From the NCBI RefSeq assembly GCF_001194135.2, contig NC_068998.1, positions 50,092,364-50,156,363 on the forward strand: a stretch of DNA of 64,000 nucleotides, read 5' to 3'. The translations under genes were made by a program, and so were the position numbers. The stretch is from Octopus bimaculoides. Lineage: Eukaryota. The notes under the pieces were generated by a model, which worked only from the letters and a program-made list of their open reading frames with translations, was not told where the DNA came from and ran no database searches. Positions 1 to 64,000 of the stretch are shown one piece after another (within the stretch, counting starts at the first letter, position 1; each line of letters begins with the position of its first letter).

Positions 1-25
1 TCTATCTATCTATCTATCTATGTAA

Positions 26-89
<64 letters not shown>

Positions 90-93
90 GTAA

Positions 94-145
<52 letters not shown>

Positions 146-180
146 GTAACTATATATTTATCTATCTATCTATCTATCTT

Positions 181-219
<39 letters not shown>

Positions 220-298
220 GTCGATCTATCTATCTTTCTATCTATCTATCTATCTATCTATCTATATGTATGTCTGTTTGTCTATCTATCTATCTATG
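1..298. repeat. (TCTA)n microsatellite
   Basis: Direct tetranucleotide repeat with periodic TGTAAC interruptions. Confidence 0.98.
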
Positions 299-715
299 CA
301 ATTATGTATATGGAAGAGGAAAATATATCTTTATCTATCTGAATATCCTTATTAGGGTAAAAAACAGTTTGTTACCAACTGTTTTAACAGTCTATTTTAT
401 TGAGAAGTAATAAAAAGATGACTAAATTATGTACAAAACATATGTTGCACAGTATTTCATTATTGAAGATGGAAAGATATGCGAGGAAAATTTTAATTAA
501 TGAGCAACGAGTTTAATGTCGAGTACCGCGATGGGATTCTCACAATTTATTTTTCATGTCACTTTGGTAACGATTTGCGTCGTATTATTTTATTTTCATT
601 GTATATTAATTGCAGTTTTTATATCATTTTTCTCTTTTTATTTTTCTATGACATTTCACTATTTATATACATGAATGCATATACATATGTATCTATATAT
701 AAGTATATATGCATA

Positions 716-941
716 TACCAATGGTGGTAAAAAAAATTCCTGGCTTTCAGGGTGTCGCAAAAGGAGTAGCTAGAGGTCCAACACTGCGCGTTCATTTAGA
801 AGGCTTATAATATAAGAAGGAACGATGCAATACATGGGTGAATCGCTCTGGGATATATGCTGATAAAACAAAATAATTAACTGATACTCATACTATTTCT
901 TTTTACACAAAGCCAGGAAGATTTTACCCCCCCCCCTCGTA
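716..941. mobile_element. Short mariner-derived non-autonomous element
   Basis: TA-flanked imperfect terminal inverted repeats (TTCCTGGCTTT ... AAAGCCAGGAA); the right end is the reverse complement of TACGAGGGGG. Confidence 0.6.
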
Positions 942-1008
942 TCTATAAATTGATTCCACATTCAAAAATCTATTACTTAACATTAGAATTGAGCGTATTT
1001 ATACCCAG

Positions 1009-1081
1009 GGCATGCATGGCTTAATGGTACAGATTAATCAGATGTCATCTGGATGTTACGGACTTCGAATCTGTGTAGCCA
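1009..1081 (+). pseudogene. Possible degenerate exon 3 of an upstream family member
   Basis: Acceptor context cccag|GGCA resembles family exon 3 starts. With one 1-nt frameshift it reads ACMA-MVQINQMSSGCYGLRICVA, placing GC at the Cys5 position, but Cys4 is absent. It is truncated by an N-gap. Confidence 0.25.
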
Positions 1082-2461
1082 NNNNNNNNNNNNNNNNNNN
1101 NNNNNNNNNNNNNNNNNNNNNNNNNNNNNNNNNNNNNNNNNNNNNNNNNNNNNNNNNNNNNNNNNNNNNNNNNNNNNNNNNNNNNNNNNNNNNNNNNNNN
1201 NNNNNNNNNNNNNNNNNNNNNNNNNNNNNNNNNNNNNNNNNNNNNNNNNNNNNNNNNNNNNNNNNNNNNNNNNNNNNNNNNNNNNNNNNNNNNNNNNNNN
1301 NNNNNNNNNNNNNNNNNNNNNNNNNNNNNNNNNNNNNNNNNNNNNNNNNNNNNNNNNNNNNNNNNNNNNNNNNNNNNNNNNNNNNNNNNNNNNNNNNNNN
1401 NNNNNNNNNNNNNNNNNNNNNNNNNNNNNNNNNNNNNNNNNNNNNNNNNNNNNNNNNNNNNNNNNNNNNNNNNNNNNNNNNNNNNNNNNNNNNNNNNNNN
1501 NNNNNNNNNNNNNNNNNNNNNNNNNNNNNNNNNNNNNNNNNNNNNNNNATGACGTAGGAGATGGAAGTGAAAGCCAAATTCCAATGCACATCTCTTGAGA
1601 AGAGAATGTACTATTAGCTGTAAAAGCCGCCATTAATGTGTCTCTAGATGCTCTCACTGAAGTTGGGTTTGGTGTGTGAACACATAATTAGCTTCTAGAT
1701 TTGATATGGTCGTAATTGGGAGGGTTTCTGTGTTTATTTTGTAGTCATTTGGGAATTAACGTCAAAAGATTTGTTTGAAAGCAGGAAATATTCAGCAAAC
1801 GAAAGTTTATAGAAAATGGCTTGATTATAGACAATGGCAAATAAGAACATTAACAAAGGATAATACACAAGAATTTGAGTCTTATCCTCACATACACATT
1901 CATCGGTAGGAAATAGGATTTTATTTTCTATGCACATATAAATGTCCGTCAAGCATTTCATATCCGAAAAATCGGAGATATTAATGAGGTTTTAGTAATA
2001 TTGAAGGAAGGGAATATGAAGTGATTTTCTTTCAGATTAAGGGAGATATATTATAGCTTTTAATTAGCTATTTCCGAGACGATAAACTAAGTAATCGATT
2101 ATAATAAATTACTAAATGTGATCTTTAGTTGTACATTATATGCTAGAGAACAACAATAACTATTCCATAGTTCACTAGTTCTGGTAAATAGCAAATAAAT
2201 TTGTGAAAACGTGATTTAATACAGCTTATATTAGTCTTTACCTTATTACTAAGCATTTCACTTGCATTGTACACTAATGAACAATGACCTTGCACATACA
2301 AACGCTCATATGCGCTTCTATATACATACATAGATACATACATAGATACATACATACATACATAAACACGTATGTGTCTGTATGTATATATAAACGTAAC
2401 AAACCCTGTCTGCATTTTATGCAATGACGTAACTTTATCTGGGATACGTACATACATATAT

Positions 2462-2672
<211 letters not shown>

Positions 2673-4062
2673 ATCAATGTTCCAATCACTCAGTATGTTT
2701 CTTTTTAACACATACACACACACAAATATACACACATGCACACTCACAGACACTTAGAGCGAGAGAGGCCGACAGAGAGATAGACGACAGACAGACAGAC
2801 AGACCGACAGATAGATAGATAGATATAACGCTTGAACAACTTTAGAATGAATTTAAGATAATTTGTTCTATTGTAAACAAAGAGTGGTTTTTCTATTAAT
2901 AATTCTTTCAAATTTCATTTTAAAGCCAACACTTTTATAGGTTTATATATGCATTGATTTTAAGTATTTACATCCCACCTAGACAATATAGTTTAACTGT
3001 TCACCACAACGATCGATATAATTCATTAACAATTCTTCAGAAATCTAATCTATGTAGAAAGAATAACTTTAAATATTTGTTTTTATTAGATTACTATTCG
3101 GATCATTTCTCAACGATTTCTGTAACTATATCTTTGCAAAATAATATATTGAGCACAATAATATAACGTTATTATTATATTAACAATAGCAATTAATATT
3201 AAAGAGACAGAATTTATTTAATTTCAAAACAAGTGGATTTTTATAGAGAGCTAATAGCGATACAGTGCTATATATCGTTAGTGAATGGTCTGGCTTTTTA
3301 CAGAAATCCAATAATATAATTTAGTGCCAGAAATACTTGACACCTTATGTATTCAATGTATAACTTATGCAATCATGTGTGCGAAACTCTTAGTCAGTGT
3401 TACTGCAATATCTTTTCACACACCAGTGCGGTAATAGTTGTAGTTTCGAATAACATAAAATCTGAATTATCAACATTATAATTTCAGTAAAATATGAAAC
3501 CATGTGTAAATTGTGCATTCAAATNNNNNNNNNNNNNNNNNNNNNNNNNNNNNNNNNNNNNNNNNNNNNNNNNNNNNNNNNNNNNNNNNNNNNNNNNNNN
3601 NNNNNNNNNNNNNNNNNNNNNNNNNNNNNNNNNNNNNNNNNNNNNNNNNNNNNNNNNNNNNNNNNNNNNNNNNNNNNNNNNNNNNNNNNNNNNNNNNNNN
3701 NNNNNNNNNNNNNNNNNNNNNNNNNNNNNNNNNNNNNNNNNNNNNNNNNNNNNNNNNNNNNNNNNNNNNNNNNNNNNNNNNNNNNNNNNNNNNNNNTTCT
3801 CACCCATCGTCAAAATCTGCGTGAGCTGAATCTTCTTATCATTAGAAGATACACGTTTCACACAATCTCATACATACTGGATTAATAGAAACAACTTACG
3901 TTTCGCATTCAGCTGTGCGCCTAATGTTAAATAGATTTTTATGAAAGCATCTAAATCGTGAGAATAGGCAGGATTCTGGTATAGAGTTAACAATGAATTC
4001 CTTAATTCTTAAATAGTCATGAATTTATATAGTCTTCTAAAGCTTTCTATTTTCTTTTACAG

Positions 4063-4260
4063 GTTATTTTTCAAACAATATTTGTGGCTGCAGTTCTATT
4101 CATAATGTTATTTCGTAAATTGAATAAATTGACTAAATTGAATGTTACTATGAGAGCATATTCATATTTTGTTGTGTTTTTATTCAATAAACAAACAGTG
4201 TATGAAAGCAACATCCAAATTATGTATCTCTACGACTGTCATAGAATATATAGGCTCTAA
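4063..4260 (+). other. Duplicate of gene B terminal exon (B') inside a recent tandem duplication
   Basis: Same acceptor (ttcttttacag) and 65-codon open frame (VIFQTIFVAAVLFIMLFRKLNK...) as 11383-11580. Upstream exons are not visible; they may lie in the N-gap at 3525-3796. Confidence 0.8.
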
Positions 4261-5932
4261 TGGAATGGGTTACGAAATGTAGAGACGAAAACAACCCACC
4301 GGTGCCCGCACGGGTACATACACACGTGCTCGCGCACGCAAAGGCAAGCTTGTATACGTACAAGAACTGGAATGAGTCACCTTCCTTAATTTGCTTTTCT
4401 AATAAACAGATGAACGTTTGAAGTCTAGTAAATCTCGTGTCATCTTCCTCGGACTCGTCCAGGTGCAATCCAATCACTTCAAAAGAAGAAACAATGGAGA
4501 GGAATATATCGGGTGAATTCCAGGAAGCATAGAAGCTTTGAAGCATGTGGTGTCCCTATGGATACTGCTGCTGGTGGTTTATTCTATGACTTATCATTTC
4601 TAAGCTTGAAATGTCATTTCCTAATGTCATGGGCACTGTGTCGTATTTGATTTTGTAAGCATGTCTGCAAGTGACATATGAGAATCAAAAATGTTCCCAA
4701 GATTGTTGTTGGATAAAGTTGAGAGCATCAGCCAATTCACTTGCCAGATGTCGGAGCGTTAATGTATTGAAGCCCAGGAATTAAGACGTTTAAAGTATGG
4801 TAGATGCACAAGGGTGGTTAGTCGCTTGATTTCCCATTTCATGGTTCCAGACTAGTGACAGAAATTCTGAGTGTGGACATAACATAATCATTTACAGCTT
4901 TAAATATATAGCTGGAGAGCCACTAAAAAGGTCTTACTGAGAGATGCGACGAAACCTGCAGCATTCTTTACCATCTCAGAGATGTGGCGTATCCTACGCA
5001 GATCGCTGTTTACAATGATACCGACGTGACGTTCACTAACAGACTTTTAAGATTGGTGTTATTGAGGGACTATGTAGCATCTGATTCTTTCCTCCAAAGC
5101 GCATAATGAAACCTTTGTCCACAGCTAACTAAAAATTTCAGTCGGTAATCCATTGCTACAGTCTGTCCAGGCCTGATTGCAGGCNNNNNNNNNNNNNNNN
5201 NNNNNNNNNNNNNNNNNNNNNNNNNNNNNNNNNNNNNNNNNNNNNNNNNNNNNNNNNNNNNNNNNNNNNNNNNNNNNNNNNNNNNNNNNNNNNNNNNNNN
5301 NNNNNNNNNNNNNNNNNNNNNNNNNNNNNNNNNNNNNNNNNNNNNNNNNNNNNNNNNNNNNNNNNNNNNNNNNNNNNNNNNNNNNNNNNNNNNNNNNNNN
5401 NNNNNNNNNNNNNNNNNNNNNNNNNNNNNNNNNNNNNNNNNNNNNNNNNNNNNNNNNNNNNNNNNNNNNNNNNNNNNNNNNNNNNNNNNNNNNNNNNNNN
5501 NNNNNNNNNNNNNNNNNNNNNNNNNNNNNNNNNNNNNNNNNNNNNNNNNNNNNNNNNNNNNNNNNNNNNNNNNNNNNNNNNNNNNNNNNNNNNNNNNNNN
5601 NNNNNNNNNNNNNNNNNNNNNNNNNNNNNNNNNNNNNNNNNNNNNNNNNNNNNNNNNNNNNNNNNNNNNNNNNNNNNNNNNNNNNNNNNNNNNNNNNNNN
5701 NNNNNNNNNNNNNNNNNNNNNNNNNNNNNNNNNNNNNNNNNNNNNNNNNNNNNNNNNNNNNNNNNNNNNNNNNNNNNNNNNNNNNNNNNNNNNNNNNNNN
5801 NNNNNNNNNNNNNNNNNTATATATATATATATATATATATATGGGAGAATATACAAATAATAACAACAGACGAGGACAGGTTGTGTAAATAACAAAAGTA
5901 TATATTAGTATGACGCTCGGGAATACGGAAAG

Positions 5933-5969
5933 TCTTTGACGTTTCGAGCTACGCTCTTCAACAGAAAGA
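5933..5969 (-). ncRNA. Minimal type I hammerhead-ribozyme-like motif in a Penelope-like repeat
   Basis: Minus strand reads UCUUU-CUGUUGA-A-GAGC(GUA)GCUC-GAAAC-GUC-AAAGA. Stems I and II pair and stem III is the palindromic AC/GU type. The core is a variant (CUGUUGA versus CUGANGA, plus one extra A). Confidence 0.45.
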
Positions 5970-8567
5970 ATACGGAGACAAGGAGAAAAACACGGAGAAA
6001 TATATATATCAGTGGCCAGTATATGAAAAATACTTTTTTATGGTGAAAATTATAAATACAATTATAAGTATAGGGAAATGGAAAAAAGACATTTTTGCCA
6101 ATGAGCTTTAAATTAGACAGTAAATCGCCTAGACACATAAAACATTTTCAATTGTATGTTTTATTCCACGTGCTGAAACGAGTACAGCAGGCAAACATAT
6201 TAAAGAGACAGAATTTATTTTATTTCAAAGCAAGTGGATTTTTATAGAGAGCTAATAGCGATACAGTGCTATATATCGTTAGTGAATGGTCTGGCTTTTT
6301 ACAGAAATCCAATAATATAATTTAGTGCCAGAAATATTTGACACCTTATGTATTCAATGTATAACTTATGCCATCATCTGTGCGATACTCTTAGTCAGTG
6401 TTACTGCAATATCTTTTCACACACCAGTGCGGTAATAGTTGTAGTTTCGAATAACATAAACTCTGAAATATCAACATTATAATTTAAGTAAAATATGAAA
6501 CCATGTGTAAATTGTGCATTCAAATAATGATGTTACGTAACAGTCATTTTTTTCAAAACTAGAAGCACATAGTAATTTAGGTTATGAACTAATGTGTGGC
6601 ACGAACATTTGGTCAGTATAAACAAGTCACTTCTGCAACTCATCAAGCAAAATCCTGAACGCTTATATTTGTTCTTGGCATATTCAGAATAATCAGGAAA
6701 GCATTAGGGTAGCTGAAGAGAACGAATAGAATGGTACCGCAGGCTGCGCGTAGTAAGCCCGCTACGTATGCAAGACTCCATGTGCTCCAGTAAAACATGT
6801 GACAAAGGAAATAATAAAAATAATGTATATGTATATAAATATATATATATATATATATANNNNNNNNNNNNNNNNNNNNNNNNNNNNNNNNNNNNNNNNN
6901 NNNNNNNNNNNNNNNNNNNNNNNNNNNNNNNNNNNNNNNNNNNNNNNNNNNNNNNNNNNNNNNNNNNNNNNNNNNNNNNNNNNNNNNNNNNNNNNNNNNN
7001 NNNNNNNNNNNNNNNNNNNNNNNNNNNNNNNNNNNNNNNNNNNNNNNNNNNNNNNNNNNNNNNNNNNNNNNNNNNNNNNNNNNNNNNNNNNNNNNNNNNN
7101 NNNNNNNNNNNNNNNNNNNNNNNNNNNNNNNNNNNNNNNNNNNNNNNNNNNNNNNNNNNNNNNNNNNNNNNNNNNNNNNNNNNNNNNNNNNNNNNNNNNN
7201 NNNNNNNNNNNNNNNNNNNNNNNNNNNNNNNNNNNNNNNNNNNNNNNNNNNNNNNNNNNNNNNNNNNNNNNNNNNNNNNNNNNNNNNNNNNNNNNNNNNN
7301 NNNNNNNNNNNNNNNNNNNNNNNNNNNNNNNNNNNNNNNNNNNNNNNNNNNNNNNNNNNNNNNNNNNNNNNNNNNNNNNNNNNNNNNNNNNNNNNNNNNN
7401 NNNNNNNNNNNNNNNNNNNNNNNNNNNNNNNNNNNNNNNNNNNNNNNNNNNNNNNNNNNNNNNNNNNNNNNNNNNNNNNNNNNNNNNNNNNNNNNNNNNN
7501 NNNNNNNNNNNNNNNNNNNNNNNNNNNNNNNNNNNNNNNNNNNNNNNNNNNNNNNNNNNNNNNNNNNNNNNNNNNNNNNNNNNNNNNNNNNNNNNNNNNN
7601 NNNNNNNNNNNNNNNNNNNNNNNNNNNNNNNNNNNNNNNNNNNNNNNNNNNNNNNNNNNNNNNNNNNNNNNNNNNNNNNNNNNNNNNNNNNNNNNNNNNN
7701 NNNNNNNNNNNNNNNNNNNNNNNNNNNNNNNNNNNNNNNNNNNNNNNNNNNNNNNNNNNNNNNNNNNNNNNNNNNNNNNNNNNNNNNNNNNNNNNNNNNN
7801 NNNNNNNNNNNNNNNNNNNTATATATATATATATATATATGTATATATGCAGAATTTTCATTTGCAGAGAAATATTCTGACGTCTAAATGACAAGGTGAC
7901 GACTCACCGTAGATCACAATGTTTGTAGGATTTATTTCATGATAATAAACAAACGTTACACGATGAATGACAAAATATAGTTGAATGCCTTTCGCTAATT
8001 CATCAACAGACGACGTCGACTTTTCACACGAATGAGAAAGATGAAATCTTCGATATTTGTTTTTCTACTTCATATTGGTAACAATTACTGCTTCGTTTTT
8101 CCGACTTCCGATATAAGATACTGATTACATTTTAGCACGACTTCTAATATACCATCTGTCGTCTTACTTACATAATAACTGTAATATTATATGTGAATTT
8201 ACAAACTTAATTATATTCTGTATGTGTACAACGTGTATTTTTTAAATATGTTGAAATATCCCCAGTTATCGCACAATCATTATGTATGTTTATATGTATA
8301 TGTACATACACATTTATGCATGCATACATACACCGACACAAGTACATGGACTCAACACACACATACGCATACACACAAACGCAGGCATAAGCGTTTGAAT
8401 ATGCATCCATAAGTGTCATTTAACATATGCGTTCCAGAAGATGGATGTCCGATATTTTATTTTCTAAGGAGGTAAATCGCGGTGCGTTTGTGTCAATTCC
8501 CATATGTTATTCATGAAAATATTACAAGTTTATGCGCATTTGTTTTCACGTAAGTACTTCAGAGACC

Positions 8568-11500
8568 ATGTATTTTTTCTGCTATTATAATTTATATATT
8601 ATTGATTGCTAAGTGCAGAGAAGTCACCATTATTGAAACAGTTATGGGTACCGAGTACAATTTAGCTGGCTGCAGAATGAAACAGTAGAAATACGAAATG
8701 AGGCATTTAGCAATAACAGCATTAGCAAGAGGCAGACTATAATCCGGAGTAACCATATAAATGCATTATACAATGAAATAAACAGGTTTAATAAACTTTT
8801 CGAAAGCAGAATCGAATTTACCCATAATGTACACAGTTAATAACACACAACATCGAACCTACTAAAAGACAGGGGCAAAGTCAAGATTCAAGGAGTGAAG
8901 TATTATAGGGCCAAATGTCACGTGATGATTACTATCATGAAGTGAAATAAGAATCCCTTCCACTGAAATTTAACCCCTCTTCATAAATATAACTACTTAA
9001 ATAGTTTATTGCAAATCACTTGAAAGGTAAAAGTTACCAAAGAACTTGCAAATGATTCCACACTACAATTTCCTCAATCACATACAAAAGCTCTAAGAAT
9101 TCGTCTGCTTCTTCTTCATATTGCACACACATTGGTGCCATGAAATGACTAACATTTATTTTCAAACAGGTGCTGCGGTATCAATGAGCCATTGTAATTT
9201 GATGGCTAATCAACGTTGCCCTGCATCTTATTATGGATATAACAATAAGGATGCATTTTGCAGGTTTGTATTTTCTCATACTCATATTATTACGATTAAT
9301 ATTTTCATTTATGTTGATTCTTATATATCTCACCCATAGAGATATGAACAGAAGTACTATTTACAACATTTAGCTTCCGTGTTCAACTCCATTAAAATCT
9401 GAAAATCTAAGTCAAGATTTCCACACAGAAATTCATAGTGTTTGAATATAAAAATAAAAACAAAATTTCATGGTTTTCGTTCTAAAATTAACAAAATATT
9501 ATTTCTTCGTATTTTACAGGCATTTTAATGAACCTCACTCATGTTATCGTTCAATTAGTAAGAAATGTACATCATACTTCAAAACAATAAACCACAATAT
9601 GTGTCCGGTGAGATATTTATACTATCCCCTTTTCTGAACCCGCAGGGTCTGTGAAGTTAAACTTTCCATTATGAGTGAGTTCTTATCGCTAACATATATT
9701 TCTTTAGATACTTCCGACGAAATACTGATGATACTTTTCCGTACTGTTTACCTTCCGTTACACCGGGTTCAAATTCCAACGATTCCAACTTCGAATGCAA
9801 TTCTTTTGACTTTGATAAAATATAATGTACCATAGAAGGGGTGATTTCAATTTTATCGACTAAATATCTCTGAAATTTCCAGACATTTCACCGCAATCAG
9901 AAACCATTATTTAATTTCGGGAGTGGCAATCTGACAGTCGCTACAGAGCCACTATTTGGTTCGTAGCTTCAAATTTCTATTCATTTGAGCTCTCAAAATT
10001 TGAATCATGCGTGTTCAAATCTCACTGAGATATTCTTACACAATGAAGTCCTTTTTCATATATTAGTTTCAAAACTGTAGCCCGGCACACCGCCGAATTG
10101 TTGGCTTGGACGTAAAATTATTCGGCTAACGTTCCATATGGAACCTGTCTACCTAAGTACAACAATTGTGGTTATGAACAATTTTGGGCGATTTGAAAAC
10201 TTCAAGCATGATTATGACCATGGAATAAGAATAAGGTAAAGGGATGCTGTCTCTATTATGGCCTTATTCATATTTATTCATATATTATCGCACACACATA
10301 CAATCAGCCATACAGAGTTTTGATTCGTTACACTTATAACGAGGCAGATGTGATAGGATCGACATTTAACTCGGTATGATACATTTGATTTGCAAATAAC
10401 GATAAATACTCCACAGGTGTCCGTTATCTAGAGTTGCTTTCATGGAAAAACAAAACAAAACGCAGCTCCGATAACGGATAGAGTGAATGACTGTTGAAGA
10501 TGTTACAAGAAGCACCGAAAATTTTATAATAATAAATAAGTAAATGAGTTTAAATCGAACAAATGAGAGTGTTATTTAATAATACGTTAAAACAGAATGA
10601 CTCTCCCCAGACACAATAAAATATACTTCAACACACGAATTCACATGCAGAATCTTGCAAACCAAATACAAAACCCAAATTCCCTAAGTTTTGTTTTCTG
10701 ACTAATACGTTTATATTATTTCAAAATATTTTTTTCAGCGAAGTAAATCAAGTTTCGTCACTAGTGGCATGAATCTCGTATTACCAGCATTACAAGTGAT
10801 ATCAGCATTGTATTACTCTGTTCCAAGTCTACGTTTGGAGGCCTATACAGTGACATACAAGATATTAATGAGCACTAACTAATCATTGAATATAACGTAA
10901 GTTATATACAGCCAATTTACACAATAATTCTAATTTCAAGCAGTGATAGGTGTCAGTAAGCGGATAGCGATGCTCTTCTAGAATGAAGTTATTTTAAGCC
11001 TGCGGCCCTTATTGCATTGTGAGCCTGCATTAAGGACGATATTTCCTATATTGCGGTACTTAAAACACGTAAAAGAAAGAAAGCGCTACCAGCACATCTT
11101 TTGTTCTGACACGCACTTCTCACCCATCGTCAAAATCTGCGTGAGCTGAATCTTCTTATCATTAGAAGATACACGTTTCACACAATCTCATACATACTGG
11201 ATTAATAAAAACAACTTACGTTTCGCATTCAGCTGTGCGCCTAATGTTAAATAGATTTTTATGAAAGCATCTAAATCGTGAGAAGAGGCAGAATTCTGGT
11301 ATAGAGTTAACAATGAATTCCTTAATTCTTAAATAGTCATGAATTTATATAGTCTTCTAAAGCTTTCTATTTTCTTTTACAGGTTATTTTTCAAACAATA
11401 TTTCTGGCTGCAGTTCTATTCATAATGTTATTTCGTAAATTGAATAAATTGAATAAATTGAACGTTACTATGAGAGCATATCCATATTTTCTTGTGTTTT

Positions 11501-11580
11501 TATTCAATAAACAAACAGTGTATGAAAGCAACATCCAAATTATGTATCTCTACGACTGTCATAGAATATATAGGCTCTAA
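8568..11580 (+). pseudogene. Gene B: small 6-Cys GPI-type family member, probably damaged
   Basis: Exon 2 9170-9263 (GAAVSMSHCNLMANQRCPASYYGYNNKDAFC) and exon 3 9520-9607 (RHFNEPHSCYRSISKKCTSYFKTINHNMCP) have AG/GT borders and family phases. Exon 5 starts at 11383 (VIFQTIFLAAVLFIMLFRK) but has no stop until 11578-11580. The homologous exon 1 (8568-8608) has one extra T and a CTAAGT donor. Exon 4 is uncertain; a candidate at 10739-10777 (RSKSSFVTSGMNL) has a weak donor. Confidence 0.7.
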
Positions 11581-12897
11581 TGGAGCGGGTTACGAAAAGT
11601 AGAGACGAAAACAACCCACCGTTGCACGCAAAGGCAAGCTTGTATACGTACAAGAACTGGAATGAGTCACCTTCTTTAATTTGCTTTTCTAATAAACAGA
11701 TGAACGTTTGAAGTCTAGTAAATCTCGTGTCATCTTACTCGGACTCGTCCAGGTGCAATCCAATCACTTCAAAAGAAGAAACAATGGAGAGGAATATATC
11801 GGGTGAATTCCAGGAAGCATAGAAGCTTTGAAGCATGTGGTGTCCCTACGGATACTGCTGCTGGTGGTTTATTCTATGATTTAGCATTTCTAAGCTTGAA
11901 AAGTTATTTCCTAATGTCATGGACGCTGTGTTGCATTTGATTTTGTAAGCATGTCTGCAAGTGACATATGGGAATCAAAAATGTTCCCAAGATTGTTGTT
12001 GGATAAAGTTGAGAGCATCGGCCAATTCACTTGCCAGATGTCGGAGCGTTAATGTATTGAAACCCAGGAATTAAGACGTTTAAAGTATGGTAGATGCACA
12101 AGGGTGGTAGTCGCTTGATTTCACATTTCATGGTTCCAGACTAGTGACAGAAATTCTGAGTGTGGACATAACATAATCATTTACAGCTTTAAATATATAG
12201 CTGGAGAGCCACTAAAAAGGTCTTACTGAGAGATGCGAGGAAACCTGCAGCATTCTTTACCATCTCAGAGATGTGGCGTATCCTACGCAGATCGCTGTTT
12301 ACAATGATACCGACGTGACGTTCACTAACAGACTTTTAAGATTGGTGTTATTGAGGGACTATGTAGCATCTGATTCTTTCCTCCACAGCGCATAATGAAA
12401 CCTTTGTCCACAGCTAACTAAAATTTTCAGTCGGTAATCCATTGCTACAGTCTGTCCAGGCTTGATTGCAGGCAAAATCGATAGTGAATAGCAACTGTTC
12501 TTTTTTATCAATTCTTGACACACTGTAGTAATACTCTATGATATTGTTTCTTCAATGGAGAATACACGTAATAAAATACCTTAGAATGTGTAACCCATGG
12601 AAATTTCACTTCAATATTCATGTAAAGTATCGGTTATTACGTTTGTTACTCGACGAATTTAGCCATAGAATACGCAATAAATACTTCTTAATGAGAAATA
12701 TATTAACATAGTTACATTAAGCACGACAGGCAAAATATAACTCTCGACAAATAATTTGTTATCATGACAATAAATAATGGATGTCAACACATTGAATTCT
12801 GGGTAAAACACATGTTACGTTATATTTATGTATACAAGATATAACATTGTCGATGTGTCGTATAGATTACCAGACGTGGTATTTGAGAGTCAACACC

Positions 12898-13610
12898 ATG
12901 AAAACATTATCTCTATTTATTTTTCTTCTGCTAGTTGGCAAGTATATATATACATTATTTCCTTACATCAACAACGATCATTGATTTTTCTATGAAGCGA
13001 TTTAGATTTAAGTATATATATATNNNNNNNNNNGTGAAAATTATTAATACAATTATAAGTATAGGGAAATGGAAAAAAGGCGTCTTTGCCAATGATCTTT
13101 AAATTAGACAGTAAATCGCCTAGACACATAAAACATTTTCAATTGTATGTTTTATTCCACGTGTTGAAACGAGGAAAGCAGGCAAACAGACATTCATAAA
13201 AATATAATTATCCACAATTGGTTCCGATTTCTGGATTAATTTCTGGATTAATTGCTAGGGTTAAAAAATGCCTTAACTTTTACAATAACAATATGCATTG
13301 TTCCCTTTCCATAACATAGATACAGACAGAAATTAGAATTTCCACATGATGCCGTTACATTTGTCAATTTATCAATATTGTGAATATGGAACTTATCAAT
13401 TTTTAGGCAGAGCAATCCCTGACATACAAGGGGATTGTGCAAAACTGGCAGGTATCACGTGCCCCAAGATTTATAAAGTATATAAAGCACATAAAGATGA
13501 CTGCGAGTAAGTATGATATTACTATCATTATAATATAATAATTGAAGATGCTAAATATAGACTTTTATAAACAGGTACTAAGCAAAATTTATACATGTGT
13601 ATGTATATAC

Positions 13611-13690
<80 letters not shown>

Positions 13691-14098
13691 ATGTATGTAT
13701 ACGCATAAAAACAGGTAGTTTGAATGGAAAATATATTAGTGATATTTATTAAAAATGACATTTGACAATAGGAATTACTAAGAGTTACGTGTTACATAGA
13801 CATGTAAGGAATATGTTAATAGCAAGTCCTCATACAGATGATTAAATAATGATTATCGCACATATGGTTGAAAATATTATGTTAACGAAGAAAATTGTAT
13901 GTTTTATAGCACTAATGTTAAGAACATTGAGAAATACTTTTTTAAATTCAAATCAGAAGTAATGCGTATTTAATAAATGTAAATAAATGTTTCGAAGGCT
14001 GCAATTTCATTTCAAAAGGCTTTTAATATACCTACATGTACCTACCTAGTAACATGCCAATATGCATACATACACACATACATGCAAACGTGTGTGTA

Positions 14099-14168
<70 letters not shown>

Positions 14169-14520
14169 CGTATGAATGCATGTATGTATGTATCTGAAGT
14201 TTTACTGATAAATGCCAACACAAGAAACTGTAACCACATGTGACCCACTGCATTTAACGTAGAACATTTTTGGGTGACGAACCCATGACAATTCCCACAG
14301 GAACAATTCGATGATTACATAGTTTATAGATTTCTAGTTAGACCTACATTAATGTTTAATTTCGTTATTTTCAATTTCAATGACCAATTGGTGTGTTATA
14401 TTTCTTGAAACACGTTATTTTCCAGGGTTGTAGGAACGTTTCTGAAATGCTTTTTTGCTGTAAATGAGTCACCTTGTTACCACATGTATAAACAAATGCA
14501 AAGCTGTCCTGTAAGTTGTC

Positions 14521-14568
<48 letters not shown>

Positions 14569-15939
14569 CGGAAGATAGAGTGTATTTTCTTTTATTCGAT
14601 TTCGCATTGATTTTAACCTGGTTCTTGATCTATATACTAATATATCTCAAAATTCTCGAGGAATCGGTGGTGAAGTTAAAAATAAATCTATTATGTAAGT
14701 GCAGACTACACCAGTTGAGTTCTTGTATTCAATATAGAACCAATACACAATAGGTTTGGAGAACTTTGCTGATTTTATGGCAGAATTTAAGTTAATATGT
14801 TACCTCACAATATCATTCAAATCGATGGACACGAGTCAGAACTGAAACTTGTTTGTAAAGACGCTACATGTTATATGTTCTGATTATTAATTCAAAATTG
14901 AAGCAAATATGCGAAATTTTCTACACACGTTTTATCACTTTATTGGTATTCGAAGTCATAGAAATGGTTGCGAATATTTATTCATGAACGAACAACTCTA
15001 TGGCATGTCCTAGTTGTTTGTTAAAAATAAAAGAAAGAATGTCAAAGTTTTCGCACTGAAAGAATGTCAAATTTTTCGCACTGGGCGTGCGTTTCCGTTC
15101 CAGACTTTATATAAATGATAAATGGTTGTGTAATCTACATATATGAAACGACGCTACAGTTAATGTCCGATATGTTTTATAATCTTCTTGACTTGTAGCA
15201 AAGATCGTAAATTAAATAAATATTTTAATAACATTTTAAAGCAAAATAACCGTATTAAGCATAATTCAACGATTTGTTGCTCAAATAAAACAGACTTTCA
15301 AGAAAATATGTATTTTTTTTTATAATTGCAAACTTACGCCGTGTTCTTCACAATCGAGTTTCAATGAGTTTCAATGATCTAAATTTCGTTTGTTAATCAA
15401 CTACAAAACTTCTTGTAAGAACTTATATGGGAAACGACATTCTCCCCTTCGATAATTAACTAATTCACAGATTACGTTCAGTTTTTCATAACGAGCATTA
15501 TGTGATGTAATTGTTATCTATATCATTGCGATACATTTGTGGAGATACATTAAATTCAAATTAATTGTGCTCTTTTAATTTCAAGATTTTCGTTCTGTGT
15601 TCACAGGTTACCGAGAAAAGCTCTTCTAATCAAGTTAAGGTACGTGACGTCTTTGTGACCGCGTCAGTTACAATATTATTTTATTATAATATAGACGATT
15701 TTGAAGACGGCGAGCTGGCAGAAACGTTAGCACATCGGGCGAAATACTTAGCGGTGTTTCGTCTGTCTTGCGTTCTGAGTTCAAATTCCTCCTAGTTTAT
15801 TTTACTGTTCATGCTTTCGGGTAAATTAAATACCGGTTGCGTACTGGTGTCGATCTAATTGTCACTGTCGCTCCTCAAAGATGTCGAACCTTGTTCCTGG
15901 AGTACAAAAGAATATATAGCATTTCATATCCATTATAAG

Positions 15940-15970
<31 letters not shown>

Positions 15971-17156
15971 TGTAGCCGTTATTACAAAATGCTATTTTGT
16001 CATTGTGTATCATAGATATACTTTTTTAAAAATTACTACTTGAAGATCTATTTGTATGAAAGTTTGAATGTTACGACTGTTATATATCCATTATTAACTG
16101 CAGCATTATTGTCATACCTCTGCAAAAATACTTGAGATAAAAACTAAGTGTTGAAGACGATTTTATCTTAATACATACGCCTTATACTTACCGATTGGTT
16201 GCTCAATATGCTGACTTAAAATTTGGCACAAGTCCAACAATGTTAGGATAAGACGAGTACATCGACCCCCAAGGGGATCTGGTACTTATCGTATCGATCT
16301 CTAAAAAGATTAATGGAAATGAAGGTCTCAATAGAATTCGAAGTCATAACTTAAAGACGGGCGAAAATATGCATTCGTCCCGGTATGCTAGCGAACTTGT
16401 CAGCTCACCGTCATGCATTTATTAATATCCTATGGGTATTAAATCAATATGGACGTCTATTTGCTTTGTGCTAAGGTTTGAAGTTGAACATAAGTTCATC
16501 ACCTGATAGTGAAGAAAGCTATCACAAAATTTGGCAAGTGGGCCAGCTGGCTTTATCTTTATGAAACAGAACAAGTTGCTTTTCTTCCGGCTTTTTACAA
16601 TCTCATTTCAAATTCCACTGCTGGATGCATTGCCTTTGATTATTTCAGATTCCATAAGTTAAGTAATCTTTGAACACAAGAGTCATGTAATCGCATTCCT
16701 CTCCCTTCAATATCACTTAGCTTTACCTTAAATAAGGGTAAATTCTTTTCTGTTAAACCATACCGAAGAATATGGAAAAAATTTCTCATGGCCACAAGGG
16801 CTACTGCTGAGAAGGAGGTTGCGAACAGAACTAGATTTCACCTGCCGAAAGTTCAATGTGGTATCGCTTTGCCCATTTGCATCACACTAACCATGTCTGC
16901 GATGCGAACATCGCTCCGGTTAGGCTTTCTCTAGACGCTTCGATTTCATCAAAAAATACTGCACTAGATTGTTTTGGCAAATATCCATTGTCGACACATG
17001 GATACAAGAATATAATCCCCAAGTGAGTGTAAAATATACATTGAAATATTTTCGATATACATTTTTAAAGTTTTTCTTTTCTTGTTTTCTTTGCAGATAA
17101 CCTTTGCCGCAGTGTCCCTTGACTTACTTGTGATTGTATTGCTAAAACATAACTAA
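12898..17156 (+). CDS. Gene C: 105-aa signal-peptide, 6-Cys, putative GPI-anchored protein
   Basis: Exons 12898-12937 (GC donor, G|GCAAGT), 13407-13506, 14426-14510, 15607-15639, 17097-17156 join in frame: [105 protein letters not shown]. Confidence 0.88.
15705..15900 (+). mobile_element. SINE-like dispersed repeat (second family)
   Basis: GGCGAGCTGGCAGAAACGTTAGCACATCGGGCGAAATACTTAGCGG...GAGTTCAAATTCC is the reverse complement of the 39181 family. Confidence 0.6.
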
Positions 17157-17313
17157 TAGAACGATATTGAAATTTTGTTTTCCACATTATATTCTATAAT
17201 TATTACTGATATCCCAGTTTTGTATGCCAGAAATATATTATAAAGGAAAGAATTAAACACTTGAATTGTATTGTTATTTTTTCGATCTTTCTGAAACTTT
17301 CAAAATTCAGCGG

Positions 17314-17560
17314 TACACGAGGGGGTGCCAGAAAGTAAATGGAAACGTTCTGCCTTGTTCAAGGCAGAATTGATTGAGAAATGCATTCCAAAATTACGAT
17401 CGCAAGAATGTACGGGGAAAAGAAACTTCTCTGCACGGACCTGCCCCAAATAATTCTTGTAATCTGCTGTCACACCAATTACTACTTGTCTTCATTGCTA
17501 TGATCCAGCAACAGATAAATTCACTTACAATCTTAAAAATGGTTTCAATTTCCGCCCTGA
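17314..17560 (+). mobile_element. Possible mariner-type terminal remnant
   Basis: TACACGAGGGGGTGCCAGAAAGT resembles a mariner TIR start; no recognisable coding motif. Confidence 0.35.
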
Positions 17561-18740
17561 AGACATTGATTTAAAATTTATTTGCTATGAATATATAAAT
17601 TAATAGGCTTCTAACCTTTTTATTTTGAAGTTTCCAAACCACTAACTATAATATTTGTCATCAGTTTGCAAAACGTTGGTAAAATGCCGTTTTTTTTGTT
17701 GAAAATTTGAGTTTAAGACTTGTGTTTGGAAGAAAACCAAACCAAACGCGTGTGCATGCAAATATTAATAAAATGCCCAGTTTTAAACGAATTTGGCTCA
17801 CTACATCTGGCAATCAGACACTATTAAATATAATTAGAATGCACATTTGAAGTAATCACTAGTGTATGATAAGTAGGTCCAAATTTTGTGGTTTTCGGTC
17901 GTTTTGACTGTCTCCTAGCGTGTAGAAATCGCCAGTTATTGGTAATTTCTCTTGAATAATAAGTCGTCCATTGGCTTTGTATACCTGCCAGGCCAATAGT
18001 AGTGAAATGTGTAAAATATTTACTATGCTATATATATCTAAGTATATATACATATAGGTAGGCAGATGGATAGATGAATTTATTAAAAGAGAAATGGTTG
18101 AATGATTGATTGGTTGCTCCCTGCATAGAAAGGTATACTGTATCATTTTTGACATAGTATATTGCTCGTTAAATAAATGTTAAGATTTCTACTGGACAGA
18201 AATGATAAGAATATGGAACACACTGACACTTTGAGATTTGTCTCTCCCTTAAGAGCAAATGCTTTTCGATATGTGTTTATCTCTTAAGGCTAGTGACATC
18301 TGATATAATAATTTCATTTAAATAATTTCAGCTTCCATAAATTAATTAGCTGTATCAATGTTTATATGTGCTTTTGATATATATGTAATGCTTGTGCAAT
18401 TTTTCAGAATTTTATATTTGATATTTTCATTTGCTTCTCATCCTTAATGCAATTCATAAGTTCATCACAACGAATTCATATTTAAACCGCTATTATATCT
18501 TATACATAAATAGAAATAAATTTTAGATTCAATTTTGTCTTTGTGTGGATTTTAATTAAATTGTTGTCCACACCTGCGTTAAGTGAATGTTTGTATATTC
18601 GTAAACATTACAAACATTCCGAGTTATCTAATTGGTGAAAAATGAATAAACAACTAATATAAAAAAGAATATCAGACTAGTAAAGTTGTCCCTTCATATA
18701 CATGATGTGTTAGTTTTCACCAGAAAGTATTGCAGAATGT

Positions 18741-19100
18741 AGTTGGCACTCCGTCGCCTACGACGTCGAGGCTTCCCGTTGATCCGATCAACGGAACAGC
18801 CTGCTCGTGAAATTAACGTGCGAGTGGCTGAGCGCTCCACAAACACGTGTACCCTTAACGTAGTTCTCGGGGATATTCAGCGTGGCACAGTGTAACAGGG
18901 CTGACCTTTTGAATTACAAGCACAACAGAAACAGGAAGTATGAGTGAGAGAAAGTTGTGGTGAAAGAGTACAGCAGGGTTCGCCAACATCCCCTGCCGGA
19001 GCCTCGTGGAGCTTTAGGTATTTTCGCTCAATAAACACTCACAACGCCCGGTCTTGGAATCGAAACCACGATCCAATGACCTAACCACTGGGCCATTGCG
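18741..19100 (-). mobile_element. tRNA-derived SINE
   Basis: Minus strand begins CGCAATGGCCCAGTGGTTAGG...GGTTTCGATTCC (pol III A and B boxes), followed by a ~300 bp GC-richer body. Confidence 0.7.
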
Positions 19101-19164
19101 ATTGCACATGATTGCAGAATATCCCAGTTCAAATTTTGATCTTCTACAATTCTGTGAAATTTAT

Positions 19165-19490
19165 ATAATAATAATAATAAAAAGAAAAAGGAAAAGAAGG
19201 AGAAGAAGAAGAAGAAAAAGAAGAAGAAGAAGAAGAAGAAGAAGAAGAAGAAGAAGAAGAAGAAGAAGAAGAAGAAGAAGCAAAAAAAGAAGAATAAGAA
19301 AAAGAAGAAGAACAACAACAACGACAACAACAACAATAACAACTCCAAATTCACCATTAATTAACGAGCTCAAAGTACGCAGGGTTCTTGGCGCATGGCC
19401 AGTAAACAAGTTTCACGTTGGTGTTCTGTGAACAGCTGACACGTTGCATCATACCCAGCAACATATGCTGTGAGTTTTAATCACGATAAC

Positions 19491-19546
<56 letters not shown>

Positions 19547-19567
19547 GAAGAAGAAGAAGAAGAAGAA

Positions 19568-19598
<31 letters not shown>

Positions 19599-19695
19599 AA
19601 GAAAAAGAAGAAGAAGGAGGAGAAGAAAAAGAAAACAGCAACAACAACGACAACAACTCCAATATCACTATTAATTAACGAGCGCAAGTCTATGT
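19165..19695. repeat. Tandemly duplicated (AAT)n(AAG)n(AAC)n compound microsatellite
   Basis: Two units (19165-19385, 19488-19695), each ending AACTCCAA..CAC.ATTAATTAACGAGC. Confidence 0.9.
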
Positions 19696-19901
19696 CGTAT
19701 TAGCAGAACTATATCACCTTATATAACCATGACGTGACAAATATAGAGCTGACACGTCAAATAATTCAGTAGACTAATAACTAAATAAAAATGAAATCGC
19801 TGTATCCTTCCAGATGAAACATATTTGATTATTCGAGAAATACGATGTGTAGGTGACTTCTACAACATCAGATTTTGTGTTTCGGACGCAACACGATAAT
19901 A

Positions 19902-22900
19902 ATGTTTTCCATGTATATTCTTTTTCTTGTACTGTGTAAGTAGTTATATTACTTATTTCATTGCCATATATCAAAAGGGAATGAGTAACTGAGTCTGCGC
20001 GCATTTACTTTCTTAACTGTATACTCAGTGATGACGCAGCATTCTCATTTACTCAATTCTTTGCATATATACTGACGTCCTCAAAATGATATATGAATTT
20101 TGTTTTGTAAGAATATAATTTTTTTTTTATTGTTTATTTTGTATGCGCTCACCCAGATTGGAAACCACTGTCTTATAGTTTCAAAATAAGGTGATTAAAA
20201 TAAAATCAAAATAAGGAACAGGATATCTAGAGGTAATGCAGCACGCTCCTTTCAAGCGACTCCATTTAATCGACCAATGCAACCATTACATACATATATT
20301 TATATGCATACATACATAAATAGATTGACGCAGGACTCCTCCCAACTGCCCTATATTTAAGCTAAACGCGAAACATAAAACACCATCAATTTTCTAAAGA
20401 CAGTCCTAGGGATTCATCTCTCCTTAAAATGTATCAAAACGTGAATTAAATTCTTCAGATATCTTTGAAGAAATTGTTTTTTTTTCCAATCAATAAGTCA
20501 TTGTCAAATAGATAAAAAATAACAGATTTATTTTTTTTCAAATTTTAGCAACAGCAGATGTCGCCCGATCGGTATGCAAACAAAAGGCAAGGGTGATATG
20601 TCCCAAGCAGTATGAGGAATACAAAGCAAAGGACCCCGACTGCGTGTATGTAATATAAATAAACTATTATCTTCCATAATAGATATCTTTCCGATCTAAA
20701 TTCACATTCCACCAGGATCGACCACGCCTTTCATGGTTGATTTAGCTGTCATAACTGCCTAGACCTGTTTTCGTATTTTGTGATATCTCTGGTCCATAAG
20801 GCTTGCAGGTTTCAGCTTTAATGCTGCACTTCAGCTTTGATATTTCATCGACAATTTGCACAGCTGCAGCCATCTGAGAGTATTTAAAGGATAAATCTAA
20901 TCATTTCACTAGAGCTGGCAACTTTCGAACACGACTATCACTACGTAGACTTGATAATTGTGTCACGCATGACCGATCACTTGTACTTCGATATTGTAAA
21001 ATTGTAAAGTAATAAGTTTATGTCATGAAATATGGAGCAAATTTGGGAGATACAAGTATAAACACATGCTAAAATTTCTGTATTAATTTTGTTTTTCCCT
21101 AGGGGATACAATCAGTTTCTCTCATGCTTTGAGCACGTAATCCAACATTATTGTTATCAAAACTTTAAAAATAACCACAGGTGTTACGTAAGTTACTTGT
21201 AATTATTCTAATTCTAGTCTTCAATTTTGCTTAGAATTAAAACTTATTTTCACCAGACTAAGCGTTTATTTTGAGGAGTGTAAGGTGGGTCGTGTGTGGA
21301 CATATATTTGCTACATAATATAAGATAACTAGGCCAAGGTAATGTGATATTTCTAGGAATTTATAACGAGAAATGTGGTCTTATAGCTGTTTTCTTCTTT
21401 CTACACTTTCATATTTAATCAACTACAAAAAATGACGCAGCTCGTGAAACAGCTGTGTCGACAGGGTATAGTACAGATGCATACTTCCTTTTACAAATTA
21501 TTCAGCATACTAATGCATTGAGCCGTCATAATCCTTAGCTTTCTTACCAAAATGCTTAACGTTGTTTCGTCCGTATTTATCTTCTGAGACTTCAAATGCT
21601 TTCTAGTTTGATCTCTGCTTTTATCCTTTCGGGTTCGATAAAATAACTAGCAGTAATAGACTGGGATCGAGTTACCCCTCTCCGAAACTGCTGGTCTAGT
21701 ACCAAAATTTAAAACTAGTAATTAATGAAATACTCACTACATTAATTATACTTTTATGTCGTGGTGGATTTTATATTGATCTCATTGCGATATAATTTTG
21801 TACATAGATTAATTCGTATTTATTACACTTTCTTATTTTGAAGATATGTGTTATTTCTTTTCAGACAGGAAGGAAGTCTTCTATACATGAGGTACGTGAT
21901 TTCATTTTAATAACCGCTTATATAATATGTTTTTAGTATAGTGTTTTACACATCCATTTTACTACAGTCTATTAACTGTATAAATGATTGTCAACAATAT
22001 GTGCACGAAGCTATTTTGCTTTATAGAACGACTATTATTGCAATAGTGATTGAACGGATAATTTTAAATAAGTACTGAGTTAATAACGTTTACTCCTTTT
22101 AGCATGCACGGATATTTTTTTATTCCAATATATTCAATAGTTATAGAAGATTATTATGACGGTCCCATGATACTACAGCAAAAATATCTAAGGTTGCGAT
22201 ATGACGATATTGCACACGCGTTGAATTTGCTAGCCCATTCATCAACATAATATCGAGAATAATTAAATGTCAGGGGGCATTTGCCTCGTACCAAGACTTG
22301 CTAAAGTATTGTGCTGTTTTCTCTCTGGAAGGTAATAAAAGACTACCACAATTTTTCCTACACACCTCTCAGTTTCACACGCCTCTCGCCTAATGGGTTA
22401 ACGTTTACACACATATCTATATGTATATATGTATATATATATNNNNNNNNNNNNNNNNNNNNNNNNNNNNNNNNNNNNNNNNNNNNNNNNNNNNNNNNNN
22501 NNNNNNNNNNNNNNNNNNNNNNNNNNNNNNNNNNNNNNNNNNNNNNNNNNNNNNNNNNNNNNNNNNNNNNNNNNNNNNNNNNNNNNNNNNNNNNNNNNNN
22601 NNNNNNNNNNNNNNNNNNNNNNNNNNNNNNNNNNNNNNNNNNNNNNNNNNNNNNNNNNNNNNNNNNNNNNNNNNNNNNNNNNNNNNNNNNNNNNNNNNNN
22701 NNNNNNNNNNNNNNNNNNNNNNNNNNNNNNNNNNNNNNNNNNNNNNNNNNNNNNNNNNNNNNNNNNNNNNNNNNNNNNNNNNNNNNNNNNNNNNNNNNNN
22801 NNNNNNNNNNNNNNNNNNNNNNNNNNNNNNNNNNNNNNNNNNNNNNNNNNNNNNNNNNNNNNNNNNNNNNNNNNNNNNNNNNNNNNNNNNNNNNNNNNNN

Positions 22901-23399
22901 NNNNNNNNNNNNNNNNNNNNNNNNNNNNNNNNNNNNNNNNNNNNNNNNNNNNNNNNNNNNNNNNNNNNNNNNNNNNNNNNNNNNNNNNNNNNNNNNNNNN
23001 NNNNNNNNNNNNNNNNNNNNNNNNNNNNNNNNNNNNNNNNNNNNNNNNNNNNNNNNNNNNNNNNNNNNNNNNNNNNNNNNNNNNNNNNNNNNNNNNNNNN
23101 NNNNNNNNNNNNNNNNNNNNNNNNNNNNNNNNNNNNNNNNNNNNNNNNNNNNNNNNNNNNNNNNNNNNNNNNNNNNNNNNNNNNNNNNNNNNNNNNNNNN
23201 NNNNNNNNNNNNNNNNNNNNNNNNNNNNNNNNNNNNNNNNNNNNNNNNNNNNNNNNNNNNNNNNNNNNNNNNNNNNNNNNNNNNNNNNNNNNNNNNNNNN
23301 NNNNNNNNNNNNNNNNNNNNNNNNNNNNNNNNNNNNNNNNNNNNNNNNNNNNNNNNNNNNNNNNNNNNNNNNNNNNNNNNNNNNNNNNNNNNNNNNNNN

Positions 23400-23444
<45 letters not shown>

Positions 23445-23941
23445 ATAAACATATATACATATATACATACACACCACCACGCACAAACACACACACTCAC
23501 ACACATACAAATATGGAGAGAGAGAGAGAGAGAAAGAGGGTTTAGCAGTGGGAAACTAAAAGAATCCCGCCGTATATATATTTGCGCGTGTTTGTGCATG
23601 CATAAGCGTGTGTATGTATGCGTACGTGATTTTGTCTGTCTGTCTGTCTGTTTTTGTCTCTGCCATCGCTTGAGAACTGATGCTGATGTGTTTATGTTAG
23701 GGTAATACTAGCTGTTCGGCAAAAGAGTACCCTAGAATATGTACTAGGCTTACAAATAATGACTACTGGGATGGGATCGTTTTCTTTGACTAAAATCCCT
23801 CAAGGCATGACTGCAGTAAATTAACTGAATCAAGTAAATGAATAAAAGTATATTATTTCTTTATAAAATATAAAGTTACAATTCTCTTTTCAGATGACGT
23901 TTAATTCAGTATTCCTCATTGCATTTATGGTTATGTTATGA
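19902..23941 (+). CDS. Gene D: 96-aa signal-peptide, 6-Cys, putative GPI-anchored protein
   Basis: Exons 19902-19935, 20549-20645, 21103-21187, 21865-21891, 23894-23941, all GT-AG and in frame: MFSMYILFLVLSTADVARSVCKQKARVICPKQYEEYKAKDPDCVGYNQFLSCFEHVIQHYCYQNFKNNHRCYTGRKSSIHEMTFNSVFLIAFMVML*. Confidence 0.87.
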
Positions 23942-24194
23942 ATGCAATACTAAATATAGTTGACGTCACTATAACGATGAGCATTCGGCATTCTGGAATA
24001 CGTTTATCTCCCGCTCCTGTGTCTGAAATCTGTCCCGATACAGGAAGGAATAAAATATCCACTTGTTTTTGATAATTATTTGACGTTGTTTTGTTGTTTT
24101 TCTTTTTTCTCTAAAAATGTATCTTTTACAGATGATATCTTTTAAGATTAATGCTCACAGTAGGGCTTTATAGCTATTGAATTATTCCATACTA

Positions 24195-24352
24195 CTCAAG
24201 GCACAAGGCCCGATATTTTTTGGGAAGGGGGACAGTGGATTAGATCGACCCCAGTACGCAACAGGTACTTAATTGATCGACCCTGAATAGATGAAAGGCA
24301 TAGTCGACCTCGGCGGAATTTGAACTCAGAACGTAAAGACATACGAAATACC
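24195..24352 (-). mobile_element. SINE-like dispersed repeat (second family)
   Basis: GGCACAAGGCC...GATCGACCCCAGTAC...GAAAGGC.AGTCGACCTCGGCGGAATTTGAACTC. Homologs at 39181-39380 and 16205-16410 (same strand) and at 15705-15900, 61035-61185, 9705-9870 and 32110-32420 (opposite strand). Confidence 0.65.
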
Positions 24353-24604
24353 ACTATATATACATATATATNNNNNNNNNNNNNNNNNNNNNNNNNNNNN
24401 NNNNNNNNNNNNNNNNNNNNNNNNNNNNNNNNNNNNNNNNNNNNNNNNNNNNNNNNNNNNNNNNNNNNNNNNNNNNNNNNNNNNNNNNNNNNNNNNNNNN
24501 NNNNNNNNNNNNNNNNNNNNNNNNNNNNNNNNNNNNNNNNNNNNNNNNNNNNNNNNNNNNNNNNNNNNNNNNNNNNNNNNNNNNNNNNNNNNNNNNNNNN
24601 NNNN

Positions 24605-24651
<47 letters not shown>

Positions 24652-24704
24652 TGTATGTATGTATGTATGTATTTGTGCGTCCGTCTGTGTTTGACCCTCT
24701 CTAT

Positions 24705-24850
24705 CACTTGGCAACCGATACTGGTGTGCTTACGTCCTCATAACTTAGCAGTTCGGCAAAACGAACCGATAGGATTAGTACTAGGCTTGCAAACAATAAG
24801 TCCTGGGGTCGATGTGTTCGGCTACAGGTTGTGCTCTAGCATTGCCGCAG
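24705..24850 (+). mobile_element. Dispersed repeat fragment
   Basis: TAGCAGTTCGGCAAAA...GTACTAGGCTT...CTGGG is shared with 23685-23830. Confidence 0.5.
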
Positions 24851-25562
24851 TCAAATTATTGAAGCATCAGAGTAAAAGAGTATGTTTTAGATGATTCTTT
24901 TTATTAAATCCCCATATGTATACACTTATCGTAGTCTGCCAGAACTGACCTTCTTCCCTGTATCTCTTGGGCTTCTCTAGCATCTCGGGTTTGATTTGAG
25001 CACTTGCGTGCTTTTTATGATTTTCTAAAGAAAATTTGTAATTATATATATAGATATATAATATAGATTCAGAAAAGCGCGTGGCTATATCAGAAAGCTC
25101 TGCTTATGAACTCGACAGTCAGTCCACATAGTAATACAGCATAGAAAAGTGTAATGTAGAGTATCTATGCAGCTGGAATCCAGAAGTTACGATCGAAGAT
25201 TTATGAGGTGCAGTTCGTATACCACAAAATTCAGGTTGTATGAGAGGTTAATATGCTAGTATTTAATCACGTGGCGTTTGCTGCGGGTTACTCTGCAGCC
25301 AAGTGTATGTTGTCTAAATAAATTTTACATTATCGTGAAGATGTACTAATCAGCACACGAATGATTCGATCAGCACGGTTAAATTTGAAAACATATTGCG
25401 AAGAAAAAAATAGGAGCGTATCTATTTGTAACAATAAAATATTACTATAAACGACGGGAATTGAACAGGAAACGGTATAGGACATGAGACAGTGTAATGG
25501 GAATGGGAACTGGAACCCCAGCTTTTCCGGGTATTACAGGATAATTCATCTAGTACATATGT

Positions 25563-25595
<33 letters not shown>

Positions 25596-25635
25596 TACAT
25601 TTACATATGTGTGTGTATATATATATGTGAGAAGG

Positions 25636-25666
<31 letters not shown>

Positions 25667-26646
25667 CGTGTGTGTGTGTGTGTGTGTGGGTGTGTGTGTG
25701 TGTGTGTATTAAAATATTAATTCCTTTCCTTATTATCTGGATGTCAGTGACAGGCAATAAGCAACACGATGTCGAAATTTAACCCTATATCATTGTTCTT
25801 TTTTTGAGATTAAATAAACATGCACATTCTTATTCAAAGATTTTCTTTTCAACAATGAAAATAAATTACGATTACGAAGGAAAATGAACGATGAACACCC
25901 GTTTGTAGACACTATCCTCAGTTGATTCCTAAAGGCCGTTGTCTCAGCTCAACCATTGTGCAAATGATATTTCAGTAATAAATCTCAACAAATGGCAGAG
26001 ACATAGAAACGATATCAAATAGTATGCACATGGGAGATCCCACAAGGATTTTCACAACAATTTAGTGATGTGGTTTTTATCAATCTCGGAACGTATCTCA
26101 ACTGCATAGCAATTAAGTTTTCCGTTTTTTTTTTTCAACCTTTCATTTCATTCGCACGGGGACAGTGCAACCTACATAGGAGGGATATAAATGTATTCAA
26201 TATGCACACAAACCTCCTTCTCTATGCTGTAATAAACTAAATGAAGTGTCCTCAAGTGACTCAATGGATGGATCCGATGTTGCAGCAGTGATTGGTATAC
26301 ACAAATATATCGATCAACTTCAGTCACCAGTTATACTCTAGCAATGGTATTAATTGAAAAGCTGCTTTATGAGCTCAAACTTAACACTCGAATCTCAAAG
26401 AATAAAACGACGTATAAATATATCAGTGTGCCTAGCTTTGTTATCTAGTTGTCTATATTACCTTTGTTAATGCATACATATATATTACATTCTTTTATTA
26501 AATGCCATATATCTTCACGTTACATTAGCTGAAAGAGAAACACACTCTCTCTATACTTACAGATATTCCTATTCTCTCTCGAAAGTAAAAAACTGAAAGA
26601 CACAATTCTTATAGAATAAGTAATCATATGTTGCATTGAAGCACAG

Positions 26647-26674
26647 CATATGTTACATTGCTTTCGTATATAAG
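26647..26674 (+). promoter_or_regulatory. Conserved CANNTG-TTAC upstream motif plus TATA-like box (gene E)
   Basis: CATATGTTACATTGC then TATATAAG, 87 nt before the ATG. The motif recurs at 12809, 33316, 40797, 45742, 47054 and 52562, and in degenerate form at 8501, ~31517 and 60004. Confidence 0.6.
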
Positions 26675-26733
26675 TGGGAACGTGTGGGAGGCTTTTGCAT
26701 CATAATACAAGCAATTATATAAGATAAGCCAAT

Positions 26734-27436
26734 ATGATTCTTTCTGTGTTTACTTTCGTGCTCTTATTTGGTAAGTAGTGATATCCTCATTCATTTCCTT
26801 ACTACGTAATATGACGATAGATTCATTATATTTCTCTGTCCATCATTCAGTCTAAATACTTCATGTTATTTATTATATTTATTATATTTACCAATCCACC
26901 GAAATTATTGCCTTCTGACAAGTTTTTATATCAATATTAGTTATTCATAGACGTATAAATCTAAAAAGAACATTTGCATTTCCTACGAACTAGATCCTTC
27001 ACAAAGAAACTAGTTCGTGGCAAATGTTATATTTATGGAATTTAATAAGTAGCAAATACTTTACATTCTTAAATCCATAATTTGATTACCATTTCTGTTT
27101 TTAGTTCGTAAGTAATAAACGAACATAAATATTCAATTTATAGGTGCTGCCGTCTCAGTTAGTTGTACTGGAAACGCACTAAATTTTTGCAAGTCCGAGT
27201 TGAAAAATTATTTGGGACACGACTTCGGAAGGGTGTATGTATTATTGGACCACTATTATTTGCGTTGAAATTCTACACGTACACACACACACACACACAT
27301 ACACACAAACACACACACACACACATACACACACACAAACACACACACACACACACATACACACACGTGCGTGCGCATACACACACTTATAGATAGCTAA
27401 TTAGTTAGCTAGCGAGATAGATTGATAGATAGATGT

Positions 27437-27476
<40 letters not shown>

Positions 27477-29696
27477 AGAAGGAAAGGGGAGCGGTCATGT
27501 AGATAAACAAGTTGAATATATTAAATATATTAAACATAATGATCTTGGCATGAAATAGAAAATGGTGTACATGAAAAACGGGGAAAAAATAAGTTGTGGA
27601 GACTGTCAGATGTTTAATTTCAATTTTTAATTATAAATATATAGACATTTATATTAATAGGTCCATCTTACACAGCACAGACGACAGAGAAACTTAAAGG
27701 TGTGGAGGAAGAAAGATGCTAAAAGTCCAAATGAGGCCTCGGATATCCATAATATGACGACGAGGCGTGAACGTTTTGTTTCCCAATCAACAATAAATTC
27801 CATTCCAACCAGGATATTAGTGCACATATTTTATTTCTAAAATACCTTTCCATAAGGCAATCCATCGAACGTAATTAGGACGCAAAACAATTAGTTATAA
27901 ATACGGTGCCATTTGCATATTCAATAACCACTAGAATCTGGAAAGCTAAATTCTTTCAAACTCCATTTGGTTAGAAATAAAGAAAAAAATGCAAGGAATC
28001 TAATCATTTAACTTTACGTAACATTACAAAATTAATTTCTTTCCAGGGCGTACAGAAATTATCTCGCATGCGCTAAGAGAAATGCACCAGGCTGTAATGA
28101 AATTGTTTTGGCAGAATTCGGTATTAGTGTAAGATATATTTCGTCATACTTTTAATAGTAGATATTTATAGCAATATAAGTTATAACTGAGAATATTTGA
28201 TAGAGAAATTCATACAACTTTATATATAATTGGAATTGGAATTGTACAAAAGCTAAGATTTATAAAGGTAATGAAAACTTTATTATTATTTCGATAATCA
28301 GGAAAATCACTGGAAATAAATGTGGAAATATTTTAATCAGCTGCATCGGGTATATTAAATATGATTTTGCAAATATATTTTTCTATTAACAAAAAAATTC
28401 AATACTGATATTATTCCAAAAGGGTAAGATTCTACGTCGGAAATCACAAGCTCATGTTGTTACACTGCATATTTCTGTTGACCAGACCAGGTAGTTAATA
28501 AACATCTGTTGAGTCACAGACATAACAGTGACACCTTCGACCAATTTCATAAAATAAGCCGAAGCATAAAATGTAAATTTAATTAACAGATATTATGGTG
28601 CGCATGCGAAATAACTTCCATGGAAGAATACTTTGAATCACTAATTTTTAAAGAAAATCACAGATTTGATTTGCTGGCGACATTTCGTTATAATTTTAAT
28701 AATATTTAAACATTGTTTGCATGATATGCGATACGTAATGCCACAATGTGCGCAAATACCGGCTAACGTGTAAGAGCATTCAAATTTCGTATCGCATTGA
28801 GAGGAAAGACAATTTACTACGAGATGTATTTGACTTCCCCAAAAAGATATCAAAAACGGTTCACAAATGGCGGATAAAATACATGTTTTTCTTTTCTTTT
28901 ATAATCGACATTTTACTATGAGAGACGTTTATCCGTAAACAAATGTATTTCATTGACTTCGAAGTAGATATTTAAAAAGTGTTTTCAGAGCACCATTAAT
29001 TTCAATACCATCGTTTTATGTACAATGAACATATATTGTTTTTACAATCTTCATATTCTTAACATTTTAGCCACTGATATTCCAGAAATGATTGTAAAAA
29101 AAAGTTGGAAAAAGTTATTTGGTATCGTTAGTGATTTGGATGCATAATGTCTTTGAACAACAATCGATTATACAATGAAAATTATGTTCAGCTTATTACG
29201 AAAACTTCTATGAAGTTAGATTCAATCGAGCTTTGGTAATTTATATCCATTCATTTATTTGCTAAGTTAATTTCGTTTTACATAATAACATTTGCATCGT
29301 AATTTCAGCCTGGAAGATGTTCCGTTATCCGGGAGAAGGTATATGATTTCATTATAAAATTTTCCTAAAAAACTCTTTTACTGCAGCACTCATTATACAA
29401 ATTCCATTTAACATCAAGTGTATAATTCCATAGTCATGGTAGCCATACAGGAAGTATCATTGTAACATTGATATATTAGACAGTTACCTATTTTGAATTA
29501 GCCTGACATCTTAATAGATTTTACATTATGTAAACAAGTACTTTATGCAATTTCAATATATCAACAGCTAACTTCAATGAATGTGTANNNNNNNNNNNNN
29601 NNNNNNNNNNNNNNNNNNNNNNNNNNNNNNNNNNNNNNNNNNNNNNNNNNNNNNNNNNNNNNNNNNNNNNNNNNNNNNNNNNNNNNNNNNNNNNNN

Positions 29697-29731
<35 letters not shown>

Positions 29732-30247
29732 GTATGTGTGTTTGTCCGTGCAACTTTGGGGACTAATTGCTACGTTTAAACTTTGGGTTACCTACTGTTT
29801 ATTCATGGATGGGATATACATCCATCAGTGTCAGTGGTTGACGACAACACTATATCTGTTCTGAAATTCCATCGTTGTTTTCGGGTCTCAAGCAATTTTC
29901 ACTAAGAAATACAGCACTTTTTACAAGAAAAGTGTTCTATTTCTATTTCATCTCTGTCAAAAACAAAGAACTTGAATAGATGAAAAGATCGATATTTCAC
30001 TGGTGGTTATACCCATTACTATTGTGATCCGTACCAGTTTTCTTCTGGAAATACCGTACTCATTTATGTGGGAAATAATAACATTAGGTAATAAATGTAA
30101 TATTATATGACGGCAAATTCGTGTATGCATCTCATCAAAATACTTTCACTCTGTATCAATAAATTTTCTATTCTATTCTCTTTACAGATGAAATTTCAGG
30201 CAATTTTCACTGCTGTACTTGTAGTTACATTACAAATGCATAATTAA
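26734..30247 (+). CDS. Gene E: 99-aa family member lacking Cys3 and Cys6
   Basis: Exons 26734-26770, 27144-27234, 28047-28128, 29309-29338, 30188-30247: MILSVFTFVLLFGAAVSVSCTGNALNFCKSELKNYLGHDFGRVAYRNYLACAKRNAPGCNEIVLAEFGISPGRCSVIREKMKFQAIFTAVLVVTLQMHN*. Confidence 0.9.
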
Positions 30248-31605
30248 ATAAAGGTAACCATACAATAATAACGTGAGTGGCTTATTTTATAGCTATAATT
30301 GAGGCTCTAAAGTTGTATGTCTAAAATGTGTCTTACGCATATATATAATTAAACGAATCATGTTACATTTTCTTTATTCCACACTTTCTTAAACTTACGA
30401 TATCACCAACATTGACGGAATATAATGTTGAAACATATACATTAGAAATTTGTTCTTTAGAAATGACGATTTATAGCCACTATTTTCATAATAATAATGG
30501 TGGTATGGAACAGCTTTTAGTTTTATAAAAATACTAACGCACATGGTGCATAAATACATACGCATACACATACACCACACACACAGACAAACAATTCACA
30601 CATATAAACGTCCACTGAAATTGCTTCTATGGAAATGTAAAGGTACGGTGCTGGTTGATCACTGTTGTGTAAAGAGAAGTGCCTCTAAGTTTAAGCAGAA
30701 TAGGGAACTTACATTAATAAAATATAAAAAAGAATATCTCTATAATTATTTTATTCTCAGTTTTAGTATTTCACTGTATTGTTAAAACTGGCTTTCAATA
30801 TAGGTCTGCCGACGTTCGTTACATTGAGTATTATGAGTGTTACATTGAGTTCCATGGGGCTTGGTGTTCCTCGCTTATTGCAGGCATCAGACTTACCTAA
30901 TTTCGGCGAGACTACTTACCTTATTATACATTTTACAGATTTCTTTTTGTTTTGTCTCATATTGTAGTGAGGCTGCAAACAAGCCAATTATCTAAGTGTA
31001 TCGTTGTGCAAGAAACTCAGAATCTTACATCCAAATAATAATACAAAGATACACTTCTGCCTGCGACTCCAGAAGAACTAGCCTTATAGCAAGAGACACA
31101 ATGGCGGAGAATGATAGTTCTGTACGAAATTGCAAAGAGTGTATAATTACACTTCTGCACTTACAAATTTAATCTGGAATGTACATCAGTTGCATACGCT
31201 GTGTATTGAACGATACCTAAGATGGAAGCTCTGAAAGAATAAATGGATGAAAGGTTATACTTCTAAGTGAAGGAACGTGTATCTGTGTATGTTTACGAGT
31301 GGCATAACGATAAAACTGATGCATAAAGAGATATTATATTTACATTGATATATTTTTCGGCTTACATACACCGATAAGTAAACGCTTCCTCTCTAGCAAC
31401 ATGTTTTCCGTTCGTCTGTATTGAAGCAGATGATATGCAACCTCATACATTAGTATTTGTTTGTTCAACGTGTAGGAAATGCAATTACAACTGTCGTTAT
31501 TTAACATTTATGACGCAACATGTTACATAAGGTTCCATGTTTAAAATAAGACAGCTGGCAAACTGTTGTATAATAATGCAACGAAATTGAATAGATAAAA
31601 TCAAG

Positions 31606-31642
31606 ATGAACATTTTTGCGTTTATTATTTTTCTCTTATTTG
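31606..31642 (+). other. Orphan signal-peptide exon 1 (intact)
   Basis: ATG...TTTG|GTAAGT, 37 nt, MNIFAFIIFLLF-G, phase 1 like all family first exons. I found no exon 2 before the next exon 1 at 33401. Confidence 0.8.
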
Positions 31643-33400
31643 GTAAGTATTTATACAAAGTAATACCATCCTCACTAATTAAAATGTCGATATCACTCAG
31701 TATATTTCTCTCAGAATCAATAAAGCTGAACAATACTATAGCTATACAATTATTTATTATTGTCATTTTCATTTGTGAACCGATTGACCAATACTTGTCT
31801 ATATATATATATATATATATATTATACAATGGACGCAATCATGACTGTGCGGTGAAGATCTTTGCATTTCAGCCACGTGATTTCGGGTGCAGTTTAATGT
31901 TTTCTACTTACGCTCCGGACCCGCATATGACTACTGAGTAAATTTGGTAGATGAAAACTCTATGAAAATTTGTTGTATATGTGCTATTTCTTTGTTTCTA
32001 CTTCACCACAACTCTACAGTGTTGAGGTCTTTATGTCATTTAGACGTTAGAAATAAGTGTTCGACAGGAAAAGAAAAAGGTTACAAAAAAACGACGTGAG
32101 TATTTTTTCGACACTTGAAGGCGGCGAGCCACCCTTGCCGCACTCCAACCTATAAAACAAGTAGAAGTTACGGATTTCGGCAGCTGAACAAGAGTGACGA
32201 TTATAACTGTTGCACTTGCCAAAATTTGTGGTGCTCTTGCCAAAATTCTTTTCAGGAGTTATGCCTAGAGTATAAAAGATTATTACTACTATAATAAAAG
32301 GAGGCGTTTCGTTTGAGCGGATAGGATACCGGTCAAAATGCTTAGCGGGCTGTGTCGCGCTCCAGTTCACAAACCTTTAGGAGTGAGTTGCGAAGTGACT
32401 GGACCCAAGTTGCATCGACCTTTACTTTTTCTTTGGATAATATCGATGGCGTAGTGAGGGGAGCCTGGTGATCTTGTCCAAGCATGTACCACGGAGGAGA
32501 AATGTCAATGTGCATCCCGTGCTCATACATGCAAGAAGATGTCTTGAAAAGGAATGAGAAAAAAACAAAACAAGTGTAGTGTGTGTGTGTATTTGCAAAA
32601 AACAAATTACCATCCTGATGTCAGTGATAAGCAACAAGCAACACTATGTCGAAATTGACGTGTATATCATACAGATGGGAGATCCCGGAAAGATTTAGAC
32701 TACAGATTAGTAATGTGGTATTTATCAGCCCCGGAACGGATCTCAGCTGCATTGCAGTTAACATCCCAATATCCGGGATAGAAATAACCTCTGTAGTTCC
32801 CGGTGTTTGTACTTTAAAATACCCTCGGCTTTTCACTTCATTCCCACGGGATATGTGAAACCTGCAAAGAAAGGATGTAAATGTATTCAAAATCCACAAA
32901 AGCTTCTACTGCGTGCAATACAAGACAAAACATCCTCGTGTCAAATGGTTCAATAAATAGGTCCAATTACGCTGCACCCATTCTTAAACACAAACGCATT
33001 GAGCTACTTCAATATAGCAACAGTATTAATTGCACAGTCACTGCATGAGCTCAAACCTAAGTCTCCAAACTAAAAGAGTAAAACAAAATCTAGGTGTATA
33101 TTTGTGGCAGTCTATACTATCGAGTAGGTTCTCATTAAATGCATGCGTAGATATGTTTTTTTTAAATTAAATGTCATATATCTTAAATTTACATATGCTG
33201 GGAGAAAAACTCACTCTCTCTATTGTAATATTCATTCATATTCTCTTTCTCAAGGAAAAGACTGAGAGAAACAATTCTTGTAGAATACACAATTATATAT
33301 TGCATTGAAGCGCAACATATGTTACTTTGCTTTCATATCTCCATCAGATCTAAAAGATTATTGTATCATAATCCAACCAAGGATAAACGATACAAACATA

Positions 33401-33715
33401 ATGGTTCTTTCTTTGCTTACTTTTGCCCTCTTATTTGGTAGGTAGAGATATCATAATTATTTACTTAATTCTTAATATCACGATAATTTTCAATATATTT
33501 AAGTATATTGCATCAATCAGTCTAAATACTGCATATTATTTATGTATTATAGGCTTATACACTTGTATATTTGTATACGGATTAAAATGCGATGAATATG
33601 TAGTCATTTACACTTAGGCATTTATCGATTTATCGATATCTGTCCCATTTTCATATGTATATATATAATATAGAGATATATGCATTCGCAGACATACACA
33701 CACGCATACAGATTG

Positions 33716-33759
<44 letters not shown>

Positions 33760-36700
33760 NNNNNNNNNNNNNNNNNNNNNNNNNNNNNNNNNNNNNNNNN
33801 NNNNNNNNNNNNNNNNNNNNNNNNNNNNNNNNNNNNNNNNNNNNNNNNNNNNNNNNNNNNNNNNNNNNNNNNNNNNNNNNNNNNNNNNNNNNNNNNNNNN
33901 NNNNNNNNNNNNNNNNNNNNNNNNNNNNNNNNNNNNNNNNNNNNNNNNNNNNNNNNNNNNNNNNNNNNNNNNNNNNNNNNNNNNNNNNNNNNNNNNNNNN
34001 NNNNNNNNNNNNNNNNNNNNNNNNNNNNNNNNNNNNNNNNNNNNNNNNNNNNNNNNNNNNNNNNNNNNNNNNNNNNNNNNNNNNNNNNNNNNNNNNNNNN
34101 NNNNNNNNNNNNNNNNNNNNNNNNNNNNNNNNNNNNNNNNNNNNNNNNNNNNNNNNNNNNNNNNNNNNNNNNNNNNNNNNNNNNNNNNNNNNNNNNNNNN
34201 NNNNNNNNNNNNNNNNNNNNNNNNNNNNNNNNNNNNNNNNNNNNNNNNNNNNNNNNNNNNNNNNNNNNNNNNNNNNNNNNNNNNNNNNNNNNNNNNNNNN
34301 NNNNNNNNNNNNNNNNNNNNNNNNNNNNNNNNNNNNNNNNNNNNNNNNNNNNNNNNNNNNNNNNNNNNNNNNNNNNNNNNNNNNNNNNNNNNNNNNNNNN
34401 NNNNNNNNNNNNNNNNNNNNNNNNNNNNNNNNNNNNNNATATATATATATATATATACACGTTTGTGTGTGTGTGAGTGGGTGTATGTGTGTTTGAGTGA
34501 GTCTAATTTATATGACTTAAAAATTGTCCGAGGTGGCTCATATGTAGTGACTATCTTCCATCGCAGCACTGAGAGTTTGGTTATGAGCTGTGACGTATGA
34601 GAATTTTAGGATTTCTTCTTGTGTTCTCGAGTTCAGCAGTCTAATCTACGAAATCCAATATCTGGTGCCTTTTACAAATTTTGAGGCTTTGCTCACGTGG
34701 CATAAACAAGTTTAAATAATTCGATAGAATAAACGAACATTTACAAAACCCGGAAGTAAATAGCTGTTAAGGGTGAGGGTGAGAACAACGTTAAGAAGCT
34801 CTCTGCACCACTGACTCCCAGATTTGTAAGTTTTGGCGGATACAAACATATGTATCATATTTTGTTGGTGAATTGGAAAACATCACCCTCTTCGAAATGA
34901 ACGGATAAATAGCAGATTCTAGATCCCAATCCAAACAGCGTTTTTATGGCTATATGGTCAGAAACGACATGATATTTCTTCTGTTTTCATCCTCTTTTAT
35001 TTTCCTTTTCGTTTCGCTTCCTGGTAATTTCATCGGTTCGACTCTTACTTCTTGCACTTTCTCGCCTCTTATCGTTCTTTCATTTTGTTCATCGCCCCAT
35101 TTTAGCCTCTAAGCGCCTTGTGATCACAGCCAGATGATTTCGTTTAGCGTTACAACATGATGTCAGTGTCATTGCAGGAAATTATCGGTAAATCATAAAA
35201 TTAAATAGTGTTTTGCTAAAACAAATACGCACATACAACGCACACACACATGCAAACACAAGCACGCAGGTTTACACACGCACTTACACTCACACACAAT
35301 CTCGCCTCCGCCACATATATGTCTCCATAGTTACAAACTAGCTTCTTGACTACATGGTTCCTGTTTCAGTCGCACTTCGTGGCTGCATGAGCAAGTGTCT
35401 TCTACCATACCCTCGGGTCCAGCAAAAACTTGTGGATTTGATAGACCGAAACTCAAAAAAGGCATTCGTATATATATATATATNNNNNNNNNNNNNNNNN
35501 NNNNNNNNNNNNNNNNNNNNNNNNNNNNNNNNNNNNNNNNNNNNNNNNNNNNNNNNNNNNNNNNNNNNNNNNNNNNNNNNNNNNNNNNNNNNNNNNNNNN
35601 NNNNNNNNNNNNNNNNNNNNNNNNNNNNNNNNNNNNNNNNNNNNNNNNNNNNNNNNNNNNNNNNNNNNNNNNNNNNNNNNNNNNNNNNNNNNNNNNNNNN
35701 NNNNNNNNNNNNNNNNNNNNNNNNNNNNNNNNNNNNNNNNNNNNNNNNNNNNNNNNNNNNNNNNNNNNNNNNNNNNNNNNNNNNNNNNNNNNNNNNNNNN
35801 NNNNNNNNNNNNNNNNNNNNNNNNNNNNNNNNNNNNNNNNNNNNNNNNNNNNNNNNNNNNNNNNNNNNNNNNNNNNNNNNNNNNNNNNNNNNNNNNNNNT
35901 ATATATATATATATATGTATGTATATACACATGTATATAGATATATTAGATTAATAGCTTAATATAAATATGTAACAACAATAACCCCAATGAAAGCAAT
36001 ATATTTACAATCAGAAAGCATTTAAATAATATCTGTTTTACATCGAAAGTTAGTGAGTTGGCGAAATCTCTTTGCTGTTCAAATTCCGAAGATGTCGACC
36101 TTGCATTTGGTACGTCGGACTCGAGAGAAAATGCACCAGATAGACACTTTTTTCGGTGCATTCGAATTATACTCATCCCCTGAGATTGATTGCCTTGTGC
36201 CAAGATTTTATATCAATATTAGTTTTGCATATAAGTAGTATAACTCTAAGAATAAAAAGTGAGCACTTACATATGCAAATTTATTTTCACAAATCCTCTA
36301 GTTCATTTAATATATTTATGGAATTTAATAACTTTGAAATACTTTACATTTTTCAATCCATATTATGAACAGCATTCCTTTTTTTTAATTCGAAAGTAAT
36401 AAAAAAGCGCAAATATTCAATTTGTAGGTGTTGCCGTTTCAGTTAGGTGTAACGCATTGGCACTATCATTATGCAAGTTAGAACTGAAAAGTTATGTGGG
36501 ACACGACTTCGGAAGTGTGTATGTATTTTGGACCACTAATTCTTTTATTTGCATGTAAATCATATATAAATATATATAAAAATATATACACACACACACA
36601 CACACACACATACGCACACACACACACGCACACACACACACATATATATATATATATAAATATATATAATCATATATATGTATGTATATATATATATATA

Positions 36701-37109
36701 TANNNNNNNNNNNNNNNNNNNNNNNNNNNNNNNNNNNNNNNNNNNNNNNNNNNNNNNNNNNNNNNNNNNNNNNNNNNNNNNNNNNNNNNNNNNNNNNNNN
36801 NNNNNNNNNNNNNNNNNNNNNNNNNNNNNNNNNNNNNNNNNNNNNNNNNNNNNNNNNNNNNNNNNNNNNNNNNNNNNNNNNNNNNNNNNNNNNNNNNNNN
36901 NNNNNNNNNNNNNNNNNNNNNNNNNNNNNNNNNNNNNNNNNNNNNNNNNNNNNNNNNNNNNNNNNNNNNNNNNNNNNNNNNNNNNNNNNNNNNNNNNNNN
37001 NNNNNNNNNNNNNNNNNNNNNNNNNNNNNNNNNNNNNNNNNNNNNNNNNNNNNNNNNNNNNNNNNNNNNNNNNNNNNNNNNNNNNNNNNNNNNNNNNNNN
37101 NNNNNNNNN

Positions 37110-37140
<31 letters not shown>

Positions 37141-39548
37141 GCATAGAGGGCGAGAGAGAAGGGGTTGGTATGCAGATAAACAAATTATATACATTATATA
37201 TGTTGAATTAAATAACTCGTGTATGGAGTAGAAAAAAATGTGTGCAAAATTTGAGAATGTAAAGGGTGGGTATCTTTGAAATGTTGAATCTGAAATGTTA
37301 TGCATAAATGTATTGATATTCACACAGTATAAACGAGAGATCATATTAAAGGGTTGATAGAAATGTACTATAGGTTCAAATACTGTTTCTGGGACCTCAG
37401 AAATCTATAATAATATTGGTAGATCTATTGCATCGTAATATGCAGCTGTAATTAAGGCAATCAACACTGGATACGACGAATCTCCCTCGGCTGGGTAGAG
37501 AAGGTCTTACATATCAGATTTAAATGCAGAGCAGTTCAAACATGATATAGTCCGTATTTGAACATCTCTATAGACGCTCGTCTTGATCCAATTTAGAGTC
37601 ATTCTTTACATTGTGGATTGGATCCCACTGTATAAACATGGGAGTTGAAGCTTGAAGACGTGTTTAACAATAATGTTATTACTATGAGGAAGAAAATGTC
37701 ATTCGCATTATCACTATCAGAAATTTAGAAAATACATAGGTACGAACACGCATCAGCTACTCACACTATCACAGACGTCGGCTTCCTCGTGAAACCACTT
37801 CCTAGTGAAACCAACCAATGCAAATTGACCACCGTAAGCCTAAGTTTATGTATATGCGTATATGCCTCTTCTATTTTCAAAAATAATTTCTTTCCAAGGT
37901 GTACAGATATTATCTTGCATGCGCACACAGAAATGCCCCAGGCTGTCATGAAATTGTTCTGGCACAATACGGTCCAATTGTCAGATATATTTTGTCATAG
38001 TTTTAATAGCAGAATTTTATACCAATGGAAGTTATAATTATGTATATTTGATAGAGAAATCCATACGAATTTAGATATGACTGGAATTGATTTTCTACAA
38101 AAGTTAAGATTTATTATGGTAATGAAAGCTTTATTATTGCTTCGTCAATCAAGGAGATCACTGGAAATAAATCTGGAAATATTTTGTTCAGTTGCATCGG
38201 ACACATTAAATAGGATTTTGCCAATATACTTTTATATCAATAACAAAATGCCTGAAGACCATTACCACAACCGGTAAGATTGTATGTCGGAAATCACAAG
38301 TTCATGTTATCGCTTGGCATATTTTAGCTTGGCAGACCAGGTAGCGTATACATATCTGTTGATACACTGTCATAACAGTGACACTATCTAATAATTTCAT
38401 TAGGAAGTATAAAATGTAAATTTGATTTACAGACATTATGGTGCATATCCGAAATTGATTCACTAGAAAAATACATTGAATCACCAACATTTATTGAAAA
38501 TTGTTAGTTCTGCTAATTACGACCATTTTTATGAAAGTAGATTCACTTCAGATTCGTTCATTTATCTTAACATCTATTTTGCATTGCAATTTCAGCCAGT
38601 AATTTCCTCCGGTAATCAGAAGGTATATGATTTCATTGTAACATTTCTATTTAAAAGGTTTTACTGCAATATTCACTTTATAAATTCCTTTTTACGACAG
38701 ATTTATAATTACATAATTATTGTAGACATACACAGAATATCAGGGTAATGTTGATATATTAGACAGTCTCATATTTTTTATTGGCTTAACTCCTTAACAA
38801 TACTTACATTATGTAGGCTAGTAATTAAAGAAACTGCAATGTGTTAACTGCTAATTCCAATGTCCCTCTCTCTCCCTCCCTCTCTCTCTCTCTCTATTAT
38901 ATATGTGTATGTGCCTGTGTGTGCAATGCTTGTATGTCTGTGTATGTGTGTGTGTTGTGTGTGTATGTGATATCAGATTCCAATACGGAAATACCACACT
39001 TAGTTGCGTGTGAAATGATAACATGAGCTAATTCATGCAAAATTATAGGTGGGCAAATTCGTTTCTGTCAAAAAAAAAAAATGAGAAATCTTCAATAGTG
39101 TATTAAATGTGTATTTTTCGGGCAGATGTGCCCAGCTGTTTCGTGCCTGTTATCATCTTGAGGAAATAATGATTTCAACTATAGGCACAAGGCCTGAAAT
39201 TTCGGGAAGCGCGATGGTCGATTTCATCGACCCCACTGTTCCACTTATAGTTAATTTATCCACTGCGAAAATATGAAAGGCAAAGTCAACCTCGGCGGAA
39301 CTTGAACTGAGGACGTTGCGGCAGACAAAATATCGCTAAGTATTTCGCCAGGCGTGCTAACGATTCTGCTACGTAGCCGCTTTAACCGATGATTCATACA
39401 AAATCATAAATGGGAAGATTCATGTATGCATTTCATCAAACTACTTTCTGTATATATGAATAAAGTTTGACTTCTGTTCTCTTTACAGATGATCTTTCAT
39501 CCAGTCTTCTTTCTTGCTCTTGTGGTTGCACTCTTAATGTATATATGA
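33401..39548 (+). pseudogene. Gene F: paralog of E with mutated exon 3 splice sites
   Basis: Exons 33401-33437, 36428-36518, 37898-37979, 38596-38622, 39489-39548 are open: MVLSLLTFALLFGVAVSVRCNALALSLCKLELKSYVGHDFGSVVYRYYLACAHRNAPGCHEIVLAQYGPIPVISSGNQKMIFHPVFFLALVVALLMYI*. The exon 3 acceptor reads ttccAA|G versus ttccAG|G in E, and the donor is GTCAGA versus GTAAGA. Confidence 0.7.
39181..39380 (-). mobile_element. SINE-like dispersed repeat (second family)
   Basis: Aligns to 24195-24352 (AAAGGCAAAGTCAACCTCGGCGGAACTTGAACT). Confidence 0.6.
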
Positions 39549-39920
39549 ATAAAGAACTTGATACAATACTGATCTGACTACCATAATTTGTTTTTGCAAT
39601 TCTCTATAACTGTATGCCTGATATATGTCATGAATATGGATAGAATTAAACAACCAAAGCTAGTAATTATTTGTGTGTTTGCGTGTGTGTGTGTGTGTGT
39701 GTGTTTGTGTGTGTGCCTGTGTCTGTTTATGTGTGTATGTATGTGTGTGTGTATATCACACTTCTGAAAACGACCAATATCGGCGACATGAAATTCTTTT
39801 GAAAATAACATTGAATACGAAAAGGAAAAGGAGTGTATATATCAATTATAAACATTAAAAAAAGTACTGCGGTACATAGCATGTCCATGTGTGTATGTGA
39901 CTGTGCGTGTGTGTGTGTGT

Positions 39921-39967
<47 letters not shown>

Positions 39968-40020
39968 TTTGTGTGTGTGTCTCTAAGCCTGAGTGTTTGC
40001 GTGCGTGTGTTTATGTGAAT

Positions 40021-40175
40021 TAGCATGGCTGAATGTTTACAACGCCGGGCTCACAAATCTGAGGTACAGAATTCCATTCCTTGACCGGGCATTGTCATAT
40101 GTTCTTGTGGAAGACACTTATTTCACGTTGATCTACTTCACACAGCTGTAGAAATGCGTTGTGACGTCACTTGAT
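40021..40175 (+). mobile_element. Degenerate SINE, same family as 48132
   Basis: Shares GAAGACACTTATTTCACGTTG...CAGCTGTAGAAATG with 48132-48280. Confidence 0.55.
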
Positions 40176-40884
40176 TCAAGATGTATCATACTTTGCCCTT
40201 TCCTGAGACAACATCGATGGCACGCGAGTGAAGGAAGGTATGACTGGGCGAAATTGACTAAGTTTGTACCTCGAAGGGGAACTTCTGACATACAAACAAA
40301 CATTCAAATATATATATATAAACTACGATTGTGAAACCTACACCAGAGAGATATAAATGTTTTCAATATACACATAGATACTTAACTGCGTGCGATTCTA
40401 AACGAAGCAACATCTCGTAAAGTGGCTCAATAAGTTGGTCCGATTGTGCCGCACTCATTCTTAAACATAAATACATCGAACTACTTCAATCTCTAATTGC
40501 ATACCAGCAACAGTATTAATTGCACAATCACTGTATCAGCTGAAGCTTTAGGCTCGAAACTAAGAGAATAAAACGACATGTGAGTGTATATGTGTGGCTG
40601 TCTAAATTATCGAGCGCGTTCTCTATAAATGTAATGCATACGATTTTTTCATAAAACGTCAGGTTACCTGTGTTGGGAGTGAAACTCACTTTCTCTTTAG
40701 TAATATTTATTCATATTCTTCTTTTTTACAAGCATGTGGCGGAGAAAAATAATTCCTATAGCATATGCACTCATGATATTTAAATTCTGGGCGCGACATA
40801 TGTTACATTGCTTACATATTTAAATCAGGGCATACAGAAGACTGTTGTGTCATATTTCATCGAAGTGTAAATGACAAAACAAAG

Positions 40885-44381
<3,497 letters not shown>

Positions 44382-44666
44382 ATAAAGAGTATAATACAAT
44401 ACCTGTACTGCCTTCGTTTATAGTTATTATTGGTGATCTAAAGTTGTTTATCTTCACAAATAGCAAATATAAGCTTACTTTTTATTTGTTCCACACTTTC
44501 TTAAACTAAGAGAATCCCCAACACAGACAGAATATAATGTTGAAATTTATGCTTTAGACATGATAATTTATAGCCAATATTTACACGATAGTATCTGATA
44601 GAGGTGTGAAACAGCTTTAAGTCATTTTTAAATACTAAAGCACATGGTGCATAAATGCACACGCAA

Positions 44667-44698
<32 letters not shown>

Positions 44699-45006
44699 GT
44701 GTGTGTGTATGTATGTATGTACGTATGCATGCATGTATGTATGTATATACAGGGTAAGTAAAAAGTAGCGTCCCCTTTCAAGCTAAGTCATTACATTTTT
44801 CTATTACTGGTTGTTACTGGACACTTTTGAAATCTATTAAATCTGGATCGTATATCATGAACATAGAACACAAATTAGGTGTCAATTATCTCCGAATTTG
44901 GAAGTCATACATGTCAAAACTAACAAGAATTGAACGATACACTTGACTCAATTAGTGTGTATATGTATATGTATATATGTGTGTGTGTGTGGGTGTGTGT
45001 GTGTGT

Positions 45007-45057
<51 letters not shown>

Positions 45058-45824
45058 CATGTATACACAACACAAGCGGAATGAATGATAATGTGCAGGT
45101 ACCGAAACCGTAATTAATTTTTAGATAAGAAACTGTTGATACAAATATATATTTCACATTTTGCCATTTTTCAGTGCAACTACTTAACCTGTGATACACT
45201 GTAGAGCTAGCTTTGTTACTGTTCTGTCTATTAACTGGGGGTGCTTCGATGATTAAAAGTAGTTCGGCGATACAGTTCTGCCTGCGATAACAGACGAACT
45301 AACGTCACAACAAGAGACTCAATGATGGAGTGTAAAAATGCTGTACTAATTTGTGTGGAGAGAGCAAAAATTAATCCAGCACAAAAATTAAGCTGGAATA
45401 AGTTTCAGTTGCGTCATCGGTGTATGAACATAAAACTGAGATGGAAATTGTAAAAGAATTAATGGATGAATGATTATACATCTAAGGAGCGTATATGTGT
45501 ATATGTTTACGAGTGGCATCTCAATGAAATTGATGCATACGGAGATATTACAGTTTATTAACTGTCATATATCGGCCGAGTTACATACAACGATAAAAAC
45601 AAAACACTTCCTCTCTAGCAACATACCTTCCATTCTTCTGTATTACAAGCAAATGATGTGAAGTCTCATTGATCAGTATTTACTGCATTACCGTGTAGAA
45701 AATGCAAATACAAATGTCATTATCTAATAAATATGATGCAGCATATGTTACATAAGGTTCAATGTTTAAAATAAGACATCTGGCGGTCGGTTGTATGATA
45801 ATGCACAGAATTCGATGAGACAAG

Positions 45825-45864
45825 ATAATACATTTTTCAGAGTTAACTCTTCGTCTCTCATTTG
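45825..45864 (+). pseudogene. Degenerate orphan exon 1
   Basis: Aligns with 31606-31642 together with ~600 bp of upstream sequence. ATG is changed to ATA and polar residues have entered (IIHFSELTLRLSF-G); the donor TTTG|GTAAGT is retained. Confidence 0.7.
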
Positions 45865-47147
45865 GTAAGTATTTATACATAGTTTAAGAACAAAATTGTA
45901 TTAGGGGTTTCAAACACAGGTTCAATCTTTTCTTAGAAACACGGTCTTACTGTTCTCCTGTTTTAATTTATGCTGCTTGTTGTTTGAGAAGAGACTGACA
46001 TTAAACTACTTTCACAGATGGAATTTTACGTCCCGTTTTGTAAACCAGAGAAAGAAAAGTCCATAATACAACAGTCTCAACGCAAGCTTTTCACTTGTGA
46101 GATGTACGTCGCTCTTTTTAATATTTCATAGAACTCTACGAAGACGGTTTTTGATCAGGACAATCTTGATTATATATAACAATACAAAATCATATTTCTT
46201 ACTCACTTACAACGTGAATTCTTCAAGATATTGTCACTACTGCTAAGGAAGAGCATTGAATTTTAATTGGATTTTTATGTTGTTATAGCGTTTCAGTTCG
46301 TAGATCAGATAAGCAATAATTAGGACAGTAAATACTAATAATTTAGACAAATCGGTTTAAGAATCGTTACACTGACATATTTCGATCAGATTTCACAAAT
46401 ATAATTTGTTCGTAGTTGTTTTTGTAAACAAAGTATCGTGTGCCTTTTGGCTGAGAATGGCTTCGTTAAGCGGTGCCGATTTTTACAATACTGTAAATAA
46501 TAATAACAGAATTTTATAAGCTTGAAGCTTATAGCGGTCAACGCGCATGATGTTCACTTATAACAGTACTTCGAGTTTAAGTGGCCCCAAGTTAAAAGTT
46601 TATCGTGAAAGGAAGTGTAAGGCATACACTCAAAATGAAATTTAATATTCTGCACTGTCTTATTCGCAATGAAATAACGACACTGCATATGCCTTAATGG
46701 GTGTTTCAGATGGCACTGAACGCATTTATATGGACAGCAACATCTAAAAAAAAACCTCAATCACAAAAGTTAACGTATAAAGAATTACTGTTGCATATTT
46801 CGAGCATTGCAAGTGTGAGATCTTATGTGTGTATATGAGGGAGCATTTCGTAAATCAGCGTGTGTGCATTTGAGTATGTTTCCGATCGGATTCTCTGCAA
46901 AAGTACAGTAGGGTTTTTCTTTTCTTTTATATTGTCTACTTATTCGAGAAGTTACATTTGTCGGGTGAAAGATAATGCGTAGGAACAGTTGGTTAGCATA
47001 TAATATTTCAGCTTGTCCAAACATATCACGGTATTTAATATCGTGAAGTGCAACATATGTTACATTGTGTTTCATTAAGATAAAGCACCTCTCAGACATT
47101 GTTATATCATTAGTTATATTCATTGAAGCTGAAACGACAACACCGAA

Positions 47148-47488
47148 ATGAATACTTCTGTGTTTATTTGTCTTCTCTTATTTGGTAAGTTGCTAAGCGT
47201 CGATGATTTTTTTTCCTTACATATTCACTTGTCAATAATTTTCCGTATATTTCTCTTATCACGTATGCGTATATGTACCTATGTATTTGCCTACACTTGA
47301 AAAATTACCAGGTAAATGTGAATTTATAGTCTTCGTATTTACATATTTAGCTATTTATCACTGTCCATCCTTTTGTTGCTATGTATCTCCCTGTGCGCTC
47401 GCGTATGTTATGTGCATGTATACATAGACCTATATATATATTTTATGTATGTGGATTTATTGGATGAATCTGTATTTGTGTGTATGTC

Positions 47489-47519
<31 letters not shown>

Positions 47520-50089
47520 GTGTGTGTGTGTGTGAATGTACTATATGTGGAGTATGTCCTCGAAATGTGGCCCCACTTCAGGAATTCCAAAATCTAAGGA
47601 GTGGGAAACCTTCTCTTAATGGCATCTGCTTTGCCTCGAACTTTAATACCAAGAATCCTCTATGGACCAATTCTAATTCTCTTTAGACAAGAAATCTAAA
47701 CTAAAATTCAACTTTGGTTGCTTCCACCTCTGAGTGCGATTTCAGAGGTAGCCATGGCGGGCATAATCAGACGAGGGACTTAATTTCTATAAAATATTTT
47801 AGAGAATCTCTTCGTAATACTATTTGCATAATGATTTTTGATAATCTGAAATCTACACTACGAAATATGAAAGACCTAATGTATTCATTTTCTAGGTTCC
47901 GTTGTCTCAGATACGTGCATGGAACTCGCACTTAGTGTATGTAAAATGGATTACATTGCATATTTGACGAATAGGTCCCACTGCAAGTATGTATTATTAG
48001 ATTGCAATGTTTCACATTCATATATATTTTCACACTTTTTTCTATATGTATATATGTTTGCGCGCGCACACACACACTTATACACACATATATATGTATG
48101 TAGGTATATATACATACATGTGTGTGTGTGAGGGCGCATGGCTCAGTGGTTAGAGCATCGCACTTGCGATCGTGAGGTTGTGAGTACGATTCCCGGGCAG
48201 GGCTGCGTCTTGTTTTCTTGAGCAAGACACTTTATGTCACGTTGCTCAAGTTCATTCAGCTATAGAAATGAGTTGCTATCCCATAGTTTTCCATGCCTGG
48301 AGCGGGTCACCCTTCACCCTTTATATATATATATTTATGGATATAAGTATATATATATATATATATNNNNNNNNNNACATGTATGTATGCATGTATGTAT
48401 TTATTCAAAAGAGTAAGAGTTTACAAACGATTAAATCTAGATATTGTAAAATAAATGAATGCTGTTATAAAATTGAGATCAGTTACATGGAACAAAGTGT
48501 GTTGATAAATAACATGTGAAGACTGGGAGAAATGTTAAATGTATCGAGTACTACAATTTATTTAATCGGAGCTCGCATGCTCCTACAGCAGTGATTTTTA
48601 ACGATATGTAGAAATTCATTTCTCAGGGACTTGATATTATATCCTACTTAAAATTATATCTTTGTACTCAAATTAGGACTGAAAACCAATTCAATGGATT
48701 CTTCAAACGGCTTTAGGTAGATATTTTATTCCTAATATTTGTACACAATTATTCAGATCCAGCGGCGAGTTTATGACATAAATCTCCTCTTAAATTTGTA
48801 GTTTTTAACACACACTAGAAGGAGAAAAGATAAATTTAAATACGATTGTTATGGTGCCTCAATATAATGATGAGGGCGATTTGAACATTAACGTTTTAAC
48901 TTCTGAATTAAGACAAATTTGTATTCCAGGACACGTAAAGAGTTTATGAACTGCTTTAAAGGAGAGGATGATTACTGTTACACTCAATTTCACAAACTGC
49001 TTTCTTGCAAGGTAAGATGTTTGTCATTCCCGTAATTTTGTGGAAGACAATTGCAGCAAATAATGAAAGTAATAAGCAATATACGATAACGTAAATATTC
49101 CATACCGTAATGCAAGAGTTTTGACTGCCACACTCAGCCAAAGCAAGGATATTGCCTTCTTTCTTTTCACACTGATTACACTATATACTGCGCGTTGATC
49201 GAAGGAGGTTGTATACAGATTATTAGGAATATATTTATAACGTAACATTAAATGCAACTATGTTTTGTTCATTCACTATTCATTATACTTTCGCACTGTA
49301 CTTTCAGATGCATAACTCTAGCAACCGACGGGAGGTACGTTGATTTAATTGTTACTGAACTGTTAATGAACTGTTTTTACTGAATTATGTTTTATATAAA
49401 TCTCGTTTCTCGATAGCATCATTTTTTTCATATTAGTCTTGAGCTCGTTCACAGTGACATCTTGAATTATACACAGCATATCATTACAATTCTAATATAT
49501 TAACAATTCTTATATAAGTTGCTTATTATTCCTAATACCTTAAATAATTGATCATACAGTCGAAGTAAATATCGAAGATATATTCCAGGGGACTGAAGAT
49601 TCAAGATCAAGAAAATCTATGTGATAGCTTCTCTGCCAAATGTGATAAAAAAAACAACATTTATAGGGGAATCCAGCTGGATTCACCTCAGCCTGAAAGT
49701 GTTTCACCGAGTAGCCAGCACTGCTTCCTTCAATGGGGAGCTAGGGCAGAATGACACATCGTTGATAAAAACATTTCATCAACCGTATCTTTATCAGCTC
49801 AACAAATATAAACTGGTCTTGAAATTGAGATATATCGACCTTTTCTCCGTTTTTTTTTTGTTTTTTCTTAGGTTTCTTGCCACTTTTCACCAAGACTAAC
49901 TTAACTAACCTTGGTACAAAATAACATGCAGTAATGCATTGTAAACTATATAGAGAACATTTTTATATACGTCAAATCACACTATTTTCAATATGCATGA
50001 ATAACCATAGTTTTCAATTCTCTTTACAGATAAAACTTCAACCACTGTTCCTTCCAGCTATTGTGTTTACATCGGTCATGCGTGACTAA
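47148..50089 (+). CDS. Gene H: 98-aa signal-peptide, 6-Cys, putative GPI-anchored protein
   Basis: Exons 47148-47184, 47896-47986, 48930-49011, 49308-49334, 50030-50089: MNTSVFICLLLFGSVVSDTCMELALSVCKMDYIAYLTNRSHCKTRKEFMNCFKGEDDYCYTQFHKLLSCKMHNSSNRREIKLQPLFLPAIVFTSVMRD*. Confidence 0.92.
48132..48280 (+). mobile_element. tRNA-derived SINE (5' part)
   Basis: GGCGCATGGCTCAGTGGTTAGAGC...GTACGATTCC then CTTGAGCAAGACACTTTATGTCACGTTGCTC; a degenerate homolog lies at 40021-40175. Confidence 0.7.
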
Positions 50090-51059
50090 ATAAAGAGTAT
50101 TTTGCAATAATGTACTGATTTCGTTATTTTGTAATTATGACACCATGTAATTTTTCTTTTTTTTTTCTTTGGTCAGTGCTACTTCCTATTTGTTTCTATA
50201 TGTAAATTTAAGGAAAAGACTAATATTTCCTTCAAACTGTGATTGTTTGAACCGAACAACAATGATTTGCAACTAACCAACATTTCATTACATTTCAGAG
50301 AGAAATTCAGCGCTGATTTGCTGAAGCGGGATAATAGTTAAAGCAAAAATGCTGTTCAATACCATAGACTTGCTTAAGCATTTATGCATGTCCCTTAGGT
50401 TTGCCAATATGTGCATTTTGAAACATGAGCCGGAATAGTGGGGGAGTATTATAGGCATATAGTGACAAGGATTCTATGTGGTGCAAATGAGTACAGGAAA
50501 AGCAAGTTGCCAAAGAAATATTAAATAGTTTCAATTTCTAGTCATATGTAAGGAGAATATAACAATCGCTACCACAGCACAATAGACGTGCTACGCAGTG
50601 TAATGTATACCAGAGGTATGTCTAAGGACTGTCACAAAAAAGGAAATACGAAAGCCAGAAATGTGTATATGTAAGTATGGTATATACATATATTCATTTT
50701 TATATAAATATATGTATATATAGACACATTCTATCATATATATGTACATATATGTACATTCATGCATACGCATACATACATACACAGCATGTGAGGGGCA
50801 GATTGTTGACATATTACACTTTTGATTTCGCTCATGTGCATTCATTATTTTTTATTTTGTCTACTACAAATATATTAGGTTCAGAAACACAGCACCATGA
50901 CGCAATTCACTCGGCAAGGAATATGGAACCGATATGCTGTACTGTCTGGCATAGGCGCTGGAAGCTTCAATACAAATATTTCAGAGTGTATGAGTGTCAA
51001 TCTGTGAACTTGCCGTTTTCCCAAAGCATGTACAGAGCGTGATAATAATCAAACATCCA

Positions 51060-51235
51060 GTAACTTCATTGGGTTTGTAGTGATCACTAGTGATAGTAAC
51101 AGTATGCTTCTATTCATCTTCTCACACGGTCACAGACTCAACACAGAGGCTTACGTAAAATGCCTGGGGGAGGTTGTGTTACCCTGGGTTACGAGGATGG
51201 CTGCTGGAAGAACCTGTATCTGGCAATATGAATAT
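51060..51235 (+). mobile_element. Tc1-like transposase remnant
   Basis: Translation HGHRLNTEAYVKCLGEVVLPWVTRMAAGRTCIWQ resembles the region preceding the second Asp (xQQD) of IS630/Tc1 DDE transposases. Confidence 0.65.
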
Positions 51236-51723
51236 GTTTTGTATTCTATACTCTTTCAAGCTGAACTCTCAGTCTGATTTCTTTGTTGCACGTGAAGTTA
51301 TATAACTAATGGAAATTTAAATAAAGAACATTCTACAATAATGTTCTGACGGCCTCATTTTATATTTATAATGGAAGTATTAGAAAAGTATGTCTGTAAA
51401 AGTGTCATAAATGTGGACAAAATTAAACGCCCGGGGGACATTTTTTATTTGTTCCACACTAACAAACTTTTAAGATCACCAGCATGGATAGAATATAATA
51501 TTTAAATTCATACTTGAGAAATGACGTTTTATGGCCAATCTTCAGTTTATAGGACTGGTGGTTTGAAACAGGTGTTAGAGATGTAAAAATACTAACGCAC
51601 ATGGTGCATAACTGCGCAGATACACACACGTACACACAAGCACCCATAAGTATGTGTGTATGTATATGCATATATATGTATGTGCTTGTGTGTTTAGATA
51701 CATACACGCACACACACACACAG

Positions 51724-51792
<69 letters not shown>

Positions 51793-51911
51793 TATATATA
51801 TTCATGTTTGCATGTATTTATGTATGCATGTATGTGTCTATTCATGTTTGCATGTATATGTGTATGTATGTATGTATGTATATACAGGGTGAGTCAAAAC
51901 TGCCTGCCACA

Positions 51912-52025
51912 TCATTATTATTATTATTGTTACTATTATTATCATCATTATTAGTATTATTGTTATTATTATTAGTATTACTATCATTAGTAGTAGTAGT
52001 AGTAGTAGCAGCAGCAGCAGCAGTG

Positions 52026-52078
<53 letters not shown>

Positions 52079-52095
52079 TGCAGTAGTATGATTAT
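51912..52095. repeat. (ATT)n(AGT)n(AGC)n compound microsatellite
   Basis: Seen directly. Confidence 0.95.
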
Positions 52096-52655
52096 TAAAT
52101 CTACCCATCTACGATGGAAGTATGAAATGCGGGAGGACAGTCGTAACAACTGTGTGCATTGAGAAATGTGTAAATAGACTTGAGAGAATACTGGGGATGT
52201 CTTAGAGAAATCACATTATTGTTGGTGGTACAACGTTGGATGGCAGCAGCATGCCATGAAATTGCGACTAATTGACATGTGATGAGGATTCACTATGGAA
52301 CTCAGTCTGTGTGAGTGTCAACATGCGTCCCTCCCTGTAGGATTTCCATCGGCACTTCTGAAAAAGTACAGCAGGCTGTTTCTTTTCTTCGATCTTGTCT
52401 CCTACTTCGTGATGTTTAATAAGTTTGGTGAGAAACAATTTCTTTATCATAAAATTATTCCCTTTGTTCTGTATGGTTATGAAATGACGTGTAGGAACAG
52501 TTAGAATACAATGTTTCACCTTGTTCCAACATACCATGATATTCAACATCCTGCGGTGCACCATGTGTTACATCGTTTTTAATTAAGGTAAAACACCTCT
52601 ATAACACTGTTATATCTTTATTCATATTCAAAGTAGCTGAATGGCAAAGACCGAA

Positions 52656-54019
52656 ATGAAACTTCCTGCATTTATTTTAGTTCTCTTCTTTGGTAAGTTG
52701 CTATGCGATCATCTTTTCTTTACATATATATTTGTCAATAACTTTCAGTACATCTCCATTATCAATCATTTGTATATGCACCTATATATTTGCCTATCCG
52801 TTACAATTAACATGTATATATAAATGTAATATTTTTTGTATATACGTATTTAACAATTTGTTACTAGCCATCACTTTGTTCTTACACAGACACACACATA
52901 TTTATATACACATATACACATGTGTGATTTGTAGGCATATATATATGTAGTATGTGCTCGTAATGCAGCTGTAGTTCATGAATTCCAAATGTTGAGTTGT
53001 GAGAAACCTCGTGTTAACGACTATTGTTGTTATGCATGATGTGGCCAGGAATCGTAGTGACAAGTTTTGTCTCGTTGGCATATGAACCAACATTTATTCG
53101 GTGTTGTATTATGCATAAAATGCATATTGAAATTCATTTTTGCTTGTTTCAAGCTCTATCGTGCCACCAGTCTAGTTACTGAGTGCGCCTTTAGACGTAG
53201 CATCGTTTGAAAATCATCAGACGAGGGATTTAATTACTATAAAATGTTTAAAAGTTACCCTCCATAAAGTAAAATTTATACTACGTAATGATGTTCATTT
53301 TCTAGGTTCCGTTCTCTCACAGGATTGCGATGATCTCGCAGTTAGGAATTGCGAATGGATATTTAACCTTTATACAGAGAGGAAAAACGATTGCAAGTAT
53401 GTAGTATTATTTTACTACATGTTATATTCATATAGTGTAAAGAAACTATTTTATTTGTATATGTATATAAGTGTGTGAGTATATATATATATATATATGT
53501 ATGTATGTAGGTATGTGAACGTCCTCTTAGGACCTCCCATTTAGTCCAGTCACACTGATATACCAGCCCCACGGCCCTTCATCGTCTTTCGTCCTCCTGG
53601 TATGGCATTCCCGCCTGGATCATGGCATTCTTGTCCCTAATGTCTGCTCCCTCCCATTATTGGAAAGTAGAAGAACCGAAGCCATAGGCACTTCTGCACT
53701 TGTATATCTATACTATATATAAAACGGAGGTGTGTGTGTAATCGCTTTTCACGTGAAAACGGCTTCACTATTTACTTCCATACTTGTGATACATAAATAA
53801 TTTGACCTCGGATAAATCTTAGGCTCTTCATTTGATTTTTTTATCTCTAATTAAAAATAAATAATATATAAAGCAATATTTATTTTTAATTAGAGATTAA
53901 AAAGATCAAATGAAGAGCCTAACATTTATCCGAGGTCAAATTATTTACGCATCACAAGTATGGAAGCATTAGGTGAAGTCGATTACACACACATCTCTGT
54001 TTTATATATAGTATAGATT

Positions 54020-54053
<34 letters not shown>

Positions 54054-56759
54054 CACACGCACACACACACACACTCTTCCATTTCATCTGATGTGTGATA
54101 CTCTGTGTGTATGCGTGCGCGTGCGTGTGTGCTTTCGTGCGTGCGTGAGGGGTTCCACAATCGCAATTTATTTCAATTACTCTTGTGAGGATATTCACGT
54201 AAATCATTTTTTTCATTTAAGCCACATTTTAATTTTCGTAAAAGTGTCCAAGTACCANNNNNNNNNNNNNNNNNNNNNNNNNNNNNNNNNNNNNNNNNNN
54301 NNNNNNNNNNNNNNNNNNNNNNNNNNNNNNNNNNNNNNNNNNNNNNNNNNNNNNNNNNNNNNNNNNNNNNNNNNNNNNNNNNNNNNNNNNNNNNNNNNNN
54401 NNNNNNNNNNNNNNNNNNNNNNNNNNNNNNNNNNNNNNNNNNNNNNNNNNNNNNNNNNNNNNNNNNNNNNNNNNNNNNNNNTATATATGGGAGAATATAC
54501 AAATAATAACAACAGACGAGGACAGGTGGTGTAAATAACAAAAGTATATATTAGTATGACGCTCGGGAATACGGAAAGTCTTTGACGTTTCGAGCTACGC
54601 TCTTCAACAGAAAGAATACGGAGACAAGGAGAAAAACACGGAGGAAAAAAATTGAATAGTGTTCAGTCAACGGTCAATCATAATAATGGCCGATCATAAC
54701 AATGGCTGACCGGAAGTTAGAAATTCTTATTTCAGGAGAGCTAAGAAAGGGGGATATATATATATATATTAAGTGCAACGTTGTATTTAATGAGAGCAAG
54801 CGCGCTTCTACAGGATATGTTTTTCTAAGATATAGAAATCCATTTGCTCAGGGGCTTAATATCAATCAATACTCAACATTATATCTTATTCAAATTAGCA
54901 CTGAAAACAAATGTAACTGATTCTTCCACCAGACGGTAGATATATATTTAATTATTAATGTTTTTACAACAAGATTCATATCCAGTCACATGGTTGCGAA
55001 GAAAAATCTCTCAGCATACATTCATACTTGTGATCAAATTTGTAGTTTCTAACAAACACTAGGAATAGGAAAAATAAAGTTAATCACACATGTTTTCTGA
55101 TATTTAAATATAATGATAAATTCGATTTGAACTTTTAATTTTCATCTCCTAAACTTCAGGATAAATTTGTATTTCAGCGCATACAGGAAATTTATGAGAT
55201 GCTTTCGTGGAGAAAGTCTATTCTGTTATACAATATACGAAAGCAGTCGTAATTGCAAGGTAAGATATTTGTTACTCTCATAACATTATGGGAGGCAATT
55301 ACATAAAAAAAAATGATATTAATAAACAATATTCCATACCGTAATTCATTCCATTTCATACACAAGGGAATTTATGAAAAAGGTTGAGATTTTGTTTTGC
55401 AATAGAAGCAATTAATAGTATTTCAACAAAAATAGAAATAGTTGGAAGTGGAAATTAAATAAATTATGCTATTTATTTGCGGCATGTACATTAGGTATTC
55501 GAAACATAACATCACAATCTAATGCAGGTGAGGTGTTATAGCAAAAACGTTTATGGCCCAATTTGGGTAACCCGCGTACAATTTAGTAAGAATTTATTTA
55601 CTAAGGGACATGAAATATTAGTACATTTTATTCATTCACTATTCATTATGCATTTCAGCCAATTGACGGCACGAGTGACCCACATGAGGTACGTTTATTT
55701 CATTGTAACTGAATTATTAATGAAATAATTTTACTGATTTACAATTGATATAAATTCCAATTATGGACATAATCTAGTTTTGCATATCTGTCGTCAGTAA
55801 CATCTTGAATTATACACAGAATATCGTTAGAATGCAACTATATTACATGTTTATAATTATTTTAATTAATATCATAATAGTATTAACAGTAGTATTAACA
55901 ATATGTAAAATAATACTTCAATATTATTACTATACATGAACTACGAATTTCGAATAACAATTCTCAATTCATTTTCATATTATCTGCATATATTTAAAAA
56001 TACATCATATTGTTGAAGTCAATATCGAAGATATTTTCCAGGGGACTGAACATTTAAGATTAACAAATGTGAAGAAAACAAACTTATATAACCTGGTCTT
56101 GAAATCAATATATCTCGGGCATTTTCGCAATTTTTTGGAGACCTTATAAATTTTCATGGAGAATCACCCAACTTATCTTTTTAGATTATATACAGAAAAT
56201 GTTTATATAAGTGAAATCACACTATTTTCGGTATTATTTAATTTTTTTTCACCTGTGGGATTTTCAATAAATATTTTTTTAAAAACTCGGATTTTTGCGT
56301 GGAATCAAGTACACTGACCTTCTAATATACTTCAAACTCTTTATATTTGTTTGGAAAAAAGGGGTAGGTGGGAAACCGGACTCCCTCCCCCGTATCCCGG
56401 TATCATAGAATTTTTTTTTTTTTATTCAATGTATTTCGGCGACCTCCTAATATGCTACAAAACCTATCTTTGATACGGAAAACGGGATGGGGTGAGATGG
56501 AAGCTGCGAATATTTCGCTCCCACTCTCATTCATATTTCCATCTTCACGATTTTCACTGGGAAAAGAAAATGGAAGTACACTGGCGCAAAAAATCCGATT
56601 TTTTTTTTCTTCTTAGTAACTATCTTGCGAGTGAAAGGATCAAATTTTACCCTATTTTCGATATGCGTGAATAACGTGAGTTTTCACTTCTCTTTACAGA
56701 TGAAACTTCAATCACTGTTCCTTCCTGCTGCTGTGGTTATATCGGTCATGCATGAATAA
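52656..56759 (+). CDS. Gene I: 99-aa signal-peptide, 6-Cys, putative GPI-anchored protein
   Basis: Exons 52656-52692, 53306-53396, 55178-55259, 55659-55688, 56700-56759: MKLPAFILVLFFGSVLSQDCDDLAVRNCEWIFNLYTERKNDCNAYRKFMRCFRGESLFCYTIYESSRNCKPIDGTSDPHEMKLQSLFLPAAVVISVMHE*. An in-frame upstream ATG at 52641 would add MAKTE. Confidence 0.92.
53706..54018. mobile_element. ~310 bp fold-back element with Helitron-like ends, in intron 2 of gene I
   Basis: The left arm ATCTATACTATATATAAAACGGAGGTGTGTGTGTAATCG... is the reverse complement of the right arm through to a ~13 nt loop near 53864-53876. Confidence 0.8.
54579..54615 (-). ncRNA. Second copy of the hammerhead-like motif
   Basis: Identical motif within a ~160 bp repeat (54482-54645) nearly identical to 5839-6000. 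Confidence 0.45.
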
Positions 56760-59700
56760 ATAAATCGTATTTTTGCAACAATAATGAATTAATTTTATAA
56801 TTTTGTAATTATGACACAACGTAATTTTTTTCTTCTTTTTTTGTTCTTCACTGAGAAAGTACAACTTACTAAATATTTCGATTTGGAAATTTAAAGAAAT
56901 GACAAATATTCCCTTCAAATGTTTGAACAGGATGACAATGTTTTGCTATAATCCAACATTCCATTGCATTTGAGACAGATGACGCCCTGAGTTGCTAAAG
57001 CAGTAATATAGTTGTAGCAAATAATCTGCAACATAACACAGATTTGCTTAAACATTTATGCATGTTCCTGAAGGTTACCAATACGTACGTCTTGCAGTTG
57101 TATATTTAAGAAACGAGGAATTATGTATAGTATTAATGTTATTTACATTTGACGGATATTTGTCCTCATTTTGTTTGTTGTTAATAGACAGAGAACGCCA
57201 CTGAAAAATACGAAAACTAAAAGAAGCAAGACATATGCTAGGACACAATAACCTCCTAAGCGGACTGAGTGCAGATATGAATAGCATATGGGATTGGTAT
57301 TAAAGAAAAATAGGAAAATATTAGATTTGTATAGGGATGAAGTGTGAAAATGATCTGGAAAAAATTGCATGCGTATTGTGTCATACATCGCACTATATCC
57401 TGACACACTTTCTTTCTATTTTATTTTCGCTATTAACCGTCCTCGTTACTCACCACGTATTTATGAAGAGGCCACGCACTATACGATGAAAAACATCTAG
57501 ATTTGCTCGTGGTCACTGAATTCTTAATCAAAATGCGACGATGATTTATTAATTCAACAATCAAACATCCACAAAATATTCATACTAAGAGACAGACAGA
57601 CGGACATAACGACCATTGTTGTAAGATGGGAAATATGCCCATCTTCGATGGGGAATTAAGGGATAATATTGCAAATCTAAACACTCTAAATTCATTAATT
57701 ATACAGGAGTGAAATCCAGAGTTATTCATCGACACCGGAATTTTAAGCATAGAAAGCAAAGGTGATTTATCAATACAAAACTCAAAATCCACTAAATAAT
57801 CACATCATTGCACATGTTTCCGCTAAAAGCCTACCTGATTATCTCCTTGATAATATTGAAAAACAACGTGACCATTGGTTCATCCATTTGATCATGAAGA
57901 GAGAAGACAGATGGACAGATGGACAGATAGACAGACGGAAATAATATCCATTAATAGTAAGATTTCATACGAAACATATATGTATAACAATTAAGATTTA
58001 TTTTGGCAATAAAATCATTTAATACTATTTCAGCAACAACAGAAAGCGCTGGATACCAAAGTGAACAATGGCCTGTGTTATTTATAAGCGTCATATAAAT
58101 CTCGGATGCATTGTTACAAATCTAACATCAAAATTCAATACAAGCATTGCACAAATAGCAAAACACAAGCAAGCTGTCACACTATACGTTTTAGCAGGAC
58201 ATGCAGGAGTTGCTAAAATAAATTCTTAAACATCCCACGCATAAATGTTTGCATGCTGTTTATATATGGAAATATAGAATGCACGTAAGCAGCATATACT
58301 ATGGTGCCAAGCCATAAATTTCTTCAATACTGCAAAATATACTTCTAATCTCCATTGTTAATACACACCTCAGATATTTCAAATGTTGCAAAAGGTTCCA
58401 TGATTATTTTGGTCATGGTTTGAAACGTTTTCTGTGGCTTATACTTTAAATACGACCACGTTACGGATAAGGTACATTTATTCTCTGTCTTGTATTGAGA
58501 GACACGTGTTGTAATTACTTCATTTACCTCGATGGTTTTGTTTTCGAAAGTAGCTGTCATTTTATTTAGTATAAATATAGTTTGTCTTAGAAATCTATAT
58601 TATACTCCTTATGTCCTGTATTGAGTAACGAATAATTTCCAAGATAACATTGCAACTGGTTTAGTAAGAATGTTATTGTCATTTAGTCTCAGGAAACATC
58701 GTCTCCAGGTCGCTATTCGTCACACTATCACTGTCCTTACATTTTCGAACAATGGATTTTAGCATGCCCACTCAGCGCAAATCGATATCTGTGTACTGCG
58801 AGTTCTGGTTTATTTCTCTTCGGCTTGAAGTGGCGCTGCAAATCTCTTGTTCGAAATACATAGTTTTCTTTCAAATATAACAAAAAATTAGCAGTGTCGC
58901 CTCTAGCAGAACAATTATTCCCAAAATCTCGAAACACTGATATCGTTTTGTGCTGTGTGGTGATGCTAAACTACCCCATCGTTCTTTCCTGTCCCCTGTC
59001 TGTCTTTTTTCCACTGAGATTCTTTTGTTTCTTCTCCCTTCTCATCACTCCTTTTGTTTCTTTCCCTCATTCTCTATTTTGTCTCCCTTCCAATCTGCCT
59101 CTTTGCTCACACGTGATTACTGGCCATTTCTATCATTTCTGTCTCTCCTAGACACGCCGTCCACATAGATTGACGTCATTTCTCTCACCCCCTACATAAT
59201 TTCTCTTCTACTATTTTCTTCTCTTATTTATTCTACATCCTTTCAGAACTTCTCCCTAGCGTTCCTAAACGTTTATCTTCGTCGATTTTTGACTCATTAT
59301 GTCCAATCTGTATTGTTTGTATCTTCGAAGCTCTTACTCACCATGAATTTTATATTTTTTAAAATTTGTGCATGCTGCTGTCTTCTGAAGTTTTCCTATC
59401 ATCTCGTTGAAAGGTAGAAAAACAGAGTAATAAAAAGTCGACAAATGAAGAGAAGTACGACTTCCTTTTTTATTTTGTGCCGTACTTCTTTCTGGTTGAG
59501 TGCTTGCTTGCTCTCTGGTTTATTTATTTTCCAACGTTGTTGATATCCTGTTGTTATTGTGTTTTTTTTTTATATTTTGTCCTGTACTTATCTCTCGTCC
59601 GGTTATGCGTTTTTAATTTATTGGTGATGTCCTGTACTTAATCTTAATGTTTTATTTGTACATATTTAAAAGTAAATGCCCAAGGTTTCTCAGATCTATA

Positions 59701-60086
59701 CTGCGTTCAAAATCTATATTCTCTTCTGAAATACATATGTCTATATATGTTATGTGTGTCTGTATGTGCATGTGTATTTGTGTAAGTTTATGAGCGGCGC
59801 CACCGCAGGAGCTCTGCATACGTGGATATTAATTTCTTTTAACTTCGCTTGAAGTTACATGTTGGGAAACACAAACATCTATAAAATACTTTTTCCCATT
59901 CTTCATCCCTGTAAGTGAATGAACTATTGTCACAATAGATCATAACAATACTTCAACCTATCGAATATGCAGTTAAGAACGTCATAAAAATTACAACGCG
60001 TTACAATATGCTACATTGTTTTAATCAACAGCACGTAGAAAAGAGTGTTACATCCTGATTAATGAAGTGTGCGAGACAAAATCAAG

Positions 60087-63000
60087 ATGAAAATTTCTGC
60101 ATTTATTTTTGTTCTCTATTTTGGTATGTTGCTATACTTTGATTATCTTTCTATGATTATTTAATTTAATGGTGCATTCAATGTACTTTGTTGTAAGAAT
60201 TGTTCTCCAGCGCATGACCAGTTCTCTTGCTGCATCTATTCGGAATTTATTGGCCCAGGGATAGAATAAACATTGAAATCACTAAATCATGCATCATCCC
60301 TACAGTTTTCCAACCCCCTTCGTTAGTGTTTCATATTTCTGTATCATATTATGCACTCATCTTTAATTCCACTATTTCATAGGACTCAGATTTCGAAACA
60401 TTGGGTCTCATTTTTTGCCTGGTTGACAATTACAACCTCTAAGCTTCCAGTCGAAATCCTTATACCATATTAAATAGGGAAGTCAGACTACAGCTTAAAT
60501 TTGTCAGTCACTTAGTTTCTGCTCATACTATTTCGCTGCTCTGGCAAACCCACATTTCTGTTATCATCCAATGATATATATAACAATATTATCGTGTCGT
60601 CTTTTGTACTTATACTTTGCCAAATTAGTGTATTCTGTTGCAGCATAGCTAACTGTGTTTTCGTTTCAAATGTTCTACATAATGATTGACCAATTCTAGA
60701 TTCCGCCTGGAACAGCGTTACATTTTTACTCTTCATAGAAAAACCCGTTTCGGACACAACACAATAACTGTCCCTACAGCTTCCTTAAACGAAACATTAT
60801 CCTATCTTATTTTCATTCAATTCTTTTTTATTCATTAAAACAAAAATATCATATTTTATCAATTTTCATTGTTTTTATGTTATTTTATTCATTTATTTCT
60901 GCTACTGTTATATTCATTCTTATATTTTATCTATTTATTATTTTCTGTTTTGTATCTTATTTGTTATTTTATTTCATTTTTTATCTAAGTTATTATTTCA
61001 TTATTTATTTTATTCTTTTTTTTTTTGTTATTTTATTACCGGGCGAAATGCTTAACGGTATTTGATCTGTCTTAACTTTCTCAGTATAAATTCCGCCGAA
61101 GTCGACGTTGCCTTTCATTCAGTACCAGTTGCATACTGATGCCGATCTAATCAACTGGCTCTCTCCCCGCAAATTTCTTCCCCAGATTACGAAAGTTATA
61201 TTTAATTTATTATATTTAACATTATTTAATTTTTATTATATTTGATTTAATTTAATCTTTTACGGCAAAATATACCGATACAATATGTAGTAGGCTAACA
61301 AGAGAAAGAGAGAGAGAGAGAGAGAATTATGGAGAGGGTGAAAGTTTCACACCACTGAAGACAATTCCAATTTAGACCCAGTGTTGGTGTCATCATCATA
61401 TATGTGCAGATTTAGTTTCGATGTGGAAGAAAATATTGTATTTCATGAACCCATTCATAATCTCATTTGAATAGAATATTTGATGTTTTAAATCATGAAA
61501 GTAATAATATTGTAAATATTGATTTCGTAGGGGTAGCCTTCTCCGACCATTGGAAGTGGTGTGAGGAAATGGGAAGGTCTCGTTGTCCAGATGGATATTT
61601 AGCTTCTAGAGGAAGTGACGTACGCTGTGAGTAAGTATCATCATACCTCTAAATATTCAATTACTTCACGTGTATAAAATTCATTTTCTCACAAACACAA
61701 TCTCATTTAATATATATGCAGCTACAGAGACATATATACACGTTTTAATACGAAGGTCTATAAACGAGGTGGTCCCGAAACGAAACAGGAATGTTGCAAT
61801 GTTATTTTATTATCTTAGTTTTACATATTTGCAACCTTATCACCTTTCAGGCATTCCCACCTTCAAAGCAATGCATCTGTACAGATGTGTTTTGCAGTGT
61901 TCGAAGCAGTGCTTGAACTCTTGCAAAATAATTCGATTTAACGCATCCTCCGGTTTTTCTTCACCTTTTCCATATCTGAAAATTCGGTAGCTCCAGCTTT
62001 CATCACCAGTGATGACCTTCGAAAAAAGAACCGGTTGAATTTCGAAACTGTGTACTAGAATCAAATCTCTCCTTCAAAATTTCCGATCAGTTTTATTAAG
62101 GTTCCGGCAGGAATGGAGTTGGGTGCATCCAGTAGACTGCATTTCCACGTTATCTGCAGGTCGGACGTTATTAGTTCTATTACATTTTGGTCCGAGAAGA
62201 TCGTCGTTGTCATCATATTATGGATGTGTACCGTGTGATTTGTGAAGCGGAGATCCAGGAAAAGTTTACTCTCTGTCAGGTGGAGCAGTATTTTCTCCAT
62301 AAAGTGCCTGTTTGTAAGGTGAAGCCGTAACTCTCGCACTGACATGGAGAAATTGACCTCAGAACATTCCATATTATTGATTGAAAAGTCTCTTAGAAAT
62401 ATGTGAAGGCTGTCACATATGTTGGTTTACATTTCTTTCATCTTTTTCAAACTCACTTCGAAAGAGTTCTCGTGATTTGGTACATTTGGTGAGTGATATT
62501 TTGTATATATTACTATTTTAATGGTAATATATTACAGCAGGTGAAATATATATGATGTCAATAGTGGCTACTTGCCTCATACATTTAGAGGCCTCAGAAG
62601 TGATTTCAGTGAATATATTGCTGATTGTAGTGGTCTTCTGTCCTGGGGATGGTTTCTCAGATCCAATGTATGATGAAGTCTATTTAGCTGTCTTCCAATC
62701 GTCCGTGCTATTACCGTCGCTGCCTGCATTGCATCTGCATATTCTTTCATTTTAGAAGCAGTGCGTGTGGCAAACATATATTTCCAGTTATAGATGTATG
62801 CCAGGCTGCGAGCATGTATTGCTAGAAACATTCCTGTCATGTTATCACCGAATCTACGTTCTCTCATCCTGCTACTTTACCTTTCTCAGTTCTGCTTCGC
62901 TGATTCACTAGATGGGTTGTCAGACCCGACAAACGACATTACCTTCACAATACTACCTACCACTTTACACTCATCTCTCCACTCACCACTTCTAATTCTG

Positions 63001-64000
63001 TTTCTCTGAAGCTGCTGGTCAGTCACATCCTCACTTTCCCTACACTGCCTCTCCTATTTCTTCTTGCTTTTCTTCTGATGCAACATTGTCCTCCAAACCT
63101 CAACGCCTTATGCCTCCATCCGAATGCATTCTACACTTAAATTTTTGTAATTATGATCTGAGAGTTTAGATGCTAGTCTCTCCACGAAGAAGAGGGAGGA
63201 ACGATTTACGATAATGTTTATATACATGCACTACTAATTGTATAGTCCTCAATGTTTGCACGCGCTATCTGGAAACATTGCAATTACATATTTTTTCAAA
63301 AATCGATGTTAAAGGTTACTTAATATTAATAGTGTGTAATATGTTCTCCAAAACCTGTTATAACTAGTATAAGGAAGTGTAGATACAAAAGCGATATTCA
63401 CAAACCAGTCAACACTGTTGGACACGACGGAAATGGGTGTCGCGCTAATTTTCTTCTTGCACACAAGGTAGTTATTTTATGAAATCTGAAAGCAGGAATA
63501 CCAAATTCTCTTCTTATTATTTTCTAAACATAACATATATAATTGTCAAATAAAAGTATATAAAATTATTAGATGGATGCAGTTGACGGTGATTGCATCC
63601 ATAACCCTTCCGTTCATTTTATTGCTGATACTCTACTCCCTCATCGTCACGACTGACCTATCACAGTTCTACATCCTCCACCATCTCTGATTACCTACAT
63701 GTATTGACAAACCCAACAACGACAAATTCACAATACTATCCATTACATCCCTCTCATGTCATGACTAACCATTTCTAATTCTGTTTCTCTCAATCCCCTG
63801 GTTACTCACCTCCTCGCTCTTCCTACACAGCCTCTCCTTTCTCTTCTAGCATATCCTCTACTGCAACACTCTCCAAAAATTTTGAATGTTCGCCTATTAA
63901 AGAAATGTCATTTCGTTTCATTTCAGGGGTTTCTTCAAATTTATGAAATGCTTTCAATGGTATGACAGAAAATGTGTCGAGTACTTTGGATACCACTCTC
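60087..64000 (+). CDS. Gene J (3'-partial): family member running off the window
   Basis: Exons 60087-60123, 61531-61630, 63927->64000: MKISAFIFVLYFGVAFSDHWKWCEEMGRSRCPDGYLASRGSDVRCEGFFKFMKCFQWYDRKCVEYFGYHS... Confidence 0.88.
61035..61185 (+). mobile_element. SINE-like dispersed repeat (second family)
   Basis: CCGGGCGAAATGCTTAACGG...AAATTCCGCCGAAGTCGACGTTGCCTTTCAT matches the family. Confidence 0.6.
61745..62400 (-). mobile_element. Mariner transposase remnant in intron 2 of gene J
   Basis: Minus strand LFSKVITGDESWSY (first catalytic Asp motif) is fused by deletion to a C-terminal EFKHCFEHCKTHLYRCIALK; a TIR-like sequence lies near 61750-61790. Confidence 0.75.
62905..63100. repeat. Degenerate repeat, second copy at ~63685-63875
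   Basis: Shared ACAATACTA...TTCTAATTCTGTTTCTCT...CCTACAC.GCCTCTCC; possibly an old LINE fragment. Confidence 0.5.

What the first reader, a model, noticed from the sequence alone, without database searches (positions are those of the whole stretch)
8568..64000. Hidden tandem array of a small-exon gene family encoding ~100-aa, 6-Cys, putatively GPI-anchored proteins
Seen in sequence: nine co-oriented gene bodies with the same five-exon layout (exon 1 34-41 nt, exon 2 91-100, exon 3 82-88, exon 4 27-33, exon 5 usually 60) and intron phases 1-2-0-0. Six splice into uninterrupted frames: signal peptide, C-x7-C-x3-[YF]-x2-Y-x6-C-x8-C-x7/8-C-x9-C domain, S/G/N/D-rich spacer and hydrophobic tail with no cytoplasmic domain. 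Established: this layout is typical of GPI-anchored precursors. The exons are too short to appear in the ORF track, so automated annotation may miss them. Inference: a lineage-specific expanded repertoire of small cell-surface or shed recognition/signalling proteins. I do not recognise it as a named family.
Basis: partly seen in the sequence, partly recalled or inferred. Interest (0 to 1): 0.93.

Follow-up and report, generated by a model that had tools for sequence, protein, structure and literature searches.

The report
Octopus small six-cysteine surface-protein gene array
The window holds nine same-strand copies of an undescribed gene family, found so far only in Octopus, encoding ~100-residue proteins that are probably lipid-anchored (GPI) to the cell surface; most copies here have no gene call in the public annotation and their function is unknown.

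Summary
Nine co-oriented gene bodies lie on the + strand with the stated exon sizes, intron phases 1-2-0-0 and cysteine spacing. All assembly gaps lie in introns or between genes. I reproduced the six intact models and found open models for the other three: G1 with four exons starting at 8041 (not 8568), G5 through an alternative acceptor, and G9 by running past the window end.

The window is Octopus bimaculoides chromosome CM046618.1, 50.092-50.156 Mb. G9 is RefSeq LOC128249947, and its protein is reproduced exactly by the five-exon layout. About 19 paralogues are annotated as "uncharacterized protein" across roughly 0.4 Mb. G8 has no gene call, and the six proteins looked up (G2, G3, G4, G6, G7, G8) are absent from the protein collection. 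So "hidden" is only partly right.

No Pfam, PDB or fold match was found, and a lead to the RGM N-terminal domain failed. The tails fit a GPI-attachment signal by rule only. Between subgroups, the exons for the mature domain diverge faster than the introns, while the signal-peptide and tail exons stay conserved. Octopus vulgaris has the family too.

Verdict: a real, undescribed, lineage-restricted family. GPI anchoring is likely but untested, and function is unknown.

The parts
8041..10882 (+). G1, a divergent four-exon member. Exons 8041-8077, 9170-9263, 9520-9607 and 10739-10882, giving 120 aa. Six Cys are present. The tail is about 21 hydrophobic residues followed by a 16-aa polar end, so it looks more like a transmembrane segment than a GPI signal.
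   Evidence: Compared with O. vulgaris, exon 2 is 96.8% identical against 81% for introns (Fisher p 1e-5). The terminal exon is about 95% conserved across species, with stretches of 100%, and its frame stays open.
12898..17156 (+). G2, intact. Exons 12898-12937, 13407-13506, 14426-14510, 15607-15639 and 17097-17156, giving 105 aa. Intron 1 has a GC donor, and gap 13024-13033 lies inside intron 1.
19902..23941 (+). G3, intact. Exons 19902-19935, 20549-20645, 21103-21187, 21865-21891 and 23894-23941, giving 96 aa. Gap 22443-23399 lies inside intron 4.
26734..30247 (+). G4, intact, a four-Cys variant that lacks domain cysteines 3 and 6. Exons 26734-26770, 27144-27234, 28047-28128, 29309-29338 and 30188-30247, giving 99 aa. 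Gap 29588-29696 lies inside intron 4.
31606..31642 (+). Orphan exon-1 copy. It keeps its ATG, a GT donor and the upstream motif, but no exons 2-5 follow it before the next exon 1. It is either a relic or an alternative first exon of G5.
   Evidence: (D19).
33401..39548 (+). G5, a four-Cys variant spanning three gaps. Exons 33401-33437, 36428-36518, 37907-37979, 38596-38622 and 39489-39548, giving 95 aa. The homologous acceptor of exon 3 is mutated from CAG to CAA, an in-frame acceptor lies 9 nt downstream, and the intron-3 donor (GTCAGA) is weak.
   Evidence: The locus is collinear with G4 across all three gaps. For G4 versus G5 the mature domain has dN/dS 0.43.
40885..44381 (+). G6, intact and free of gaps. 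Exons 40885-40921, 41413-41503, 42484-42565, 43180-43209 and 44322-44381, giving 99 aa.
45815..45864 (+). Exon-1 relic. The homologous ATG is now ATA, while the upstream motif is still an exact match.
47148..50089 (+). G7, intact. Exons 47148-47184, 47896-47986, 48930-49011, 49308-49334 and 50030-50089, giving 98 aa. Gap 48367-48376 lies inside intron 2.
51248..51365 (+). Exon-5 relic. Its acceptor has changed to AAG and its frame carries an early stop.
52656..56759 (+). G8, intact. Exons 52656-52692, 53306-53396, 55178-55259, 55659-55688 and 56700-56759, giving 99 aa. Gap 54258-54481 lies inside intron 2. No gene is called here in the chromosome record.
60087..64000 (+). G9, which is RefSeq LOC128249947. 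Exons 60087-60123, 61531-61630 and 63927-64008, then exons 4 and 5 beyond the window at window-equivalent 64605-64634 and 65064-65123. The product is 102 aa.
4063..4122 (+). Exon-5-like piece in a 1.4-kb contig (3797-5184) that lies between two gaps. The contig is 97.5% identical to 11117-12473, the region downstream of G1, which carries the same piece at 11383-11442.
26647..26658 (+). Upstream motif CATATGTTACAT, one example of nine. Copies sit 82-94 nt before the ATG at 12809, 26647, 31517, 33316, 40797, 45742, 47054, 52562 and 60005.

Best explanation
What it is: part of a roughly 0.4-Mb cluster on Octopus bimaculoides chromosome CM046618.1. The cluster encodes a lineage-restricted family of small proteins that enter the secretory pathway.

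How each exon maps to the protein:
- Exon 1 and the start of exon 2 encode a cleavable signal peptide.
- Exons 2 and 3 encode a mature domain of about 50 residues, predicted to be three short helices held by three disulfides.
- Exon 4 encodes a short segment rich in Ser, Asn and Gly.
- Exon 5 encodes a charged spacer and a 10-18-residue hydrophobic C-terminus, with the polyadenylation signal overlapping the stop codon.

Proposed mechanism (inferred, not shown): the precursor enters the ER and the disulfides form. GPI transamidase cuts at a small residue in the exon-4 segment and swaps the exon-5 tail for a GPI anchor. The helical domain then sits on the outer face of the plasma membrane and could be shed.

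Evolution: the family grows by tandem duplication. After duplication the mature domain diversifies quickly around a fixed cysteine scaffold, while the targeting signals stay conserved. This pattern is usual for binding or recognition modules.
For: Shown:
- Nine co-oriented bodies share one exon-phase layout, and all can be read as open frames.
- The RefSeq protein of G9 is reproduced exactly by that layout.
- The six-Cys framework holds across 24 family members: four Cys are invariant and two are present in at least 90%.
- AlphaFold models are all-helical, with helices at about residues 20-37, 43-55 and 57-66, at modest confidence (pLDDT 58.6 and 65.5).
- In 21 of 25 members the tail is a 10-18-residue hydrophobic run ending 0-6 residues from the C-terminus (3 of the other 4 were not scored properly by the rule script). 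In most it follows a 7-9-residue charged spacer and an SS[SN]-type cluster.
- AATAAA overlaps the stop codon in 5 of the 7 genes checked.
- A conserved motif sits 82-94 nt upstream of the ATG in 9 of 11 exon-1 copies.
- For the pairs G4/G6 and G7/G8, exons 2+3 are 52-54% identical, against 65.7% for aligned non-coding DNA (Fisher p 4e-4 and 3e-3) and about 80% for exons 1+5.
- For G4/G6 the mature domain has dN 0.85 and dS 0.66, while the signal peptide has dN/dS 0.07.
- Some copies are under constraint. G4/G5 mature domain has dN/dS 0.43. G1 exon 2 is 96.8% identical between O. bimaculoides and O. vulgaris, against 81% for introns.
- G4 and G5 have both lost Cys3 and Cys6, which argues that these two form a disulfide.
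- Relatives were found only in Octopus.
Against: - There is no transcript evidence for the eight window copies other than G9. G8 has no gene call, the six proteins looked up are absent from the protein collection, and G9 is the only retrieved family protein that maps to the window. This could mean low or no expression.
- GPI anchoring rests on hand-applied rules. No dedicated predictor and no experiment were available.
- Structure confidence is low, no coordinates were available, and the disulfide pairing is inferred.
- The divergence tests use about 52 codons per pair with saturated dS. In a sliding-window control, 16% of non-coding windows were as divergent as exons 2+3.
- G1 has a tail that looks more like a transmembrane segment with a short cytoplasmic end. 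The family may therefore use more than one anchoring mode.
Confidence: 0.65

Rival explanations
1. The proteins are single-pass membrane proteins held by the C-terminal hydrophobic segment itself, with no GPI exchange.
For: G1 has about 21 hydrophobic residues followed by a conserved 16-residue polar end that includes a YKIL motif. Some paralogues have a few extra residues after the hydrophobic run.
Against: In G2-G9 the hydrophobic run is only 10-15 residues and ends 0-4 residues from the C-terminus, with no basic stop-transfer residues after it. That is too short to span a bilayer and is the classic GPI-signal shape.
Confidence: 0.12
2. They are precursors of secreted disulfide-rich peptides such as toxins, antimicrobial peptides or pheromones, and the C-terminal tail is a removed propeptide.
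For: A conserved signal peptide with a hypervariable mature region on a fixed Cys scaffold is the usual pattern for toxin and antimicrobial-peptide families. Single family members gave weak, sub-threshold Pfam matches to big defensin, thionin and myticin.
Against: Those Pfam matches are noise, with E values of 0.01-0.8 in one member each. The strongly conserved hydrophobic tail exon (75-85% identity in the G4/G6 and G7/G8 pairs) has no precedent as a simple propeptide. No dibasic processing site is conserved.
Confidence: 0.1
3. The eight window copies with no gene call or matching database protein are silent or decaying duplicates of the expressed paralogues nearby.
For: G8 has no gene call, the six proteins looked up are absent from the protein collection, and only G9 among retrieved family proteins maps to the window. 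Relic exons lie in the array at 31606, 45815, 51248 and 11383. G5 has a damaged acceptor and a weak donor.
Against: All nine frames are open despite 55-75% protein divergence. All 24 introns of the six intact genes keep consensus splice sites. G4/G5 show dN/dS of 0.43, and their exons are more conserved than their introns. G1 exons are conserved across species. The promoter-proximal motif is retained.
Confidence: 0.06
4. The domain is a very distant relative of the N-terminal domain of repulsive guidance molecules (RGM). That domain is also helical and disulfide-bonded, and RGM proteins are also GPI-anchored.
For: The C-x8-C-x7-C spacing is shared. Two of 24 members touch Pfam RGM_N at E of about 0.1. 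hhalign against RGMB alone lines up four cysteines.
Against: Profile-profile comparison with a PDB-verified alignment of RGMA, RGMB and RGMC gives probability 0.4% and E 0.17. The family profile finds no RGM chain in the PDB at E up to 10.
Confidence: 0.04

Closest known systems
Ly6/uPAR (three-finger) family of small GPI-anchored proteins, such as CD59 and Lynx1
   Same: The precursor is about 100 aa with a signal peptide, one small disulfide-rich domain and a GPI signal. The small exons match these parts, the genes sit in tandem clusters, and the mature domain evolves fast.
   Different: The Ly6/uPAR domain has 8-10 Cys in a beta-sheet three-finger fold. This family has six Cys and is predicted to be helical. 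There is no match to any Pfam family, including UPAR_LY6.
N-terminal domain of repulsive guidance molecules (Pfam RGM_N; PDB 4UHY, 4UHZ, 4UI1)
   Same: It is a small disulfide-bonded domain in GPI-anchored proteins, described from my own recollection as helical, and it shares the C-x8-C-x7-C spacing.
   Different: There is no statistical support for homology. RGMs are large multi-domain proteins found across animals, whereas these are single-domain proteins seen only in Octopus.
Twin-CxnC helical hairpin proteins (CHCH domain)
   Same: Two pairs of cysteines are spaced about two helical turns apart on neighbouring helices. One weak Pfam touch was seen (E 0.031).
   Different: CHCH proteins use Cx9C spacing, lack signal peptides and fold in the mitochondrial intermembrane space. 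These proteins use Cx7C spacing and have secretory signals.
Analogues recalled from my own knowledge, compared only in general form: GPI-anchored plant lipid-transfer proteins and fungal CFEM proteins; insect odorant-binding proteins with their 'C-minus' variants; Aplysia attractin
   Same: All are small helical domains stabilised by 3-4 disulfides. Some are GPI-anchored. They occur as expanded families, and variants that lose one cysteine pair are known, as G4 and G5 have done here.
   Different: Their cysteine frameworks and lineages differ. No sequence similarity appeared in the Pfam or PDB searches.

Membership tests
GPI-anchored protein precursor | N-terminal cleavable signal peptide | tested here: met
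   Sequence inspection shows a hydrophobic core of 10-12 residues after Met-(Lys/Asn), followed by small residues before the first Cys. No SignalP run was available.
GPI-anchored protein precursor | C-terminal hydrophobic stretch of about 10-20 residues at or near the very end, with no cytoplasmic domain | tested here: met
   Met in G3-G9 and most paralogues, with runs of 10-18 residues ending 0-6 residues from the C-terminus. G2 was not scored by the script, because an Asp interrupts its tail. G1 does not meet this feature.
GPI-anchored protein precursor | A cluster of small residues for the attachment (omega) site, followed by a polar spacer of 5-10 residues | tested here: met
   Clusters such as SSS, SSN, GTS and NSS are followed by spacers like REKMKFR. 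This was judged by rule only.
GPI-anchored protein precursor | Lipid anchor demonstrated by PI-PLC release or mass spectrometry, or predicted by NetGPI | not testable with these tools
   No predictor or experiment was available.
Ly6/uPAR | LU domain with 8-10 Cys and a match to Pfam UPAR_LY6 | tested here: not met
   These proteins have six Cys and are predicted helical. There was no Pfam match at E up to 10 for the six window proteins, or up to 1 for 24 members.
RGM N-terminal domain (PF06535) | Significant match to the family profile | tested here: not met
   The best Pfam E value is 0.11, in 2 of 24 members. hhalign against RGMA, RGMB and RGMC gives probability 0.4%.
CHCH / twin Cx9C | Twin Cx9C motifs in a protein without a signal peptide | tested here: not met
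   The spacing is Cx7C, a signal peptide is present, and the best Pfam score is 14.9 bits against a cut-off of 27.2.
Octopus 'uncharacterized protein LOC1282498xx/499xx' family (RefSeq) | Significant profile match with the same length, Cys framework and exon layout | tested here: met
   A profile of G6, G2 and G4 finds 19 Octopus proteins of 77-130 aa plus one 302-aa fused O. vulgaris model, at E from 7e-19 to 9e-4. G9 is LOC128249947 itself.

The most novel reading that the evidence does not exclude
This is an octopus-invented family of diversifying, GPI-anchored three-helix proteins that acts as a cell-surface code or as receptor modulators. One possibility is self-recognition by skin and suckers, or neuronal identity. 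Another is a role like that of Lynx/Ly6 proteins on nicotinic-type receptors, the receptor class from which octopus chemotactile receptors derive. If so, it would be a new fold doing a job that other animals give to Ly6 proteins.
Probability: 0.1. Interest if true: 0.85.

Novelty: new variant of a known kind. Interest (0 to 1): 0.55.

Why it matters
Cephalopod biology is often linked to lineage-specific gene families, yet few small secreted or surface families have been described in these animals.

This family has roughly 30 or more copies in one cluster. It has no detectable relatives outside Octopus and no Pfam model. Its mature domain shows signs of fast diversification.

If the proteins are expressed and GPI-anchored, they are candidate surface recognition or modulator molecules in an animal with unusual chemotactile and self-recognition behaviour.

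There is also a practical point. A 60-kb stretch with eight apparently intact copies seems to carry no gene models, so family counts taken from the annotation are too low. In O. vulgaris, several copies are fused into one 89-kb gene model.

Tried and rejected
Searches that found no relatives or matches:
- Pfam on six and on 24 members gave nothing above noise.
- The word-indexed protein search with the six window proteins found nothing. The same search with 24 members returned only six Octopus proteins.
- Exact look-up of the six window proteins found them not in the collection.
- A PDB sequence search with the family profile gave nothing relevant.
- Foldseek of both AlphaFold models against the PDB gave no hit with E below 1. 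The models include the signal peptide and tail and have low confidence, so this negative result is weak.
- ARAGORN and Rfam over the window found nothing.
- ORFs of 90 aa or more across the window showed only microsatellite and gap artefacts.

Leads tested and dropped:
- The RGM N-terminal lead was tested by hhalign and rejected.
- Two long hits of the profile search, a scallop 'Ankyrin-1' and a 1467-aa repeat protein, look like composition or repeat artefacts from their sequences.

Literature: four searches and one paper read found no description of the family. The cephalopod-specific marker obimac0019980 in the optic-lobe atlas cannot be linked to it.

Models rejected:
- The exon-5-like piece at 11383 as the end of G1. 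It has no stop at the usual place and a 2-nt indel against O. vulgaris.

Not possible with these tools:
- Orthologues of G2-G9 could not be found in the 109-kb O. vulgaris locus, apart from the G2 exon-1 region.
Full report
WHAT THE WINDOW IS

The window is AT-rich eukaryotic DNA (31-36% G+C) with many microsatellites and 13 runs of N. Matching a fetched locus placed it exactly. Window position 50087 equals position 1 of CM046618.1:50142450-50167486 in Octopus bimaculoides assembly GCA_001194135.2, with 100% identity over 13.7 kb. The window is therefore about 50,092,364-50,156,363 of a 55.56-Mb chromosome, on the + strand.

CHECKING THE OBSERVATION

Repeat finding already showed seven copies of an exon-1 block and seven copies of an exon-5 block (families D19 and D18). 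Regular-expression scans for the cysteine spacing picked out exon 2 and exon 3 candidates.

Nucleotide profiles built from a few copies recovered the other copies, all on the + strand. For example, non-seed exon 2 copies scored 2e-10 and 5e-6. The G9 exon 2 (0.016) and its truncated exon 3 (0.066) were weak. tblastn with family proteins hits nine gene bodies on the + strand and nothing else.

I rebuilt the six intact models G2, G3, G4, G6, G7 and G8:
- Exon sizes are 34-40, 91-100, 82-85, 27-33 and 60 nt (48 nt for the last exon of G3).
- Intron phases are 1-2-0-0.
- Of their 24 introns, 23 are GT-AG and one is GC-AG.
- The products are 96-105 aa.

GAPS

No exon touches a gap, and the nearest gap is 87 nt from an exon. 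Every gap within the finding is intronic or intergenic, so the reading frames do not depend on gap length. The flanks on both sides of the intronic gaps are collinear with paralogous genes. This supports order and orientation, although true continuity remains unproven. G5 is the weakest case because it spans three gaps, but it is collinear with G4 throughout.

THE THREE 'BROKEN' COPIES

G9 runs off the window. With the adjacent sequence, a five-exon model of 37, 100, 82, 30 and 60 nt reproduces RefSeq XP_052830549.1 (LOC128249947, 102 aa) exactly.

G5 has lost the homologous exon-3 acceptor (CAG to CAA). An in-frame acceptor 9 nt downstream gives an open 95-aa product, though the next donor (GTCAGA) is weak.

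G1 is a divergent member:
- Its exon 1 is at 8041-8077, not 8568. The 8568 candidate has a non-GT donor and a 1-nt indel in O. vulgaris.
- Its last exon is 10739-10882, a fusion of exon-4-like and exon-5-like parts.
- It encodes 120 aa.
- Its tail looks like a transmembrane segment plus a short polar end.

Relics are also present:
- an orphan exon 1 at 31606;
- an exon 1 at 45815 with ATG changed to ATA;
- a dead exon 5 at 51248;
- an exon-5-like piece at 11383.

The piece at 11383 has a 97.5% identical copy at 4063, which sits in a small contig bounded by gaps.

WHAT THE PROTEINS LOOK LIKE

An alignment of 24 members shows four invariant cysteines and two that are present in at least 90% of members. 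The spacing is C-x7-C-x13/14-C-x8-C-x7/8-C-x9/11-C. Little else is conserved apart from a few aromatic positions.

AlphaFold2 models are entirely helical, with three short helices in the mature part, but confidence is modest (pLDDT 58.6 and 65.5).

G4 and G5 lack both Cys3 and Cys6, yet they evolve under constraint (dN/dS 0.43). I read this as loss of one disulfide pair.

In 21 of 25 members the tail is a 10-18-residue hydrophobic run ending 0-6 residues from the C-terminus (3 of the other 4 were not scored properly by the rule script). In most it is preceded by a 7-9-residue charged spacer and a cluster of small residues. By the established rules for GPI-attachment signals, this fits well. 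No predictor or experiment was available, so GPI anchoring remains an inference.

GENE-LEVEL FEATURES

The motif CATATGTTACAT lies 82-94 nt upstream of the ATG in nine of eleven exon-1 copies. It includes an E-box and resembles an initiator element, but its role is unknown.

In five of the seven genes checked (G4-G8), AATAAA overlaps the stop codon. This implies very short 3' untranslated regions.

RELATIVES AND ANNOTATION

Pfam gave nothing. A full HMMER scan of 1.84 billion representative proteins gave 21 hits. Their sources are as follows:
- Eighteen are O. bimaculoides RefSeq 'uncharacterized protein' entries, and P0016 is a nineteenth. The loci are LOC128249821-839, -868 and -931 to -947, plus LOC128250805 on another chromosome.
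- One is an O. vulgaris hypothetical protein.
- Two look like artefacts.

Locus look-ups place annotated members on the - strand at 50.047, 50.074 and 50.080 Mb. They place annotated members on the + strand at 50.152 (G9), 50.168, 50.184, 50.190 and 50.196 Mb, and others at 49.78 and 49.97 Mb.

The window fills the stretch from 50.092 to 50.152 Mb. Three results bear on whether its copies are annotated:
- In the part I could inspect, only G9 is a called gene, so G8 is unannotated.
- None of the six intact proteins I looked up is in the collection.
- G9 is the only retrieved family protein that maps to the window.

Further uncalled copies lie downstream of G9 and next to LOC128249941. So the family is not unknown to databases, but most copies in this window appear to be missed.

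EVOLUTION

Within the G4/G5/G6 subgroup and the G7/G8 subgroup, whole genes including introns still align.

For G4/G6 and G7/G8:
- Exons 2+3 are 52-54% identical.
- Aligned non-coding DNA is 65.7% identical (Fisher p 4e-4 and 3e-3).
- Exons 1+5 are about 80% identical.
- For G4/G6 the mature domain has dN 0.85 and dS 0.66, while the signal peptide has dN/dS 0.07.

These samples are small and dS is saturated. A sliding-window control was less striking, because 16% of non-coding windows were equally divergent. I therefore call this suggestive evidence for accelerated change of the mature domain.

Other comparisons show constraint:
- For G4/G5, exons 2+3 are 79.8% identical against 63.4% for non-coding DNA.
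- The G1 locus is collinear with two O. vulgaris copies at 79-85% identity, while G1 exon 2 is 96.8% identical (p 1e-5). The G1 terminal exon is about 95% identical overall, with stretches of 100%.

The O. vulgaris locus also holds several other family copies, and its gene model fuses them across 89 kb. The family therefore predates the split of the two species.

COMPARISON WITH KNOWN FAMILIES

In general design the closest analogue is the Ly6/uPAR family. Both have small precursors with a signal peptide, one disulfide-rich domain and a GPI signal. Both sit in clusters and evolve fast. The domain here is different, though, with six Cys in a helical fold rather than 8-10 Cys in a three-finger beta fold.

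A weak Pfam touch to the RGM N-terminal domain was worth following, because that domain is disulfide-bonded, I recall it as helical, and RGM proteins are GPI-anchored. I verified the RGMA, RGMB and RGMC sequences against PDB chains and ran profile-profile comparisons. The result was probability 0.4% and E 0.17, so there is no support. The CHCH-like touch is also below threshold, and that domain is biologically unsuited.

Four literature searches and one paper read found no description of the family.

VERDICT

The best reading is a lineage-restricted, tandemly expanding family of small three-disulfide helical proteins that are probably GPI-anchored, with one likely transmembrane member (G1). 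Function is unknown. The pattern of evolution points to a binding or recognition surface.

It is a new protein family of a familiar general kind. It is already partly present in RefSeq as uncharacterized loci, with no evidence on expression or function. That places it at medium interest rather than the 0.93 first assigned.

Noticed in passing
window 3797-5184 versus 11117-12473: A 1.4-kb contig bounded by gaps on both sides is 97.5% identical to the region just downstream of G1, including the exon-5-like piece. It could be a recent duplicate or a misplaced allelic contig.
   Followed up: partly
window 12809, 26647, 31517, 33316, 40797, 45742, 47054, 52562, 60005: The motif CATATGTTACAT (E-box plus initiator-like TTACAT) lies 82-94 nt upstream of the ATG in nine of eleven exon-1 copies, including both orphan exon-1 copies. 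G1 and G3 lack a clear copy.
   Followed up: partly
window 30245-30252, 39546-39553, 44379-44386, 50087-50094, 56757-56764: The stop codon overlaps the AATAAA polyadenylation signal (TAAATAAA or TGAATAAA) in G4-G8, which implies 3' UTRs of only about 20 nt. In G2 and G3 the first such signal is about 100 nt downstream.
   Followed up: partly
window 27144-28128 (G4) and 36428-37979 (G5): Both genes have lost domain cysteines 3 and 6 together but remain open and constrained (dN/dS 0.43). This suggests a four-Cys subtype and a Cys3-Cys6 disulfide in the other members. G4 also has an extra Cys in exon 4.
   Followed up: partly
window 8104-8219, 8294-8411, 8621-8680 (G1 intron 1) and 10593-10728: These blocks are 93-96% identical between O. 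bimaculoides and O. vulgaris, against a background of about 81%, and they have no obvious reading frame. They may be regulatory elements or untranslated exons.
   Followed up: no
L008 (O. vulgaris OX597831.1:18069714-18178888): The gene model CAI9735849.1 spans 89 kb and joins exons of several tandem family copies into one 302-aa protein. The G1-like unit is present twice, about 57.7 kb apart, with near-identical scores.
   Followed up: partly
L001 18804-18929 and 19777-19869; L002 17735-17887 and 19010-19144: Further family copies (exon 2 and exon 3 matches) lie outside the window with no called gene over them.
   Followed up: partly
window 33543-36170: G5 intron 1 carries about 2.6 kb of extra sequence relative to G4, including two gaps. 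It also holds a weak exon-1-like ORF at 34966-35020 (55 nt, phase 1; nhmmer E 0.3).
   Followed up: no
window 1-350, 2450-2640, 14080-14170, 19100-19700, 41935-42090, 51925-52100: There are long microsatellites and low-complexity tracts: (TATC)n, (GT)n, (AT)n, (AAG/AAT)n, (GA)n and (TAG/CAG)n. These create the spurious long ORFs and the Cys-Val 'proteins' seen in ORF and regex scans.
   Followed up: no
window 15645-17041: Part of G2 intron 4 matches the O. vulgaris locus in reverse orientation (L008 about 28168-30524) at 78-82% identity. It is probably a shared interspersed repeat.
   Followed up: no

What the first reader, a model, noticed from the sequence alone, without database searches (positions are those of the whole stretch)
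47148..56759. Mature-domain exons diverge faster than the tail exon and neighbouring intron (H versus I)
Hand counts: exon 3 differs at 37/82 nt (11/27 aa identical), exon 5 at 9/60 nt, and an alignable intron 1 segment (~47768-47801 versus ~53218-53251) at about 4/34 nt. Cys codons are retained. E versus G looks similar, with alignable introns but poorly matching exons 2-3. Established: conserved signal and flanks with a hypervariable Cys-framed mature region is the pattern of diversifying selection in toxin, immune and gamete-recognition families. Inference: an arms-race or recognition role. The intron segment was chosen because it aligns, which biases the comparison.
Basis: partly seen in the sequence, partly recalled or inferred. 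Interest (0 to 1): 0.72.

Follow-up and report, generated by a model that had tools for sequence, protein, structure and literature searches.

The report
Fast-evolving octopus surface-protein gene pair
Two neighbouring copies of an unstudied octopus gene for a small, cysteine-framed, probably lipid-anchored surface protein have changed their protein-coding core faster than the non-coding DNA around it, which points to selection for diversity; what the protein does is unknown.

Summary
H (47148-50089) and I (52656-56759) are intact five-exon genes in an Octopus bimaculoides tandem array. Both N gaps lie in intron 2. All hand counts reproduce exactly.

Exons 2-4 are 54.5% identical. The 100-nt intron flanks chosen by position are 68.4% identical (p=6e-4), and whole introns are 64% (p=0.007). 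Classical dN/dS is below 1 (0.68) but saturated. Codons that keep their amino acid show intron-like synonymous divergence, so hypermutation is unlikely. The excess sits in replaced codons. At 41 non-scaffold codons, 34 amino acids and 71/123 nt differ, against 22-27 and 34-44 expected at intron rates.

G versus D/E shows the same dip, clearly at exon 3 only. D versus E shows ordinary purifying selection. No tract looks like recent gene conversion.

The proteins carry a signal peptide, a four-helix six-Cys domain and a GPI-like tail. They belong to an uncharacterised family found only in Octopus, with at least 28 distinct RefSeq proteins on one chromosome and no Pfam or PDB relative.

Best reading: episodic diversifying selection on a surface-protein array. 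The pattern is a known kind; the family is new. Function, expression and ortholog-based tests remain open.

The parts
46874..50400 (+). Duplicated unit containing gene H. Homology with the I unit starts about 275 nt upstream of the ATG and ends about 310 nt after the stop codon.
   Evidence: Sliding-window identity; collinear BLAST HSPs.
47148..47184 (+). H exon 1: start codon and hydrophobic core of the signal peptide (MNTSVFICLLLF, then the first base of the Gly13 codon). Ends in phase 1.
   Evidence: It is 27/37 identical to I exon 1.
47896..47986 (+). H exon 2: signal-peptide cleavage region plus helices 1-2 with Cys1-3 (C-x7-C-x13-C).
   Evidence: It is 49/91 identical to I. The last 50-75 aligned columns of intron 1 just upstream are 74-82% identical.
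48367..48376 (.). Assembly gap (10 N) inside H intron 2, next to a (TA)n microsatellite. It does not touch coding sequence.
48930..49011 (+). H exon 3: helices 3-4 with Cys4-6 (C-x7-C-x9-C).
   Evidence: It is 45/82 identical to I, against 68% for its 150-nt flanks (p=0.026).
49308..49334 (+). H exon 4: linker MHNSSNRRE, carrying the small-residue triad (NSS/SSN) that is the candidate GPI omega site.
50030..50089 (+). H exon 5: spacer, C-terminal hydrophobic tail (IKLQPLFLPAIVFTSVMRD) and stop codon.
   Evidence: It is 51/60 identical to I.
52343..57094 (+). Duplicated unit containing gene I, collinear with the H unit.
52656..52692 (+). I exon 1 (signal peptide, MKLPAFILVLFF).
53306..53396 (+). 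I exon 2 (cleavage region, Cys1-3).
54258..54481 (.). Assembly gap (224 N) inside I intron 2. Its right edge is a repeat that also borders another gap (5836-6000, 98.8% identical).
55178..55259 (+). I exon 3 (Cys4-6).
55659..55688 (+). I exon 4 (linker PIDGTSDPHE, candidate omega site DGT/GTS).
56700..56759 (+). I exon 5 (MKLQSLFLPAAVVISVMHE and stop codon).
40885..44381 (+). Paralog G, a complete six-Cys gene with exons 40885-40921, 41413-41503, 42484-42565, 43180-43209 and 44322-44381. Compared with D and E it shows the same exon-below-intron dip.
26734..30247 (+). Paralog D, a four-Cys variant lacking Cys3 and Cys6, with exons 26734-26770, 27144-27234, 28047-28128, 29309-29338 and 30188-30247.
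33401..39548 (+). Paralog E, a four-Cys variant and sister of D, with exons 33401-33437, 36428-36518, 37907-37979, 38596-38622 and 39489-39548. The ancestral exon 3 acceptor is mutated from AG to AA.
8041..23941 (+). Paralogs A, B and C. A: exons 8041-8077, 9170-9263, 9520-9607; its 3' exons were not found. B: 12898-12937, 13407-13506, 14426-14510, 15616-15639, 17097-17156. C: 19902-19935, 20549-20645, 21103-21187, 21865-21891, 23894-23941.
60087..64000 (+). Paralog J, which is RefSeq LOC128249947. Exons 60087-60123, 61531-61630 and 63927 onward; it is cut by the end of the window.

Best explanation
H and I are old tandem duplicates (non-coding divergence K of about 0.35-0.5) in an Octopus bimaculoides array. 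The array belongs to an uncharacterised family found only in Octopus.

Each gene is modular:
- Exon 1 encodes the signal peptide.
- Exons 2 and 3 encode a four-helix domain of about 55 aa, held by six Cys.
- Exon 4 encodes a short linker with a small-residue triad.
- Exon 5 encodes a hydrophobic C-terminal tail. Together the linker and tail look like a GPI-attachment signal.

Since the duplication, purifying selection has kept the open frame, the splice sites, the signal peptide, the tail and about 16 scaffold residues (six Cys, Leu-Ala after Cys1, and several aromatics). Nearly every other codon of the mature domain has been replaced, often at two or three positions, at a rate above that of the adjacent introns. 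The most likely cause is episodic diversifying (positive) selection on the exposed surface of a cell-surface protein, with bursts after duplication followed by purifying selection, as in the D-E pair.

Shown here: the gene structure, the excess exon divergence, the intron-like synonymous rate at conserved codons, the conserved scaffold, and family membership.

Inferred: the GPI anchoring, the disulfide pattern (Cys3-Cys6, because D and E lost both together; the twin C-x7/8-C helices pairing Cys1/2 with Cys4/5), and any recognition function.
For: 1. Exons 2-4 are 54.5% identical, against 68.4% for position-chosen intron flanks (p=5.6e-4) and 64.3% for whole introns (p=0.007).

2. pN is 0.443 (dN 0.67), against an intron p of 0.316 (K 0.41; p=0.005) or 0.357 for whole introns (p=0.046). 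That gives dN/K(intron) of about 1.4-1.9.

3. I defined the scaffold from the rest of the family, leaving H and I out. The 41 non-scaffold codons show 34 aa differences, against 22-27 expected at intron rates (P=3e-4 to 7e-3). They show 71/123 nt differences against 34-44 expected (P<1e-4).

4. There is no sign of exon hypermutation. Of 19 codons whose amino acid is conserved, only 4 differ synonymously, about 0.36 per synonymous site, which matches the intron rate. In the unsaturated D-E pair, pS of 0.324 matches the intron p of 0.333.

5. The pattern is replicated. D-G gives 55.2% against 69.6% (p=2.7e-4) and E-G gives 51.3% against 65.9% (p=3.9e-4). D-G exon 3 is 48.8% identical against 74.7% for its 150-nt flanks (p=2e-5).

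6. The genes are maintained. The probability of no stop codon in 98 codons at this divergence is about 0.02, yet D, G, H and I are all intact with canonical splice sites.

7. No recent conversion is visible. The highest identity in any 100 aligned columns is 0.87, and the longest exact run is 20 nt.

8. Family and architecture: 35 profile hits, of which 28 cluster representatives are uncharacterised O. bimaculoides RefSeq proteins on one 55.56-Mb chromosome. The AlphaFold2 core has block-mean pLDDT of 82-90 over four helices. GPI-like features recur across members.
Against: - Classical pairwise dN/dS for exons 2-3 is 0.68 (NG86), 0.9 (LWL85) and unstable by ML. The formal criterion of omega above 1 is therefore not met. 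The comparison is saturated, with 75 differences in 37 replaced codons.
- Counted over the whole domain, 37/57 aa differences is within neutral expectation (31-37). The excess appears only at nucleotide level, or after constrained positions are set aside.
- The exon 2 dip alone is not significant (p=0.14), and it merges with an unalignable 5' part of intron 2.
- The intron yardstick may be slightly inflated by gap optimisation and by splice-signal constraint.
- These are paralog comparisons with few sites. There are no orthologs and no polymorphism data.
- No transcript evidence exists for H or I, and neither is in the protein collection.
Confidence: 0.6

Rival explanations
1. Relaxed constraint rather than positive selection. 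Only the Cys scaffold, signal peptide and tail are constrained, and the remaining positions drift neutrally. On this view the apparent excess over introns arises because the intron yardstick is too low, through gap-optimised alignment, splice-proximal constraint, or regulatory elements in the introns.
For: - dN/dS is below 1.
- The whole-domain count of amino-acid differences (37/57) is within neutral expectation.
- Using the most conservative yardstick (whole introns, p=0.357), the pN test is only p=0.046. At p=0.40 the non-scaffold amino-acid test is p=0.046.
Against: - Nucleotide differences at non-scaffold codons (71/123) exceed even the p=0.40 expectation (49; P=1e-4).
- Synonymous divergence at conserved codons (H-I) and pS (D-E) both match the intron figure, so introns are not unusually conserved.
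- Whole-intron alignments include non-homologous transposon and microsatellite stretches, which bias the yardstick the other way.
- Three comparisons give the same result, though D-G and E-G share G and so are not independent.
Confidence: 0.2
2. Mosaic history. The non-coding backbone of H and I is young or was homogenised. Exon 2 and/or exon 3, with short adjacent stretches, were overwritten by gene conversion or unequal exchange from a more distant paralog. The exons would then simply have a deeper common ancestor than the introns.
For: - The array is prone to rearrangement. There is an orphan exon 1 copy at 31606-31642.
- D-E are closer in the central block (76-78%) than at either end (70-72%).
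- In H-I the two ends (76-80%) are somewhat more similar than the central introns.
- The H-I exon 2 dip continues into poorly aligned 5' intron 2.
- The mature domains of H and I are no closer to each other (17/51) than to distant family members (up to 21/52).
Against: - It would need separate short tracts that coincide with exon boundaries. Exon 3 is flanked on both sides by 65-76% identical intron in H-I, D-G and E-G.
- No candidate donor exists. No window paralog and no representative from the 1.84-billion-protein library exceeds about 40% identity to the H or I mature domain.
- Synonymous divergence at conserved codons is intron-like rather than deeper.
Confidence: 0.13
3. Exon-targeted hypermutation. 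A mutational mechanism raises the substitution rate in the mature-domain exons, as was once proposed for conopeptides.
For: NG86 pS in exons 2-3 (0.55) exceeds the intron p (0.32-0.36).
Against: - The high pS is an artefact of multi-hit replaced codons. At the 19 codons whose amino acid is unchanged, only 4 differ, about 0.36 per synonymous site, which equals the intron rate.
- In D-E, pS (0.324) matches the intron p (0.333).
Confidence: 0.04
4. Artefact or dead genes. H and/or I would be pseudogenes or chimeric assemblies across the gaps, and the divergence would be decay.
For: - H and I are absent from the protein collection.
- Each gene has a gap in intron 2.
- The neighbouring gene E has a mutated acceptor site.
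Against: - Decay cannot exceed the intron rate.
- Both ORFs, all 16 splice sites, all 12 Cys codons and both signal and tail modules are intact. The probability of an open frame under neutrality is about 0.02 per gene.
- Both halves of I are the best match to the corresponding halves of H.
Confidence: 0.03

Closest known systems
Conotoxin-type gene superfamilies of cone snails. The pattern of a conserved signal, hypervariable Cys-framework mature exon and better-conserved introns is cited from my own knowledge (Olivera et al. 1999; Conticello et al. 2001).
   Same: Both are molluscan. Both have a modular exon structure, a conserved signal exon and a mature region with invariant Cys and hypervariable inter-Cys residues. 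In both, the mature exon diverges more than adjacent non-coding DNA, and both expand by tandem or segmental duplication.
   Different: This family has no propeptide, an alpha-helical domain of about 55 aa split over two exons, and a C-terminal hydrophobic GPI-like tail, so the protein is probably membrane-bound rather than an injected soluble peptide. There is no sequence or Pfam relationship. Synonymous sites are not accelerated here.
Accelerated evolution of snake venom PLA2 and three-finger toxin genes, with exons more divergent than introns and UTRs. Cited from my own knowledge (Nakashima et al. 1993, 1995).
   Same: The diagnostic observation is the same: protein-coding exons of paralogs differ more than their introns and flanks, and replacement changes dominate.
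   Different: The fold, taxon and biology differ. Here the evidence comes from a few paralog pairs within one window, and the conventional dN/dS is saturated.
Ly6/uPAR (three-finger) family of small GPI-anchored Cys-rich surface proteins. Cited from my own knowledge.
   Same: The overall layout matches: signal peptide, a disulfide-rich domain of about 60-80 aa, a GPI signal, one module per exon, clustered tandem paralogs and fast evolution of some members.
   Different: Ly6 domains are beta-structured with 8-10 Cys. This domain is predicted to be all-helical with 6 Cys. There is no Pfam UPAR_LY6 hit and no Foldseek hit.
MgCRP-I peptides of Mytilus galloprovincialis (PMC4558851, abstract as listed).
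   Same: Another lineage-restricted molluscan family with a conserved leader and a hypervariable mature peptide carrying six invariant Cys.
   Different: The MgCRP-I peptides are short secreted peptides with a pre-pro region and no membrane tail. I did not test any sequence relationship. Their abstract compares their Cys pattern with those of other Cys-rich peptides, not with a helical bundle.
CHCH / twin Cx9C helix-hairpin domain (Pfam PF06747).
   Same: Pairs of Cys spaced about two helical turns apart on consecutive helices (C-x7-C and C-x7/8-C), which suggests a disulfide-stapled helical hairpin. Protein G gives a weak Pfam hit (E=0.031, 14.9 bits).
   Different: The hit is far below the gathering score of 27.2 bits, covers only 12 residues and occurs in one of eight proteins. 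CHCH proteins are mitochondrial and have no signal peptide.

Membership tests
Octopus uncharacterised six-Cys family (RefSeq LOC128249756...249947 series; unnamed) | Significant profile similarity over the full length to the annotated members | tested here: met
   A profile of the window paralogs hits 35 library proteins at E<1e-3, with the best at 4e-22. Of these, 28 cluster representatives are O. bimaculoides 'uncharacterized protein' on one 55.56-Mb contig. Others come from O. vulgaris and O. sinensis. Window gene J is identical to XP_052830549.
Octopus uncharacterised six-Cys family (RefSeq LOC128249756...249947 series; unnamed) | Shared architecture: signal peptide, C-x7-C-x13/14-C-x8-C-x7/8-C-x9/11-C, small-residue linker and hydrophobic C-terminus | tested here: met
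   The alignment of 27 members has Cys1, 2, 4 and 5 invariant and Cys3 and 6 in at least 90%.
GPI-anchored proteins (a functional class) | N-terminal signal peptide, plus a C-terminal signal made of a small omega/omega+2 triad, a polar spacer of about 6-10 residues and a hydrophobic stretch of 12-20 residues that ends at or near the C-terminus | tested here: met
   H has NSS/SSN, the spacer RREIKLQ and a 12-residue window with mean hydropathy of 2.2 that ends 2 residues from the C-terminus. The layout is similar in I, G, B, E and 11 database members. This is sequence evidence only; no dedicated predictor was available.
GPI-anchored proteins (a functional class) | Actual lipid anchoring (release by PI-PLC, detergent partitioning) | not testable with these tools
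   This needs an experiment.
Conotoxin / venom peptide superfamilies | Homology of the signal sequence to a named superfamily, a propeptide, and venom-gland expression | tested here: not met
   No Pfam family reaches threshold, and every significant homolog is an uncharacterised Octopus protein. No propeptide lies between the signal peptide and Cys1. Expression was not testable.
Ly6/uPAR | UPAR_LY6 domain (three-finger beta fold, 8-10 Cys) | tested here: not met
   There is no Pfam hit at E up to 10. The model is all-helical with 6 Cys, and Foldseek against the PDB finds nothing.
CHCH (PF06747) | Score above the gathering threshold, with a twin Cx9C motif | tested here: not met
   14.9 bits against a cut-off of 27.2, in one of eight proteins.
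RAMP extracellular domain | Structural similarity to the three-helix, three-disulfide RAMP ectodomain, plus a full transmembrane helix and a cytoplasmic tail | tested here: not met
   6umg_R appears only at E=7.1 with probability 0.04 for the full-length model, and disappears with the mature-domain model. The tail is too short for a transmembrane helix and there is no cytoplasmic part.
Genes under diversifying selection (an evolutionary class) | Replacement rate above the neutral rate | tested here: inconclusive
   dN/K(intron) is 1.4-1.9 and significant, but dN/dS is 0.68 and saturated. Site models on orthologs could not be run.

The most novel reading that the evidence does not exclude
The window samples a previously undescribed superfamily found only in Octopus. 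Its members would be GPI-anchored, disulfide-stapled four-helix surface proteins with a fold that has no relative in Pfam or the PDB. There are dozens of tandem copies on one chromosome, and their exposed surfaces are driven apart by positive selection. That would make it a new hypervariable cell-surface 'label' or ligand repertoire. Possible uses include self/non-self or conspecific recognition at the skin or suckers, neuronal identity, gamete recognition, or modulation of the expanded octopus receptor families.
Probability: 0.3. Interest if true: 0.8.

Novelty: new variant of a known kind. Interest (0 to 1): 0.55.

Why it matters
Cephalopod genomes hold many lineage-specific genes of unknown role. 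This study defines one such family by structure and evolution:
- a modular five-exon gene;
- a predicted helical six-Cys domain without known relatives;
- a likely GPI anchor;
- at least 28 distinct copies on one O. bimaculoides chromosome;
- a signature of faster-than-neutral change on the non-scaffold residues.

Families with these properties in other animals serve in recognition, immunity, reproduction or receptor modulation. This array is therefore a concrete candidate for a recognition or signalling system in an octopus. It is directly testable through expression mapping, PI-PLC release and binding screens.

The case also illustrates that saturated paralogs can hide selection from pairwise dN/dS, while an intron yardstick still shows it.

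Several intact genes in this window (A-I) appear to be missing from the protein collection, so the family is probably under-annotated.

Tried and rejected
- A protein word-index search with H found nothing. A search with a 27-sequence alignment returned only 5 members. That tool is evidently insensitive for this family, so I did not spend the third search.
- Pfam at E up to 10 gave nothing except a sub-threshold CHCH fragment.
- Neither an HMM search against PDB sequences nor Foldseek against the PDB with two models gave a significant match. The RAMP1 ectodomain at E=7 was rejected.
I worked around this with rows that omit those residues.
No orthologous or transcript DNA could be fetched, so codeml-type site models, MK tests and expression checks were impossible.
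- Biopython ML and YN00 dN/dS on exons 2-3 were unstable or failed because of saturation. I do not rely on them.
- I first assigned the exon 1 at 31606 to gene E. BLAST collinearity showed that the true exon 1 is at 33401, so the 5'-end values for E are void. With that correction, the idea that D is a strong D/G-D/E mosaic weakened to a mild central excess of D-E similarity.
- ARAGORN finds no tRNA in the SINE-like element.
- Four literature searches found no description of this family.
- A scan for long ORFs showed only gap and microsatellite artefacts.

Full report
WHAT IS THERE

The window is AT-rich (about 33% GC) and full of microsatellites and assembly gaps. On the + strand it carries a tandem array of small five-exon genes. 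I rebuilt the models by splice-site and phase-aware scanning.

- The array holds nine genes, which I label A, B, C, D, E, G, H, I and J, plus one orphan exon 1 at 31606-31642.
- Both have exons of 37/91/82/27-30/60 nt, GT-AG at every intron, and intact ORFs of 98 and 99 aa.
- Gene J is identical over its three in-window exons to RefSeq XP_052830549 (LOC128249947, Octopus bimaculoides). This identifies the organism and independently validates the exon junctions I inferred for the family.

THE GAPS (TESTED FIRST)

- 48367-48376 lies in H intron 2, 380 nt after exon 2 and 553 nt before exon 3.
- 54258-54481 lies in I intron 2, 861 nt after exon 2 and 696 nt before exon 3.
- No codon spans a gap.
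- H and I are collinear on both sides of both gaps.
- D and G have a gap-free intron 2 with the same phases.
- Only the lengths of intron 2 are uncertain.

CHECK OF THE OBSERVATION

Every hand count reproduces: exon 3 at 37/82 nt and 11/27 aa, exon 5 at 9/60 nt, and the intron segment at 4/34 nt. Exon 2 is just as diverged, at 42/91 nt.

I replaced it with yardsticks chosen by position.

- The 100 nt on each side of exons 2-4 are 389/569 = 68.4% identical, against 109/200 = 54.5% for the exons (p=5.6e-4).
- Whole introns, aligned globally, are 70, 60, 64 and 64% identical, pooled 64.3% (p=0.007).
- These whole introns include transposon and microsatellite stretches that are not homologous. The same aligner gives 43-46% on shuffled sequence.
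- A sliding window shows that the duplicated unit runs from about 46874 to about 50400. Homologous non-coding blocks are 70-86% identical. Unalignable insertions sit at about 48050-48500, 49120-49200 and 49515-49700.
- Clear dips occur at exon 2 (0.40-0.60, directly after 0.74-0.82 in the last part of intron 1) and at exon 3.
- Taken singly, exon 3 is significant (p=0.026) and exon 2 is not (p=0.14), because its downstream flank is poorly alignable.
- Exon 5 (85%) is not better conserved than its immediate flanks (79%, p=0.42). The whole 3' end, including about 310 nt after the stop codon, is well conserved.

SELECTION, RELAXATION, MUTATION OR CONVERSION?

Pairwise dN/dS for exons 2-3 is 0.68 (NG86: pN 0.443, pS 0.548, dN 0.67, dS 0.98). 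ML and YN00 are unstable. The comparison is saturated: the 37 replaced codons carry 75 differences.

The high pS is an artefact of these multi-hit codons. Among the 19 degenerate codons whose amino acid is unchanged, only 4 differ. That is about 4 differences in 11 synonymous sites, or 0.36, which equals the intron figure. In the unsaturated D-E pair, pS (0.324) equals the intron p (0.333). Introns are therefore a fair neutral yardstick, and there is no sign of exon-specific hypermutation.

Against that yardstick:

- pN exceeds intron divergence in H-I (0.443 vs 0.316, p=0.005; vs 0.357 for whole introns, p=0.046).
- The same holds in D-G (0.484 vs 0.304, p=1.6e-4) and E-G (0.514 vs 0.341, p=3e-4).
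- JC-corrected, dN/K(intron) is about 1.4-1.9 for H-I and about 2 for G against D or E.

Simulation at intron-level divergence shows two things.

- The total nucleotide differences (79/171) are too many (binomial P=3e-7 at p=0.28, 5e-5 at p=0.316 and 0.003 at p=0.357; in 20,000 simulations none reached 79 at the first two rates).
- The raw count of amino-acid differences (37/57) is within neutral expectation.

The excess becomes clear once constrained positions are set aside in a way that does not depend on H or I. I defined 16 scaffold columns from the other 25 family members in the alignment. H and I are identical at 13 of them. At the remaining 41 codons, 34 amino acids differ (22-27 expected; P=3e-4 to 7e-3) and 71/123 nt differ (34-44 expected; P<1e-4).

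Pure decay is excluded. An unconstrained copy would keep an open 98-codon frame with probability of about 0.02, yet H, I, G and D are all intact.

Recent gene conversion of the introns is not seen. No 100-column window exceeds 87% identity, and the longest exact run is 20 nt.

The inverse scenario is that the exons were overwritten from distant paralogs. It cannot be fully excluded, for three reasons.

- The array does rearrange, as the orphan exon 1 shows.
- D-E have a mild central excess of similarity.
- The mature domains of H and I are no closer to each other (17/51) than to distant members (up to 21/52).

Against it, no candidate donor exists among the window paralogs or in the profile search of 1.84 billion proteins. 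It would also require tracts that coincide with exon boundaries, and synonymous divergence at conserved codons is not deeper than intronic divergence.

The pattern is episodic. D and E, which are of similar age by their introns, have exons 2-4 that are more conserved than their introns (77.5% vs 66.7%, p=0.005; dN/dS 0.55).

WHAT THE GENES ENCODE

The alignment of the window paralogs with database members shows this layout:

- a signal peptide (exon 1 and the start of exon 2);
- a domain of about 55 aa with C-x7-C-x13/14-C (exon 2) and C-x7/8-C-x9/11-C (exon 3);
- conserved Leu-Ala after Cys1 and several conserved aromatics;
- a short linker rich in Ser, Asn and Gly (exon 4);
- a C-terminal stretch of 12-17 hydrophobic residues that ends 0-3 residues from the terminus (exon 5).

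The small-residue triad lies 8-12 residues upstream of the hydrophobic stretch. Together with the lack of a cytoplasmic tail, this is the canonical layout of a GPI-attachment signal. This rests on sequence features only.

AlphaFold2 predicts four short helices with block-mean pLDDT of 82-90 in the core.

D and E have lost Cys3 and Cys6 together. This suggests a Cys3-Cys6 disulfide, with the two C-x7/8-C helices cross-linked to each other. That pairing is inference.

RELATIVES

- No Pfam family matches.
- No PDB sequence matches.
- No Foldseek match is significant.
- A profile search returns 35 proteins at E<1e-3.
- Of the cluster representatives checked, 28 are 'uncharacterized protein' of O. 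bimaculoides on a single 55.56-Mb chromosome. One is on another chromosome. A few come from O. vulgaris and O. sinensis, and some of those have 2-4 tandem domains.
- Nothing from other cephalopods or molluscs reached significance.
- Four literature searches found no description of the family.
- H was not found in the protein collection, and none of the window genes other than J appeared among the profile hits. They appear to be unannotated.

VERDICT

The interpretation of diversifying selection is the best-supported explanation, at about 0.6. It rests on dN against introns, not on dN/dS, and it is not independently confirmed by orthologs or polymorphism.

The arms-race or recognition role is plausible by analogy with conotoxins, snake toxins, Ly6-type surface proteins and MgCRP-I, but it is untested. 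The evolutionary mode is a known kind. The family, with its helical six-Cys domain, likely GPI anchor and Octopus-only distribution, is new and unstudied.

Noticed in passing
window 27144-27234 and 28047-28128 (D); 36428-36518 and 37907-37979 (E): Paralogs D and E have both lost Cys3 (end of exon 2) and Cys6 (end of exon 3), while keeping Cys1, 2, 4 and 5. A joint loss suggests that Cys3 and Cys6 form a disulfide and defines a four-Cys subfamily. D has a new Cys in exon 4 (PGRCSVIREK).
   Followed up: partly
window 37890-37910 (E intron 2 / exon 3 boundary): The ancestral exon 3 acceptor of E is mutated from AG to AA (compare ccag|ggcg in D with ccaa|ggtg in E). An AG 1 nt downstream would shift the frame. 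An AG 9 nt downstream (exon start 37907) keeps the frame but drops 3 codons. E may be a pseudogene or may use the cryptic site.
   Followed up: partly
window 31606-31642: An orphan exon 1 copy (MNIFAFIIFLLF, GT donor) lies 1.8 kb upstream of the true exon 1 of E (33401-33437). No exons 2-5 lie between them. It is a partial duplication, or a remnant of a lost gene.
   Followed up: partly
window 12898-12943: Exon 1 of gene B ends at a GC donor (g|gcaagt) instead of GT. This is either a minor-class GC-AG intron or a disabled gene.
   Followed up: no
window 54482-54646 and 5836-6000: A 165-nt stretch is 98.8% identical between these two places, and each copy sits immediately to the right of an assembly gap. 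It is a young repeat that breaks the assembly, or a scaffolding artefact.
   Followed up: no
window 53702-54022: A palindromic element of about 320 nt (about 80% self-complementary, MITE-like) lies inside intron 2 of I and is absent from H.
   Followed up: no
window 48119-48300 (H intron 2) and 40006-40161: A SINE-like insert with a tRNA-like 5' part (gggcgcatggctcagtggttagagc...) occurs in both places at 69% identity. ARAGORN calls no tRNA. It is absent from the corresponding place in I.
   Followed up: partly
database protein P0018 (WP_234446203.1): A family member (signal peptide plus six-Cys domain, uninterrupted) is filed as a partial 'Campylobacter fetus' hypothetical protein on a 322-bp contig. 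This is almost certainly contamination. Because the contig is intron-less, it probably derives from a spliced cephalopod transcript, which is indirect evidence that some member is expressed.
   Followed up: no
database proteins P0027, P0015, P0034/P0040 (O. vulgaris, O. sinensis): Some predicted proteins in the other two Octopus species carry 2-4 copies of the domain in one chain. They are either true multi-domain members or fused gene models of adjacent tandem genes.
   Followed up: no
window genes A-I (8041-56759): Of the nine genes in the window, only J matches a protein in the collections searched. The other eight, at least four of them fully intact, appear to be unannotated, so the family is probably larger than RefSeq suggests.
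   Followed up: partly
window 50090-50400 vs 56760-57094: The roughly 310 nt after the stop codon of H and I are 66-86% identical in 50-column windows (about 76% overall by BLAST), as good as or better than any intron. This suggests a conserved 3' UTR or a somewhat younger 3' block.
   Followed up: partly
window 51690-52090: The H-I intergenic spacer holds a long compound microsatellite block: (CA)n, (TA)n of about 70 nt, (ATT/GTT)n, then (AGT)n of about 100 nt.
   Followed up: no
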